This document shows positions 1-45,130 of a stretch of DNA of 45,130 bases, piece by piece. The translations under genes were made by a program, and so were the position numbers. Positions within the stretch are counted from its first letter, which is position 1. Each line of letters begins with the position of its first letter. Below the pieces are notes generated by a model that did not search any database, was not told the DNA's origin, and saw only the letters and a list, made by a program, of their open reading frames with translations. The stretch is from a virus (taxonomy: Duplodnaviria > Caudoviricetes): the IMG/VR virus record IMGVR_UViG_3300037043_000013, positions 1 to 45,130 of that record; one strand, written 5' to 3'.

Positions 1-609
1 TCTAATGGCGCAAGGGGCACGGGCAAGCCGTTTGGCCCTTACCACTTCCTAACCATGTTCCAGAAGGCCGAAGAACAAGTGGCGTGGATGAAGCAGTGCG
101 CCCCCGATCCAACTCCCCTGCCGCCCATTCTAGATGCGGAGCAGCACCCCTACGAGCCGCACAACTCCACGGTGCCGCTGGCCAACAAGCGCACCCACGT
201 CCATAACTGGCTGCTAGAGGGCGAGAGGGTCTTTGGTAGAAAACCATTGATCTACACCGGGGCGTACTGGTGGAAAGACAACATTGGCGATGTCCCGTGG
301 GCCAAGGACTACCAGTTCATCATGGCCGGCTACTTGTTCTACAAGGAGCCCATCCCGGCCAACTTCAATCCCTACTGGCCCGGCCCAAGAACGCTGTTCT
401 ACATTCCGAGGGAGAACGTAATCGGATGGCAGTACGCCGGAGACATTCCGAACAACGGGAAGTATCCGTGGGCCAGTGGAACGCAGGACTTCAACGTGGC
501 CGACGAGAAAGCAATATGGGCGCTGGCGGGCTTCAAGCCGCCACTAACCATCGAAGAACGAGTGGCTCGACTTGAGGCACTCCATCCTGAGCTTGGGGGA
601 ATAGTGTGA
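1..609 (+). CDS. Endolysin, GH25 muramidase-like (5' truncated by window edge)
   Basis: Frame is open from base 1 (…FGPYHFL…); GH25-like motifs GxYHF, LDAE, GRKPLIYTG, WQY, QDFN. Confidence 0.8.
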   Translation, partial: SNGARGTGKPFGPYHFLTMFQKAEEQVAWMKQCAPDPTPLPPILDAEQHPYEPHNSTVPLANKRTHVHNWLLEGERVFGRKPLIYTGAYWWKDNIGDVPWAKDYQFIMAGYLFYKEPIPANFNPYWPGPRTLFYIPRENVIGWQYAGDIPNNGKYPWASGTQDFNVADEKAIWALAGFKPPLTIEERVARLEALHPELGGIV

Positions 610-983
610 CCAAGAACGAAACGATACTCTTGGAGAGCATCAGCGACAGACTGACACAGGTTCACGAGGCGCTGTACGGCAACGGCGACCCCTCCAAGTC
701 CATGATGGCGTCTCAGGTTCGCCAAGAGGCGGCGGTAGTTCAGGCCGCCGATGCGGCTAGGATAGCGGCATGCAAGGCGGACTCGCTGGCGGACTCGATG
801 GCGAAGGTGGCTGTGTCCGTGGACGCCCACCATGCAAAGATGCACATGCACGACATCATCAAGAGCCCCAAGATCTGGGGATATGTCCTGCTGGTGTTCG
901 TCGCCGTCAACGTCATCGTCGACGTGGCCAACCCGTGGGTGCTGGCCCTCATCAAGACGTGGACGGGGATAACCGTCCCTTGA
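606..983 (+). CDS. Membrane protein, putative holin or lysis accessory
   Basis: Overlaps lysin stop; C-terminal hydrophobic segment IWGYVLLVFVAVNVIV. Confidence 0.5.
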   Translation: MTKNETILLESISDRLTQVHEALYGNGDPSKSMMASQVRQEAAVVQAADAARIAACKADSLADSMAKVAVSVDAHHAKMHMHDIIKSPKIWGYVLLVFVAVNVIVDVANPWVLALIKTWTGITVP

Positions 984-1008
984 CAGGATAGCCGATCTGT
1001 GGTAGGAT
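980..1008 (+). promoter_or_regulatory. Sigma70-type promoter
   Basis: TTGACA(980-985)-17bp-TAGGAT(1003-1008) with extended TG. Confidence 0.8.
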
Positions 1009-1032
1009 TGTCCTACCCGAAGGAGAGATGAA

Positions 1033-1410
1033 ATGGAGAGCTTGCTGTCCGTTGGTGGGATCACGACCCTGCTGGTCCTTGTGCTCACCTTACTTTTCCA
1101 GTATGTCCCCGGTCTGCGTGTCATCTGGGGCGGCGTGAAGTCCGAAGTCAAGATGCTGGTCGTCTTGGCGGTGTACTTCGTGATCGGCGCATTCGTGGCC
1201 TTCGGCGGGTGCTTGGAGTTCCTTGCCAACCTCATCCCGCAGCTACAGTGCGTTGACGCCCCGACGTTCCTCAGCTACCTGTGGTCGGTGGCCGTCGCCA
1301 TCGGCGCAGGGCAGGGCATCTTCTCCCTCATGCCCGAACTGCGGGACGTGTCAGAGGCCAAGTTCGAGCGTGAAGGTCTTGTCATCTACGACGACGAAGA
1401 CGAGCTCTAG
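1033..1410 (+). CDS. Holin-like multi-TM protein
   Basis: Three hydrophobic segments, acidic C-tail, AGGAG SD, next to lysin. Confidence 0.55.
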   Translation: MESLLSVGGITTLLVLVLTLLFQYVPGLRVIWGGVKSEVKMLVVLAVYFVIGAFVAFGGCLEFLANLIPQLQCVDAPTFLSYLWSVAVAIGAGQGIFSLMPELRDVSEAKFEREGLVIYDDEDEL

Positions 1411-1428
1411 CTGAACAAGCGGGAGGCC

Positions 1429-1740
1429 TTGAAGCGCGCCCTATTCGAAGGGCGCGCTCTGGGCTACTGCGAAGCCAAGAAGTTCTGGGCCCACCGGTGT
1501 GAAGGTGGGCTTGATCTCCATGAGGTACTACTGAAGCGGAACGACATGCCGCTGAAGAAGCAGGAGTACCTCGCCGACCCCCGCAACTGCGTCCTCATCT
1601 GCCACAAGGTTCACATGGAACACGGCCAGACGACGGCCTTCAACGAGGCTGCCGTGGGCTACCTGCATCGGTTCTTCCTGCATGGTAACATGCAGCGGTT
1701 CTTGGACGAGGCTCCGCTCAAGGTGAAACACCGCCCTTGA
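1429..1740 (+). CDS. HNH-like endonuclease
   Basis: C-x8-C…DLHE…NCVLICHKVH; GGAGG SD before TTG. Confidence 0.55.
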   Translation: MKRALFEGRALGYCEAKKFWAHRCEGGLDLHEVLLKRNDMPLKKQEYLADPRNCVLICHKVHMEHGQTTAFNEAAVGYLHRFFLHGNMQRFLDEAPLKVKHRP

Positions 1741-1765
1741 CAGGGCGCGGGAAGTGTGTTAGGAT
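1737..1765 (+). promoter_or_regulatory. Sigma70-type promoter for tRNA-like RNA 1
   Basis: TTGACA(1737-1742)-17bp-TAGGAT(1760-1765); predicted +1 coincides with G1772. Confidence 0.8.
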
Positions 1766-1771
1766 TGCTTC

Positions 1772-1903
1772 GTGCTGGCGGCGTGGTGGGACCGCTGACC
1801 CGATAGAGGCGCTACGTGGTGCGTATGCGCCACGTTCGGACAGAGCCCGGCCGAAAGGTATCGTGCATGGATGCGCCCGCCGGTTCGAATCCGGCCCAGC
1901 ACA
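1772..1903 (+). ncRNA. tRNA-like RNA 1 (anticodon arm replaced by ~60-nt structured domain)
   Basis: Acceptor GTGCTGG/CCAGCAC + A; T arm GCCGG-TTCGAAT-CCGGC; D-like arm GCG…CGC; homologous to 9542-9672. Confidence 0.8.
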
Positions 1904-1943
1904 CTAGCCGCAGTCCAGCGGCAATAGGCCACTAGGAGGGCAC

Positions 1944-2555
1944 ATGGACGCAGTAGACAGCAAGACGTTGGAAGCTCTGGGCGGCAAGGTGACGAAGCTC
2001 ACCGTGCAGTCCGGGCGCAAACTCACGGACGGAAACTGGGGCTCACTGGAAGCCTCTTTCGTCTTTGAGATCGAAGTGTCGCCAGACACTGATCCTGCGG
2101 CTCTGGCCATCGCCGGCTACGAGTTCGCAAAGGCGCTGGTGAACCAGACCGTTGTGGCTGACGGGATGGCCCTACAGGCCCAGAATGCGGGCAAGACTGG
2201 CTCCAAGCAGGCTCAGGAAGCCCCCCAGAAGGCCTCAGGAGCGGCGGGGTACCAGAAAGCGCATCAGGAGCCCACTCGGACGCCTGCGGGGGCTGAGGAC
2301 AAGGAGTTCCGCACCGTCGACGCCGAGTACTTCGAGGTCGAGGTCGGGGCCGACAACATCCGCAAGGCGAAGGTCTTTGGAGGTCCGTATAAAAAGTTCG
2401 GAGTCCGCTGCTACCCCGAGCCGCTGGAGGCGGTCGGCATCGACGTGGCGATCCTTGAGGCTGGCAAGTTCGCCATGCCCGATGGCTTCACGAAGATGAA
2501 GGTCGTCCTGAACGAGCAGGGCAACCCGAAGAAGGTTTGGAGCTTGAAAGCCTAG
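1944..2555 (+). CDS. Hypothetical two-domain protein (possibly nucleic-acid binding)
   Basis: AGGAGG SD; two globular regions joined by a Q/A/K-rich linker; function not recognised. Confidence 0.6.
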   Translation: MDAVDSKTLEALGGKVTKLTVQSGRKLTDGNWGSLEASFVFEIEVSPDTDPAALAIAGYEFAKALVNQTVVADGMALQAQNAGKTGSKQAQEAPQKASGAAGYQKAHQEPTRTPAGAEDKEFRTVDAEYFEVEVGADNIRKAKVFGGPYKKFGVRCYPEPLEAVGIDVAILEAGKFAMPDGFTKMKVVLNEQGNPKKVWSLKA

Positions 2556-2935
2556 TACTCAGGTCGCTGCCCCGTTCGCGACTAGACCCGGACATAAGGT
2601 TGCGGACTCTGGGCACCGGTAGCAGCAACTTGGCGGCGGGGCGGCGACCTACTCGGTAACAAACCGTCGGCACTTGTTGACAAGTGTCGACGTTTCGACA
2701 CAACCGAATAGGACGACCTCTGCGGGAGCCCCGTCCGCGTCAACAAGAGGGGCACTCTAGTCACCCCAGACACCCGTTCCGGTGCCTAGCCTAGCGGGAT
2801 AGCGGAACCTAGCGCATGCAACACGGCAAAGGCACGGAGGATGAAAGCGGCTGCGGCTCCGTCAGGCAGACCCGGTCCTCCCCTGAAGAGGGGAGGACTC
2901 TGCCTACTGCCCACCATCAAGCAGCCTATACGAAC
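2556..2935 (+). ncRNA. Candidate large structured ncRNA (~380 nt, pseudoknotted)
   Basis: No credible ORF; stems 2561-2573/2638-2650, 2665-2676/2681-2692, 2875-2884/2889-2898, 2864-2870/2899-2905 plus long-range pairs. Confidence 0.6.
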
Positions 2936-2939
2936 ACCC

Positions 2940-2968
2940 TTGACAGGACACTCGATAGGTGATAGGAT
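2940..2968 (+). promoter_or_regulatory. Sigma70-type promoter, leaderless transcript
   Basis: TTGACA-17bp-TAGGAT, then 6 nt, then ATG 2975. Confidence 0.8.
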
Positions 2969-2974
2969 GACGAC

Positions 2975-3127
2975 ATGACCAAGACATACGCAGCCAGATA
3001 CATCTTGAGCCCGCGGGACGCAAACCTCCTGATCGACCTCTTTGGGTACGACATCCGTGCCGAGGGCGATGACAGCGTTTGGCACTCGCCTTGGGGGGCC
3101 GTTCTCATCGTCGTCGTGAGGTGGTAG
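2975..3127 (+). CDS. 50-aa hypothetical protein (not in ORF track)
   Basis: MTKTYAARYILSPRDANLLIDLFGYDIRAEGDDSVWHSPWGAVLIVVVRW*; starts at predicted +1 and abuts next ATG at 3129. Confidence 0.6.
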   Translation: MTKTYAARYILSPRDANLLIDLFGYDIRAEGDDSVWHSPWGAVLIVVVRW

Positions 3128-3128
3128 C

Positions 3129-3332
3129 ATGACCAAGCCAACCCGCAAGCGAGAGAAAGCCAAGCTGCCGACCGGCCGCTGCCCGGCGCACGCGCACTAC
3201 ACCGGCGTGCGCAAGCCGGACGGAAGCTGCGAGTACTGCATGCAGGTTTGGGAGCGGGCGAACGCAGCAGAAGAGAGCTATTTCGAGGCTATGAAGGAGA
3301 GGACCACGAATGCGCACATTGCACCAAGGTGA
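3129..3332 (+). CDS. Small Zn-binding hypothetical protein
   Basis: CPAH…CEYC. Confidence 0.55.
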   Translation: MTKPTRKREKAKLPTGRCPAHAHYTGVRKPDGSCEYCMQVWERANAAEESYFEAMKERTTNAHIAPR

Positions 3333-3543
3333 ACTGTACTCGATCGACAAGCGTGCGCCGCTGGCCGGCCAACTGGAGTGGGCGCACAAGCGGTTCCGGC
3401 TGAAGCACAAGAGTGAGCCGGTCGACGTCCGCTGGAACCCGGGGGCGTACAAGGACGACACGCTGGCCGACAAGCCGGCGGTGGACAAGAGCGTGCCGCC
3501 CGGGCACGTGTGGTTGGAGTTGGCAAGCGGGCCGGGGGAGTAG
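3310..3543 (+). CDS. Hypothetical protein
   Basis: GGAGAGG SD, operon packing. Confidence 0.55.
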   Translation: MRTLHQGELYSIDKRAPLAGQLEWAHKRFRLKHKSEPVDVRWNPGAYKDDTLADKPAVDKSVPPGHVWLELASGPGE

Positions 3544-3615
3544 GCTAGTACTGGGGGTAGGCAAACCCGTGGATGTGGGGGCTGAAATTGGTCGGAAATT
3601 GGTGCCTTGCAGCCC

Positions 3616-3644
3616 TTGACAGGATCTTGGAACGGTAGTAGGAT
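3616..3644 (+). promoter_or_regulatory. Sigma70-type promoter, leaderless transcript
   Basis: TTGACA-17bp-TAGGAT, then 6 nt, then GTG 3651. Confidence 0.8.
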
Positions 3645-3650
3645 GACAGC

Positions 3651-3956
3651 GTGATCTACTTGGCCGCCACCTTCTTAGTCTTGAACGCCTGCGACATCAT
3701 GCTGACCGCCAGCCTGCTGCCGCTGGGCGGCATCGAACTCAACCCGGTCGCCGTGTGGCTGTTCGCCAACGTCGGCATGGGCTGGGCGGCGGTCATCAAG
3801 ATGACAGCCTCCGGGCTGGTGGCGGCGTCGGCGTGCTGGCTGGCTCGGGAGTTCCCGAGGCTGGCCATGGTGACGATGCACGGGCTTACGATCCTGATGT
3901 TCGGAGTATGCACATGGAACTTAGCGATGATCGCGATGGCACTGTCAAGTTGGTAA
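3651..3956 (+). CDS. DUF5658-like membrane protein
   Basis: LNxxDxxLT…GGIELNP…K pattern, three TM segments. Confidence 0.65.
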   Translation: MIYLAATFLVLNACDIMLTASLLPLGGIELNPVAVWLFANVGMGWAAVIKMTASGLVAASACWLAREFPRLAMVTMHGLTILMFGVCTWNLAMIAMALSSW

Positions 3957-4141
3957 GCGAGGCCGTTGACGAGTTGGAGGACGAACTCCCGAAGTGGGAT
4001 GCGTCCGACGCCATGGTCGGCCACATGCGGCGCTGGCATGCTACCATGCTGGCTGCGCTGACCATCATCGAGTCGATGGGGAACGAGATCCACCGGCTCG
4101 AAGACGAAGTGAGCGTTCTGCGCTCAGGGAAGGACATCTAA
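3914..4141 (+). CDS. Hypothetical coiled-coil protein
   Basis: GGAG SD before ATG 3914; stop overlaps ATG 4141. Confidence 0.5.
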   Translation: MELSDDRDGTVKLVSEAVDELEDELPKWDASDAMVGHMRRWHATMLAALTIIESMGNEIHRLEDEVSVLRSGKDI

Positions 4142-4875
4142 TGCCCGCAGTCCGTGGTAACAAGCAGGCCAAGCACGAGGACTGGACGCCGAAGGAAGAC
4201 CGCCTTCTGTTGGCGCTCCGCAAGAAGAAGGCGTCGTACTCTGAGCTTGCGGCCTGCCTGCCGCGGCACTCGCAGGACGCCATCCGCCAGCACTACTTCG
4301 TGCTGACCCGCAACGAGCCGCACTGGACGGAAGCCGAGAACCTCGCCTTCTTCGATCTGGAGACGAGCCACCTGAAGGCCAACATCGGGATCCTGCTGTC
4401 GTGGGCCTTCAAGCTGCGGGGCGGCGGGGTGGTGTACGACGTCATAACCAAGAAGGACATCATGTCCGGGGTGATGGACAGGCGCATCGTGAAGTCGTTC
4501 ATGGCGGCCATCAAGCCGCTGGACGTCCTGATCGGATACTACTCGACGAAGTTCGACGTGCCGTTCATCCGCACCCGGGCCCTCATGCTGGGCATCCCGT
4601 TCCCCGCCTTCGGGCAGCAGTTCCACCATGACGTGTACTACAGCGCCAAGTGGAAGCTCGATCTGCACTCGAACCGGCTGGACGCAGTGTCGCATGCCCT
4701 CGGGTGCAAGAACGAGAAGACGCCGCTGGACATCAGCATCTGGCAGAAGGCGCAGTACGGCGACCCGAAGTGCCTCGCCTACATCGTGGAGCACAACAAG
4801 GCGGACGTCAGGGTTCTGGAAGAGGTCTTCGAGAAGCTGATGCCGTTCATCCAGATGAAGAGGAAGTCGCTGTGA
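4141..4875 (+). CDS. DEDD/RNase H-fold 3'-5' exonuclease with N-terminal Myb/SANT-like domain
   Basis: ExoI FFDLETS, ExoII YYSTKFDVPFI, ExoIII HNKADV; N-terminal WTPKEDRLLL. Confidence 0.8.
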   Translation: MPAVRGNKQAKHEDWTPKEDRLLLALRKKKASYSELAACLPRHSQDAIRQHYFVLTRNEPHWTEAENLAFFDLETSHLKANIGILLSWAFKLRGGGVVYDVITKKDIMSGVMDRRIVKSFMAAIKPLDVLIGYYSTKFDVPFIRTRALMLGIPFPAFGQQFHHDVYYSAKWKLDLHSNRLDAVSHALGCKNEKTPLDISIWQKAQYGDPKCLAYIVEHNKADVRVLEEVFEKLMPFIQMKRKSL

Positions 4876-5129
4876 AACTCGTGCCCATGGTCGACCCCGA
4901 GTTCTGGGTCCTCGGCATCATCGTGGACCGGGCGGCGCACTTTGCCAGCGTCCACCTTGGCCCGTTGGCGTTGGTCCTACAGATGGACCCGCCGCATGTT
5001 ACCATGCAGGACCTTGAGAAGGCCCAGCAGGAGCAGTACGAAGAGTGGATGGACGAACTGGAGCAGGCCGGCATGATCCAGAAGGTCCGAGTGGTCGAGC
5101 GGATGCCGAGCAGCAGCAAGGTGATGTGA
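4872..5129 (+). CDS. Hypothetical protein
   Basis: GTGA overlap with exonuclease stop. Confidence 0.5.
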   Translation: MKLVPMVDPEFWVLGIIVDRAAHFASVHLGPLALVLQMDPPHVTMQDLEKAQQEQYEEWMDELEQAGMIQKVRVVERMPSSSKVM

Positions 5130-5572
5130 TGGCAAAGAAGCCGACAGCCGCCGAGCGGGCAGAGAAAGCCCGCAACGACAAGGTCTACGAGGCCGAGTGG
5201 GCCGCCGGGACGGCCGTCCTGCGGCCGCTGCTGTCGGTGGTGGAGGCGCAGTCCTACGTCAACAGCGTGCTCAAGCTGCGGTCGTGGAAGAACCGGACGG
5301 GGATAGCCAAGATCGAGGTCGTCTACGTCCCTCAGTGGGATCGCGACTCCTGCATGGAAGACCATCGGACCATCGGAAGGATGGAACTGACGATGGGAAA
5401 CATGACCGAGGGCGTGGTGCTGCACGAGCTTGCGCACGCCGCCCGGGGCGACACCGACAACTCGCACCCGACCGAGTTTCTGGAAATGCTGATCTGGGTG
5501 ATAGGCGTCAGGGTGAACCAGTACATGGCCAACCGTCTCCGAGAAGAGTTGCACCTGAGGAAACTGCTATGA
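5129..5572 (+). CDS. SprT-like/zincin metalloprotein
   Basis: VVLHELAH…SHPTEF. Confidence 0.7.
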   Translation: MAKKPTAAERAEKARNDKVYEAEWAAGTAVLRPLLSVVEAQSYVNSVLKLRSWKNRTGIAKIEVVYVPQWDRDSCMEDHRTIGRMELTMGNMTEGVVLHELAHAARGDTDNSHPTEFLEMLIWVIGVRVNQYMANRLREELHLRKLL

Positions 5573-5718
5573 AGACGATGCTGAGGACTGAGGTCTACGC
5601 CGGGAAGCACTGGGACAGGTTCGGGCTGGGGGTCTTCCTTGACACCTGCGAGGGCCTCGGGATCAGTGTCGACTTCCTGTTCTGGTACTTCGGGTTCACG
5701 ACGTGGCGGGAGGGCTAG
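5569..5718 (+). CDS. Small hypothetical protein
   Basis: ATGA overlap; MKTMLRTEVY…. Confidence 0.5.
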   Translation: MKTMLRTEVYAGKHWDRFGLGVFLDTCEGLGISVDFLFWYFGFTTWREG

Positions 5719-5934
5719 ATGGGCAAGATCTTCATGAACCGTGGCCGCTACGTCTCCGTCACCGATCTGCGGACGGACAAGACGACCTTCCGCTCGATCG
5801 TGGTCGGCCTTGACGGCGGCCTGCGGATGTCCCGCCGGCGGCACAAGACGGCCGCCGCTGCGGAGGGATACGGGCTGGCGCTGACCATGCGGCTCGGCCG
5901 CATGCGTAGGCGGGGAGACAAGGAGGCACAGTGA
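5719..5934 (+). CDS. Basic hypothetical protein
   Basis: GGAGG SD, operon packing. Confidence 0.55.
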   Translation: MGKIFMNRGRYVSVTDLRTDKTTFRSIVVGLDGGLRMSRRRHKTAAAAEGYGLALTMRLGRMRRRGDKEAQ

Positions 5935-6206
5935 CCCGACTAGAGGCCAACATGCGGAACCTGCTGGCGGTGGACGGATGGTGGCACTTCCAGTTCTCGA
6001 AGTGCGACTCCATCAAGGAGACTGTTCGGGAGTTGAAGGACAGGATCCCAGAGGCCCAGAGGGAATACAGCAGGGACGGCAACGGCTGGCAATGGAGGGT
6101 CTTGACAAACAAGAAGAACTGGGTTACGCTTACCCATGTGTTCGACAACTTCCCGATCCTCGAAGAGGCTCTGCTCGTCGCCGAAAGGCAGAAAGGCAAG
6201 AAATGA
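5931..6206 (+). CDS. Hypothetical protein
   Basis: AGGAGG SD, GTGA overlap. Confidence 0.6.
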   Translation: MTRLEANMRNLLAVDGWWHFQFSKCDSIKETVRELKDRIPEAQREYSRDGNGWQWRVLTNKKNWVTLTHVFDNFPILEEALLVAERQKGKK

Positions 6207-6820
6207 AACGACTGTTCGCAATCCTGTTCTGTACGGCCCTGCTGGTCGGGGCGCTGTGGGTGCCGGCGGCCGCCAGCGTGCCGGCAACGCAGGCCACCTG
6301 CCCCAACAGCGCACCGTGGGTGAAGGTCGACGGCCTGACCGGCAAGACCTACGCCTACACGGCACCCGAGGGCAAGCTCGTTGCCGAGACTTGCTACAAG
6401 GCGGCAACGACCGTCGTGTATGCGGACGTGGACCCGGCGTCGTCGCCCGTGACTGTTACCAGCACGGTGACGAACAAGAAGGGCAAGGTACAGGACCTCA
6501 GCCACGCGTCCTTCCGGCTCGTGGACGATGAGGCTCCTCCTCCCCCTCCCCCTCCGCCGCCACCTCCTCCTCCGCCGCCTCCTCCGCCCAAGCACTGCAA
6601 GGTTCAGGGCGACATCTGGTATCAGTGCGAGAGCGGGGCATGGCTGTATGGAACCGGCCTGCTCCGTGATTGCGTGTGGTGCGGTGGGCTGACCGGCCGC
6701 CGTGTCGTGCGCGAGAGCTACGACTGCGGTGAGCACTACACTTGGTATGATGGCGGGGTCCGTGTCGAGGATCCCCCGCAGCCGCTGGGGCGCTACGCCT
6801 GCCCCGGCAACTGCAAGTAG
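6203..6820 (+). CDS. Secreted Cys-rich protein with poly-proline linker
   Basis: Signal peptide MKRLFAILFCTALLVGALWVPAAA; 18 consecutive Pro at 6536-6589. Confidence 0.7.
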   Translation: MKRLFAILFCTALLVGALWVPAAASVPATQATCPNSAPWVKVDGLTGKTYAYTAPEGKLVAETCYKAATTVVYADVDPASSPVTVTSTVTNKKGKVQDLSHASFRLVDDEAPPPPPPPPPPPPPPPPPPKHCKVQGDIWYQCESGAWLYGTGLLRDCVWCGGLTGRRVVRESYDCGEHYTWYDGGVRVEDPPQPLGRYACPGNCK

Positions 6821-6889
6821 CAAGCCTGCCGGCGGCGGCGTCACACCCGCCCCGGCACCTACGTCGTGAGTTGATAGGAGAGGTTGAGA

Positions 6890-7159
6890 ATGGGACACGA
6901 CATGACCCCCGACGAGTTGCGGAAGTGGGCCGAGAATGAAAGCGATGGAGTGCTCCTAATCCCGGCAAGTCGGTTGTTTGCCGCCGCCGACGCATGGAAG
7001 GCGGACCTAGAATGGCACAGAGAGCAGACCGAGGGGGTTTGGGCTGCTAACGCCGTCCTCCGCCAGCGGCTGGAGGCGGTTCGGGCGCTGGCGGGGGAGA
7101 ACTTCGACAGCCTGACTATTGAGCGCAAGCTGAACGCCGCCCTCGCAGGGAAGCCATGA
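6890..7159 (+). CDS. Mosaic-family small protein (PDELRK…AADAW…AALAG)
   Basis: Shares exact DNA blocks with 8343, 9733, 10195 and 10641 genes. Confidence 0.65.
   Translation: MGHDMTPDELRKWAENESDGVLLIPASRLFAAADAWKADLEWHREQTEGVWAANAVLRQRLEAVRALAGENFDSLTIERKLNAALAGKP
6979..7079 (+). repeat. 101-bp direct repeat, copy 1 (copy 2 at 10314-10414)
   Basis: tgccgccgccgacgcatggaagg…cggctggaggcgg identical in both copies by eye. Confidence 0.9.
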
Positions 7160-7701
7160 GACGAGGCCCGCAGGTCAACCCGTCCAAGGTCTACTACGAC
7201 CCGGGCGGCTGCAAGCGGGGGCACGATCCCTGCGTGCGCTGGCTGGCAAGCTGCAAGTGCCTGACGTGCGAGAAGGAATCTACTGGTCGTGGGGTCTTCG
7301 CTGAGGCCGACAGGGTGTGCCCGCGCTGCGGCTGCTACTTCGAGGAGGGACACGTCTGGGGCGGCAAGGGCGTGCTGTGCAAAGAGTGTGCCTCAACCGA
7401 CCCGAAGTGGGACTGCGGAACGACATTCCTGTGCGTTGAGGGAGACAAGCCGTTTATCGGCGGGCACTATCGCAAAGAGCAGATGGCGTGGTCGCTCATT
7501 CTGGAATCGTGGGACCTCGGCATGGTGTTCGAGGAGTGGCGAGGGGGAAAGTACTTCTGCTCGTGGCGTGTTGTCCCCAACACGGCCAACCGCCCGGTTC
7601 GTGACGTCCTGACGTCATGGCGCGAGGGCCATCGCCCGCCCATCATCCTAGAGCTCGTCGACCGCCAGCCCAAGGGCGACGGGAGGATCCTGAAGCCATG
7701 A
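7156..7701 (+). CDS. Cys-rich zinc-finger hypothetical protein
   Basis: CKRGH, CLTC, CPRC, CKEC. Confidence 0.6.
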   Translation: MRRGPQVNPSKVYYDPGGCKRGHDPCVRWLASCKCLTCEKESTGRGVFAEADRVCPRCGCYFEEGHVWGGKGVLCKECASTDPKWDCGTTFLCVEGDKPFIGGHYRKEQMAWSLILESWDLGMVFEEWRGGKYFCSWRVVPNTANRPVRDVLTSWREGHRPPIILELVDRQPKGDGRILKP

Positions 7702-7952
7702 CGAGGGACGCCGACCTGCGGCGCAAGTACGGCATCACGGCGGCGGACTACGACCGCATGCTGGCCGAGCAGGGCGGCGTGTGCGCCATCTGCGGGCGGC
7801 CGCCAAAGACAAGGCGGCTGAACGTGGACCACGACCACAGGACCGGCAAGGTGCGCGGAATCTTGTGCTGGCGCTGCAACAAGGGATTGCAGTTCTTTAG
7901 CGATGACGCTAAACATCTGAGAAAGGCGGCTGCGTATGTCCGATCTCGATGA
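7698..7952 (+). CDS. Endonuclease VII-family (His-Me) nuclease
   Basis: KYGITAADYDRML…QGGVCAIC…VDHDHRTGKVRGILCWRCN. Confidence 0.9.
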   Translation: MTRDADLRRKYGITAADYDRMLAEQGGVCAICGRPPKTRRLNVDHDHRTGKVRGILCWRCNKGLQFFSDDAKHLRKAAAYVRSR

Positions 7953-8346
7953 GTGGTTCGGCCCACGAGAGGTCACTGCGGAAGGCGAGATCGTCGTGCG
8001 GCGCACCAAGTTCCCGGCGGCCGAAGAGCCCATCCGCCCGATCTTAGACAGGATGCTGGCCATCTGGGAAGCCGAAGGCCGGCAGGCGGCCAAGGCATTC
8101 GTCGCCACGTGGACGCAGGGGGCACGGGACTACGTCGAGCAGGTCGACGGGGACGCTGACCGGTTCGAGCGGGCCATGCGGCTGCTGATTGCCAAGGGGC
8201 TGACGATCAGGAGCCCGCGCAGTATGATTGCGGTGGCGCTGGACATGAAGGCGAAGGAGCAGCCCAAGAAGACAGACTACGGCGTGTGCCCGGATTGCGG
8301 GGCACCATTCGGTTTGCACAACCGAGACTGCGAGGCTTACGAATGA
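7936..8346 (+). CDS. Hypothetical protein with C-terminal Zn ribbon
   Basis: CPDC…HNRDC; operon packing. Confidence 0.55.
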   Translation: MSDLDEWFGPREVTAEGEIVVRRTKFPAAEEPIRPILDRMLAIWEAEGRQAAKAFVATWTQGARDYVEQVDGDADRFERAMRLLIAKGLTIRSPRSMIAVALDMKAKEQPKKTDYGVCPDCGAPFGLHNRDCEAYE

Positions 8347-8654
8347 ACACCCCCGACGAGTTGCGGAAGTGGGCGAATGGCTATGAACTCCAGGGACGCC
8401 ATGAGATTGCGGGGCTGTTCCGTGCCGCCGCCGACGCATGGGGGAGGCTGGAGCTTCAATACAAGGCGGCAAACGAACACATCGGCAAACTGGCCGCCGA
8501 CCTGACCATCCTCCGCAAGCGGCTGGAGGCGGCGGAGAAGACCATCGGCACGTTGCAGGCAGACCGCATCAAAGCGCAGGCCACCATAGACCACTACCGG
8601 ACAATGCTGGAGGCGGTGGAGAAGCAACTGCCGCCGTCGGACATCCCGTTCTAG
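8343..8654 (+). CDS. Mosaic-family coiled-coil protein
   Basis: TPDELRKWA…AAADAW…LRKRLEAAEK. Confidence 0.65.
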   Translation: MNTPDELRKWANGYELQGRHEIAGLFRAAADAWGRLELQYKAANEHIGKLAADLTILRKRLEAAEKTIGTLQADRIKAQATIDHYRTMLEAVEKQLPPSDIPF

Positions 8655-8662
8655 GAGGACCC

Positions 8663-9445
8663 ATGAACCAACGCGTTGAATGCCCAACCGCCGCTGATGT
8701 CGAGAAGGCCCTGGCCAATGGCGACATCGCCATCGTCCGCTTCTCCGGTTGGATAACCGTGCGGGGGTCGGCGCACGTCGAGGCCCGGGGGTCGGCGCAC
8801 GTCGTGGCCTATGACTCGGCGCACGTCGTGGCCCGGGGGTCGGCGCACGTCGTGGCCTATGACTCGGCGCACGTCGTGGCCCGGTGGTCGGCGCACGTCG
8901 AGGCCTATGACTCGGCGCACGTCGTGGCCTATGACTCGGCGCACGTCGAGGCCCGGGGGTCGGCGCACGTCGAGGCCTATGACTCGGCGCACGTCGTGGC
9001 CTCCAAACTTGTGGCCGTTCACCGGCACGGAAACACCCCGATGGTCAAGGGTGGAGTCATCATCCAGGTCGATCCACCGAAGACCGCCGCCGAATGGCTC
9101 GACCTCTACGGCATCGAAGTCGTCGACGGCATCGCCGTTCTCTACAAGGCGCTGGACGACAGGTTTGTCAGCCCGCGCGGAATGTCCTACGCGCCCGGCA
9201 CGACCCCCTCGGCCCCCGATTGGGACGGTGGCAAAGCAGAGTGCGGAGGCGGGCTGCACTTCTCGCCTTCGCCTTTCATGGCGAAGGAGTTTGCCCCGGA
9301 GGCCAGGCGCTTCGCGGCTTGCCCCGTCCTCGTCTCCGAGATAGTCGTTCACGAGAACGCGACCTATCCCAATAAGGTAAAGGCCCCGCGGTGCATCGCG
9401 CCGGTTTGGGAAGTTGACGCCTATGGGAACGAGGTGCGTGCGTGA
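8663..9445 (+). CDS. Octapeptide-repeat protein with conserved phage-type C-terminal domain
   Basis: AGGAGG SD; 10x SAHV[EV]A[RG/YD]; C-terminal ECGGGLHF…KVKA. Confidence 0.75.
   Translation: MNQRVECPTAADVEKALANGDIAIVRFSGWITVRGSAHVEARGSAHVVAYDSAHVVARGSAHVVAYDSAHVVARWSAHVEAYDSAHVVAYDSAHVEARGSAHVEAYDSAHVVASKLVAVHRHGNTPMVKGGVIIQVDPPKTAAEWLDLYGIEVVDGIAVLYKALDDRFVSPRGMSYAPGTTPSAPDWDGGKAECGGGLHFSPSPFMAKEFAPEARRFAACPVLVSEIVVHENATYPNKVKAPRCIAPVWEVDAYGNEVRA
8768..9001 (+). repeat. 24-bp coding tandem repeat, 10 units
   Basis: tcggcgcacgtcg[ag/tg]gcc[cggggg/tatgac]. Confidence 0.95.
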
Positions 9446-9541
9446 CCGATCCGCTGCCGGCGCTGTCTGACATCCCGCCTTGTGCGGCTGGGCAGTACGC
9501 ACTCGATGCCGAGCCCTAGAGCGGCGGGCGGCGGGAAACAT

Positions 9542-9672
9542 GGGAGAGCGGCGTGGTGAGACACGCTTACCGAGTAGACCGCTACGGGGTGCGTATGTGC
9601 CCCGTCTCGACCGAGCCCGACCGAAAGGTATCGTGCAGTGATGCGGAAGCCGGATCATTCCGGCCTCTCCCA
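9542..9672 (+). ncRNA. tRNA-like RNA 2
   Basis: Acceptor GGGAGAG/CTCTCCC + A; T stem GCCGG/CCGGC with degenerate loop ATCATT; collinear with 1772-1903 with compensatory changes. Confidence 0.75.
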
Positions 9673-9732
9673 ACTTGCAGGCGGGGCGGCGGAAACTTAC
9701 TCAACGTCGTGAGTAGTTCGCAGGAGGCTGGA

Positions 9733-9924
9733 ATGGGACACGACATGACCAAGGATGTTGGTGATACGACCAAGCCTGTTGGTGGCCCAGACGAGTTGCG
9801 GAAGGCTATCGACAAACTGCTTCCATTGGACGAGTTTGACTATGAGAAAGCCGAGGCGTGGAATGCCGGCCGTGCCGCCGCTCAGCGGCGGGGCGGCGGA
9901 ACACAGGAGACCGACGATGACTGA
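9733..9924 (+). CDS. Mosaic-family small protein
   Basis: AGGAGG SD; MGHDMTKDVGDTTKPVGGPDELRKA. Confidence 0.55.
   Translation: MGHDMTKDVGDTTKPVGGPDELRKAIDKLLPLDEFDYEKAEAWNAGRAAAQRRGGGTQETDDD
9740..9807 (+). repeat. 68-bp direct repeat, copy 1 (copy 2 at 10190-10257)
   Basis: acgacatgaccaaggatgttgg…gcggaaggct identical in both copies. Confidence 0.9.
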
Positions 9925-10198
9925 GCCAACACCGCGCACGATATCCGAGCTCCTCCGCGACATCGCCGGCGCCGACGTCCGGCGTGGCGTGTACCGCGTC
10001 TCTCTCGTGGCGGCTGCCCACACGACCGGCTTCAACGCGGTCGTCGAGATGCGCGGCAACCATGTCGATGGCTACGGCGGCTTCACCTTCCACGCCGACA
10101 CACCCGAGGTCGCCCTGGAGGGCGTCGAGCTCGAACTGCTCGCCGCGCTTGGACGCTGCCCGGAGTGCGGCAATTTCCGAGAGGGGAAGACGACATGA
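9917..10198 (+). CDS. Hypothetical protein with C-terminal CPEC
   Basis: AGGAG SD; MTEPTPRTISELL…. Confidence 0.55.
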   Translation: MTEPTPRTISELLRDIAGADVRRGVYRVSLVAAAHTTGFNAVVEMRGNHVDGYGGFTFHADTPEVALEGVELELLAALGRCPECGNFREGKTT

Positions 10199-10644
10199 CC
10201 AAGGATGTTGGTGATACGACCAAGCCTGTTGGTGGCCCAGACGAGTTGCGGAAGGCTGCCGAACGGCTTGCATGCGAGCTTGGCGACATGGCACCCCCTA
10301 TCGTCGCCCTGCGTGCCGCCGCCGACGCATGGAAGGCGGACCTAGAATGGCACAGAGAGCAGACCGAGGGGGTTTGGGCTGCTAACGCCGTCCTCCGCCA
10401 GCGGCTGGAGGCGGCGGAGAGCCTGCGGCGCTTCGCTTCGGCATGCCGCATGGCCGTTGGCGGACGCATGGACGACTACCTCTATGCCGTCTATGCGTTG
10501 CGTGACGACCCCGTGACCGAGAAGGCGGGACTGACCGACCTCGCATGGGCACTGCTACAAGGCGGAAACGTCAGCAGAGGCGACTGGGATGGGTTTGTGA
10601 AGCATTGGCTGGCCGCCGCCCTCGCAGGGAAGGAGAAGCCATGA
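10195..10644 (+). CDS. Mosaic-family protein
   Basis: Carries both the 68-bp and 101-bp repeats; ends AALAGKEKP. Confidence 0.65.
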   Translation: MTKDVGDTTKPVGGPDELRKAAERLACELGDMAPPIVALRAAADAWKADLEWHREQTEGVWAANAVLRQRLEAAESLRRFASACRMAVGGRMDDYLYAVYALRDDPVTEKAGLTDLAWALLQGGNVSRGDWDGFVKHWLAAALAGKEKP

Positions 10645-10883
10645 CCGATGACATTGCCGAGTTGGAGTGCGACGAGAACGTGACCGAACTGGCCAAGCAA
10701 CTTCGCTCTGCTCGCAAGCGGCTGGAGGCGGCGGAGAAGGCGGTGCCGACGACGTGGCTTGACCCGCTTCTTAGCGGGCCGAGCGCCATCGGTGGGCTTG
10801 ACCGCTGCGACGGGTCGGTTATAGAGGCGCTGTTGCGGGCAGTCAAAAGCCGCATCGCCGCCCTCGCAGGGGAGAAGCCATGA
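10641..10883 (+). CDS. Mosaic-family small protein
   Basis: RKRLEAAEK…AALAGEKP; ATGA overlap. Confidence 0.6.
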   Translation: MTDDIAELECDENVTELAKQLRSARKRLEAAEKAVPTTWLDPLLSGPSAIGGLDRCDGSVIEALLRAVKSRIAALAGEKP

Positions 10884-10942
10884 CGTTCATTGTCTTTTTC
10901 TTGATCGGCTTTATGGTCGGGAGTTTGCTGCTCCGTGACTAA
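10880..10942 (+). CDS. 20-aa single-TM peptide
   Basis: MTFIVFFLIGFMVGSLLLRD*; GGAG SD, ATGA overlap. Confidence 0.45.
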   Translation: MTFIVFFLIGFMVGSLLLRD

Positions 10943-11465
10943 GGCAGACGACCTGATCTCTCCTGAGCTACAGGAGCGGTTCGTCTACCTCGGCCAGCTT
11001 GGGGACGATGCGGCATGGGAGATAGGCGACCACGCCGACGATCTGGTGCAGGAGTTCCCCGCCGTCAAGCCGCACGAGGTCTACGAGGCGATCGCCCTGT
11101 ACTCCCAGCGCCCGCTGGGCACCATTAGGGCCTACCACTACCTGTCCGCCCGGGTGCCCAAGCGGCTGCGGAACGTCTACCCGCAGCTAGGGCGCAGTCA
11201 CCTGAAGGTGCTGGCCGACGCCGCCCGGGGCGACGAGGGCACGCTTGAGGCGCTGATGGAGGCGTGGATCTTGGAGCGCGGGTTTGGCTCCGTCGACGGC
11301 ATGCACCTGTGGCTGCGGGATGCCGGGAACGGGGTGAAGATGTGGGAGAAGAGGCTGAAGCGGATGATCGCAGCAGCCGAGAAGATGGCCGCCGACGACG
11401 AGGCTCCCCCGGAAATCTGCATGTTAGCATGCAGCTTCTTGGAGGGCGCGGAGGAGTACAGATGA
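10935..11465 (+). CDS. Hypothetical helical protein
   Basis: Fills operon gap; …AAWEIGD…. Confidence 0.6.
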   Translation: MTKADDLISPELQERFVYLGQLGDDAAWEIGDHADDLVQEFPAVKPHEVYEAIALYSQRPLGTIRAYHYLSARVPKRLRNVYPQLGRSHLKVLADAARGDEGTLEALMEAWILERGFGSVDGMHLWLRDAGNGVKMWEKRLKRMIAAAEKMAADDEAPPEICMLACSFLEGAEEYR

Positions 11466-12037
11466 ACGGATACTGGAGGACGCTGTTCACGTTCTGGAAG
11501 GACAACGACCTGACCTTTGCCGAGGCCGTAATCGGGGGTCTGCCGGAGGCCTTCTACCTAGCGCCGTCGTCTACCACGGGCAAGTACCACCCGCAGGACG
11601 AGATAGCGGCGGGCGGGCTGGCGCTGCACTCGTGGCGCATGGCGATGCTGTCGCAGGAAATGTCACGCATGAGCGACGATGCCGGACGGCTTGCCAAGCC
11701 CCTGCTGCTGGCGGCGATCGTGCATGACGCCTTCAAGCCGGCGCTCTCCCGGGCGGACTACTGGCAGCACCCGCTGGCGTCGGCCAAGCATGTGCTGTTG
11801 ACGCTACCCGATCTGGACATCCCGTGGCGCTACCAGTGCGCGTACGCCTGCGCCAGCCACGAGGGACGGTGGACGGACCCGCGCACGTGGGCCGGCCTGC
11901 CGCAGTTCTCCGATGGCCCGGCGACTGACTACTCCGATGTCCGGGCGGCCATGCACGCGGCCGACTACGTTCTGTCCCGCCGGGTGACGTGGGATGTCAT
12001 GCGGAACGGGAAGCCCTACGTCAAGGAGGGAGAATGA
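11462..12037 (+). CDS. HD-domain phosphohydrolase (YhaM-like)
   Basis: APSS.TGKYHP…GGLALH…IVHD..K…SHEGRW…HAADY. Confidence 0.85.
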   Translation: MNGYWRTLFTFWKDNDLTFAEAVIGGLPEAFYLAPSSTTGKYHPQDEIAAGGLALHSWRMAMLSQEMSRMSDDAGRLAKPLLLAAIVHDAFKPALSRADYWQHPLASAKHVLLTLPDLDIPWRYQCAYACASHEGRWTDPRTWAGLPQFSDGPATDYSDVRAAMHAADYVLSRRVTWDVMRNGKPYVKEGE

Positions 12038-12240
12038 TCGAGGTCAAGGTCTACCGGGTCAACAAGGCGAAGCCGCTGGTCTACATGGCGGAGACGGAAG
12101 AGTCGGCCAACCAGTTCATCGCCGGCGTGGTCGAACACGGGTTCACGTTCCTGTCCGAGGGCAAGTCGGTGTACTGGCCGCCGCACGCCATCGTGGAAGT
12201 GACGAGGGTGTACACGCCAGAGAAAGAGAAGGGGGCCTAG
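12034..12240 (+). CDS. Hypothetical protein
   Basis: AAGGAGG SD, ATGA overlap. Confidence 0.6.
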   Translation: MIEVKVYRVNKAKPLVYMAETEESANQFIAGVVEHGFTFLSEGKSVYWPPHAIVEVTRVYTPEKEKGA

Positions 12241-12249
12241 CGGCCCCCT
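12230..12249. terminator. Hairpin at convergence of the two arms
   Basis: AGGGGGCC-TAGC-GGCCCCCT; A-rich upstream gives a U-tract on the minus strand. Confidence 0.6.
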
Positions 12250-12252
12250 GTC

Positions 12253-12468
12253 TCACTGGGCCACGTCCTCACATGGGCGGGCCGTCCCGATGTACTCGAC
12301 CTCGCTGATGGAGGCCTTGCGGAAGTGGCCCTGCTGGTTGTCGTCGTCGCCGTAGAAGAGCTCGGCGGCGGCGATGGCCTTCTGGATGTCGCCCGGGTGC
12401 GGGCTGTACTGCTCGATCTCGACGGCGAACAGGCTGTTGCGGATGCGGTAGATCGCTAGGTACTTCAT
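12253..12468 (-). CDS. Hypothetical protein
   Basis: GGAG…TGACATG start context. Confidence 0.6.
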   Translation of the reverse strand: MKYLAIYRIRNSLFAVEIEQYSPHPGDIQKAIAAAELFYGDDDNQQGHFRKASISEVEYIGTARPCEDVAQ

Positions 12469-12469
12469 G

Positions 12470-12742
12470 TCATCGCTCCAGTAGGCGGGCCAGCATGACG
12501 GCTGCCTCGCCTCGGGTCAGGGGCCGGTCTGGGCAGTACATGGCGGGCTCGGTCTGGCAGCCAGCCGTCAGTCCGGCCAAGCGGATTTCCTCGATGGCCC
12601 ACGCGTACGGGTGGCCGACAGTGTCGGTGAACGGGCCGACGAGGGCGCGGGGGCTGTTGTCGATGGCGAGCCCGATGAAGACGCCCAGCACTATTGACGC
12701 CACCACCACGGCCGCGATCAGAACCTTGTCTCCTGTATCCAT
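12470..12742 (-). CDS. Membrane-anchored S-layer homology (SLH) domain protein
   Basis: N-terminal TM; FTDT.GH…AIE..…G…YCPDRPLTRGEAAVML. Confidence 0.75.
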   Translation of the reverse strand: MDTGDKVLIAAVVVASIVLGVFIGLAIDNSPRALVGPFTDTVGHPYAWAIEEIRLAGLTAGCQTEPAMYCPDRPLTRGEAAVMLARLLER

Positions 12743-12743
12743 G

Positions 12744-12860
12744 TCATCCTCCCATGACTAGCAGCCAGCAGGCTGCAAGGGCGAACGGCAGCACAAGCCA
12801 CAGCAGTTGGCCCAGCTTGTACCACAGCACGATCTCAAGGTCGGGTCCTATCTTCTTCAT
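12744..12860 (-). CDS. 38-aa membrane peptide (not in ORF track)
   Basis: MKKIGPDLEIVLWYKLGQLLWLVLPFALAACWLLVMGG*; GGAGGATGACATG context. Confidence 0.55.
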   Translation of the reverse strand: MKKIGPDLEIVLWYKLGQLLWLVLPFALAACWLLVMGG

Positions 12861-12861
12861 G

Positions 12862-12954
12862 TCATCCTCCTGCGGCAAGCCACATGCAGGCTTGCACGAA
12901 TACGATCACGGCTAGGCAGGTGTACACGGCGGGCAGGAATCGGTCATCGCCCAT
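12862..12954 (-). CDS. 30-aa membrane peptide (not in ORF track)
   Basis: MGDDRFLPAVYTCLAVIVFVQACMWLAAGG*; GGAGG SD; overlaps 3' end of 12912-13346. Confidence 0.45.
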   Translation of the reverse strand: MGDDRFLPAVYTCLAVIVFVQACMWLAAGG

Positions 12955-13346
12955 GCGGCCTCCCAAAGGTTTGCGAGCAGCAGGCGCACGCCCCGCTCGC
13001 GGTAGTGGTTGGCGGATTCCACGATCTCACGGCTGTACCCTCGGAGATTGTACACCCAAACCAGCGTGCCGGCAAGGGTGGTGGGGCTCATGTCTTGGTC
13101 CAGAATGCAGCACAGCAGCGCCCCGTCGACCTCTGGCATGTTAGCATGCGGCTCGTCAACGGGCTGGCTGGCGGGCGGCCGCTGGAAGGTTGACGTGTCG
13201 GAGGTGGCCCAGTCGCCAACCATCCCGCCAGCCGTGGCCACCTGTCGGCCGCAGTTCGTACACAGGTTGAACCGGAAGCCTGCCCACTCGTACTCGGTTA
13301 GCGTGTACCCGCAGCGCGGGCAGATCATGGGCCCGGGGTTGGTCAT
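12912..13346 (-). CDS. Zn-ribbon hypothetical protein
   Basis: CPRC…CTNC; GGAGGACTGACATG context. Confidence 0.55.
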   Translation of the reverse strand: MTNPGPMICPRCGYTLTEYEWAGFRFNLCTNCGRQVATAGGMVGDWATSDTSTFQRPPASQPVDEPHANMPEVDGALLCCILDQDMSPTTLAGTLVWVYNLRGYSREIVESANHYRERGVRLLLANLWEAAWAMTDSCPPCTPA

Positions 13347-13347
13347 G

Positions 13348-13908
13348 TCAGTCCTCCTTGTCCAGAACGGTGATGTTCCCGTTGTTGGCCCCGTCGATGG
13401 TGTGGGCCGGGCCGAAGTAGGCCCCGGGCAGCTTGCCGGTGTCGACCGCTCGCCGCAGCCGGGCGGCGTTCTCGGTGCCCCATGCAATCAGGGCGGACGG
13501 TGCGCCAGACGATGACTTGGGCTGCGTGCCGTCCGGGCGGCAGAACATGATGCGCTTGGCCGGGAACAGGTAGGCCGTGGCCGTGGGGAAGATGACGTCT
13601 TGCCACAGCCGCGTCTCCACCCGGGCGAAGATGAGGGCGATCCCGTTCCCGTGTTCGGCTAGCCGCTGTATCCAGACGGCGGTGTTGGGCCCGTAGGGCG
13701 GATTGCAGTACACGTTCCCGTACCAGTCCTCCTTGAGCCCGTCAGTCTCCGGCGGGCCGAAGTGTTCGGCTGCCGTGGGCCACGGCTGGGTGGCCGAGGC
13801 GCATGGGTCAAGGTCGAACGGCCCCAGTGCGTCGATGATGTACTTCGGCGTTATCCAGTCGTTCGTCTGCCCCTCGTAGGGGTTCTCGTGTCCGAAGCCG
13901 TCGCTCAT
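13348..13908 (-). CDS. Phage DNA N6-adenine methyltransferase (phage Dam family)
   Basis: NDWITP…FDLDPCAS…VYCNPPYG. Confidence 0.9.
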   Translation of the reverse strand: MSDGFGHENPYEGQTNDWITPKYIIDALGPFDLDPCASATQPWPTAAEHFGPPETDGLKEDWYGNVYCNPPYGPNTAVWIQRLAEHGNGIALIFARVETRLWQDVIFPTATAYLFPAKRIMFCRPDGTQPKSSSGAPSALIAWGTENAARLRRAVDTGKLPGAYFGPAHTIDGANNGNITVLDKED

Positions 13909-13909
13909 G

Positions 13910-14125
13910 TCATCCCGCCAGTTCGTCTACGGCCTTCTGCGCCTTGGCCAGCAGCTTGTCGACCTTCTTGCCTTCGGCCCGCATGGCGCGGGCGTAGCGC
14001 ACGTCCTCGTGCTCCTCGCACACATCCGCCTCGGCCTCATACGCTTCTCGTATGGCCCGGCGCACGTCATCAATGAACAGGTTCACCCCGGTTCCGTCTC
14101 GCAGAATGTCGCCTAGCTTGTCCAT
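13910..14125 (-). CDS. Hypothetical protein
   Basis: MDKLGDILRDG…; GGAGGACTGACATG context. Confidence 0.6.
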   Translation of the reverse strand: MDKLGDILRDGTGVNLFIDDVRRAIREAYEAEADVCEEHEDVRYARAMRAEGKKVDKLLAKAQKAVDELAG

Positions 14126-14126
14126 G

Positions 14127-14351
14127 TCAGTCCTCCTGCCTTCCGTGAAGGTCTTCCCACAGCTTGTAGTCGTAGTTGTACTTGGCCATGTACGGGATGC
14201 GGCTGGTATGGCTTCGGCGGTAGGCCTCGACGGCATCCAGCCCCATGGCGTACTCGGGGGTCCACCGGAAGTCGGTAAACTCGGTCCGGTCTAGGACCTC
14301 AGACAGGGCGGTGGCCAGCCGGGCGGCGTGGACGGCTTCTGGGTTGGTCAT
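14127..14351 (-). CDS. Hypothetical protein
   Basis: Operon packing, GGAG SD. Confidence 0.6.
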   Translation of the reverse strand: MTNPEAVHAARLATALSEVLDRTEFTDFRWTPEYAMGLDAVEAYRRSHTSRIPYMAKYNYDYKLWEDLHGRQED

Positions 14352-14352
14352 G

Positions 14353-14535
14353 CTAGGCTCCCTTCGGCTTTACGTAGTGGTCGCAGCCCTCGTCATCCTT
14401 GACGATCGTGTGCGCGTCATCGGGCAGCTTGCCCTCTCGGCTGACTACTTCGTGCCTGCCTGTCTGGCGGTCCACCCGGTGCCAGTTAGGGCCGACCTTG
14501 ACGTGGTAGTGGGCGTCGGTGTCACGCGGTGGCAT
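14353..14535 (-). CDS. Hypothetical protein
   Basis: MPPRDTDAHYHVKV…; fills gap. Confidence 0.5.
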   Translation of the reverse strand: MPPRDTDAHYHVKVGPNWHRVDRQTGRHEVVSREGKLPDDAHTIVKDDEGCDHYVKPKGA

Positions 14536-14953
14536 AGCGGGCCTTCCATTCCTTGCTGGCAGCGGCGCGCTCGGCCCGGTAGGCCTTCTTGATAGCGGCT
14601 TTCGCCCGGCAGCGTGCGCGCCAGCCGCGGGCCCAGCCGCTCGGGTCCTTCTGATCGTCAAGCGGCGCGAGCTCATCCAGCAGGTCGATGTAGCTGGCGG
14701 GGGCCCCGTTGATGTTCGGGCCGACCGACTCGTCCATATCCTTGTACCCGAGGTTGTAGTAGCTGCGGGGGGCATGCTTGAGCATGATGGCCACCCCGAA
14801 CACGTCACCGGTGCGCTTGGCGCGCAGGACGGCGTAGGCCTCGGTCCAGCCGCGGGAGCAGAAGCGCAGAATCTCCACGCCCTCGCCCCATTCATCCTGA
14901 AAGAAGGATTGCATTGTCTGACCGTACCCCTTGTTCGTGAACATCCAGCCCAT
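14522..14953 (-). CDS. DUF6927-like protein
   Basis: MGW…YKDMDESVGP…AP…LL..L…WA..WR.RC. Confidence 0.7.
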   Translation of the reverse strand: MGWMFTNKGYGQTMQSFFQDEWGEGVEILRFCSRGWTEAYAVLRAKRTGDVFGVAIMLKHAPRSYYNLGYKDMDESVGPNINGAPASYIDLLDELAPLDDQKDPSGWARGWRARCRAKAAIKKAYRAERAAASKEWKARYATA

Positions 14954-15026
14954 GTTTGCTCTCCAGCCGTGCCAGATAGGCGGCCCTCGCAGGGGGCCCG
15001 GGCAGCCGGGCCCGCCGCGGCGGACG

Positions 15027-15233
15027 TCATCCTTGGTAGGCCTGCTCGCCCAGCCACGCGGCCTCGGGCAGGTAGTCATCCGGGTGTTGAATGTGCCAGC
15101 GCAGGTCGCAGCTTGCCTCATCCTCGGTTGCGAACGGTCCGATGGGCTCGCCGTCCCACTGGTACCACCAGCGGCCTCGGGCACGGTATACCGGGTTGAA
15201 CCTCACGGGAACAGGACTGAATCGGTGGCACAT
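15027..15233 (-). CDS. Hypothetical protein
   Basis: WWY.WD…IGPFATEDEA. Confidence 0.6.
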   Translation of the reverse strand: MCHRFSPVPVRFNPVYRARGRWWYQWDGEPIGPFATEDEASCDLRWHIQHPDDYLPEAAWLGEQAYQG

Positions 15234-15234
15234 G

Positions 15235-15627
15235 CTAGCCCCCCTTCTGGTTGTGGGTCCACTGCGGCCACGTGCCGCTGCGGTCGAACGTCATGTCGAG
15301 CTCGCGCTCGATAACCGGAATGACAAGCTCAGTGATATCCTCGGCATTGTCATAGATCGCCCCCATCGGCATGCCGGGCAGATCCCCGTCCTCAGCGTAG
15401 TCCCCGACGATGGCGATGCGGTCCCCGGCCCAGCGGCCGATAACGGGGTCCGGGTTGAGGTCCCCGCCTCCCCTCGGCTCGGGCATGTTTGCGGTCAAGA
15501 TCAGTACCGCGTCGCTGATGGTGGGGTGGTTGGCCAGAATCTCCCACAGCTTGGCCTCGTTCCCCATCGAGTGAGGGTTGACGGATTCCATTTTGTCTAG
15601 GTTGACGGCTTTCCAGTACTGCCCCAT
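15235..15627 (-). CDS. Conserved phage hypothetical protein
   Basis: MGQY…VNLDK.E…KLWE…GRWAGDRIAIVGDY; GGAGG SD. Confidence 0.7.
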   Translation of the reverse strand: MGQYWKAVNLDKMESVNPHSMGNEAKLWEILANHPTISDAVLILTANMPEPRGGGDLNPDPVIGRWAGDRIAIVGDYAEDGDLPGMPMGAIYDNAEDITELVIPVIERELDMTFDRSGTWPQWTHNQKGG

Positions 15628-15719
15628 GTTGCACCTCCATTGGCAGCCGGTTCGCTGCTCGCTGGGGGCCCACGATCTACCTGCGTGGGTCCCCGGCGGC
15701 CAGTGCCCGGCACTGGCGG

Positions 15720-16232
15720 TCAGTCTAGGCGGCCCCCGGCGTAGGCATGCGTACCAGCGGGCAGGCCTGCGCGCAGGACGTCGGCGTAGGCCTCGGCATA
15801 GGCGGCTTTGCGGTCATAGGACTGGCCACCGGCACTGATCCAAAGCTGGACGCCTCCGCCGTAGGCCTTACGGAAGCCCGCATTCTTGACGGCCCAGCGG
15901 GCAGCGGATGACGTCCCCGGCGTGATGGTCACCCAACCGAACCCGCACACGCCTTCGGGAACGTACCACGATTGTACCACCGGAGAATTGTCGTTGAATG
16001 CTTCCGATCGCTGCTGCACCACCATGGGCTCGGGCACGGCAGCCACCAGCGCGGCCTCGCCAGCGGCCTCGGCCCGGGCAAACAGATCAGCAAAGCCCGC
16101 GTACCGGTCGGCCCGTTCGGCCTCGGCCATGCCCACGCGGGCTTTCCATGCCACCCGGGCGGCCTCGCGGTGGGCCTTGCAGTACTTGGACTTGCCGACG
16201 GTCGGCTCGTTGCAATCAGGCGTCGCGCACAT
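15720..16232 (-). CDS. Conserved phage hypothetical protein
   Basis: AAGGAG SD; GVCGFGWV…QSYDRKAAYA.A.A.VL. Confidence 0.7.
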   Translation of the reverse strand: MCATPDCNEPTVGKSKYCKAHREAARVAWKARVGMAEAERADRYAGFADLFARAEAAGEAALVAAVPEPMVVQQRSEAFNDNSPVVQSWYVPEGVCGFGWVTITPGTSSAARWAVKNAGFRKAYGGGVQLWISAGGQSYDRKAAYAEAYADVLRAGLPAGTHAYAGGRLD

Positions 16233-16256
16233 TGTAGACTCCTTTCGGCTGCATTC

Positions 16257-16322
16257 ATCCTAACCGATCAGCCCGGCGGGCGGCAGTGACAAATGTCACC
16301 CGCCGGGCATGACAAACGTCAC
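16257..16322 (-). promoter_or_regulatory. Putative activator-dependent promoter with CRP/FNR-like boxes
   Basis: -10 TAGGAT (16262-16257); GTGA-N6-TCAC at 16286-16299; second box 16309-16322. Confidence 0.55.
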
Positions 16323-16523
16323 CTATCGGCGCGAGTACTCCATGCCGCACATGCGGCAGCGGTACCACGTGAGCATGCCCAGCTGGCCCATGGGCTCGTT
16401 GACATGCCCGCATGCCGGGCACTGTGCGGGCATGGGCTCGGGCTCGGGCATGGGCTCGGGCTCGGGATACAGCGCGCTGTAGTAGTCCACCATATCAACC
16501 GGGGCAGTGCGTCTGGCATTCAT
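16323..16523 (-). CDS. Small Zn-ribbon protein
   Basis: GGAGG SD; PEPEPM x2; CPAC…CRMC. Confidence 0.55.
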   Translation of the reverse strand: MNARRTAPVDMVDYYSALYPEPEPMPEPEPMPAQCPACGHVNEPMGQLGMLTWYRCRMCGMEYSRR

Positions 16524-16621
16524 TCTGTCAACCTCCCGTTCGGGCCGGTCTGCCCGGGCTCGCGGCCGACGGTAGGGTCGGCCGCGTGCGCGGGCGGGCA
16601 TGCTACCATGCCCGCGGGCGG

Positions 16622-17347
16622 CTATACTCCGATGCGATCCCGGGCATTGTCTAGGGCCGGTTGCGTGCCGTGGACTACCAGTGCATACGATTCTCCGCGC
16701 ATGCATGCCCGTTCTGATTCTGCCGTGGTGTAGACTGGGACGTTAGTCATAGCATCCGGCGGGATGACGATAGCGACAGGATAGCCATGCGCCACATTGT
16801 CAAAGCGTCCGCCATGCGAGACGATCAACCGCATGTTAGCGGGCAGCGTAGCACGGGACGGGAGCCAGTGCGCAACCTTAGTGTACCCGTAGAACGTGAT
16901 ACCCGGATGCTGGCGTGCTACCGCAATCCACGCGTGCAAGTACTCGCGTGTAAGGTAGTCACCAGAAGAATGGATGCGCAGCACGCGCAGTGCGGGATAC
17001 TCAGCCAGCATGCTAGTCAACATGCGCACCATGGCGGGCACGTCTCGCATGATAGGCCTAATCATGTCCAGATTGTGCCATCGGAAAGCGCGTACGGTAG
17101 GGTGGACCGCTTCGCCAGACGCGGCATAGCAGCGGAAGCGGGCATGCGGACCGTCGGACAGGTGGCCAGTCTGGCGATCAGCACGCGCCATGCATTCGTT
17201 TGCTGCCGGGCATGTCCAACCGGCGGGCAGGTCAAAGCTGCCTACAGCGGACCGCGGGACGCGTAAGCGGCGGGCAAGGTCGGCTAGCTTGGAATTGCCA
17301 AATGCTATCTCGGGCAGGTCAGTCCACGGGCGGGTACGGGCGGGCAT
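16622..17347 (-). CDS. GP88-family (radical-SAM-like) phage protein
   Basis: GNSKL…SFDLPAG.TCP.A..C…CYA…RIHSSGD…YGYTK. Confidence 0.8.
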   Translation of the reverse strand: MPARTRPWTDLPEIAFGNSKLADLARRLRVPRSAVGSFDLPAGWTCPAANECMARADRQTGHLSDGPHARFRCYAASGEAVHPTVRAFRWHNLDMIRPIMRDVPAMVRMLTSMLAEYPALRVLRIHSSGDYLTREYLHAWIAVARQHPGITFYGYTKVAHWLPSRATLPANMRLIVSHGGRFDNVAHGYPVAIVIPPDAMTNVPVYTTAESERACMRGESYALVVHGTQPALDNARDRIGV

Positions 17348-17420
17348 TGTCTACTCCAGTCTACGGCGGGCGGTATGCCCGGGCTCGCGGACGTGGTAGG
17401 GAATGTAAGACATTGTATCC

Positions 17421-17630
17421 TCAGTGCGCCAGGCACTTGGGGCAGTACACGGGCGCTTTCTTGGTCTTGAGGACATAGCCCGAGTCAATCGATGCGGCGG
17501 GTACGAGGTCCTGTATCCACTGAGTAGGGCGATAGCCGCACGTAGCTCTAGGGCGCAGGTCCGGAGTCAGTAGATCGTACTCGTGGGCGGTCTTGGATTG
17601 CGGCGTGCACATGAAGGCTTTGGCGGTCAT
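17421..17630 (-). CDS. Small hypothetical protein, first gene of leftward arm
   Basis: GGAGG SD; CPKC. Confidence 0.55.
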   Translation of the reverse strand: MTAKAFMCTPQSKTAHEYDLLTPDLRPRATCGYRPTQWIQDLVPAASIDSGYVLKTKKAPVYCPKCLAH

Positions 17631-17654
17631 TGTATCCTCCCGTGTTGTGCCTAC

Positions 17655-17697
17655 ATGATAGCCACTAACCGTCAGTAAGGCACGTAACGAATGTCAC
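17655..17697 (-). promoter_or_regulatory. Putative activator-dependent promoter
   Basis: -10 TATCAT (17660-17655); box GTAA-N6-TCAC 17684-17697 at same offset as the 16257 promoter. Confidence 0.5.
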
Positions 17698-17719
17698 CTA
17701 TCGCGCCATGACATTAGCT

Positions 17720-18300
17720 TGACATATGAGCGGGACGGCCGGCGGCAGGTTCATACCGGCCTAGCCGCGGCTGGCATGCTACCGGCAGGATTGCCGCCGG
17801 GCGGGCTGCTGGGCTCGATCTACTGCGCGCCCAGACGCCTCGGGGGCTCGGACCTAGCTACAAGTCCCTGGCAAGGTCCTGGGGGTTCTCATCAGGGAGA
17901 GTAAGCATCGGGGGCCGGCAGGCTGGCGGGCGGGCAGGCAGCGGGCAGGCAAGGCGGCGGGCAGGCGGGCGATCAGGCGGCGCTGGGGCAGCCCGCCACT
18001 ACTCGCGGGCAGCAGGCATGCAGGCTCCCGTGCTGCCCGTCGGCTAGCCGTCGGCGCAGGCAGGCTAGCGGCTGGCGCATGCTGCCGGCATGACAGCGGC
18101 TAGCCGACGGGCCTGCCGCTGCGCGGGCATGCGGGCAGGTCGGCAGCATGCGGGCGGCTAGCATGCGGGCATGCATGCGGGCACGCTGTAGGCTGTGGGC
18201 AGGCTGTGGGCTGGGGAGCAGAGAGAGAGAATGTATGAGAAAGCGCCCGCCCGTACGTCGGTGTGTACGTTGGCGGGCAGGTGGGGGGTTACTACCTCGG
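17720..18300. other. Low-complexity G-rich non-coding region (candidate genome end or origin)
   Basis: Runs of GGCA/GGCG, GCATGC and CTAG; no credible ORF; lies between divergent arms. Confidence 0.45.
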
Positions 18301-18495
18301 AATCTTGCGAGGCAAATGGTACCAACTGGTGGTCAGCCGAACCCCGCAACCCGGTAGTCTGTTTTCCCGTGCTACCGCCGACGCCGGCACGGCAACCGAT
18401 CGCCGTCAGCCGTGGTCGCAGGATGCCGCCAGCGGGCGGCCGGCGGACTTGCGTGCGGGGGTGGTGTCGTGGTAGGATTGTGGGCGGAGGCGCAT

Positions 18496-18945
18496 ATGAC
18501 CCACAAGAACCCAGAGGATGCGAAGGCATACGCCCGCAGATACTACGAGGCCTACAGGGAGGAGCGGAGGGAGTACGACCGCAGCCGACCAAAGCGCGAC
18601 TGGGACTATGAGTACAGCCGTGTGTACCGGCACAAGCGCCGGGCCGAGGTCCTGATCCACTACGGGGGAAGGTGCGCCTGCTGCGGCGAGGATCGCTACG
18701 AGTTCTTGGCGATCGACCACATCAACGGAGGCGGGAACAGGGAGCGCAAAGAGCTTGGGGCCAAGGAGGCCGGCAGCGAACTGTGGCTCAGGCTCAAGCG
18801 GCTCGGCTACCCAGACGGCTTCCGTGTCCTCTGCCACAACTGCAACAACGCCATCGCCCACTACGGCCGTTGCGCCCACGAGCATACGGCCGGCCCGCCT
18901 GCTCACGTTCTCGCCGGCAGCCTGCCGCTTTCCGTCCCCCGCTAA
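18496..18945 (+). CDS. HNH endonuclease
   Basis: YGGRCACCGE…LAIDHINGGG…VLCHNCN; GGAGG SD; TGGTAGGAT -10 upstream. Confidence 0.85.
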   Translation: MTHKNPEDAKAYARRYYEAYREERREYDRSRPKRDWDYEYSRVYRHKRRAEVLIHYGGRCACCGEDRYEFLAIDHINGGGNRERKELGAKEAGSELWLRLKRLGYPDGFRVLCHNCNNAIAHYGRCAHEHTAGPPAHVLAGSLPLSVPR

Positions 18946-18977
18946 CAAACAGCCCGCCGACGGGGCTGTCGGCGGGC
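18944..18977 (-). terminator. Intrinsic terminator
   Basis: Minus strand GCCCGCCGAC-AGCCCC-GTCGGCGGGC-TGTTTGTT. Confidence 0.75.
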
Positions 18978-19089
18978 GTACCGCTCGCCCGAAGGCGGCG
19001 GGGGATGCCGGCCGGCTGGCCCGCAGGGGGCCAAGCGGGGGTATACGGCCGGCGGGTTGGCGGGCTGTCAGGTCGCTGCTATGCCCGCC
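18944..19089 (-). ncRNA. Candidate ~145-nt sRNA with own promoter and terminator
   Basis: Promoter 19096-19124(-); four stem-loops including a UUCG tetraloop; terminator hairpin with U-rich tail. Confidence 0.7.
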
Positions 19090-19095
19090 AAGACA

Positions 19096-19124
19096 ATCCT
19101 ACCACAGAAGCCGCATCCTGTCAA
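19096..19124 (-). promoter_or_regulatory. Sigma70-type promoter (leftward)
   Basis: Minus strand cccTTGACAggatgcggcttctgtggTAGGATtgtc, a close match to the 980 promoter. Confidence 0.8.
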
Positions 19125-19185
19125 GGGCGTTGCGCAAAGCGAGCAACGGGGCCGGTTTACACAACAGGCGTAGTGGATGGCGCAC

Positions 19186-19214
19186 TTGACAGAAACGCGA
19201 ATGTGTGGTAGACT
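19186..19214 (+). promoter_or_regulatory. Promoter of morphogenesis arm
   Basis: TTGACA-17bp-TAGACT with downstream TGTAGACA. Confidence 0.8.
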
Positions 19215-19247
19215 TGTCTTGTAGACATAAGACGCAGGAGGGACTGA

Positions 19248-19334
19248 GTGGACGAAACCGGGAAGACGGTCTACTGGGGTGCGATCCTGCTGGCCGCCGC
19301 TGTTGCGTTCTACTTCCTGAACGCCAGTGGCTGA
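19248..19334 (+). CDS. 28-aa TM peptide (not in ORF track)
   Basis: AGGAGG SD; MDETGKTVYWGAILLAAAVAFYFLNASG*. Confidence 0.45.
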   Translation: MDETGKTVYWGAILLAAAVAFYFLNASG

Positions 19335-19788
19335 CCACCAGACGCTAACCCGAGACGAGAAGGGCAAGATCACCGGCGGCACGCTGTCGCACGAGCGGGC
19401 CGTCGAGCTTGCTCGCAAGGCGGTCGAGAAGCGCAACAGCGGCCGCACCGACCGGGCTGCAAAGCTGCTGCAAGAACTGGGTAGCTTGGAGTGGGACGAA
19501 GCCGATGAGTCGCTAAAGACCCTAGCTGTACAAGCCGTTGACGGCGGAGCCGGAAGTGTCACGGCTCATCGGCTTCTTCTCCAACGCCTCGGGAAACTCC
19601 AAGAAGCCAAAAAGGGTTCGGGCGTCGAAGACTGGGATCCCGAAGGTGGAGAACCCTGCCCGACCTGCGGCGGCGTACGGATTGCCCTGCTGATAAGCGA
19701 GGACGGCAAACGCCGACTCGATAGTTTGATGGACGACCCCGAAGACGCACTCGATCTGGAGGAAGACGCCGATGCCGACGATCTATAA
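19327..19788 (+). CDS. Putative terminase small subunit
   Basis: RDEKGK N-terminal motif, helical body, first large gene of late arm; inference only. Confidence 0.45.
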   Translation: MADHQTLTRDEKGKITGGTLSHERAVELARKAVEKRNSGRTDRAAKLLQELGSLEWDEADESLKTLAVQAVDGGAGSVTAHRLLLQRLGKLQEAKKGSGVEDWDPEGGEPCPTCGGVRIALLISEDGKRRLDSLMDDPEDALDLEEDADADDL

Positions 19789-19984
19789 GCGCGGCCGCCT
19801 GCGAGCCGACAAGATCGCCTACAAGGACGGCGTCGGCATCTGCATGTGGTTCCTGCTGGCCAGCGCAGACGGTGAAGACGAAGACTGCGGCCTGTGCTGG
19901 GACATCGCCGGCTCGGACCTCGACGACCTCATCAACCTGCTGCTCGACATAAGAGAGGCCGAGGCCGAACCGCTGGAGGAGTGA
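19772..19984 (+). CDS. Hypothetical protein
   Basis: GGAGG SD, operon packing. Confidence 0.55.
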   Translation: MPTIYKRGRLRADKIAYKDGVGICMWFLLASADGEDEDCGLCWDIAGSDLDDLINLLLDIREAEAEPLEE

Positions 19985-20085
19985 TGGCTTGGGCGCTGAT
20001 CGCCTTCGCATTCCTGTTCCTCGCCATGTTCTTCGTGTGGTCGCTCTGCGTTGTGGCCGGGAGGGCCGATGACTGGTTCAAGTGA
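19984..20085 (+). CDS. Small TM peptide
   Basis: MAWALIAFAFLFLAMFFVWSLCVVAGRADD; TGATG overlap. Confidence 0.55.
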   Translation: MAWALIAFAFLFLAMFFVWSLCVVAGRADDWFK

Positions 20086-20086
20086 A

Positions 20087-20269
20087 ATGGAAGACAACGC
20101 TAACATCGTTGGCAAGGCATTCAAGGCCCTGGAAGAGATGAGCAAGACCGAGGGCTTCGCCCTCACCGAGGACACCTACACCGCCCGTATCCCGGGGAAG
20201 ATGCTGGGGTCGTGGTACGAGATCCTGCACGCCCTCCTGTTCAAGTTCCGATCGCAGACCGACCTGTGA
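20087..20269 (+). CDS. Hypothetical protein
   Basis: MEDNANIVGK…; follows previous stop. Confidence 0.5.
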   Translation: MEDNANIVGKAFKALEEMSKTEGFALTEDTYTARIPGKMLGSWYEILHALLFKFRSQTDL

Positions 20270-20348
20270 TAAAGGACGACCTGAGCGTCCTCTACCGAGG
20301 CGGGGCCAAGGGAACGGGCGATCACTGCCCGCATCAGGACCTGTGGCT

Positions 20349-21062
20349 ATGAGGGCTTTTCTCGTGGGCAACGGCCCCTCGCTGTCCCACGCGGACCTCG
20401 ACCTGATCGAGCACGAAGACTCGTTCGGGATGAACCGCATCCACCTGATGTACCCGAAGACCGAGTGGCGGCCGACGTACTTCATGTGGTCCGACCTCCC
20501 GCAGCGGGAGGACGACTTCCATGCCCTGATGACGCACGTCACGTCCGGGGAAGAGTGCTACATCCGAGAGGACATCGTCGAGCTTCTTCAGGGCAAGTGG
20601 CATGCACATCCCAAAGTGTGGCTTGAGTTTGTGCCCACATGGGTCCACCCGTGGAAGTTCCACCTTGAGCACCTGTGCGCCGCCCCCGGCGACGCCAACT
20701 GGCCCGCCAAGTGGTGCGTCCCCGAGGAGCCGGACACGCTCTGCAAGCTGGGGACCGGCATGGGGCCCATGATGCAGCAGGCTATCAAGATGGGCTACAC
20801 CGAACTGTACCTGCTTGGGTGCGACTTGGACTGGCACCCCCTCCTGAGCGAGGGCGACAGCAACCACTTCAGCAAGGAGTACGAGGCCTTCCTAGAGATC
20901 CACACCGAGGACCGGGCGAAGTACAACAACGAGCTTGGCCGCCAGATGCACGAACTGGCCTACGAGTGGTGCAAGGCCAACGGCATCTGGGTCTGGAATG
21001 CCACGCCCGGCGGCACGCTGGAGGTCTACCCAAGGGTCAGCCTGTGCGATGTTTTGTCGTAG
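20349..21062 (+). CDS. DUF115/Maf-like (sialyltransferase-fold) glycosyltransferase 1
   Basis: FLVGNGPSL, FGMNRI, MGYTELYLLGCD, NHF, NATPGG.L. Confidence 0.8.
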   Translation: MRAFLVGNGPSLSHADLDLIEHEDSFGMNRIHLMYPKTEWRPTYFMWSDLPQREDDFHALMTHVTSGEECYIREDIVELLQGKWHAHPKVWLEFVPTWVHPWKFHLEHLCAAPGDANWPAKWCVPEEPDTLCKLGTGMGPMMQQAIKMGYTELYLLGCDLDWHPLLSEGDSNHFSKEYEAFLEIHTEDRAKYNNELGRQMHELAYEWCKANGIWVWNATPGGTLEVYPRVSLCDVLS

Positions 21063-21733
21063 GCAACGGGCCCTCGCTGGCTGACACCAACTTGGACCTG
21101 CTGGCCGGCGAGACGACCTTCGGGCTCAACCAGTGCCATCTGATCTACCCGCACACGACGTGGCGGCCCACGCACTGGGTGTGCGTGGACAGGGACCTAC
21201 AGATCCCGATCGACGAGTGGGCGAGCCTGTTCCTCCTGCACGAAGAGCAGGGGTACCGGTGTCACATCGCACCCCGCCACTTCACCCGCCTACAGGCCCT
21301 CGGCATCCCGCCGGACGACCTGCGCCGCCGGTTCGACATCCTGCCGCTCTGCATGCGGCACGGCGTACGGGTCGGCCACCGGGAGTGGTGGCCGGATAGC
21401 TGGCACCTGCCGGAACTCTGCGTCTTCGGAGGTAGCGGGCTGACGGCAATCCAGCTTGCGGTGACGATGGGCTACGACGAGATCTACGTGGTCGGCATGG
21501 ACGTCGACTACGAGCCCGGGAAGAACAACCACTTCTCGGAGGACTACTTCAACTTCCGCCCCTACGACCCTGAGTGGGCCCAGTATCTGGCCGAGGCGCA
21601 AGCCTACGCCCACGGGCTTGCATGGCGGGAGTGCCTCGGCCGCGGCGTCACGATCGCCAACGCCGGCGTCGGCGGCAAACTGGAGGCGTACCCAAGATGC
21701 GAGCTTGGATCGTTGGTAACGGCCCGAGCCTGA
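21044..21733 (+). CDS. DUF115/Maf-like glycosyltransferase 2
   Basis: FVVGNGPSL, FGLN, MGYDEIYVVGMD, NHF, NAGVGG.L. Confidence 0.8.
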   Translation: MRCFVVGNGPSLADTNLDLLAGETTFGLNQCHLIYPHTTWRPTHWVCVDRDLQIPIDEWASLFLLHEEQGYRCHIAPRHFTRLQALGIPPDDLRRRFDILPLCMRHGVRVGHREWWPDSWHLPELCVFGGSGLTAIQLAVTMGYDEIYVVGMDVDYEPGKNNHFSEDYFNFRPYDPEWAQYLAEAQAYAHGLAWRECLGRGVTIANAGVGGKLEAYPRCELGSLVTARA

Positions 21734-22368
21734 ACAAACTTCCGCTGGACCGGCTGGAGAACGAGGTGACGTTCGGCGTCAACCGGATCCACCTGCTCTA
21801 CCACCGGACGACTTGGCGGCCGACCCACTGGGTGCTGGCTGACCGGTCGAAGGCACCGTTCTACGTCGACGACATCCTGCTGCACGTCAACATGCGGGAG
21901 GACTGCTGGGTGCGGCAGGACTTCTACGACGACATGGTGGCCAAGAAGGGCGAGGTCTTCGGCAACGTCCACCTGTACCCGAACTGCACGCACGTCGACG
22001 CCAGCCGCAACCCGTCGCCGGGCTGGCACGAGCCGGAGTACTGCATCTTCGGCGGCAGCGTGCCGACGGCAATCCAGATCGCCGCCCGGCTGGGGTACAA
22101 CGACCTGTACGTCATCGGCTGCGACCTCGGCTACAAGGGCAACGAGGTCAACCACTTCGACCCCGAGTACATGCCCGTCGACAACCGCAAGGTGCAGCAG
22201 GCGAGGCTCCAGAACCAGACGCTCCAGATGGCCCACGAGTTGGCCTACCGGGAGTGCCGGCTGCGAGGCATCCGCATCTACAACGCAGGCGTGGGCGGGG
22301 AGCTTACGGCCTACCCACGTGTGGACTTCGAGGACGTGCTGAGTGACAGCAAAACGGGTCGTGACTAA
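21697..22368 (+). CDS. DUF115/Maf-like glycosyltransferase 3
   Basis: WIVGNGPSL, FGVNRI, LGYNDLYVIGCD, NHF, NAGVGG.L. Confidence 0.8.
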   Translation: MRAWIVGNGPSLNKLPLDRLENEVTFGVNRIHLLYHRTTWRPTHWVLADRSKAPFYVDDILLHVNMREDCWVRQDFYDDMVAKKGEVFGNVHLYPNCTHVDASRNPSPGWHEPEYCIFGGSVPTAIQIAARLGYNDLYVIGCDLGYKGNEVNHFDPEYMPVDNRKVQQARLQNQTLQMAHELAYRECRLRGIRIYNAGVGGELTAYPRVDFEDVLSDSKTGRD

Positions 22369-22450
22369 CCGGATCATTATGACGGACCCGAGGGTCAAGC
22401 GCAAGCGCCCGAAGAGACGGGTTGTACACAAGAAGCAAAGGAGATAAGAG

Positions 22451-22819
22451 ATGGCCAAGATTGTACATGACAGTGTTCTTGATGGTGCGTTGAACATCCT
22501 CAAGAACGGGGCTACCCTGATGGTTGTCTGCTCGACGCAGCCGACTACAAGAGCGGAGGCCGTGACCACATACGCCCTTGCGGACGTGGCCATGTCCCCG
22601 ACGGACTTCACCGTGGCCAACGGGGATACCTCGGGGCGCAAGGTGACGGTGTCGGCCAAGAGCGCCGTCCCGGTTGACGCCACGGGGAACGCCCAGCACA
22701 TCGCCTTGGTGGACGGGACGAACTTGCTGTATGTGACCACCTGTACGCCCCAGACCTTGACGGCTGGGAACACGGTGGACATCCCCGTTTGGGATATTGA
22801 GATCGCGGACCCGGCGTAA
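22451..22819 (+). CDS. Virion structural protein (beta-rich)
   Basis: Thr/Val/Ala-rich; ends WDIEIADP; AGGAG SD. Confidence 0.6.
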   Translation: MAKIVHDSVLDGALNILKNGATLMVVCSTQPTTRAEAVTTYALADVAMSPTDFTVANGDTSGRKVTVSAKSAVPVDATGNAQHIALVDGTNLLYVTTCTPQTLTAGNTVDIPVWDIEIADPA

Positions 22820-22820
22820 C

Positions 22821-23783
22821 ATGATCCTCCTAACAAGCACCTCGGACAAGGTTCAGGTCATCACCGGGCAGGCCGTCACGGTATCTGTCCACGCGTCCTG
22901 GGTGGACTACAACGGGACGGCGGTCACTCCGGGCAGGCTGAACACGGCCATCTCCACGGCTACGACGACGGATGTTGTGTCCTCGCCGGGGTCGGGCGTC
23001 CAGAGGAACCTCAAGACGCTTTCCGTGCGGAACAAGCACGCCAGTTCTTCGGTGACGGTGACGATCCAGCACACGGACGGAAGCACGGTCATCGAGTTGG
23101 ACAAGCGGCTATTGGGGCCGGGGGCGTCCATTCTGTACGACGAGGGGCAGGGCTTTGTCCCGCTGTCGTCTGGAGTGGTGGCGGCCCATCCGTGGGACGG
23201 GAAGATCATCGCCGCGTTCAACGGCGGCGACCCGGTTCACGCCATGCGGCACATCCAGAGGGCTAGCAACATCGCCCCCACCCCAACGAACATCACCGCA
23301 ACGGTTGCCCGCTGCTCGGCCTTCCGACTGGATGCGGACATCACGGTGAACACCATCCGGTTCTACGGTGTGGGCGCGACGACGAACATCTACACCTGCG
23401 CCATCTACCGATACTCCGACCTCGAAAGACTCACCGCGTCCCTGACGTTCTCGACCGCTGCAAACGCATGGGGCGTCGCCGGATCGGGACTTGGCCTTGC
23501 CCTCTCGGCGGGCGTCATCTACTTCATCGCCTGCTCGGTCAATACGACTGGCACAACCGCTGGCATTGGGGCGCTGGGAACGACCGTAGCCGCCACCACG
23601 GGGCAGATCGCCACGGCGCCCGAAGCTCTGCCGGGGAACCTCCAGATGAGCCTCGGCTACTTCTACGGCTACCGCTTCCAGTTCGCCGTGACCGCCGGGG
23701 CCATGCCCACTCCGGCAAACGCCCTTGTGGCTCAGGCCGCATGGACCGGAGGTATGCCAGCGTTCTTCTTGGATAACGCGTGA
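22821..23783 (+). CDS. Putative virion structural protein
   Basis: Thr/Ala/Gly-rich two-domain beta protein. Confidence 0.55.
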   Translation: MILLTSTSDKVQVITGQAVTVSVHASWVDYNGTAVTPGRLNTAISTATTTDVVSSPGSGVQRNLKTLSVRNKHASSSVTVTIQHTDGSTVIELDKRLLGPGASILYDEGQGFVPLSSGVVAAHPWDGKIIAAFNGGDPVHAMRHIQRASNIAPTPTNITATVARCSAFRLDADITVNTIRFYGVGATTNIYTCAIYRYSDLERLTASLTFSTAANAWGVAGSGLGLALSAGVIYFIACSVNTTGTTAGIGALGTTVAATTGQIATAPEALPGNLQMSLGYFYGYRFQFAVTAGAMPTPANALVAQAAWTGGMPAFFLDNA

Positions 23784-24649
23784 GCCTAGGACTCTGGCAC
23801 CCAGACCTAAGGGCGGAAAGCTGGTCCGACCCAGACCTGCTCATTGAGGCGTGGTTCTGGGAAGAGTTGGTTGGTCCGTCGAATGCCGGTGCCGTGCTTG
23901 TGGCGCAAGACGCCGCCCATGCCCACGCCGCAGATGGTCCGGCACTCGTCCAGAAGCATGTCTTGGCGGTTCAGGACGCCGCCCACGGCCACGCGGTAGA
24001 CAGCCCGACGCTGGGCGTCAGCGTCCTGCTGGTAGCAGCAGACGCCCTCTCTGCCCACTCGGCGGAGGGCCCGAACCTTACACAACACCATAGCCTTGTG
24101 GCACAGGACGCCACGCACGCGCACGCGGCCGAAGCGCCGACGCTGGTGCAGAACTACTTGCTGGCGGCGGCAGATGCGACTCACGCCCACGCGGCTGACA
24201 ATGCCGCGCTGACGCAGGCCCACCTGCTTGCGGCGGCTGACGCCAGCCACGAGCATGCGGCGGAAGCGCCATCGTTGGCGCAGACGCACCTGTTGGCAGT
24301 GGCCGAGGCGCTGCACTCGCACATCGCAGACAATGTGGAGGTGTCGAGTGCGATAGCCCTGATCGTAGCCAACTCGCTGTTGGGGCACTCGGCGGACGGG
24401 GCGCTTCTTGGATACCTGTACGCCATCTACGGAACGGTGAGGGACAGGGCCGGCATTCCGGTTCCGTATGCGGACGTCCGCCTGTTCAACACCAATACGA
24501 GCGCCCTAGTGTATCAGGGGCCGTCTGACACAAACGGGAGGTACAAGATCAATGTGTCAGACAACACAATCGACCACTTCTTGGTTGCGTTCTACGGCAG
24601 TAGCCCCCGCAAGGCCGGCGTCACACTCGACAGTCTGAGGGGCAAGTAG
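23780..24649 (+). CDS. His-rich 22-aa repeat fibre-like protein with C-terminal Ig-like domain
   Basis: ~8x L.A.DA.H.H.A(D/E)..; C-terminal IYGTVRD..G.PV..A.V.L…SDTNGRY. Confidence 0.65.
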   Translation: MSLGLWHPDLRAESWSDPDLLIEAWFWEELVGPSNAGAVLVAQDAAHAHAADGPALVQKHVLAVQDAAHGHAVDSPTLGVSVLLVAADALSAHSAEGPNLTQHHSLVAQDATHAHAAEAPTLVQNYLLAAADATHAHAADNAALTQAHLLAAADASHEHAAEAPSLAQTHLLAVAEALHSHIADNVEVSSAIALIVANSLLGHSADGALLGYLYAIYGTVRDRAGIPVPYADVRLFNTNTSALVYQGPSDTNGRYKINVSDNTIDHFLVAFYGSSPRKAGVTLDSLRGK

Positions 24650-25041
24650 TGGACGAAGACATCTGGATGGACGCCATGCCCGAGGGCGACGACATCGGTC
24701 TGCTGTTCGAGGACGGCTTCCTAGCGGCCCTCGCCGCTGGCGGGGTGGCGGTCGTAGGCGACATCGGCGGGGGGTACTACGGAACCCTGACTTGGGACGA
24801 GTACCAGCGCCGCAAGAAGCAGCAGGCAGACGCCCTGAATCTGGAAGTGCTGGCCCAGAACCGCATCGCCATGGGCATCGAGAGGAACTACCGGAGGGAC
24901 GTTGAGCTTGTGAGAGACAGGAACTTGGCGAAGGCGCAGGCCGTTCAGGCCATCCCAAGGCGACGGGAAGAGGAGATCCAAGCGAAGAGGATGGATAATC
25001 TCAAGAAGGCGTGGCGCGTCCAGAAGGAAGGCAAGTTGTGA
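24649..25041 (+). CDS. Hypothetical protein upstream of terminase
   Basis: Operon packing; acidic N-terminus, basic C-terminus. Confidence 0.55.
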   Translation: MDEDIWMDAMPEGDDIGLLFEDGFLAALAAGGVAVVGDIGGGYYGTLTWDEYQRRKKQQADALNLEVLAQNRIAMGIERNYRRDVELVRDRNLAKAQAVQAIPRRREEEIQAKRMDNLKKAWRVQKEGKL

Positions 25042-26597
25042 ACCTCTCGCGGGAGCGAGCCCAGCAACTAGCCGAGCTCATCCGCTCGGATACGCCACGT
25101 GGCTTCGAGGCGTTCTACACCGGGCTATACGGCCGGCCGCTTCCGCGCCATGCCCGCCGCTGGATCCAGATGGCCTACTGGGCCCGGGCGCAGAACAAGG
25201 GCATCGTCATCAAGGCCTTCCGTGGGTCGACGAAGACGACGACGATCACCAACGCCTTCGCCGCCTACAGGACGCTGTGCGAACCGGACAAGAACGGTCT
25301 GCTGCTACAGGTGGCCGATGGCATCGCCAAGGACAACTCCAGCATCATCTCGAAGATCGTGGAACATGCTCCCATTCGACAGGTGGCTTGGCCCTACATT
25401 GGCCCTAGCGCTACCAACTGGGGCGCTGGTGGCTATGACATTGTTCGTCTGGATATGCCGTTTGGGGAGTTCCAAAGCCAGCGGCTTCGCTGGGGCAAGG
25501 ACAACTCGTTCATCGGGCTTGGCTACGGGTCCTCGGACATCATCGGGAAGCACCCGTCCTCCTACATCATCGTCGACGACATCAACAACGAGCGCAACAC
25601 GGCCAGCCACCGCCGACTGGCAGAAGTCAACAAGATCGTCACCGACACCATTTATCCAACCACCGAGCCCAACTTTCCATGGGAGATTTGGATTGGAACC
25701 CCGTGGGTTCACAACGACGTACTGACCTACGTCGAGAGCACGGGGCAGTACGTCATCTGCACGACGCCGGTGTACAAGAAGTGCGAAGAGTCGGACCCAG
25801 AGGCCGTATGGTGCGAGTGGGAGCAGGGACACGTAAAGTTGGCGTGGCCCGACGGCTTCCCTATGGAGCGGGTCGAGAGGGCCCGCAAGAAGGCTGGGTT
25901 GCTGGGCTTCGCCCGCATGTACCTGCTCGACCTGATGGCCGCCAGCGGCAAGTACCTGAAGACGGAGTGGCTGCATGAGTATCCTTCGGAAGACATCTCA
26001 AGCAGTTGGCCCGTCGCCATCGGGGTCGACTTCGCCACCGTTGCCGACAAGCTGCACACCGAAGACCGGGACCGCTTTGCCCTTGCGGTGGGAAGACTCA
26101 TTCCGGGCGGCGGGATTGTGCTGGTGGATGGATGGGTCGGTCATCTTACCCGCGGGGATGCCGAGCTCAAGGTTCAGTCGTTCTACGAACGCTATTCGCC
26201 ACTGGTTCAGACGGTAGGCATTGATGTCCTCGGCAAGGGCGAACTCTTCTACGACTACCTGCTCCACAACACCAACCTGCCCGTGTTTCCTTGCAAGGGC
26301 AACAACATGGCCAAGGGAACCCGCTTCGAGGACCAGTTGGCCCCGATGTTCCAGTTCGGGCGGGCGTTCGTCTCGGACGAGTACAACGCCTTCATCAACG
26401 AGTTCAAGGGCGAGTGGGGCGGCTGGCAAGCGGGAGCGCCGTTCTGCGACACCATCGACGCTGTGTACTACATGTGTCAGGCGGGACAGGGGAACCTGAT
26501 GCCCAGCCTGTGGGAACTTGACGATCAACTGCCAGGCGTGATGGGAGTTGGGCAAGAGCCCAGCCCCTTCAACGAGCTAGGAGCGTGGAATGGCTGA
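25038..26597 (+). CDS. terL: Terminase large subunit
   Basis: Walker A AFRGSTKTT, Walker B IIVDD, motif III IGTPW, nuclease IGVDFA…DTIDA. Confidence 0.9.
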   Translation: MNLSRERAQQLAELIRSDTPRGFEAFYTGLYGRPLPRHARRWIQMAYWARAQNKGIVIKAFRGSTKTTTITNAFAAYRTLCEPDKNGLLLQVADGIAKDNSSIISKIVEHAPIRQVAWPYIGPSATNWGAGGYDIVRLDMPFGEFQSQRLRWGKDNSFIGLGYGSSDIIGKHPSSYIIVDDINNERNTASHRRLAEVNKIVTDTIYPTTEPNFPWEIWIGTPWVHNDVLTYVESTGQYVICTTPVYKKCEESDPEAVWCEWEQGHVKLAWPDGFPMERVERARKKAGLLGFARMYLLDLMAASGKYLKTEWLHEYPSEDISSSWPVAIGVDFATVADKLHTEDRDRFALAVGRLIPGGGIVLVDGWVGHLTRGDAELKVQSFYERYSPLVQTVGIDVLGKGELFYDYLLHNTNLPVFPCKGNNMAKGTRFEDQLAPMFQFGRAFVSDEYNAFINEFKGEWGGWQAGAPFCDTIDAVYYMCQAGQGNLMPSLWELDDQLPGVMGVGQEPSPFNELGAWNG

Positions 26598-28542
26598 CAG
26601 CGAACTTCCGGGTGGGCTGCATCCTCTGGACTGGTACATCGAGCAGGCGCACGTCCTGTACGAGCGGGACTACGACCTCCGCAAGGACCAAGAGCGCATC
26701 GACAAGATGATCCATGCGGACTATGAGCCCCCACCTCGCATGAGGGAACTGGGGTGGTTCAGGAACTTCAAGTCCACGCAGCCCTACGACGGGATCAACG
26801 CCGGCGTCCGTGTCCTGTCCGTTCTGGACGACGTGCCGACCGTGGACCCGCTGTCGGTGATGAAGGCGCTCGGGTCTGACGTCAGCCCCAACTGGGACGT
26901 CGCCAAGAGCAAGGCCAACGAGTGGGAGCGTGTCCTGAAGCATCAGGGGACGCTGGCCGACGGGCGGCAGGCCGTCAACAAGTCCGACATCAACCGGTCG
27001 GCCCTGCTGTACGACGAGTGCATCGCCACCATCGTCCACCTCCCGACGCAGATCAAGGCCCTGAAGGCCATCAACGCCGACACGAGGAAGTACGAGTACT
27101 ACAAGCAGTTCGGCCAGTTCGCAACCATCATCCGCCGGCCGCCGGACGCCCACGTCATCTACTCGGAGTACGGCCCCGAGGTGGTGCTGTCGGTCATCCC
27201 CAAGACCACCCGGGAGATCCTGTACCTGTGGGGCGATAGGGTCGAGCAACTCAGGGACCTTGTGACCAACGGGGGCGTTGCCCTAGACGCCCCGTGGCTC
27301 CTGTACGACTGGAGCGACATCGACGCCCGGGCGGTATGGGCTACGCTGGGAGAGGACGAGGGACAGGCTCAGGGCGAGGGCGGAACCGTCATCGAGGTCC
27401 TGCGGGAGAAGAACCCGTACCCGTTCCTTCCGTGGTCGGCCGTTCTGGGCGGGACCACGCTGGAGCACGAAGAGCGGTACAAGCGCAACCCGCTGCTCCA
27501 GCCGATCGTGCTGGCCGAAAGCTGGTTCACGGCCAACATCATCGGCAGCCTGCGGGTGAGCGAGGGGCTGGCGGAGTTCGGGCGGCCCAAGCTCGTCAAG
27601 GCTGGCCCCGGGTCCGGCAACATCGTCACACGCTACGGGACCCCGGGCGGCGAGTTCATCGTCGGCCCGATGCAGGACGTCAAGCTCCTTCCGAAGGAGG
27701 GGCTGGACCCCGCCCTGTCGGAACTGTACAACCAGTTCATCTCAGAGATGGACAGGGCCACCATGCCGCGCATCCTGATCTCCTCGGAGACGATGCCCGG
27801 CGAGACGTACTCGGGGTACAACCTGCGGGTGCAGACGGCCATGGGCCGGCTGATGCCGTACAAGAACCTCGGCGAGCGGTGCATGGCCGGCCTCTACCGG
27901 CTGATGCTGCTGTACGCTCACTACTCCAAGGAGCCCCTGCACGCGTACGACACGGACGGCAAGTCCTCAACGTACGGCAAGGAGTTCACGATCTACCCCG
28001 GCGACATCGACCCCAACTACATCTACATCAAGGTTGACCAGGAAGCCGACCTGCCGATCGACCGCCTCCAGAAGATCAACGGGGCGGTGATGATGGCTCG
28101 GGAACTGAAGGTCGACACCGAGACTATTCTGGACGAACTTGGCGAGAAGGACAGCCAGAGACGCGTCCGCAACTGGACCAAGGAACAGTTCAAGTGGGCG
28201 TACGTCGGTGCCAAGGTCAAGGCGATCGACCTCGTCGAGAGCGGCCAGATGCAGAAGATGGCCCAAGAGATGGCCCAGCAGATGGTTCAGCAGATGATGG
28301 AGCAGGCCGCCAGCCAACAGGGCGCAGAGGCCGCCGCCGGCGGACCCGGCTCGGTCGAGGGCGGCATGGGCGGCCCGCAGGCCGGCATGGAAGGCTCGCC
28401 AGCAGGTACGGGCATGGGCATGGAAGCCGGCGGACAGGGCATGAACCCGGGCATGGGCGGTGGGCCGCCGATCGAAGCGGGCGGTGAGCAGGCGACCTTC
28501 GAGGGCGCTACCGGGATGATGCGTGGTGGCGGGGAGGCGTAA
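26590..28542 (+). CDS. Portal protein
   Basis: 650 aa directly after terL; helical, Q/G/M-rich C-tail typical of podovirus-type portals. Confidence 0.75.
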   Translation: MADSELPGGLHPLDWYIEQAHVLYERDYDLRKDQERIDKMIHADYEPPPRMRELGWFRNFKSTQPYDGINAGVRVLSVLDDVPTVDPLSVMKALGSDVSPNWDVAKSKANEWERVLKHQGTLADGRQAVNKSDINRSALLYDECIATIVHLPTQIKALKAINADTRKYEYYKQFGQFATIIRRPPDAHVIYSEYGPEVVLSVIPKTTREILYLWGDRVEQLRDLVTNGGVALDAPWLLYDWSDIDARAVWATLGEDEGQAQGEGGTVIEVLREKNPYPFLPWSAVLGGTTLEHEERYKRNPLLQPIVLAESWFTANIIGSLRVSEGLAEFGRPKLVKAGPGSGNIVTRYGTPGGEFIVGPMQDVKLLPKEGLDPALSELYNQFISEMDRATMPRILISSETMPGETYSGYNLRVQTAMGRLMPYKNLGERCMAGLYRLMLLYAHYSKEPLHAYDTDGKSSTYGKEFTIYPGDIDPNYIYIKVDQEADLPIDRLQKINGAVMMARELKVDTETILDELGEKDSQRRVRNWTKEQFKWAYVGAKVKAIDLVESGQMQKMAQEMAQQMVQQMMEQAASQQGAEAAAGGPGSVEGGMGGPQAGMEGSPAGTGMGMEAGGQGMNPGMGGGPPIEAGGEQATFEGATGMMRGGGEA

Positions 28543-28817
28543 TGGCTACCGACACGCAACGAAACTGGGACACTCTTGAGGCCGAGGCCAAGGAAGAGGT
28601 CGAGACGCTCTTCATGGAGTGGCAGCTAGAGTTCTTCGGAAATCGTCTCCCGCTGGAGGTAAGGAATGGCCTACGAATCAGGCTCGGGCTCAAACCTGAG
28701 GCAACCCCCGAAGCTGCCGAAGCAGTTCAAGTCGCTGGTGCCGCAGAACAAGCCGGTGACGTCCCCGAGCTTGCCGGTCAACCTCAGCAGGCCCCCGGCA
28801 TGGGCGGACTGGCGTAG
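28542..28817 (+). CDS. Hypothetical protein
   Basis: GGAGG SD, TAATG overlap with portal. Confidence 0.55.
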   Translation: MATDTQRNWDTLEAEAKEEVETLFMEWQLEFFGNRLPLEVRNGLRIRLGLKPEATPEAAEAVQVAGAAEQAGDVPELAGQPQQAPGMGGLA

Positions 28818-29418
28818 GCAAGAGGCGGCGTTTGCAGCCACAACGCCGAACCCGACGTCGACGCAGTTGTATGCTGGCACACGGGCCCTCCCGTATGCGG
28901 CTACGTTCGGCGCTCAGCTATCCCCCGAGGCGCGGGCCATTCTTGGCAGGGTTGTTGTTACGACCAACCCGGTCTACTCGGCCATTCGAGGGAACGCGTA
29001 CACCAACATCCCGGGCTTCGAGGCCATTAGTCTAAAGGACACGACCAATCCCAGCGTGGCGGCACACGAGTACGGCCATGCCGTGAGCGCAAAGATGCCC
29101 GGCCTTACATCCGCCGCGTGGGCGGCGGCGACGCCCCAGCAGATAGCGGCCACACAGGCGAGTTACGGATCCAGCCTTGGTGCCAAGCTGTCTTGGGCCT
29201 CGCACAAGAAAGACGAGTTCTTTGCCGAGCAGCTTTACATGGCGAGGGGCAACTACTTCATGCTCCCCATCAATCTTAGGCCCGCCTTCGCCCCGATGTT
29301 CAATCGGCGGATGGCGCAGGACGTCGGAAGATACAGAACGGGGCCCAATAGAAACTGGCAGCCGGGGGCACCCTACGGAGTAAATCAGTATGGCGCTCCC
29401 AATCTGGCCCCTAGATAG
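28666..29418 (+). CDS. Zincin-like HEXXH protein, possible internal virion protein
   Basis: GGAGG SD; AAHEYGHA…DEFFAE. Confidence 0.6.
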   Translation: MAYESGSGSNLRQPPKLPKQFKSLVPQNKPVTSPSLPVNLSRPPAWADWRRQEAAFAATTPNPTSTQLYAGTRALPYAATFGAQLSPEARAILGRVVVTTNPVYSAIRGNAYTNIPGFEAISLKDTTNPSVAAHEYGHAVSAKMPGLTSAAWAAATPQQIAATQASYGSSLGAKLSWASHKKDEFFAEQLYMARGNYFMLPINLRPAFAPMFNRRMAQDVGRYRTGPNRNWQPGAPYGVNQYGAPNLAPR

Positions 29419-29432
29419 TAACGAGGTGACAC

Positions 29433-30173
29433 ATGGCTAATGAACAAGGCGGTGGTGGCGGCGTAAAGACACCGAAGGCCGTTGGGGTCAAGGGGCCCCG
29501 AGTTCCAGTGGTGACGAAGCCCAAGCCGGGTTTCACCGGCAGCGAACCCAAGAACACCGGGGCGTATCAGCCCCCCAGCTACACCGCTGGCCGCGGGATC
29601 TCCTTTGGTCCCGCCAACCCAACCAAGACGTGGGGGGACGTGTTGAAAAGGACGGCGGCCGGCTTCCCGTCCGCCAGTCTCTCGGCGGCCGCTGCTCAGA
29701 TCGGCGGTCTTCCCAAGGCGGTCTTCAGTCCCATCTGGGGACTTCTCACGAACGTTACCCCGAAACCCGGATACTTCTCTGGATCCGAGCCGAAGAACAA
29801 CGCCTCGGTGTATGGCTGGCAGGCTGCCGCCGACGCCCTCATGGCCCGCTACACCGGATACTACTCCGGCTCCGAGCCCAAGAACACGGGGACATACGAG
29901 CCCAAGGAAGACTTCTCGTGGCGGGAGTACCTCGCCGACCCGACCAAGCCCGAAGAGGCGGCCCCGTCCCTCGTGGAGCAGTCTCGCATCATGGGTGAAA
30001 TCGCACGCGCCATCGCCAATCTCGATGATGGTGGCGCTGGCGCAGACGGCGGCTACATGTTCGACAACGGCGGGTATGGCTGGGGCGATGGCTGGGGTGG
30101 CGGCGGCTGGGGCGATGGCGGCGGGAGATACGGCCCAGACTCCATGTTGTACATGTGGCGGATTGGATTCTAG
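29433..30173 (+). CDS. Gly-rich probable internal (ejection) protein
   Basis: GAGGTG SD; 3x (F/Y)(S/T)GSEPKN; GWG-rich tail. Confidence 0.55.
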   Translation: MANEQGGGGGVKTPKAVGVKGPRVPVVTKPKPGFTGSEPKNTGAYQPPSYTAGRGISFGPANPTKTWGDVLKRTAAGFPSASLSAAAAQIGGLPKAVFSPIWGLLTNVTPKPGYFSGSEPKNNASVYGWQAAADALMARYTGYYSGSEPKNTGTYEPKEDFSWREYLADPTKPEEAAPSLVEQSRIMGEIARAIANLDDGGAGADGGYMFDNGGYGWGDGWGGGGWGDGGGRYGPDSMLYMWRIGF

Positions 30174-33100
30174 ATGACCGAAAAGCCAACCTTCGACGAG
30201 TGGGTTGAGGACACGCCGATCCCCCTCAAGGGGCATCCCGGGTACGACCTGCGCGACTACCTTCCCAAGAACTACAAGTGGACGCAGGGCAGGGCGCAGA
30301 ACCTACAGTCGTACTACATGTCCTCGATGCAGCACAACGCCATCAACGAGGCCCGTCAAGTCATGCGGGACGCCGAGCGTTCTGCACGCCCCGTCGAGCA
30401 TGAGCGGAACTACGAGAAGCTCCAGCCGTGGGAGAAGTCGGTTCTCGCCTTCCTCCCGTCTGCTGCTGCGTCGTTCGGCGCTTGGTGGAACGACCAGCCC
30501 GACAGCATCAAGAAGGCCGGAGCGGCAACCGGGTCGTTCCTTGCCCCTATCATGGCCCCCATCGGGAAGTTCATTGGTGCGGCGGGGACCGTGCTCGATG
30601 TTGGCGCTGAAGGCGTAGAGCGCATCGCCGGCATGGCCGACCAGTACGCGTACGCCAAGGCGTCGGGAACGCTCGACGAGTACTTCAAGAACCTCGACGA
30701 TGCGTGGAAGGCGTCAACGTTCTACTACGAGATCACCGGCTCGCAGAAGCCGATGGTCGAGCAAACGCCAACCGGCATGCGGTTCATGGGCCTGTTCGGC
30801 GGCACGCCGGCGTCCCCAGACCAGACGCCGGTTATGAGCGTGGCTGACTTGGCCTACGCCCGCCAGCGGTTCTCGCAGGGGGCAGACTGGTCGACGGTGC
30901 AGGGCGAACTGGAGCAGAAGGGCGGAGCCCTGTGGATGCGCGGGCAGATGTGGGACATGCTGGGTCACGTCATACTGGACCCGTCTTGGTTGATCTTCCC
31001 GTACCTCAAGCCTGTCGAGAGAGCCATCAAGGGCATCAAGACTCTGGAGACGCTAGTGCCAGAGGTGGCCGTTCGTGGCTTCGACGACGCCCTTCGTGCC
31101 GTCGAGCGAGCCATGGAGTTGACGGCCGCCGGCGAGAAGGCTCTGCCAGACGAACTGATCCCGGCCCTGAAGGGTGCCGAGGGGTTCGGCGACGAGGCGG
31201 TTGCGCTAGCCAGACAGGCGCTCAAGGACGGCCCGGGTTCCGAGGCGGCTGCGAAGCTGCGGACGCTGTGGGAGAAGGGGTACGAGGAACTTGGGCAGGC
31301 CATCCCCAAGATGGTTCGGGAGAACTCTTGGGAGGAGAAGGCTCGCAACATCCTGACGAAGTTGGACATCGGCCCTCAGCGAGCGGACGCCGCCGGCAAG
31401 ATGATCGAGCGGAAGGGCGTCCCCGGGCTGAAGTGGTTCGGCCTGACGCCGCAGTCCCGATCGCTAGAACTCATGGAGATGGTCAGCACGCACGTCCAGA
31501 CCATCCTGTCGGACGCCCGTGACCTGCCGACCATTCAGGGCCGCATGGCGGCGGCCATTCGGGCCGTGTCCTCGGCTCCCCTTGAGCCGAAGCTGGTGAG
31601 CCACGAAGTCCGCACGCTGCGGGCTGCCCTCGGGCAGTCAGGCGTGGCGTGGGACGACATCTTCAAGGCGTACTCCCAGTCGGCCGGCGAGCGCCAGCTA
31701 CTCAACAATCTGGCGGAGCTTCTTGGGCGCAACCCCAAGGCCCACGGGCTGGATGACATCCTGCGGATGATCCAGAAGGACCCCCAGAACGTCCTCAATC
31801 GGGCGGGGGAGATCATCCAGAGCGGACGTGTCCCGAAGTCTCAGGGGGCCATGGCGGTTGCCAAGGCCATCGCCGAGGGCCAGATTGATGCCAAGACCGT
31901 AAAGTCCCTTGCGACGCTATTCTTCGATCGCAAGGTTCCGTTTGATATAGCCTCGCTGAAGCTGCACCTTCAGGGGGCGACGTACGATGCCGTGGCTCGC
32001 CAGATGGTTCTCCAGCTTGGCGAGCAGTCCCGTGGGCTGTGGATGAAGGCCGCCGACGTGCTGAAGGCGTCCGAGACGCTGGCCTACCTGAAGCTCAACC
32101 CGGGCTACCCGATCCGCAACTTCCTGAACAACGAGATGACGATGGCGTTCCGGGGAGTGTGGGGGCGCTGGGGTCAGGGGAAGGATGTTGAGCGGTTCTG
32201 GAACCGAGTTGGGTTCGTCCCCGAGCGCCTGAAGGAAGGCTTCGGGCCGGCCGACCTCGCCGCCGAGGCCAAGAAGGCCAGCGGCCTAGCCCACGAGGCC
32301 CTTCTGGAGGCCGAGAAGGCGGCCAAGATAGCCGTCAAGGGCGCCGACTCGGACACCGGCATTCTCGGCATGGTAACACGCAGGATCAGCGACATCAACC
32401 TCGGCAAGCTGGACATGGCCAAGCTGGGACAGCAGGCCGAAATGTCGGCCAGCCAGAGGGCTCTGACGGCCGGGTACATGAAGTACTGGCGTGGCATGTG
32501 GAAGGGCGGCTCTGGATACGACACCGTCAACACGTTCCTCACTCGCCGCTTCCCCGGACTTGACATCTCGTCTCTCGGCGACGACGTCGAGCGCACGCTG
32601 GAGCGAGCGGTCCGCGGGTCGGTTGGCCCGAGTGACATCGACGACGTGTTCTTCAAGAACCTCAACGCCGGCTTCGACACCATCCTTGACAACACGGCGG
32701 AGAAGCTGGGCCTGCGCGCCGACGACCTCAAGAAGGTTCTCCCAGACGAGTACATGGAGGTCCTTCGCAAGGACCTCGGGGATGCTCTTCAGACCGGCGA
32801 CCCGGAGCGGATCGCATCCACTCTGGACAACGCCGTTCAGGTAGTCGGCCAGCACCTTGACGACATCGCCAAGACGGCCATCAAGCTGCGGGCCGAGCGG
32901 GCCATTACGGTTCTGGAAACCGAGGGTCCGGGCGCTTACATGACGTTCTGGCGGGAAATGACCGCCGACTGGAACGACGCCATGTTCGGCCACCTGAAGA
33001 CGATGGAAGACCAGATGCCGTTCATTCGTGGCATCGAGGACATGTCGGCCCGGGCAGGAGCGTATTCGAGGCTCGCCTCGCAAGAGGCGGAGATGTTCCG

Positions 33101-35960
33101 CCGGGCCAGCATGATCCAGCGGGAGGGCATTCAGAACCTGCGGGCTGGGATACAGAAGCTGGCCCAAGAGAAGGGCCTGCGCCTGCCTGCCGACCCAATG
33201 AGAGAGTTCGACGCCATGCAGGCGGACATGGACGGGTTCTTCAGCTTCATCCGCCGTGAGCGCAACAAGTTCTTCCGCAACAAGGCCCTGCATCCCGCCG
33301 ACGGGATGTCTGACGTCGAGCGGATGGCCGTCGAGGCGAAGCGTGAGCAGATCTGGCTCAAGATGAGCGACCGCTTCGACACGGAGTACGGCAAGCTCGT
33401 CGACAGCATGTACAACCACGGGCTTGCGATCGACGACTACCTGTCCATCGGGGCCTCCCGCTCTGCCCAAGAGATGGCCCACGTCCGGGCCGGCCGGTAC
33501 ACGGTTCACGAGCTACAGCGGGAGTACCAGCGCAACCAGCAGTCGTTCTCCCGCCAGTATGCGGCTCTGCCCCGGCACACGCCTATCGAGCAGCGTGCCG
33601 CCAAGCAGCAGGAAATGGCGGCCATCCGCATGCGCTACCGCAACCTCATCCACATGGCCGAGCGCGAGGCGCAGGACGCCATGGCGGCCAAGACGCCGTG
33701 GGGGAACGTCCACATCCTGTCCGGCGAGGTCAGCGACCCCACGGACGTAGAGATCCTGCTGGAAGCCTACCGGCGGGCGCTGGGGAACGTTGGCCCACGC
33801 CAGCAGGCCGAGCAGGCTGCCCGCAAGGCCGCCAAGGAGACTGCGGCTGCGGCTGGCGAGGTCGTCGAGGAGGTCCCTCGGGAGATCGGCTCGATGGCGG
33901 CCATGAACGCCAGCATGCGCCTGAACATGATCCCCGAGGAAGTGGGGATGGACCCGCTGAATGCGGTCTGGATGCAGGGCGGGCACACCATCATGGAGGC
34001 CATGCGGCAGGCGTCTCTGGACGCTCTCAAGAAGCCCGTCCTCAAGCTGGACGACGTCCTTCGGGGGCTTCCCGAGGAAGAGGCCCTGAGGTGGCGGTCG
34101 GCCCTTGCCGGGTACGCCGAGCACCTGCACACCAAGATGCCCGAGGTCCAGCGGATGTCCCTGAAGATGGGCGAGGCTCTCCGAGACTCCGCCCTTCTGA
34201 ACTACAGCCGCCGGACGTACGTCGACAATGCCATGGCGATGTTCATGCCGTTTGGCTTCTGGACGACGCACAGCGTCTGGAACTGGGCCCTGTGGTCGAT
34301 GAACCGGCCGGCCGGGCTGCACACGTGGTTCAAGGTCAAGGAGTACTTGGAGTCGGCGGGCCAGCGCAACGTGCCCACCCGGCTACGGGGCTCAATGCCC
34401 GTGCCGTTCCTTGACATCCCGGGCGTGCCGGACTGGATGGGGACCATCTACGCCAGCCCGTCCCGCATCGGCTGGCCGATGGACGGCTGGCTGGATCCGC
34501 TGGCCAACACCTACAACGCCGGCATGAGCAACATCAACCGAGCCGGCAGCCTGATCGAGAAGTGGAAGGCCAACGGCACGATCACCGAGGCCGAGTACTC
34601 CGAGGCCAAGAGACAGTCGGGGCCCCTCTGGGAGCAGGCCCTGTCGCAGTCTCAGGAGCAGGACGGCTATGATACTCTGGACACCCTCTCGATGCTTCTC
34701 GCGCCGCACGCACCTCTACAGTGGGCGTGGAAGGCCGCCCGAGGAAAGACCGACGAGATCGGACCGTTTCTCCCTCTGACAAGGACGGTAAAGGGCATAA
34801 CAGCCCTTCTGGGGGTTCCGGGCGGGGTCAACATCGAAGGTTGGGCCCGAGAGAAGCTAGGGCTTCCCCGCTTCGACAAGTGGGAGGACTACCGGGTCGA
34901 CCGGATGATCTCCAACCTCGTCTCCGACGGCATCATCACCGTCGACGAGGGGCAGCGGGCCATGATCGACCGCAAGGGCGAGGCCTACGACTTGGCCGTC
35001 ATGGGGGCGGGCAAGGAGTTCGGGATCTCGGCGCTCGGGTCGATGCTTGGTGTCCCCCTGAAGGCCTACCCGGACGGGGAAGAGAAGGCGCGTGTCAACA
35101 CGCAGATGCTGTACGACGCCTACGCCAAGGAAGAGGAAACCGGCATCACGGGCATCGTCAACAAGGTGTTCGACGAGCACCCGGACATCGCCGTGCGGAT
35201 GGCCCTGTTCGACAAGCCCGAGGACCGCATGAAGTCGTTCCTCGTGGACAACCTGTGGGCCCGCTGGAACAGCATGCCGCAGTTGTCCAAGGACGCCCTC
35301 AGGGAGGCTCTGGGGCCTGAGTTCGATCAGAACTTCCTCCAGAAGGACTCCAGCGGCCGCCGGTCGTACGCCGTCAGCCCGCAGACGCTAGGCGTCTGGT
35401 TGCGGCTGATGGGCGGCGACCCGCCCGGCACGCTGGACCTGTCGGCCGAGAAGGTCCCAGACGTCGCCTCCCCGCCCCCGCAGATTGCTCAGAAGGCTGA
35501 GTTGTATTACGAGCAGCGGGACCGGCAGTTCGGGGACGCCATCTGGGAGCTTCAGTCGACCTACTTCCAGTTGGCCGAGGGGTCGGACGCCAGACGGGCG
35601 TTCCTGTCCCAGAACCCGGAACTCAAGCGGTACTGGAACTGGCGCTACGACTGGCTGATGCGCAACCCGGACGTCATGCCCTATCTGGTCGAGAACCCGG
35701 ACGACCCGAAGTACAAGTACTCCAGCCTGAAGCAGCTTCAGTACGTCCAGCAGAACACGCCCAACATGCGCTGGTCGGACTGGGTTGACCACTTCGGAGA
35801 GCCGTCGAGCCGCCTGATGGTGGACTACTTCACCGACGCCGGCGGCCTGCCGGAGACGATCCGGCGGACACTGGAGAAGGAGGCCGCCCTGTACGGAGTG
35901 ACCTACGAGCAGTTGCTTGAGAACCTGCAATCGAGTTATGTCCAATCTGGAAGGCCGTAA
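30174..35960 (+). CDS. 1928-aa helical protein, probable internal virion/DNA-ejection protein
   Basis: Uninterrupted ORF with strong codon bias in head module; no catalytic motif recognised. Confidence 0.65.
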   Translation: MTEKPTFDEWVEDTPIPLKGHPGYDLRDYLPKNYKWTQGRAQNLQSYYMSSMQHNAINEARQVMRDAERSARPVEHERNYEKLQPWEKSVLAFLPSAAASFGAWWNDQPDSIKKAGAATGSFLAPIMAPIGKFIGAAGTVLDVGAEGVERIAGMADQYAYAKASGTLDEYFKNLDDAWKASTFYYEITGSQKPMVEQTPTGMRFMGLFGGTPASPDQTPVMSVADLAYARQRFSQGADWSTVQGELEQKGGALWMRGQMWDMLGHVILDPSWLIFPYLKPVERAIKGIKTLETLVPEVAVRGFDDALRAVERAMELTAAGEKALPDELIPALKGAEGFGDEAVALARQALKDGPGSEAAAKLRTLWEKGYEELGQAIPKMVRENSWEEKARNILTKLDIGPQRADAAGKMIERKGVPGLKWFGLTPQSRSLELMEMVSTHVQTILSDARDLPTIQGRMAAAIRAVSSAPLEPKLVSHEVRTLRAALGQSGVAWDDIFKAYSQSAGERQLLNNLAELLGRNPKAHGLDDILRMIQKDPQNVLNRAGEIIQSGRVPKSQGAMAVAKAIAEGQIDAKTVKSLATLFFDRKVPFDIASLKLHLQGATYDAVARQMVLQLGEQSRGLWMKAADVLKASETLAYLKLNPGYPIRNFLNNEMTMAFRGVWGRWGQGKDVERFWNRVGFVPERLKEGFGPADLAAEAKKASGLAHEALLEAEKAAKIAVKGADSDTGILGMVTRRISDINLGKLDMAKLGQQAEMSASQRALTAGYMKYWRGMWKGGSGYDTVNTFLTRRFPGLDISSLGDDVERTLERAVRGSVGPSDIDDVFFKNLNAGFDTILDNTAEKLGLRADDLKKVLPDEYMEVLRKDLGDALQTGDPERIASTLDNAVQVVGQHLDDIAKTAIKLRAERAITVLETEGPGAYMTFWREMTADWNDAMFGHLKTMEDQMPFIRGIEDMSARAGAYSRLASQEAEMFRRASMIQREGIQNLRAGIQKLAQEKGLRLPADPMREFDAMQADMDGFFSFIRRERNKFFRNKALHPADGMSDVERMAVEAKREQIWLKMSDRFDTEYGKLVDSMYNHGLAIDDYLSIGASRSAQEMAHVRAGRYTVHELQREYQRNQQSFSRQYAALPRHTPIEQRAAKQQEMAAIRMRYRNLIHMAEREAQDAMAAKTPWGNVHILSGEVSDPTDVEILLEAYRRALGNVGPRQQAEQAARKAAKETAAAAGEVVEEVPREIGSMAAMNASMRLNMIPEEVGMDPLNAVWMQGGHTIMEAMRQASLDALKKPVLKLDDVLRGLPEEEALRWRSALAGYAEHLHTKMPEVQRMSLKMGEALRDSALLNYSRRTYVDNAMAMFMPFGFWTTHSVWNWALWSMNRPAGLHTWFKVKEYLESAGQRNVPTRLRGSMPVPFLDIPGVPDWMGTIYASPSRIGWPMDGWLDPLANTYNAGMSNINRAGSLIEKWKANGTITEAEYSEAKRQSGPLWEQALSQSQEQDGYDTLDTLSMLLAPHAPLQWAWKAARGKTDEIGPFLPLTRTVKGITALLGVPGGVNIEGWAREKLGLPRFDKWEDYRVDRMISNLVSDGIITVDEGQRAMIDRKGEAYDLAVMGAGKEFGISALGSMLGVPLKAYPDGEEKARVNTQMLYDAYAKEEETGITGIVNKVFDEHPDIAVRMALFDKPEDRMKSFLVDNLWARWNSMPQLSKDALREALGPEFDQNFLQKDSSGRRSYAVSPQTLGVWLRLMGGDPPGTLDLSAEKVPDVASPPPQIAQKAELYYEQRDRQFGDAIWELQSTYFQLAEGSDARRAFLSQNPELKRYWNWRYDWLMRNPDVMPYLVENPDDPKYKYSSLKQLQYVQQNTPNMRWSDWVDHFGEPSSRLMVDYFTDAGGLPETIRRTLEKEAALYGVTYEQLLENLQSSYVQSGRP

Positions 35961-35965
35961 CCTAC

Positions 35966-35994
35966 TTGACAGAATCGCGTTTCTGTGGTAGACT
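35966..35994 (+). promoter_or_regulatory. Promoter for scaffold/capsid genes
   Basis: TTGACA-17bp-TAGACT with downstream TGTAGACA, like 19186. Confidence 0.8.
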
Positions 35995-36025
35995 GTTTAT
36001 GTAGACACAAAGGAGGAGTTTCAGC

Positions 36026-36766
36026 ATGACCGAGCAAGAGTTGGAGAGCGCTCAGGAGGAGTTGGGACAGGAGGCGGAAGTCGCCCCCAAGGTTCCGGCT
36101 GTTTCTGGGGCCAAGCCACCTTCGGCTGAGCCGGTAGACACGACTGCCCTAGTGAAGGCGTTGGTGCCCGCTCTGCGCGATGCGCTTGTACAAGATGAGG
36201 ACTTCATCAAGGCATCGCAATCCGTCAAGGACAAGCGACTGAAGGTTCTGGACGACTTCGTTCCAGAGGACTTCCGCAAGTTCAAGCGGTACCTTGACAA
36301 GGCCGGCGGCGATGAGAACGAGGCTGTGCGCCAAGTACTCATCGACAAGGCTCTTGTCAACCAGAGCAAGCCCGCCGAAGATGGCCAGCCGGCCGTCCGC
36401 AGGGAGCAGTCAGGCGAAAGCCTCAATGGCTGGGTGTCGGGCCAACTGAAGAAGTTTGGGATCGCCCCGAACGACCCTCGATACGAGGCTCTCGTGGAGC
36501 AGTTCGAGGAGTCGCCGGCGTCCGAGGCCGAGTTCAAGGCCTCTGTGAGAGTCCTCATTTCACAGATACGGACGTCTGAGCCGGTCCCCGCCTCCGCCGT
36601 CGCCCCGTCGTCTGGAACTGGCAAGGCCAGCCCCAGCAACGAGGCCCTCAAACAGGCCTACATCAAAGAGATGGAGGCCAACCGAGGCAAGGGCCCACTG
36701 GTGGGACGCGAGGTCATGGCCAAGTACCGCAACAAGGGCTTGGCTGTGGACGAGATCGTCTTCTAG
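36026..36766 (+). CDS. Capsid scaffolding protein
   Basis: Acidic flexible N-terminus, directly upstream of capsid; AAGGAGG SD. Confidence 0.65.
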   Translation: MTEQELESAQEELGQEAEVAPKVPAVSGAKPPSAEPVDTTALVKALVPALRDALVQDEDFIKASQSVKDKRLKVLDDFVPEDFRKFKRYLDKAGGDENEAVRQVLIDKALVNQSKPAEDGQPAVRREQSGESLNGWVSGQLKKFGIAPNDPRYEALVEQFEESPASEAEFKASVRVLISQIRTSEPVPASAVAPSSGTGKASPSNEALKQAYIKEMEANRGKGPLVGREVMAKYRNKGLAVDEIVF

Positions 36767-36804
36767 CGTGACCCTGCCGCCACACAACTCAAGGAGAGAC
36801 TAAC

Positions 36805-37944
36805 GTGGCTACTGGTGGACAGGGAATCCAGCAGTCCTATTCAGCGACGCTTCCCCTGAAGCGAATGGTGACAGACCGGATCCTGATGACGGACCCGATG
36901 TCGATCGCCGGCCTGAATGCGCTGGGACTGCACAACGAAAGCAAGTTCGCCTTTGTGAACGACCCGGGGCGGACCTATGAGTGGCTTGAGGACACGTACC
37001 TCGACCGCTCCGACACGGCTGCCGACGTGAACATGACGTCCGTCACCACGACGACCACAATCGCCGTGACCACGGGCACCAAGTTCAACATCGGTGACGT
37101 GATCCAGATCGACGACGAGTACATGTGGGTTTCGGGCATCAGCACGAACACCCTGACTGTTACCCGCGACTTCGACGGGACGCAGGCTACCCACGCCTCG
37201 ACCTCGACCGTCTACATCCGGTACAACAGCCGGCTGGAAGGCGCTGCGGTTGGGACCAACAACGGCTTCACCGAGCCGTCCAGTGGGTACAACTACTCAT
37301 CCATCCTTCAGAAGCCGATCAATGTCTCGCGGTCCAGCGCGCTGTTCAAGCGCTATGGCATCGTGAACGTGGTCGAGCGCGAGATCGACAAGGCGATGGA
37401 TGAACTGATGATGAAGCTCAACATCGCCCTGTACCACGGCGCACGGGCCGTCGGCACCACGTCGACGCCTCGCTCCATGGGCGGGCTGGGCACCTTCATC
37501 ACCACGAATCCGAGCTCGGCCTCATCGGCTGCGCTAACGCAGAAGATGATCGAGGACGAGCTTCAGGACTGCTGGTCCTACGGCGGGTCGCCCGACCTGA
37601 TCCTGTGCGGCGCTTGGGCGCGGCGCAAGATCTCCTCGTTCTTTGAGGGGTACGTTCGGACCACGCGTGACGAAACCCGCGGTGGCATCATCATCAACCA
37701 GATCACGAACCCGATCGGCGGGCAGATGATCGACGTTGTGGTTGACCGCCACTGCCCGACCAACAAGCTCTGGCTGCTGGACCGCCGGTTCGTCGGGTAC
37801 ATCACCATTGACCCGTTCTTCTACGAGGAACTGGGCAAGGTTGGTGACTCGGCTGCCTACGGCGAAGTCGTCGGCGAGTACGGTCTTGTGGTCGCAAACG
37901 AGAAGGCTCACAGCAACGTGAATACATTCTCGACGACCGCGTAA
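36805..37944 (+). CDS. Major capsid protein (DUF5309/SU10-like HK97 fold) with inserted beta domain
   Basis: YEWLED…NYSSILQKPINVS.S…RSMGGL…GEYGL…NEKAH. Confidence 0.85.
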   Translation: MATGGQGIQQSYSATLPLKRMVTDRILMTDPMSIAGLNALGLHNESKFAFVNDPGRTYEWLEDTYLDRSDTAADVNMTSVTTTTTIAVTTGTKFNIGDVIQIDDEYMWVSGISTNTLTVTRDFDGTQATHASTSTVYIRYNSRLEGAAVGTNNGFTEPSSGYNYSSILQKPINVSRSSALFKRYGIVNVVEREIDKAMDELMMKLNIALYHGARAVGTTSTPRSMGGLGTFITTNPSSASSAALTQKMIEDELQDCWSYGGSPDLILCGAWARRKISSFFEGYVRTTRDETRGGIIINQITNPIGGQMIDVVVDRHCPTNKLWLLDRRFVGYITIDPFFYEELGKVGDSAAYGEVVGEYGLVVANEKAHSNVNTFSTTA

Positions 37945-37956
37945 CGGGAGGCTGAC

Positions 37957-38547
37957 ATGGCTGCAAACGCTGTTGCGTTCGACCTTGTCAAGCCCGCAAG
38001 CGCGGCTGGCGGGATGTCGCCCCGGGCTCCCCGTATCCTGTATGGTACGGGGACGCCTACGGGCACCATCGAGCCTCTCAAGAGCGCCGAGAAGGGCAGC
38101 ATCTTCATCTCGACGGACCAGACTGTCGGTTCGATCTGGGTGAAGGTCGCCAACAACGGCGCTACGGCTGACTGGGCGGCGGGGGGTGGGTCCAAGGTCT
38201 ACACGTCGCCGGAGTTCAATGTGGACGCCGGCGCCGGGACCAAGGTCCACGACATCTTCTACTGCCCGAATGCAATCGAGATCCTGACGGCGTCCCTGTT
38301 CTTCACCGAGGCGACCGATGCGAGTGGCGCTGCTGAAGCGACCATTCAACTCGGAAGCACGGCGGAGGGCGTCGACCTCGTCGCTGCGGTTTCCATCGCA
38401 GTCAGCAAGGCCATCGGCGGCACGCAAACCCTGACGGTAGCGGAGGGGACCGTGGCGGCCGCTGGCTTCGTGGACATCATGCTCACCGCCATCGCCGCAA
38501 CTGAGGCGGGCAAGTTCAGGGTCGTTCTCACGTACCTTGAGTCATAG
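37957..38547 (+). CDS. Capsid decoration/cement-like protein A
   Basis: GTGTP.G…KGSIFI…WVK; paralog of next gene. Confidence 0.6.
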   Translation: MAANAVAFDLVKPASAAGGMSPRAPRILYGTGTPTGTIEPLKSAEKGSIFISTDQTVGSIWVKVANNGATADWAAGGGSKVYTSPEFNVDAGAGTKVHDIFYCPNAIEILTASLFFTEATDASGAAEATIQLGSTAEGVDLVAAVSIAVSKAIGGTQTLTVAEGTVAAAGFVDIMLTAIAATEAGKFRVVLTYLES

Positions 38548-38555
38548 GAGGGGCC

Positions 38556-39179
38556 ATGGCTGTAGCTACAATGGCAAAGGTCCTCTGGCCTCCGCAGGCG
38601 GGCATTGATGGCACGGGTGCAGACAGGCTGACCAGCGGAACGAGCGCGTGCCCGGTCCCGATGATTATGTTCGGGAACGGCACGCCGGCTGGGACCATCG
38701 CTCCGTGGACAACGGCCGCCAAGGGGTCCATCTGGATCTCTCGCGACCAATCCGACAACGCAATCTGCGTCTGGGTGAAGCAGGCGGCCAATGACGCCGT
38801 CGCCGACTGGATCCCCTTCCGGGGAACTGGTCAGGTGCAGCGCTATGAAACCCAGGTCTTCGACATGGACGCGGGGGCGAATGAGTACGACTACCTGTAC
38901 TTCCCGAACGGCTGCGAGATCATCAAGGCGTACCAAGTGTGGACCGAGGCGTGCGACGCCTCCGGGGCGGCGGACGGAAACGTCTCTGCTGGCTCGGCGG
39001 CTGATGGCACGCAGTACATCGGCGCCCACTCGTACACCCCGAGTTCGGCGGTTGGGACCGCAAGGGAACTGACCGTTACCGAGGGGACGGTAGCCTCCAA
39101 GATCGTGACCAAGAACACCAAGGTCGCCGCAACCGAGGCCGGCAAGTTCAAGGTCGTCTACTACGTAGTGCAACCATAA
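38556..39179 (+). CDS. Capsid decoration/cement-like protein B
   Basis: GNGTP.G…KGSIWI…WVK…AATEAGKF.VV. Confidence 0.6.
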   Translation: MAVATMAKVLWPPQAGIDGTGADRLTSGTSACPVPMIMFGNGTPAGTIAPWTTAAKGSIWISRDQSDNAICVWVKQAANDAVADWIPFRGTGQVQRYETQVFDMDAGANEYDYLYFPNGCEIIKAYQVWTEACDASGAADGNVSAGSAADGTQYIGAHSYTPSSAVGTARELTVTEGTVASKIVTKNTKVAATEAGKFKVVYYVVQP

Positions 39180-39193
39180 CCGAATAGCCCAAG

Positions 39194-39221
39194 GGGGCCT
39201 GCATGTTAGCATGCAGGCCCC
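39194..39221 (+). terminator. Hairpin after capsid genes (terminator or stability element)
   Basis: GGGGCCTGCATG-TTAG-CATGCAGGCCCC; no U-tract. Confidence 0.5.
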
Positions 39222-39233
39222 TGAAGGATACCC

Positions 39234-39929
39234 ATGCCGAGAGCCTTCATCGTCGCAACGGGACCTAGCCTGAACTGGACGCCGCTGGACAGACTGGCCA
39301 GCGAAGTCACGTACAGCTTCAACAAGGTCTACCTGCTGTTCGACAAGACGAAGTGGAGGCCGAACTACTGGGTCATCGCCGACCTGTCGGCGTCAGACCG
39401 GTGGCCGATGGACGGGGTCTTCAAGCACGGGTCGAAGTACCTTGTGCGAGCAGACTTCCAAGACGCCGTCGGCGAGCACATCAAGGAGGCGGGGGCCGAC
39501 GTGGAGTGGGTGCCCCGCTGCGAGAAGCACGACCACATGAACTGCCAGTCCGAAGGCACGCCGCAAGCATGGCACCTGCCGACGTACTGCCGGTTCGGTG
39601 GCGGGATGTTCATCGCCATCCAGCATGCGGTGATGCACGGGTACAACCCCCTGTACCTAGTCGGAGCCGACCTCTACAGGGAGAACGACCTTGACGAGAG
39701 CAAGTGGTTTGACGTCAACCACTTCAGCCCCGAGTACGGCGTCAAGATGCCAAGCAAGTTCGGATCGTACGATAGGTTCAATCAGACGCTCATCCTAGCC
39801 CACCGGAACGCCCTTGACGGGTGTCGCGAGCGGGGCGTGGAGATCTTCAACGCCACGGCGGGGGGCAGTCTGGAAATCTATCCGAGGGTCAACTTAGGAG
39901 ACATCCTTGGCCAACAGAAAGAGACATAA
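39234..39929 (+). CDS. DUF115/Maf-like glycosyltransferase 4
   Basis: FIVATGPSL, YSFNKV, GYNPLYLVGAD, NHF, NATAGGSLEIYPRV. Confidence 0.8.
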   Translation: MPRAFIVATGPSLNWTPLDRLASEVTYSFNKVYLLFDKTKWRPNYWVIADLSASDRWPMDGVFKHGSKYLVRADFQDAVGEHIKEAGADVEWVPRCEKHDHMNCQSEGTPQAWHLPTYCRFGGGMFIAIQHAVMHGYNPLYLVGADLYRENDLDESKWFDVNHFSPEYGVKMPSKFGSYDRFNQTLILAHRNALDGCRERGVEIFNATAGGSLEIYPRVNLGDILGQQKET

Positions 39930-40659
39930 GACCGCCGACCCGACGACGCACCCGCAGGTCAGTGAGAGGGTGCAACTGTCCGGGGAAGAGTACCTCAACA
40001 AGCTGGAGGAGATCGCTCCGAAGAACTCCAAGCAGATCACCAAGACGCCCTCCGGCGAGATCGAACGCAACCAGATCGTCACCAAGATACGCCACAAGCC
40101 CGTGACATGGGGCTTCTGCTTCGACGAGGTGACGTTCAGCAAGTGGGTGGTGAACATCTTCCGGCTGCCCCTCATGCCGTGGGACAGCTTCGCCACGACG
40201 CAATCAACGTACCTGCCGGACGCCCGCAACACCGTCCACTCGAACTTCCTTGAGACGGAGTGCGAGTATCTGGTGATGCTGGACAGCGATGTCCTGCCGC
40301 CTCCAGACTTCTTGGATCGACTACTCGCCCATCATCTGCCGATGGTCGGCGGCTGGTATCGCAAGAAGGGCGAGCCCTACGCCCCGGTCGTCTACGACTA
40401 CCATCACACCGACCCCGACGGCATCCGCAAGTACAACATGCGGAGGGAGCCGGGCAAGGGGCTGGAGCAGGTGGACGCAGCCGGGGCTGGCTGCTGGCTG
40501 ATCCGCAGGGACGTCGCCGTCGCCATCGGCGCACGGCCCTACAGCATGGAGCACGGCGGGGAAGACCTCGAACTCTGCTGGAAGGTGAAAGAGGCCAACT
40601 TCCCAATCCATATCGACTGGGACGTAGTTTGTCAGCATTGTGGCGTAGCCACGATCTAG
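39907..40659 (+). CDS. GT-A fold (GT2-like) glycosyltransferase
   Basis: ARN…YLVMLDSD…GAGCWLIRRDV…GEDLELC…H. Confidence 0.8.
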   Translation: MANRKRHKTADPTTHPQVSERVQLSGEEYLNKLEEIAPKNSKQITKTPSGEIERNQIVTKIRHKPVTWGFCFDEVTFSKWVVNIFRLPLMPWDSFATTQSTYLPDARNTVHSNFLETECEYLVMLDSDVLPPPDFLDRLLAHHLPMVGGWYRKKGEPYAPVVYDYHHTDPDGIRKYNMRREPGKGLEQVDAAGAGCWLIRRDVAVAIGARPYSMEHGGEDLELCWKVKEANFPIHIDWDVVCQHCGVATI

Positions 40660-40668
40660 GAGGAAGAA

Positions 40669-41037
40669 GTGAACATTGAACGTGTCTCGACCTACATTCC
40701 GCTGACCATCGCCGACGGTGCTGCTCTGTCTTCTGCTGTGGACATGAGCATCTACAGCGGTGGGTATGTGGACATCGCCACATCATGGACCGCCGCCAAC
40801 ATGGGGTTCAAGGTGTGCGATACGGCAACCGGAACCTTCGTCATTCTTAGAGACGAGGCCGGCAACCCGGTGCAGATCAGCGGCATCGTCGTCGACGCTG
40901 CCGGGGCGTACGCGCTTCCTGCCCAAGTGTTCGGCTGCCTGTGGGTGAAGCTGTGGAGCAAGTCGTCCACCGCCGCCACGGTGACTGACACCAACCAGTC
41001 GGGTGTCGCCACCCTGCGGCTCGTTCTCAAGAGCTAA
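40669..41037 (+). CDS. Small beta-rich virion protein
   Basis: AGGAGG SD; TIADGAALSSAVD…. Confidence 0.55.
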   Translation: MNIERVSTYIPLTIADGAALSSAVDMSIYSGGYVDIATSWTAANMGFKVCDTATGTFVILRDEAGNPVQISGIVVDAAGAYALPAQVFGCLWVKLWSKSSTAATVTDTNQSGVATLRLVLKS

Positions 41038-41039
41038 CC

Positions 41040-42224
41040 ATGCCCACCCAGAGACATCTGGCTCGCTTGGGGCCGCCCGGCGACGAGTACTCCTCTCGCA
41101 TCTTGGGGACCGAGGCCAGTTCCCTTGTGGGCTACTGGCCGCTGTGGGATGCCGGCACCGCAGCCGTCAACGTGCAGGGCGCGGGCAGGGCGGGAACGCA
41201 CACTGCCGTTGCCATGAGCAACGCCGGGATCGGGGACGGCAGGACTTCTGGACTGTACGACGGCTCCACCTCCTACACCAACATCTACACCGCCGAGATG
41301 GCGGGCACTGAACTCATCACCAACGGCGGGTTCGAGACTGCGGGCGGGGGCGGGGCGGACATTTGGGGGACGTGGGAGGAGAGCACTGGGACCGGTGCGA
41401 TTGCAGACGAGGGCGCGCTGGTTCACGGCGGAAGTCATGCGGCGAAGCTAACAGCGGGGGCGTCGTGGTGGGACACCTTCATCAAGACACCGCCGCTCGT
41501 CGTTGTGGCGGGCGCAACGTACCAACTAACATTCTGGACAAGGGGCGACGGGACCAGCCCCGGCCGTTACGGTATCTGGAATTCTTCCAGCGCAAGTTGG
41601 ATAGCGGCCAATATATCAACTGGCGTGGCGGGGACAACATATACACAGGTGTCGGTTCCCTTCACTGCCCCAGCCGGTTGTATCGCCGTTCGTATATATC
41701 TGTACCCCCCCAACGTCAACGGCGGCATCGCCTACTTCGACGACGTGTCGGTGAAAGCCGTCAACCCGTTCAACGGTGCCGAGGGCACGCTGTTGATTTG
41801 GGCGAAGGTCAGCGCAGCGGGGGTGTGGACGGACGGGGCGGCGAGGGGGATGGTCTACTTGGTTGTGGACGCAAACAATAAGATATTCCTCGCAAAGAAC
41901 AGCACAGACAATCAAATTATAGTTGACTACAAGGCCGGAGGAACGGACGAACTCGCCACGTTCGCTGCCACCTCCCTGAACTTTATGGCCGTAGCGGCAA
42001 CATGGTCGCAGTCTGGCGATTCCGTCAAGTGGTATCTAAATGGCGCACAAGCGGCCTCTGCTACGAGTATTGGGACATGGGCGGGGACGCCTGCGGCTAC
42101 CACGACCGTCATTGGGGCCGGCACCACCGTCCCCGCCAATGTCTGGTCCGGCTCCCTCGCCCACTGCGCGCTGTGGTCGAAGGCGCTGTCGGCGGACCAG
42201 ATCGCCTACTTGAGTAAGGTGTAA
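41040..42224 (+). CDS. LamG/ConA-like protein with inserted carbohydrate-binding module
   Basis: LVGYWPL; LITNGGFE…YFDDVSV (CBM4/9-like); WYLNG…ALSADQI. Confidence 0.7.
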   Translation: MPTQRHLARLGPPGDEYSSRILGTEASSLVGYWPLWDAGTAAVNVQGAGRAGTHTAVAMSNAGIGDGRTSGLYDGSTSYTNIYTAEMAGTELITNGGFETAGGGGADIWGTWEESTGTGAIADEGALVHGGSHAAKLTAGASWWDTFIKTPPLVVVAGATYQLTFWTRGDGTSPGRYGIWNSSSASWIAANISTGVAGTTYTQVSVPFTAPAGCIAVRIYLYPPNVNGGIAYFDDVSVKAVNPFNGAEGTLLIWAKVSAAGVWTDGAARGMVYLVVDANNKIFLAKNSTDNQIIVDYKAGGTDELATFAATSLNFMAVAATWSQSGDSVKWYLNGAQAASATSIGTWAGTPAATTTVIGAGTTVPANVWSGSLAHCALWSKALSADQIAYLSKV

Positions 42225-42225
42225 C

Positions 42226-43128
42226 GTGGCGTTCAATCCGCCCCCCGCGCTTGGAAACGTCTTCACGGACACCCCTGGTCACTGGGCCGAAAAGTGGGCC
42301 GAGTACATGCTCCAAGAGGAGATCGTCAGTTCGTCCCCCACCTACAATCCCAACGGGACGCTGACTAGGGGCGAGATGGCGGTATTCATCGGGCGGGCGA
42401 TGAACCGGAAGAGCGAGTTGAGCAAGGGGCTGGCATTCGCACACGGAGAGTTTCCCGAAGACATCGACGCCTTGGGGGCGGAGTGGTACTACACTTGGGG
42501 GCCGACGGGAAGCCTGTCGGACGAACGCTACGTCCCCATGTACCGCGGGGGCGTCAATGATCGGTGGCTGACGCTACCCGCGGACTACGCCGGGTACATC
42601 CTGCTGTTCAACGAGCCCAACAACGGTGAACCCTACGGCTGCTCACTGCCTCCGGCGGCCGCTGCGGCAAAGTACCAAGAGGCGATTGCGTTCCACCCCA
42701 ACGCCAAGTTCGTCGTGGGCGGGGTGTCGGCTTGGCTCGACGTGTTTCAGAACTATGCTTGGCTGGTTCCATTCCAGCAGGCGTGTGTCTCCTTGGGCGT
42801 GCCCATTCCGACAAGGTGGCACGTTCACGGGTACGTCGAGTCGTGGATAACGGCCGACAAGCTCATCGAGTGGTGGCGGAAGCAGTTGCGCCTCGTTCCG
42901 GGCGATCTGTGGATTACGGAGTTCGGCTCAGTCTCGGGCAGCGTGGGGGATTACGTCAAGCTCATCGAGTGGATGAAGTCCGTCAGCCGCATCAAGCGAA
43001 TGGCGGCCTTCACCAATCGGCTACAGAGTACGGACCCATGGATGCCGCCGGGCTGGGAGCCCATGGCGCTGCTGAACTGGGACGGCACACTAAGGCCGCA
43101 CGGGGAATACTACCAACAGGTTGCGTGA
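42226..43128 (+). CDS. SLH domain + clan GH-A glycoside hydrolase (GH128-like)
   Basis: FTDT.GHWA…LTRGEMAVF; WYYTW, YVPM, FNEP, HVHGY, WITEFG. Confidence 0.8.
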   Translation: MAFNPPPALGNVFTDTPGHWAEKWAEYMLQEEIVSSSPTYNPNGTLTRGEMAVFIGRAMNRKSELSKGLAFAHGEFPEDIDALGAEWYYTWGPTGSLSDERYVPMYRGGVNDRWLTLPADYAGYILLFNEPNNGEPYGCSLPPAAAAAKYQEAIAFHPNAKFVVGGVSAWLDVFQNYAWLVPFQQACVSLGVPIPTRWHVHGYVESWITADKLIEWWRKQLRLVPGDLWITEFGSVSGSVGDYVKLIEWMKSVSRIKRMAAFTNRLQSTDPWMPPGWEPMALLNWDGTLRPHGEYYQQVA

Positions 43129-43136
43129 GGGTTGAC

Positions 43137-43352
43137 ATGCCGCGATACGACTTCGTCTGTCCGAAATGCGAGTGCCACGAAGAGCACAACGTCTCCGTAG
43201 ACCAGCGGGACACCGCGAAGCCGCCTTGTCCCAAGTGTAAGACGCCCATGGAACGGAGGTTCTCCTACCCGATGGCCACCATCTGGGCGGGCAAGTTTCA
43301 GGGACGGTCGATAAAGAAGACCGATTATGACGGTTTAGGATCCGACTGGTGA
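43137..43352 (+). CDS. FmdB-family zinc-ribbon protein
   Basis: MPRYDFVCPKC…CPKC…MERRFS. Confidence 0.75.
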   Translation: MPRYDFVCPKCECHEEHNVSVDQRDTAKPPCPKCKTPMERRFSYPMATIWAGKFQGRSIKKTDYDGLGSDW

Positions 43353-43773
43353 AATCAACCCCCGAGCAACTTGAGCGCGCTCGCATCTATCGAGACGCAC
43401 ACCGCGACCTCCTCGCCAGAAACAGGCCATCTACATGTCGACGCACAAGGAGGAGTTGCGAGAGTGGCGCAGGACACGTCTTCCGATCAAGCGGCGGGAA
43501 CTCCGGCTTGACGTTCTGGAGCGCTACGGTGGCAAGTGCGCCTGCTGCGGAGAGGCCAGGGAGGGGTTTCTGGCCATCGACCATATCGGCGGGGGAGGGA
43601 CCAAACACAGGAAAGAGGTTACCGGAGGCGGCGGGAGCAAGACCTACCGCTGGTTACAGAAGAACGGATACCCAAGGGGCTTCCGCGTCTTGTGCCACAA
43701 CTGCAACATGGCCATTGGCCTTTGGGGAAAGTGTCCCCATGAGACGGATCGCATGGTGGAGGACTGGACCTAA
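43349..43773 (+). CDS. HNH endonuclease, apparently frameshifted near 43420 (intact nuclease ORF 43435-43773)
   Basis: YGGKCACCGE…LAIDHIGGGG…VLCHNCN; paralog of 18496-18945. Confidence 0.7.
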
Positions 43774-44619
43774 ATGAACCTCTTTGAGCTCGTCAAGAAG
43801 ACCTACCTCGAACTGGGCCAGCTTACGGTCGCCACCGCCACGGGCGGCTCGACGTCGACGCTGGTCGACAGCGCCCTAGCCGGCACCGGCGAGGACAACT
43901 CCTACAAGGGCTCGGCGCTCCTGCTCATCAAGGACGCCGCCGGAGCCAATGCGGCCCCCGAGGGCGAGTGGTCGGTCTGCACGGCCTACACCGATAGCTC
44001 GGGGACGTTCGCCACCGTCTGGACGGTTGCGCCGGCGAGCGGCGACACGTACGGCATGGCGCTGGAGACGTTCCCGCTGTTCACGATGATCGAACTGGTG
44101 AACCAAGGGCTGGAATCCATCGGCGACATCCCCCTGCCCGACACGTCCATCACCACCTCCACCGGCGACAGGGACTACGCCCTGCCGATCGCCTGCAAGC
44201 GCAAGCGGCCGCTGTCGGTGCGCATTCGCACCGACACCGACTCGGGCGACTACTCGGCGGAGGTCATCAACGACTGGGACATCCTCCCGGCGGCCCCGGG
44301 CTCAACGGGGACGCTGCACCTGTACCGCTACCCCGAGGACGGCAAGACGATCGAGGTCTGGTATCAGGGCATCCACCCGAAAGTCTCCACGACGACCGGG
44401 TACATCGCCGAGAGCATCGAGCCCCGGCTGGCGGTTGTCGCCTCGGCCCTTGCGGCCGCCAAGTGGTACAACCGGCTGACCAACGGCTCGGAGACGTTCT
44501 GGATGCAGACCGAGGACCGGCTTCAGGCCGAGTACCAGAACCTCATGGTTCAGAAGAGCATCCAGTTTCCGACGAACGAGCCGAACCTGTTCATTGTAGA
44601 CCCTGCCGAGGGCGAGTAA
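43774..44619 (+). CDS. Putative head-tail adaptor protein
   Basis: GGAGG SD; position; ATATGGSTSTLVDS insert; …DYALP…. Confidence 0.55.
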   Translation: MNLFELVKKTYLELGQLTVATATGGSTSTLVDSALAGTGEDNSYKGSALLLIKDAAGANAAPEGEWSVCTAYTDSSGTFATVWTVAPASGDTYGMALETFPLFTMIELVNQGLESIGDIPLPDTSITTSTGDRDYALPIACKRKRPLSVRIRTDTDSGDYSAEVINDWDILPAAPGSTGTLHLYRYPEDGKTIEVWYQGIHPKVSTTTGYIAESIEPRLAVVASALAAAKWYNRLTNGSETFWMQTEDRLQAEYQNLMVQKSIQFPTNEPNLFIVDPAEGE

Positions 44620-45130
44620 TGGCAAGCGCAGTCGGCCCGTCCCAGAAGAACCCGACCGAACTCCTGTCGCTCAGCAATCCCCTGACGGGGGACAAGCTGG
44701 ACCTGCGCATCTCGGGCGGCGTCAACGGCATTCAGGAGATCCCGCAGACCCCGTCGACGATGTTCAAGGCGGGCGGCGGCAAGAAGTACGGCGACTACGA
44801 CCCGACGTTTGCCCACCTTGAGCAGCGCACGTGGGAGGGCGGACGAGCCCAAGAAGACTGGGTGGACGACGAAACCCGCTTCTACGACAGCATGAACGCT
44901 TGGACGATGACGCCCGGGCGTGCCTTCCCAGCGCCCCGTTGGGTGTTCGGGGAAGGCTACGACTACGCCGACGTCCTCCTGCCGGGGGCCAAGCGGTTCT
45001 CCATCGGAGACGACGTCAAGTGGGTCAGGGTGAACTCGGGTGCGTACTATGCCCGCAGCTTCACGGCTCAGGCCTCCTACACGCCCACGACCATCCAAGT
45101 CCTCATTCGCAGGATCGGCGATCCGTCCGG
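44619..45130 (+). CDS. Putative tail protein (3' truncated, not in ORF track)
   Basis: TAATG overlap; MASAVGPSQKNPTELL… open to window end. Confidence 0.55.
   Translation, partial: MASAVGPSQKNPTELLSLSNPLTGDKLDLRISGGVNGIQEIPQTPSTMFKAGGGKKYGDYDPTFAHLEQRTWEGGRAQEDWVDDETRFYDSMNAWTMTPGRAFPAPRWVFGEGYDYADVLLPGAKRFSIGDDVKWVRVNSGAYYARSFTAQASYTPTTIQVLIRRIGDPS

Follow-up and report, generated by a model that had tools for sequence, protein, structure and literature searches.

A tRNA-shaped phage RNA with a 60-nucleotide insert between its D arm and a predicted GCA anticodon arm

The locus and its empty allele

The window, a stretch of 45,130 nucleotides of phage DNA analysed here as a whole, carries two copies of a gene for a tRNA-shaped RNA, and all of the features described below lie on its plus strand. 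Copy 1 (1772..1903, 132 nucleotides) begins 7 nucleotides past the -10 box of a sigma70-type promoter predicted from sequence (1737..1765; -35 box at 1737-1742, -10 box at 1760-1765), which is the predicted +1. The same promoter motif occurs again at 980, 2940 and 3616. Downstream of copy 1 is an open reading frame (1944..2555) for a 203-residue protein with no family.

Copy 1 is an optional phage gene, missing at this first site in near-identical phages. In these, the segment 1745..1905 is swapped for 26 other letters, giving an empty allele that has the same -10 box and the same downstream reading frame, and from which the RNA gene is absent. The empty allele is bridged in X12, with 47 letters on the short side, and is also found in X15, with 22, and X7, where it ends loosely. 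No target-site duplication is seen. Because the promoter spacer also differs between the filled and empty alleles, the data suggest that the two are traded by homologous exchange.

Copy 2 (9542..9672, 131 nucleotides) lies in surroundings (9200-10000) without a consensus promoter or terminator. A 15-nucleotide G-rich motif is present three times in this region, at 9523, 9680 and 9887 (9523..9901), with two of the motifs flanking copy 2; judging by their placement, they are possible recombination handles. PADLOC matches 0 of 11 neighbouring genes; NCBIfam matches 1 of 23, below the cut-off. A capsid relative is labelled as coming from a Thermoleophilia metagenome-assembled genome, and the lysin cluster is mostly from Bacillota; both observations are host leads only.

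Homologues and covariation

The two copies had been described as collinear, with acceptor stems that differ yet each pair 7/7, identical T stems, and a terminal A without an encoded CCA. All of this is borne out: the copies align by blastn at 80% over 120 nucleotides (E 1e-23), and are the only such matches within the record. A third homologue, L078:874-1006, was found in a metagenome search as the sole real one of three matches. The three distinct homologues are 131-133 nucleotides long and 76-85% identical. No relationship is detectable between the gene that follows copy 1 and the one that precedes L078. A further contig, X13, was not counted as a fourth homologue, since its differences are those of L078. 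Neither the RNA run X6 nor run X10 has a contig that covers the gene, which is neutral as to its expression or absence.

The covariation of the insert helices in the original prediction is not only present but extended by L078, which supplies a third variant of a 4-bp insert helix and a compensatory T-stem pair. Across the three homologues, 99 of 99 paired cells are paired, and nine of 33 pairs have compensatory changes on both sides, with none broken; this level is reached by 0 of 500 shuffles, for only three sequences and a structure derived from these same three. Folding z-scores are -1.75, -3.62 and -3.73, and copy 1 alone is unexceptional. In a sample of three homologues, sequence invariance may partly reflect recent descent.

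Neither Rfam nor ARAGORN recognises the RNA. Patterns built from its invariant block gave 0 matches in IMG/VR, then 3 and 11 chance matches, and GTDB genomes gave 60 matches, the best at 18 bits versus 138-143 for the training members. Phage and plasmid collections contain nothing full-length. In 13 other phage records, model R1 finds no full-length member and only two short frames, whose scores of 28.7 and 18.2 bits are in line with those of ordinary tRNAs.

Anatomy of the RNA

The 5' strand of the acceptor stem (1772..1778) pairs 7/7 with 1896-1902, with compensatory changes in four of the seven pairs, and is followed by the C8-G9 linker and the D arm (1779..1796). The D arm has a 3-bp core, which can be extended to 6 bp in copy 2, in L078 and in a more distant relative, L141, considered below. 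The 60-nucleotide insert (1797..1856; 9568-9626 in copy 2) consists, in order, of a 4-bp helix (1800-1803/1836-1839; 3/4 pairs compensatory), a bulge of 9-10 nucleotides, a 9-bp hairpin (1814-1835; 1/9 pairs compensatory), a 3-nucleotide linker and the start of an invariant block. This block (1843..1867), which runs from the insert end through the anticodon, is the most conserved part of the RNA, with 24 of 25 columns invariant, and the conservation maximum falls on insert end and anticodon (permutation p 0.014).

The predicted anticodon arm (1858..1874; 9628-9644 in copy 2) has a 5-bp stem and a 7-nucleotide loop containing G32, U33 and GCA (1865-1867; 9635-9637 in copy 2), with U37 in copy 1. 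It is followed by a 4-nucleotide variable loop (1875-1878) and the T arm, which has a canonical loop in copy 1 (1879..1895). A 7-bp acceptor stem, a D arm and a 5-bp T stem with a TTCRANY loop are thus present in copy 1 and L078. In copy 2 the T arm (9649-9664) has a degenerate 6-nucleotide loop that departs from this consensus, a detail the original prediction omitted and one that suggests either that the copy is decaying or that it depends less on the elbow. All three homologues have A73, and position 8 is C rather than U.

The anticodon arm

The original prediction held that the anticodon arm had been replaced and that the hairpin before the T arm resembled a variable arm. Both claims give way to a different anatomy: this hairpin is better read as a predicted Cys (GCA) anticodon arm, with the insert lying between it and the D arm. 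In all three homologues, the GCA arm with U33 sits at canonical spacing, 4 nucleotides ahead of the T arm, an arrangement that occurs in shuffles at a frequency of 0.0015-0.0027. The arm is present in 3/3 but invariant, so that its stem has no support from covariation, and it carries G32 and competes with another fold, in which a 3-bp GAAA hairpin (1850-1859) replaces the anticodon stem.

Other placements were considered and rejected. A TAG (Leu) arm directly following the D arm has no U33 and forms 3-4 of 5 pairs, with 67% of cells paired; tested jointly with one further candidate helix it does not beat shuffles, and its stability is lower by 5-9 kcal/mol. Closing the insert with an anticodon stem costs about 7-8 kcal/mol relative to the two other folds that were scored. 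ARAGORN alone fails to select Cys, because 35 of the 46 excisions called alike in all three homologues are Leu(TAG), with the other 11 Cys(GCA).

Relation to tRNA-Cys and other tRNAs

A search pattern built from the T arm and acceptor alone retrieved 12 loci, six of which have an ARAGORN tRNA at the match: four are tRNA-Cys(GCA) (three distinct sequences) and two are called undetermined. The nearest canonical relatives retrieved are thus tRNA-Cys, from which the tRNA-shaped RNA likely derives. The same pattern retrieved L141, a 215-nucleotide RNA with the same frame and a different cargo; because a GCA loop is missing from this relative, GCA does not characterise every member of the frame family. 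The canonical phage tRNA-Cys(GCA) (RF00005; L142, L144 and L151) have a near-identical T arm, similar acceptor strands and the same GCA with U33. They differ in having U8, C32, A37, U73, an encoded CCA, a 6-nucleotide variable loop and no insert, whereas the RNA described here has C8, G32, A73, no CCA, a 4-nucleotide variable loop and the 60-nucleotide insert.

The CysRS identity set is given as U73 plus GCA in PMC8762117 and PMC5389517; the U73 discriminator is A73 in all three homologues. Nor is the RNA a U8-containing cloverleaf of ~74 nucleotides, and neither ARAGORN nor RF00005 matches it. A73 in place of U73, C8, G32 and the freely varying acceptor argue against decoding, and on these sequence features the RNA probably does not decode.

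It also stands apart from other tRNA classes. There is neither the U33 anticodon arm after the D arm nor the long variable arm of a class II tRNA-Leu. In place of the G3-U70 of tmRNA there is G3-C70 in 3/3, and RF00023 does not match, in a search that does find mini-tmRNAs in relatives. The 8/4 or 9/3 branch and long variable arm of allo-tRNA and selC* (with U73 in selC*) contrast with a 7/5 branch, a 4-nucleotide variable loop and A73. An insert between the D and anticodon arms means that such a gene escapes standard tRNA finders.

Possible functions

The explanation that best accounts for these features, though held tentatively and at a little under an even chance, is that this is an optional, non-decoding scaffold RNA derived from tRNA-Cys, with a 60-base insert, that acts as a decoy by occupying a host defence enzyme that recognises tRNAs. 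The scaffold and decoy part of the original prediction of a non-decoding tRNA mimic thus stands as the best reading, while its anatomy and its argument from LeuRS are not supported. The observations themselves are that the paired frame is conserved, that the insert lies between the D arm and the predicted anticodon arm, that the same frame holds another cargo elsewhere, and that alleles exist with and without the gene. The RNA would be transcribed early from the predicted promoter, with its 5' end at +1. Host enzymes would then process its 3' end and add CCA, so releasing it and giving the downstream mRNA a 5' end close to that of the empty allele. The tRNA top half and elbow would provide stability. 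Action would take place through the invariant block, from the insert end to GCA, because this block is conserved in sequence and the acceptor in pairing only. The least supported step is the target, for which the candidates are an anticodon nuclease and a sensor or nuclease that holds the RNA by its T arm and CCA end.

Precedents exist for both kinds of target. Host nucleases cut anticodon loops and are countered by phage tRNAs, as outlined in PMC10264068, and Cas12a3, as its description in PMC12851939 has it, engages the T arm, acceptor stem and CCA and tolerates changes in the stem. In the literature searched, no decoy action of a non-decoding phage tRNA look-alike was found, and published counter-defence relies on working tRNAs. 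Should the decoy reading be right, phages would be able to weaken tRNA-directed immunity by means of an RNA that itself takes no part in translation. The family amounts to a natural experiment: it includes otherwise near-identical phages that differ in whether the gene is present at one promoter, a genome with two diverged copies, and a second cargo in the same frame elsewhere.

It is also conceivable, although unlikely, that the RNA is a gated tRNA or sensor, in which the insert end forms two small hairpins that hide the GCA arm until a ligand or partner RNA, bound to the invariant single strand, frees it. The anticodon-arm fold and this two-hairpin fold are mutually exclusive and only 0.5-2.4 kcal/mol apart in all three homologues, the GAAA hairpin carries a one-sided A-U/G-U change, and the invariant block is exactly the switching region. 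However, L078 is almost wholly in the open form, whereas the partition function prefers the closed, two-hairpin form in copy 2. An antisense partner of at least 11 nucleotides was not found in the window, and pairing between the loop and the insert does not exceed chance (null fractions 0.06-0.51; 0.13 for L141). Self-pairing of the anticodon with UGY triplets of the insert is likewise at chance level. An extension with the same small likelihood is that swappable cargo docked between the D and anticodon arms would hide GCA until a ligand or partner RNA arrives, and that phages would trade tRNA-framed sensor or decoy cassettes as an RNA-only counter-defence kit. The traded cassettes, in this improbable case, would include this RNA, the 215-nucleotide form, short top-half forms and mini-tmRNAs, at early promoters.

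Quite unlikely is an intron-bearing tRNA, in which removal of ~61 nucleotides after the D arm would yield a 71-74-nucleotide tRNA(GCA) able to stand in for host tRNA-Cys or to compete with it, perhaps charged with another amino acid owing to A73. Such an excision does give an ARAGORN tRNA-Cys product in all three homologues, and Lak phage tRNAs carry conserved introns that the account in PMC6784885 leaves unexplained. However, the products fall below ARAGORN thresholds passed by 10 of 15 control tRNAs, they retain C8, G32 and A73, and none of the six arm-pattern matches in IMG/VR is an insert-less twin. No ligase or splicing endonuclease was found among the 64 open reading frames scanned, and a bulge-helix-bulge at the needed junctions is not common to the homologues; a minimal geometry of this kind does occur at the 4-bp insert helix in 3/3, but cutting there gives 0/3 tRNAs. 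Self-splicing introns are far longer than the 60-nucleotide insert, and the Rfam intron models find no group I or II intron catalytic core.

A cis-acting processing signal, similar to a t-element, is rather improbable. In such a case, host cleavage of the tRNA shape would define the downstream mRNA's 5' end or shield it. This fits the position of copy 1, which has the predicted promoter on one side and the next gene on the other, and cutting at its 3' side would come close to restoring the empty-allele end. The empty allele nevertheless serves the same gene with the same -10 box and no such element, and processing has no need of a sequence-invariant insert end and anticodon.

It is similarly improbable that the RNA is a selfish or hitch-hiking element, or what is left of fused tRNA genes in the course of decay, and that it is tolerated since the host's processing takes it out. 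Its patchy presence among near-identical phages, the lack of full-length members in the 13 other phage records, and the degenerate T loop and flanking repeats of copy 2 are consistent with such an origin. Nine compensatory pairs with none broken, and alleles whose differences suggest homologous exchange, are not. No transposase, integrase or reverse transcriptase was found among the 64 reading frames, and a relic Leu anticodon arm and T-like arm inside the insert are no better than shuffles.

The remaining proposal of the original prediction, a carrier charged by LeuRS or a tRNA scaffold for an aptamer or ribozyme, is very improbable: A73 in 3/3, TAG where positions 34-36 fall when numbered from the D arm, and Leu(TAG) as the commonest ARAGORN call on excision products would suit LeuRS, but the GCA assignment leaves no long variable arm, the TAG arm has no U33 and does not pass the pair test, the nearest canonical relatives retrieved are tRNA-Cys, and Rfam matches no known ribozyme or aptamer family. 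A likeness of the invariant block to group II domain 5, whose spacing did not fit by eye, and likenesses to pistol, twister and HDV-like ribozymes, also judged by eye, have no Rfam support.

Comparison with known systems

YrlA Y RNA (RF02553; PMC4201824) is also non-decoding, occurs in bacteria and phages and has a tRNA-like elbow. Its acceptor is closed by a loop and a Ro60 gene lies nearby (PMC4201824), whereas the RNA described here ends at the acceptor, has no TROVE protein among the 64 open reading frames and no Rfam match. The motif GNCGAAN0-1G, near the 5' end in YrlA (PMC4201824), is present only in copy 1, where it is internal. The Lak megaphage tRNAs (PMC6784885) are likewise phage tRNA genes with conserved inserts. 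As reported there they are known with and without the insert, whereas here it is the whole gene that comes and goes.

Irregular allo-tRNAs, with five-stem junctions or an extra loop (Mukai et al., PMC5389517; PMC7609411), also combine a tRNA body with an extra arm, and the same sources describe several as translation-inactive and near toxin-antitoxin genes. By these accounts most of them have a long variable arm and an 8/4 or 9/3 branch, and the extra loop described is located between the acceptor and D arm. Unlike them, this RNA is 7/5, with its insert between the D and anticodon arms.

T4 RNAC (species 1 RNA, rnaC; 139 nucleotides, NC_000866 70908-71046) is likewise a small phage RNA, in which a large structured interior is followed by a hairpin and then, at the 3' end, a canonical T arm. 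PMC9697503 presents it as expressed with no function assigned, and phage tRNA-shaped RNAs of this kind are still without a known job. The two are not homologous, as model R1 matches only the T arm of RNAC, at 8 bits, and RNAC lies inside a tRNA cluster, whereas there are no tRNA genes here. With its perfect acceptor and GCA loop, neither of which is found in RNAC, the tRNA-shaped RNA described here is a new variant among the phage tRNA-shaped RNAs that RNAC exemplifies.

A probably tRNA-Cys-derived RNA gene with two copies

The RNA gene carried by this virus is real, uncatalogued and optional, and it is probably derived from tRNA-Cys, with an insert between its D arm and a predicted anticodon arm. 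Two related stretches were originally predicted, and copy 1 (1772-1903, +) and copy 2 (9542-9672, +) indeed align with an E value of 1e-23, with no further copies in the window. A scan of metagenomes with the invariant block (1843-1867, copy 1 numbering) gave three matches, one of them a full homologue (L078:874-1006); pairwise identities among the three homologues are 99/130, 111/131 and 104/131. GTDB genomes yielded no homologue (60 pattern matches, best 18 bits), and R1, the search model of the RNA, retrieved no full member from 13 other phage records. The check for a known family was also run: ARAGORN finds no tRNA or tmRNA gene in the whole window, and Rfam gives nothing relevant there, nor by local search with E values allowed up to 10. 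Directly upstream of the L078 homologue, at L078:840-868, is a T-arm-like hairpin stacked on a short stem.

The predicted covariation of the helices holds as well. In a consensus fold of the acceptor, D stem, two insert helices, 5-bp arm and T stem, 99/99 cells are paired and 9/33 pairs change on both sides (acceptor 4/7, 4-bp insert helix 3/4, insert hairpin 1/9, T stem 1/5), a result reached by 0/500 shuffles and by no slid control, although only three sequences are compared and the structure was derived from those same sequences. Their folding z-scores are -1.75, -3.62 and -3.73.

The record, 45,130 bases at 97% completeness, includes genes for an SU10-type capsid, a terminase and a GH25 lysin, and is therefore that of a tailed phage of a bacterium. 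Four sialyltransferase-like phrog_4603 paralogues (20343-22368 and 39234-39929) are located near the virion genes, and such genes are also paralogous in G001, a capsid-related phage.

Anticodon arm, insert and decoding

A canonical anticodon arm was sought in 1815 single-segment excisions. Seven gave, in every homologue, at least four pairs together with U33, and each of the best four relies on an arm pre-existing at 1858-1874, predicted to consist of five pairs closing a 7-nt loop that includes U33 and GCA; four nucleotides and the T stem follow. Such an arm at T-arm spacing occurs in 0.15-0.27% of shuffles (a post-hoc test). The hairpin originally called variable-arm-like is therefore better read as an anticodon arm, which would not have been replaced by a structured domain but preceded by an insert (1797-1856) that follows the D arm. 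However, the stem shows no variation among the three homologues, and of 1221 boundary pairs submitted to ARAGORN, 46 received the same call in every homologue, more often Leu(TAG) (35) than Cys(GCA) (11). Independent support for the putative GCA arm comes from a search pattern built solely from the T arm and acceptor, which retrieved 12 loci; ARAGORN identifies a tRNA at six, of which four, with three distinct sequences, are tRNA-Cys(GCA) and the other two are undetermined.

Selection appears to be concentrated in the block from the insert end through GCA, where 24/25 columns are invariant (permutation p 0.014). Two folds are predicted for it, the anticodon arm or two small hairpins hiding GCA, lying within 0.5-2.4 kcal/mol of each other; the L078 homologue prefers the open form and copy 2 the closed form, while copy 1 is mixed.

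Canonical tRNA-Cys genes that were retrieved have U8, C32, A37, U73 and an encoded CCA, whereas C8, G32 and A73 are shared by the three homologues. Position 37 is U in copy 1, the T loop of copy 2 is 6 nt long, the acceptor retains its pairing across homologues but not its sequence, and U73 and GCA are CysRS identity elements in the available text of PMC8762117 and PMC5389517. Because of these departures, the RNA probably does not decode.

A putative tRNA frame with swappable cargo

A 215-nt RNA after an ERF gene (L141:607-821, +; identical in L152) has the acceptor type, C8-G9, D arm, T arm, A73 and 4-nt variable loop in common with the window RNA. A stem of 5 bp likewise occupies the anticodon position, but its loop is 17 nt long and the RNA's cargo is different. 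No capsid relative was detected in the phage bearing it. Just upstream (L141:390-497, +) is a second tRNA-ended RNA with an 8-bp acceptor, C-G linker, T arm and encoded ACCA, and a weak tmRNA match (13.7 bits).

In G001, the closest whole relative, whose capsid is 84% identical, the place of the full RNA is taken by a 77-nt top-half form (L102:1501-1577, -), preceded by its own promoter-like sequence; G013 has a 69-nt form (L103:1501-1569, -). The two forms share their acceptor sequence with L078, may form a G-1:C73 pair, and have an irregular hairpin where the D and anticodon arms would be. The frame scan found mini-tmRNA-like RNAs in 2/13 other phage records. These RNAs, of about 100 nt and from two capsid-related phages (L120:8094-8196, -; L125:3621-3716, -), match tmRNA at 46.7 and 37.8 bits, and have G3-U70, tmRNA-like ends and insufficient length for an mRNA-like domain; they are possible tmRNA decoys. 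L117 and L120 (capsid-related phages) also contain tRNA-sized frames with irregular anticodon loops that ARAGORN does not detect, and tRNA-like genes whose anticodon region is odd or enlarged, sharing the T-arm and acceptor pattern, occur near position 800 in L143, L146, L149 and L150.

Filled and empty alleles

Copy 1 starts seven bases past a predicted sigma70-type -10 box. The surrounding region was compared with 8 of 24 listed sequencing runs at low depths (2-5), X6 and X10 being uninformative. A contig from X12 passes from 1744 through 26 other letters with the same -10 box to 1906 and differs nowhere else; its joint is supported by 47 letters on the short side. X15 has an identical joint with 22 letters, short of the threshold of 31; in X7 a loose end carries the -10 box before 1906, and the X9 fit likewise starts at 1906. 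In X5, copy 1 is present without change, along with part of copy 2, and X13 has L078-like sequence. Copy 1 is an optional gene, either gained or lost at this site. Since the promoter spacer also differs between filled and empty alleles and target duplication is not seen, the sequences suggest exchange by homologous recombination.

Near-identical sigma70-type promoter motifs at 980, 1737, 2940, 3616, 19186 and 35966 (+) and 19124 (-) could provide homology for cassette exchange. In the early region, repeated N-terminal gene modules (6902, 8343, 9733-9810 and 10190-10260) suggest frequent recombination around copy 2, which lies just downstream of an ORF (8663-9445; phrog_15773, DUF7666-like) containing tandem repeats of about 24 nt at 8760-9000.

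Possible function and comparison with known systems

Copy 1 may be made as a leaderless transcript, freed by host 3' processing and then given CCA; the tRNA top half and elbow would confer stability, and the invariant block would be the acting part. The likeliest job would be occupying a host tRNA-recognising defence enzyme, and we hold this mechanism tentatively, at somewhat less than even confidence. In the accessible portions of the sources, phage tRNAs counter anticodon nucleases (PMC10264068), and Cas12a3 grips the T arm, acceptor and CCA, with stem sequence mattering little (PMC12851939).

A gated tRNA, for which the two predicted folds might serve as the gate, is unlikely. A spliced tRNA is slightly more doubtful: minimal bulge-helix-bulge geometry surrounds the 4-bp insert helix in 3/3 homologues, but cutting there gives no tRNA, no bulge-helix-bulge common to the three was found at the required junctions, no insert-less twin occurs among six pattern matches, and the 64 window ORFs scanned include neither a ligase nor a splicing endonuclease. 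Splicing of the insert is thus not supported. A cis processing signal, as in t-elements (available text of PMC4326828), is just as improbable, and a neutral or selfish cassette marginally more so. Least probable is the LeuRS carrier or ribozyme of the original prediction, as the TAG arm has no U33, is paired in 67% of cells, is 5-9 kcal/mol less stable and, tested jointly with a candidate relic T arm, is equalled or bettered by 179/500 shuffles.

A literature search, with most subscription papers outside its scope, found no description of the family. As far as the available text of each source goes, the window RNA fails a defining feature of the irregular five-stem allo-tRNAs (PMC5389517, PMC7609411), of Lak phage tRNA introns (PMC6784885) and of YrlA (PMC4201824); it is set apart from the five-stem forms by text description, and the supplementary figures of PMC5389517 may hold similar ones. 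The nearest kind is T4 RNAC, which also has a T arm at its 3' end but is not homologous to the window RNA, and which, in the portion of PMC9697503 available, is expressed with unknown function. The kind, a tRNA-shaped phage RNA, is already known yet unexplained; what is new is a variant in which an insert follows the D arm and precedes the predicted anticodon arm.

Follow-up and report, generated by a model that had tools for sequence, protein, structure and literature searches.

A candidate phage small RNA complementary to a distant structured non-coding region: a possible co-transcriptional folding switch

The 12-base sequence TCAGGTCGCTGC occurs at positions 2559-2570 and 19068-19079 of the DNA of the uncultured phage analysed here (record IMGVR_UViG_3300037043_000013, 45,130 nucleotides, hereafter the window) and nowhere else in the genome on either strand. 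As a first-pass annotation had pointed out, the two copies are oriented such that a candidate small RNA (sRNA) carrying one of them could pair with a structured non-coding region carrying the other; features are listed in Table 1. Does the sRNA control how this distant region folds, or is the match accidental? Cis-encoded partners, e.g., ColE1 RNA I/RNA II (PMC5043065, PMC4555960), are known to control RNA folding by an antisense mechanism, and we found no distant, short-seed antisense switch on a phage non-coding element in the open-access literature searched. Such a switch, if real, would represent a new layout. We tentatively favor, as the best reading of the locus, a co-transcriptional antisense folding switch that perhaps acts on an RNA-based origin.

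Table 1. Features of the window considered here, in order of position.
Feature	Position	Strand	Remarks
Sigma-70-type promoter	1737..1765	+	Would transcribe tRNA-like RNA 1, gene 1944-2555 and, by read-through, the structured region
tRNA-like RNA 1	1772..1903	+	7-bp acceptor stem, T arm, large insert
Gene 1944-2555	1944..2555	+	203-aa phage protein, no known family
sRNA target	2559..2579	+	Exact 12-mer 2559-2570 plus 6 possible pairs at 2574-2579
Helix P1, 5' arm	2561-2575	+	Overlaps the sRNA target; pairs with 2636-2650
Helix P1, 3' arm	2636..2650	+	G-rich; cis competitor of the sRNA; identical in L001
Complement of tRNA-like RNA 2	2649..2659	+	11 nt, exact, to the anticodon-arm-like part (9567-9577); adjoins the P1 3' arm
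Conserved core	2652..2750	+	Helix P2, 12-bp palindromic hairpin, GCGG/CCGC hairpin; common to L001 and G001
Variable module	2750..2866	+	Other module in its place in L001 and G001
Strong 3' hairpin	2864..2905	+	No U tract; 19-nt motif behind it, also ahead of a promoter in G001
136-aa protein	7936..8346	+	Weak similarity to a phage replication initiator (C-terminal domain), no DNA-binding domain; also in G001
tRNA-like RNA 2	9543..9673	+	64-nt insert
HNH endonuclease gene	18412..18945 (likely start 18496)	+	Oriented toward the sRNA terminator (convergent)
Candidate sRNA, 146 nt	18944..19089	-	5' hairpin with the complementary 12-mer, two more hairpins, intrinsic terminator
Intrinsic terminator of the sRNA	18977..18952	-	U-rich run behind
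sRNA promoter, TTGACA-17-TAGGAT	19124..19096	-	Back to back with + strand promoter 19186-19214

The minus-strand sRNA proposed earlier is a likely transcription unit, framed as it is by promoter and terminator signals (its start site is placed by promoter spacing), and its own promoter, intrinsic terminator and short 5' seed are those of the general class of trans-encoded base-pairing sRNAs. Its predicted fold is strand-specific (z -4.8 vs. -1.9). The 12-mer corresponds to sRNA nucleotides 11-22, within the 17 nt enclosed by the 5' stem, and exact complementarity to 2559-2570 has its maximum at these 12 nt. The complementarity and strand geometry of the hairpin-loop pairing originally described hold, but the "loop" is not open: nucleotides 12-14 are predicted to pair with 19-21 (probability at least 0.95), such that half of the 12-mer is paired internally, the apical loop is only 4 nt and opening costs 3.4 kcal/mol. 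The sRNA had no match in Rfam, blastn returned terminator-level matches only (7 mycobacteriophage records), and no independent homologue was found in these searches. In a contig of run X6, the promoter pair (19096..19124 / 19186-19214) is kept with different sequence behind it; the sRNA body is uncovered in the X6, X11 and X13 contigs, where missing cover alone is no proof of absence. None of the sequencing runs searched provided RNA data containing the phage; run X8, labelled RNA-Seq, is probably DNA, and contigs cannot report expression.

On the target side, the cis partner at 2641-2650 was confirmed, with one G.U pair. Helix P1 also folds in a strand-specific manner (z -3.5 vs. -1.2), and 2556-2577 is identical in L001, a single metagenome locus that ends 285 nt past the homologous gene, whereas the P1 loop has diverged there; in run X11, T2575C converts a U.G pair of P1 to C-G. 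Displacement of a finished P1, as first suggested, finds no support in the predictions: the toehold is 2 nt, the 12-bp duplex reaches -23.3 vs. -33.8 for P1, and P1 survives when 2553-2660 is co-folded with the sRNA. The extended sRNA/target duplex would reach -33.9 to -35.0 vs. the same -33.8, and the duplex is preferred by 6.4 in a co-fold with the full region. Opening the target is predicted to cost 6.2-10.2 kcal/mol in transcripts ending at 2575-2640 and 18-20 in those ending at 2650-2720. It is plausible, on these modelled energies, that the nascent arm would be captured mainly during transcription rather than a finished helix being displaced.

What the analysis shows is which genes are present, how the two RNAs are predicted to fold, the signals for promoter and terminator, and the complementarity itself; the following course of events goes beyond this and is inferred. 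A transcript from the 1737 promoter would run through gene 1944-2555 into 2556-2935, read-through being suggested by the fact that no + strand U-tract terminator was called at 2056-2940. First contact would be made between the nascent CAG-GUCG-CUG mini-hairpin and the CGAC apical loop of the sRNA; pairing would then extend across the 12 bp and on to sRNA nucleotides 2-7 with 2574-2579, unzipping the sRNA 5' stem, within a time window of 70-80 nt of transcription before the P1 3' arm exists. With P1 blocked, the region behind the gene would refold, and the released G-rich 3' arm could re-pair with the core or with template DNA.

How readily a match of 12 bases arises by chance depends on the frame in which chance is assessed. 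The earlier estimate of a chance match below 1e-3 holds for the narrow test, in which simulated 383-nt regions matched the 20-nt loop stretch in 2 of 20000 cases (1e-4), but not over wider segment sets: in 1500 shuffles each, any complementary 12-mer arises with P 0.053 among the four RNA-like segments and with P 0.36 once all eight non-coding segments are included. The whole sRNA matched simulated 383-nt regions in 192 of 20000 cases, and 480 of 20000 shuffled loops had a match of at least 12 nt somewhere in the genome. About as likely as the switch, with these wider figures speaking for it, is coincidence, or else a neutral recombination relic in a GC-rich, repeat-rich genome; the sRNA would then act elsewhere (on host RNA or a protein), and gene 1944-2555 would simply end in P1 as an independent 3' hairpin. 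Direct repeats of at least 12 nt number 329 in the genome (91-264 in Markov simulations), there are 13 matches of the same kind among its crudely defined gaps, and modules and promoter occur without their partner in G001 and run X6. It is harder to reconcile with coincidence that the match falls in the one large loop that the sRNA has, is oriented for pairing and faces a helix arm that is identical in L001. Further, in a genome-wide scan the target site was the best duplex among 8969 windows for the 17-nt loop (-25.0 vs. -24.3 for the runner-up), although it fell outside the top 8 windows when the 31-nt whole hairpin was the query, and a second RNA, tRNA-like RNA 2, matches the adjoining helix (two such matches among four RNA segments, P 0.015). 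Additional sRNA complements (10 nt at 2632-2641 and 8 nt at 2657-2664) were discounted as short, GC-rich or terminator-derived. Were the match due to chance, there would still be left a modular structured region in the slot of the initiator, two tRNA-like RNAs and an sRNA that is not in the catalogues.

The modules of the region occur separately across L001, G001, X6 and X11, and thus the single conserved RNA of ~380 nt assumed initially is unsupported; the region is a mosaic. The complete relative G001 has the core with neither P1 nor the sRNA, so the switch is dispensable for the core. A second contig of run X6, other than the one with the promoter pair, carries 2769-2936 without P1, and a contig of run X11 tracks the window only as far as 2646. 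No compensatory change was found among the three core sequences, and neither the G001 core (z +0.1) nor 2750-2866 (z +1.7) folds better than shuffles. Short stretches of the latter module are complementary to the P1 loop and might form pseudoknots (P about 0.09); overall, loop-to-downstream pseudoknots were discounted as evidence (P 0.09-0.44). The structured region had no match in Rfam and, by blastn, none in annotated phages; among 401 genomes of the class of G001, no match longer than about 50 bases was obtained except to G001 itself. Searches of viral contigs with gene 1944-2555 and with the terminase gave no loci, and the family of that gene had no match in genome contigs. Four DNA patterns, searched in viral contigs, returned 17 loci (17/17 chance), 12 (11 chance plus the record of G001 itself), 8 (7 distinct places read, all chance) and 0. 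No relative with both RNAs was found apart from the same strain. Of the original proposal that the sRNA refolds the large RNA, then, the sRNA unit, the geometry, the strand-specific folds and the site shared with L001 remain, but the displacement of a finished P1 and the single 380-nt RNA lack support.

Alternatively, although we consider it unlikely, the interaction might be ordinary pairing behind a stop codon that alters the stability or 3' processing of the 1944-2555 mRNA and plays no part in replication. Bacterial sRNAs usually act by short pairing in trans (PMC5415839), which fits this explanation. P1 begins only 6 nt past the stop codon and has been seen only beside that gene (window, L001, X11); yet the finished helix resists invasion, the site does not coincide with a ribosome-binding site, and the region occupies the position of the initiator gene in another relative, G007. 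It is very unlikely that the 12-mer is instead a protein-bound DNA site. A CAG-N4-CTG dyad is indeed present, one copy lying 11-22 bases behind the start of the 19124 promoter, at a usual operator distance, and the other beside the structured region, but the half-sites are only 3 bp, there is no third copy at the other six promoters, 370 nt separate the second copy from the next promoter, and strand-specific folding with G.U pairs is what RNA would show. That the sRNA guides the convergent HNH endonuclease to DNA at 2559-2570 is highly improbable, for while the two adjoin each other, the enzyme is of the short free-standing type, its second copy (near 43435-43773) has no such RNA seen beside it, a LAGLIDADG gene occupies the slot in G001, self-targeting would cut the phage, and the sRNA is without an Rfam match.

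Returning to the co-transcriptional switch, its output would most likely be primer or origin activity, otherwise read-through, and this is the weakest step; the former is favored because the region replaces an initiator gene, and we regard a replication-origin output as rather improbable overall. In this phage (G000) and in G001, both of which have the core, no initiator, loader or helicase was hit, while an initiator is found in 6 of the 7 other relatives and the core in none of the 7; G012 has neither the core nor a detected initiator. In G007, the initiator gene follows a distant homologue of gene 1944-2555 and sits in the same slot. The record of the window is linear and only 97% complete, so G000 might have an initiator outside the sequenced part. 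The match of the 136-aa protein to the initiator C-terminal domain had E 0.0043 and a probability of 8%, other searches giving no match; at E<=0.001, no PDB structure matched the predicted model of the gene 1944-2555 product (pLDDT 65). A more elaborate version, which strikes us as quite unlikely, would have the structured RNA replace the DNA-binding initiator and the headless initiator domain recruit the host helicase loader, with firing under the control of two distantly encoded RNAs, the sRNA opening P1 and a tRNA-Leu mimic opening P2. An origin at this element, if real, would account for the start of replication in a phage of 45 kb in which no initiator, helicase or primase is recognisable, and would provide a testable function for a class of uncatalogued phage RNAs.

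In its proposed mode of action the pair would resemble ColE1 RNA I or phage c4, yet it is a member of neither family. A ColE1-type replicon involves a persistent RNA-DNA hybrid, RNase H cleavage and extension by Pol I. As in ColE1 RNA I/RNA II (PMC5043065, PMC4555960), a short, separately transcribed and terminated hairpin RNA would refold a nascent structured RNA within a transcription window. No initiator protein was detected in G000 or G001, but G000 is incomplete and encodes a weakly initiator-like C-terminal domain. Uncharged tRNA is reported to bind in the ColE1 system (PMC4555960), and the tRNA-shaped RNAs may do so here. However, the ColE1 antisense RNA lies opposite its target and is fully complementary over ~110 nt, whereas here the partners are 16.5 kb apart with 12 nt exact, no Rfam match to RNA I was obtained, and 2540-2960 had no blastn match among 72,556 plasmids. 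The c4/CI antisense RNAs pair with gene leaders, often several, in contrast to the single target behind a stop codon here, where no Rfam c4 match was found either. Short complementarity of a phage RNA to its own non-coding target is shared with the antisense RNAs of phages P1, P7, N15 and P4 and with PLE IIR/SviR (PMC7567579). Co-transcriptional capture that chooses between two folds recalls pT181/pIP501 attenuation, which is cis-encoded with a U-tract terminator ahead of rep (PMC5415839), whereas no + strand terminator was called in 2556-2940 and no rep gene follows P1. GOLLD and ROOL are likewise structured phage RNAs of unknown function near tRNA-like genes (PMC7567579; see also PMC12286853), but their Rfam models are unmatched here, the region is a 380-nt mosaic vs. 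a conserved fold of 600-800 nt, and no trans partner is known for them.

Several other identities for 2556-2935 were rejected: a hidden protein (each of the three sequences interrupts the frames in a different way), a group I/II intron, RNase P RNA or tmRNA (Rfam and ARAGORN negative), and a retron or DGR (neither Rfam nor a reverse transcriptase gave a hit). A GACUA/UAGUC pair in the region, which we take to resemble group I P7, has the wrong order and is missing in L001. As for the tRNA-like RNAs, the first was not called by ARAGORN or Rfam, and the second, read by eye, is presumably tRNA-Leu(UAG)-like; a variant of the first is present in run X11.

The 12-nt sequence that the first-pass annotation had reported at two sites is present at both, occurs only twice and shows no extension. 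One copy lies, as proposed, in a candidate minus-strand small RNA (sRNA) of ~146 nt bounded by a promoter and a terminator, which folds more strongly than shuffled sequences (z -4.8 for the minus and -1.9 for the plus strand) and whose nt 11-22 are the complementary bases. The other copy places the target, again as proposed, in the 5' arm of helix P1 at the start of the large structured region, and P1 folding is strand-specific (z -3.5 vs. -1.2 for the opposite strand). The assignment to the first hairpin loop held in part: the 5' stem encloses 17 nt that include the 12-mer, but a 3-bp inner helix leaves open only a 4-nt apical loop and its flanks. We tentatively prefer, at somewhat below an even chance, a folding switch driven co-transcriptionally by the sRNA.

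Coordinates of the features discussed (positions in the window, G000, unless another sequence is named)
Feature	Location	Remark
203-aa protein gene	1944-2555	no known family
12-mer copies	2559-2570; 19068-19079	
P1	2561-2575/2636-2650	
Core (contains P2)	2652-2750	
Large structured region	~2556-2935	
Candidate sRNA	18944..19089 (minus)	start 19089 inferred from promoter spacing
sRNA promoter; terminator	19124..19096; 18977..18952 (minus)	
tRNA-like RNAs 1; 2	1772-1903 (+); 9543-9673 (+)	paralogous
11-mer complement	2649-2659; 9567-9577	exact
Palindrome	2665-2692; L001:829-856; L051:7126-7162	
19-nt motif	2902-2920; L051:6512-6536	
GC-rich repetitive non-coding stretch	17730-18490	inverted repeat 17334-17362/18228-18256
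101-nt duplication	6979-7079/10314-10414	exact
78-nt duplication	9735-9812/10185-10262	95%
24-nt tandem coding repeat	8714-9049	
G001 tRNA-like RNA	L051:7548-7637 (minus)	shorter, behind promoter
~100-nt RNAs	G008:C1 ~27900-28000 (minus); G013:C1 ~23430-23520 (minus)	
Permuted tmRNA	G013 c[29675,29910]	ARAGORN, relaxed score
Structured stretch	G012:C1 ~25450-25620 (minus)	behind promoter; apparently non-coding, unlike core

A coincidental match is a serious possibility, which we rank a close second. The earlier estimate of a chance below 1e-3 stands for the narrow test, in which 2 of 20,000 simulated 383-nt regions matched the 20-nt loop stretch over at least 12, but not for wider ones, where a complementary 12-mer arose among four RNA-like segments in 5.3% of 1500 shuffles and among eight non-coding segments in 36%. 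The whole sRNA matched 192 of 20,000 simulated 383-nt regions over at least 12, 480 of 20,000 shuffled loops did so somewhere in the genome, and two complementary 11-mers among the four segments, as observed, appeared in 1.5% of 1500 shuffles. A genome-wide scan with the sRNA loop returned the P1 site as the best duplex of 8969 windows (-25.0; next, -24.3); with the whole hairpin as query, the site fell outside the top 8. Under a crude definition of gaps, matches of at least 12 between gaps number 13 in the window, 4 in the complete relative G001 and 0-1 in seven others. The match is therefore suggestive, not decisive.

The 12-bp duplex is predicted at -23.3 kcal/mol, and six extra possible pairs (sRNA nt 2-7 with 2574-2579) would bring it to -33.9 to -35.0, level with P1 (-33.8). 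Freeing the target is predicted to cost 6.2-10.2 for transcripts ending at 2575-2640, 18-20 at 2650-2720 and 11-15 at 2800-2935, and predicted co-folding prefers the sRNA duplex by 4.5 for 2553-2630 and by 6.4 for the full region. Displacement of the cis partner of P1, as had been claimed, is not borne out: folded P1 leaves a 2-nt toehold and the co-fold of 2553-2660 keeps P1, so binding would have to be co-transcriptional. Such a switch would resemble ColE1 RNA I on RNA II (PMC5043065) and phage antisense RNAs (PMC7567579; PMC5415839) in action, yet on tests of membership it came out as neither (PMC5333043 and PMC5389517 serve as background only).

A possible second pairing would join the next helix, P2, to tRNA-like RNA 2, by eye Leu(UAG)-like, with a predicted duplex of -18.2 vs. 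-9.5 in cis. In both pairings the trans RNA is a better complement than the cis strand; ColE1 RNAs are reported to be bound by uncharged tRNA (PMC4555960). Neither ARAGORN nor Rfam calls the two tRNA-like RNAs, which have an acceptor stem, a T arm and a shared insert; the hairpin of this insert carries a compensatory change between copies, and a pseudoknot is possible. The ~100-nt RNAs of G008 and G013, each behind a promoter-like site and with no coding part, have what we take to be tmRNA-like 5'/3' ends and a G3.U70 pair.

The single ~380-nt RNA proposed earlier gives way to a mosaic whose modules vary across relatives. The metagenome locus L001 (1004 bp, too short to show the sRNA) encodes an 88% identical protein and keeps 2556-2577, the P1 3' arm and the core, differing in the P1 loop and after ~2750. 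Ordinary sRNA control of the mRNA 3' end, where P1 follows this gene, is unlikely. G001:C1, a 45.9-kb sequence with an 84% identical capsid and, in its viral record G009, terminal repeats, has the core and downstream module in common with L001 (82% over 176 nt) and shows neither P1 nor any sRNA match. Sequencing-run contigs were compared at 80% likeness, with 4 of 22 listed runs per comparison: X5 is the window's own strain; an X11 contig tracks 2079-2646 and then departs, T2575C being among the differences listed; one X6 contig has 2769-2936 behind ~500 unaligned bases; and another keeps 19099-19211 followed by 30 different letters that resemble a leader with a ribosome-binding site; among them is the 8-mer GGGGCGGC, which also stands in the P1 3' arm. 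That the 12-mer is a DNA site is quite improbable. An HNH guide function of the sRNA is very improbable; in G001:C1 the HNH/sRNA slot holds a LAGLIDADG gene. Across three sequences the core has 89% paired cells, with two one-sided changes and no compensatory one. Relative to the window, L001 has the central loop of the palindrome inverted, and in G001 the right arm is the reverse complement of the L001 left flank; both rearrangements look as if template switching at a DNA hairpin had produced them. TTGT-starting 9-mers there resemble the DnaA box consensus. The 19-nt motif keeps the same 19-nt spacing upstream of the next TTGACA in the window and G001, despite an extra promoter and ORF upstream in the latter.

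The core was found in none of the seven other near-complete relatives. Six of them have an initiator-like gene together with a loader or helicase, as identified by PHROGs in G004, G006, G007 and G008 and by HTH_36 and tblastn in G013 and, weakly, in G016; G012 showed neither core nor initiator (11 of 18 listed ORFs scanned). Among 59 plus 14 window ORFs and 30 early G001 ORFs, none matched an initiator, loader, helicase, primase, polymerase domain or integrase. Eight proteins from relatives (initiators, loaders and helicases), used as tblastn queries, gave no hit in either genome, and HTH_36 gave no match. In G007, a distant homologue of the 203-aa gene (E 5.5e-6) precedes a leader and the initiator gene, in the slot of the structured region. 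The core may thus stand in place of an initiator, as a lead only, because the window and G001 are one lineage and one event and the window lacks the junction between tail and lysin genes. A 136-142-aa protein common to both is weakly like the C-terminal part of the G004 initiator (E 0.0043, probability 8%), matched neither the G007 nor the G008 initiator and gave only matches below threshold in the Atlas structure search.

The window is the whole of a linear virus contig, 97% complete (CheckV); its genes include a terminase, a capsid of the SU10 type, a lysin and two of HNH type. Rfam (gathering level) and ARAGORN gave no match there, and Rfam at E<=5 over 1-20000 gave three weak matches, none in the sRNA or large structured region. 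The GC-rich stretch upstream of an HNH gene is a possible packaging or terminal region. The two duplications, inside early genes, and the tandem repeat are signs of frequent internal recombination. Finally, among the structural genes at 20343-22368 and 39234-39929, several have weak sialyltransferase-like or MptE-like matches, alongside glycan-binding domains.
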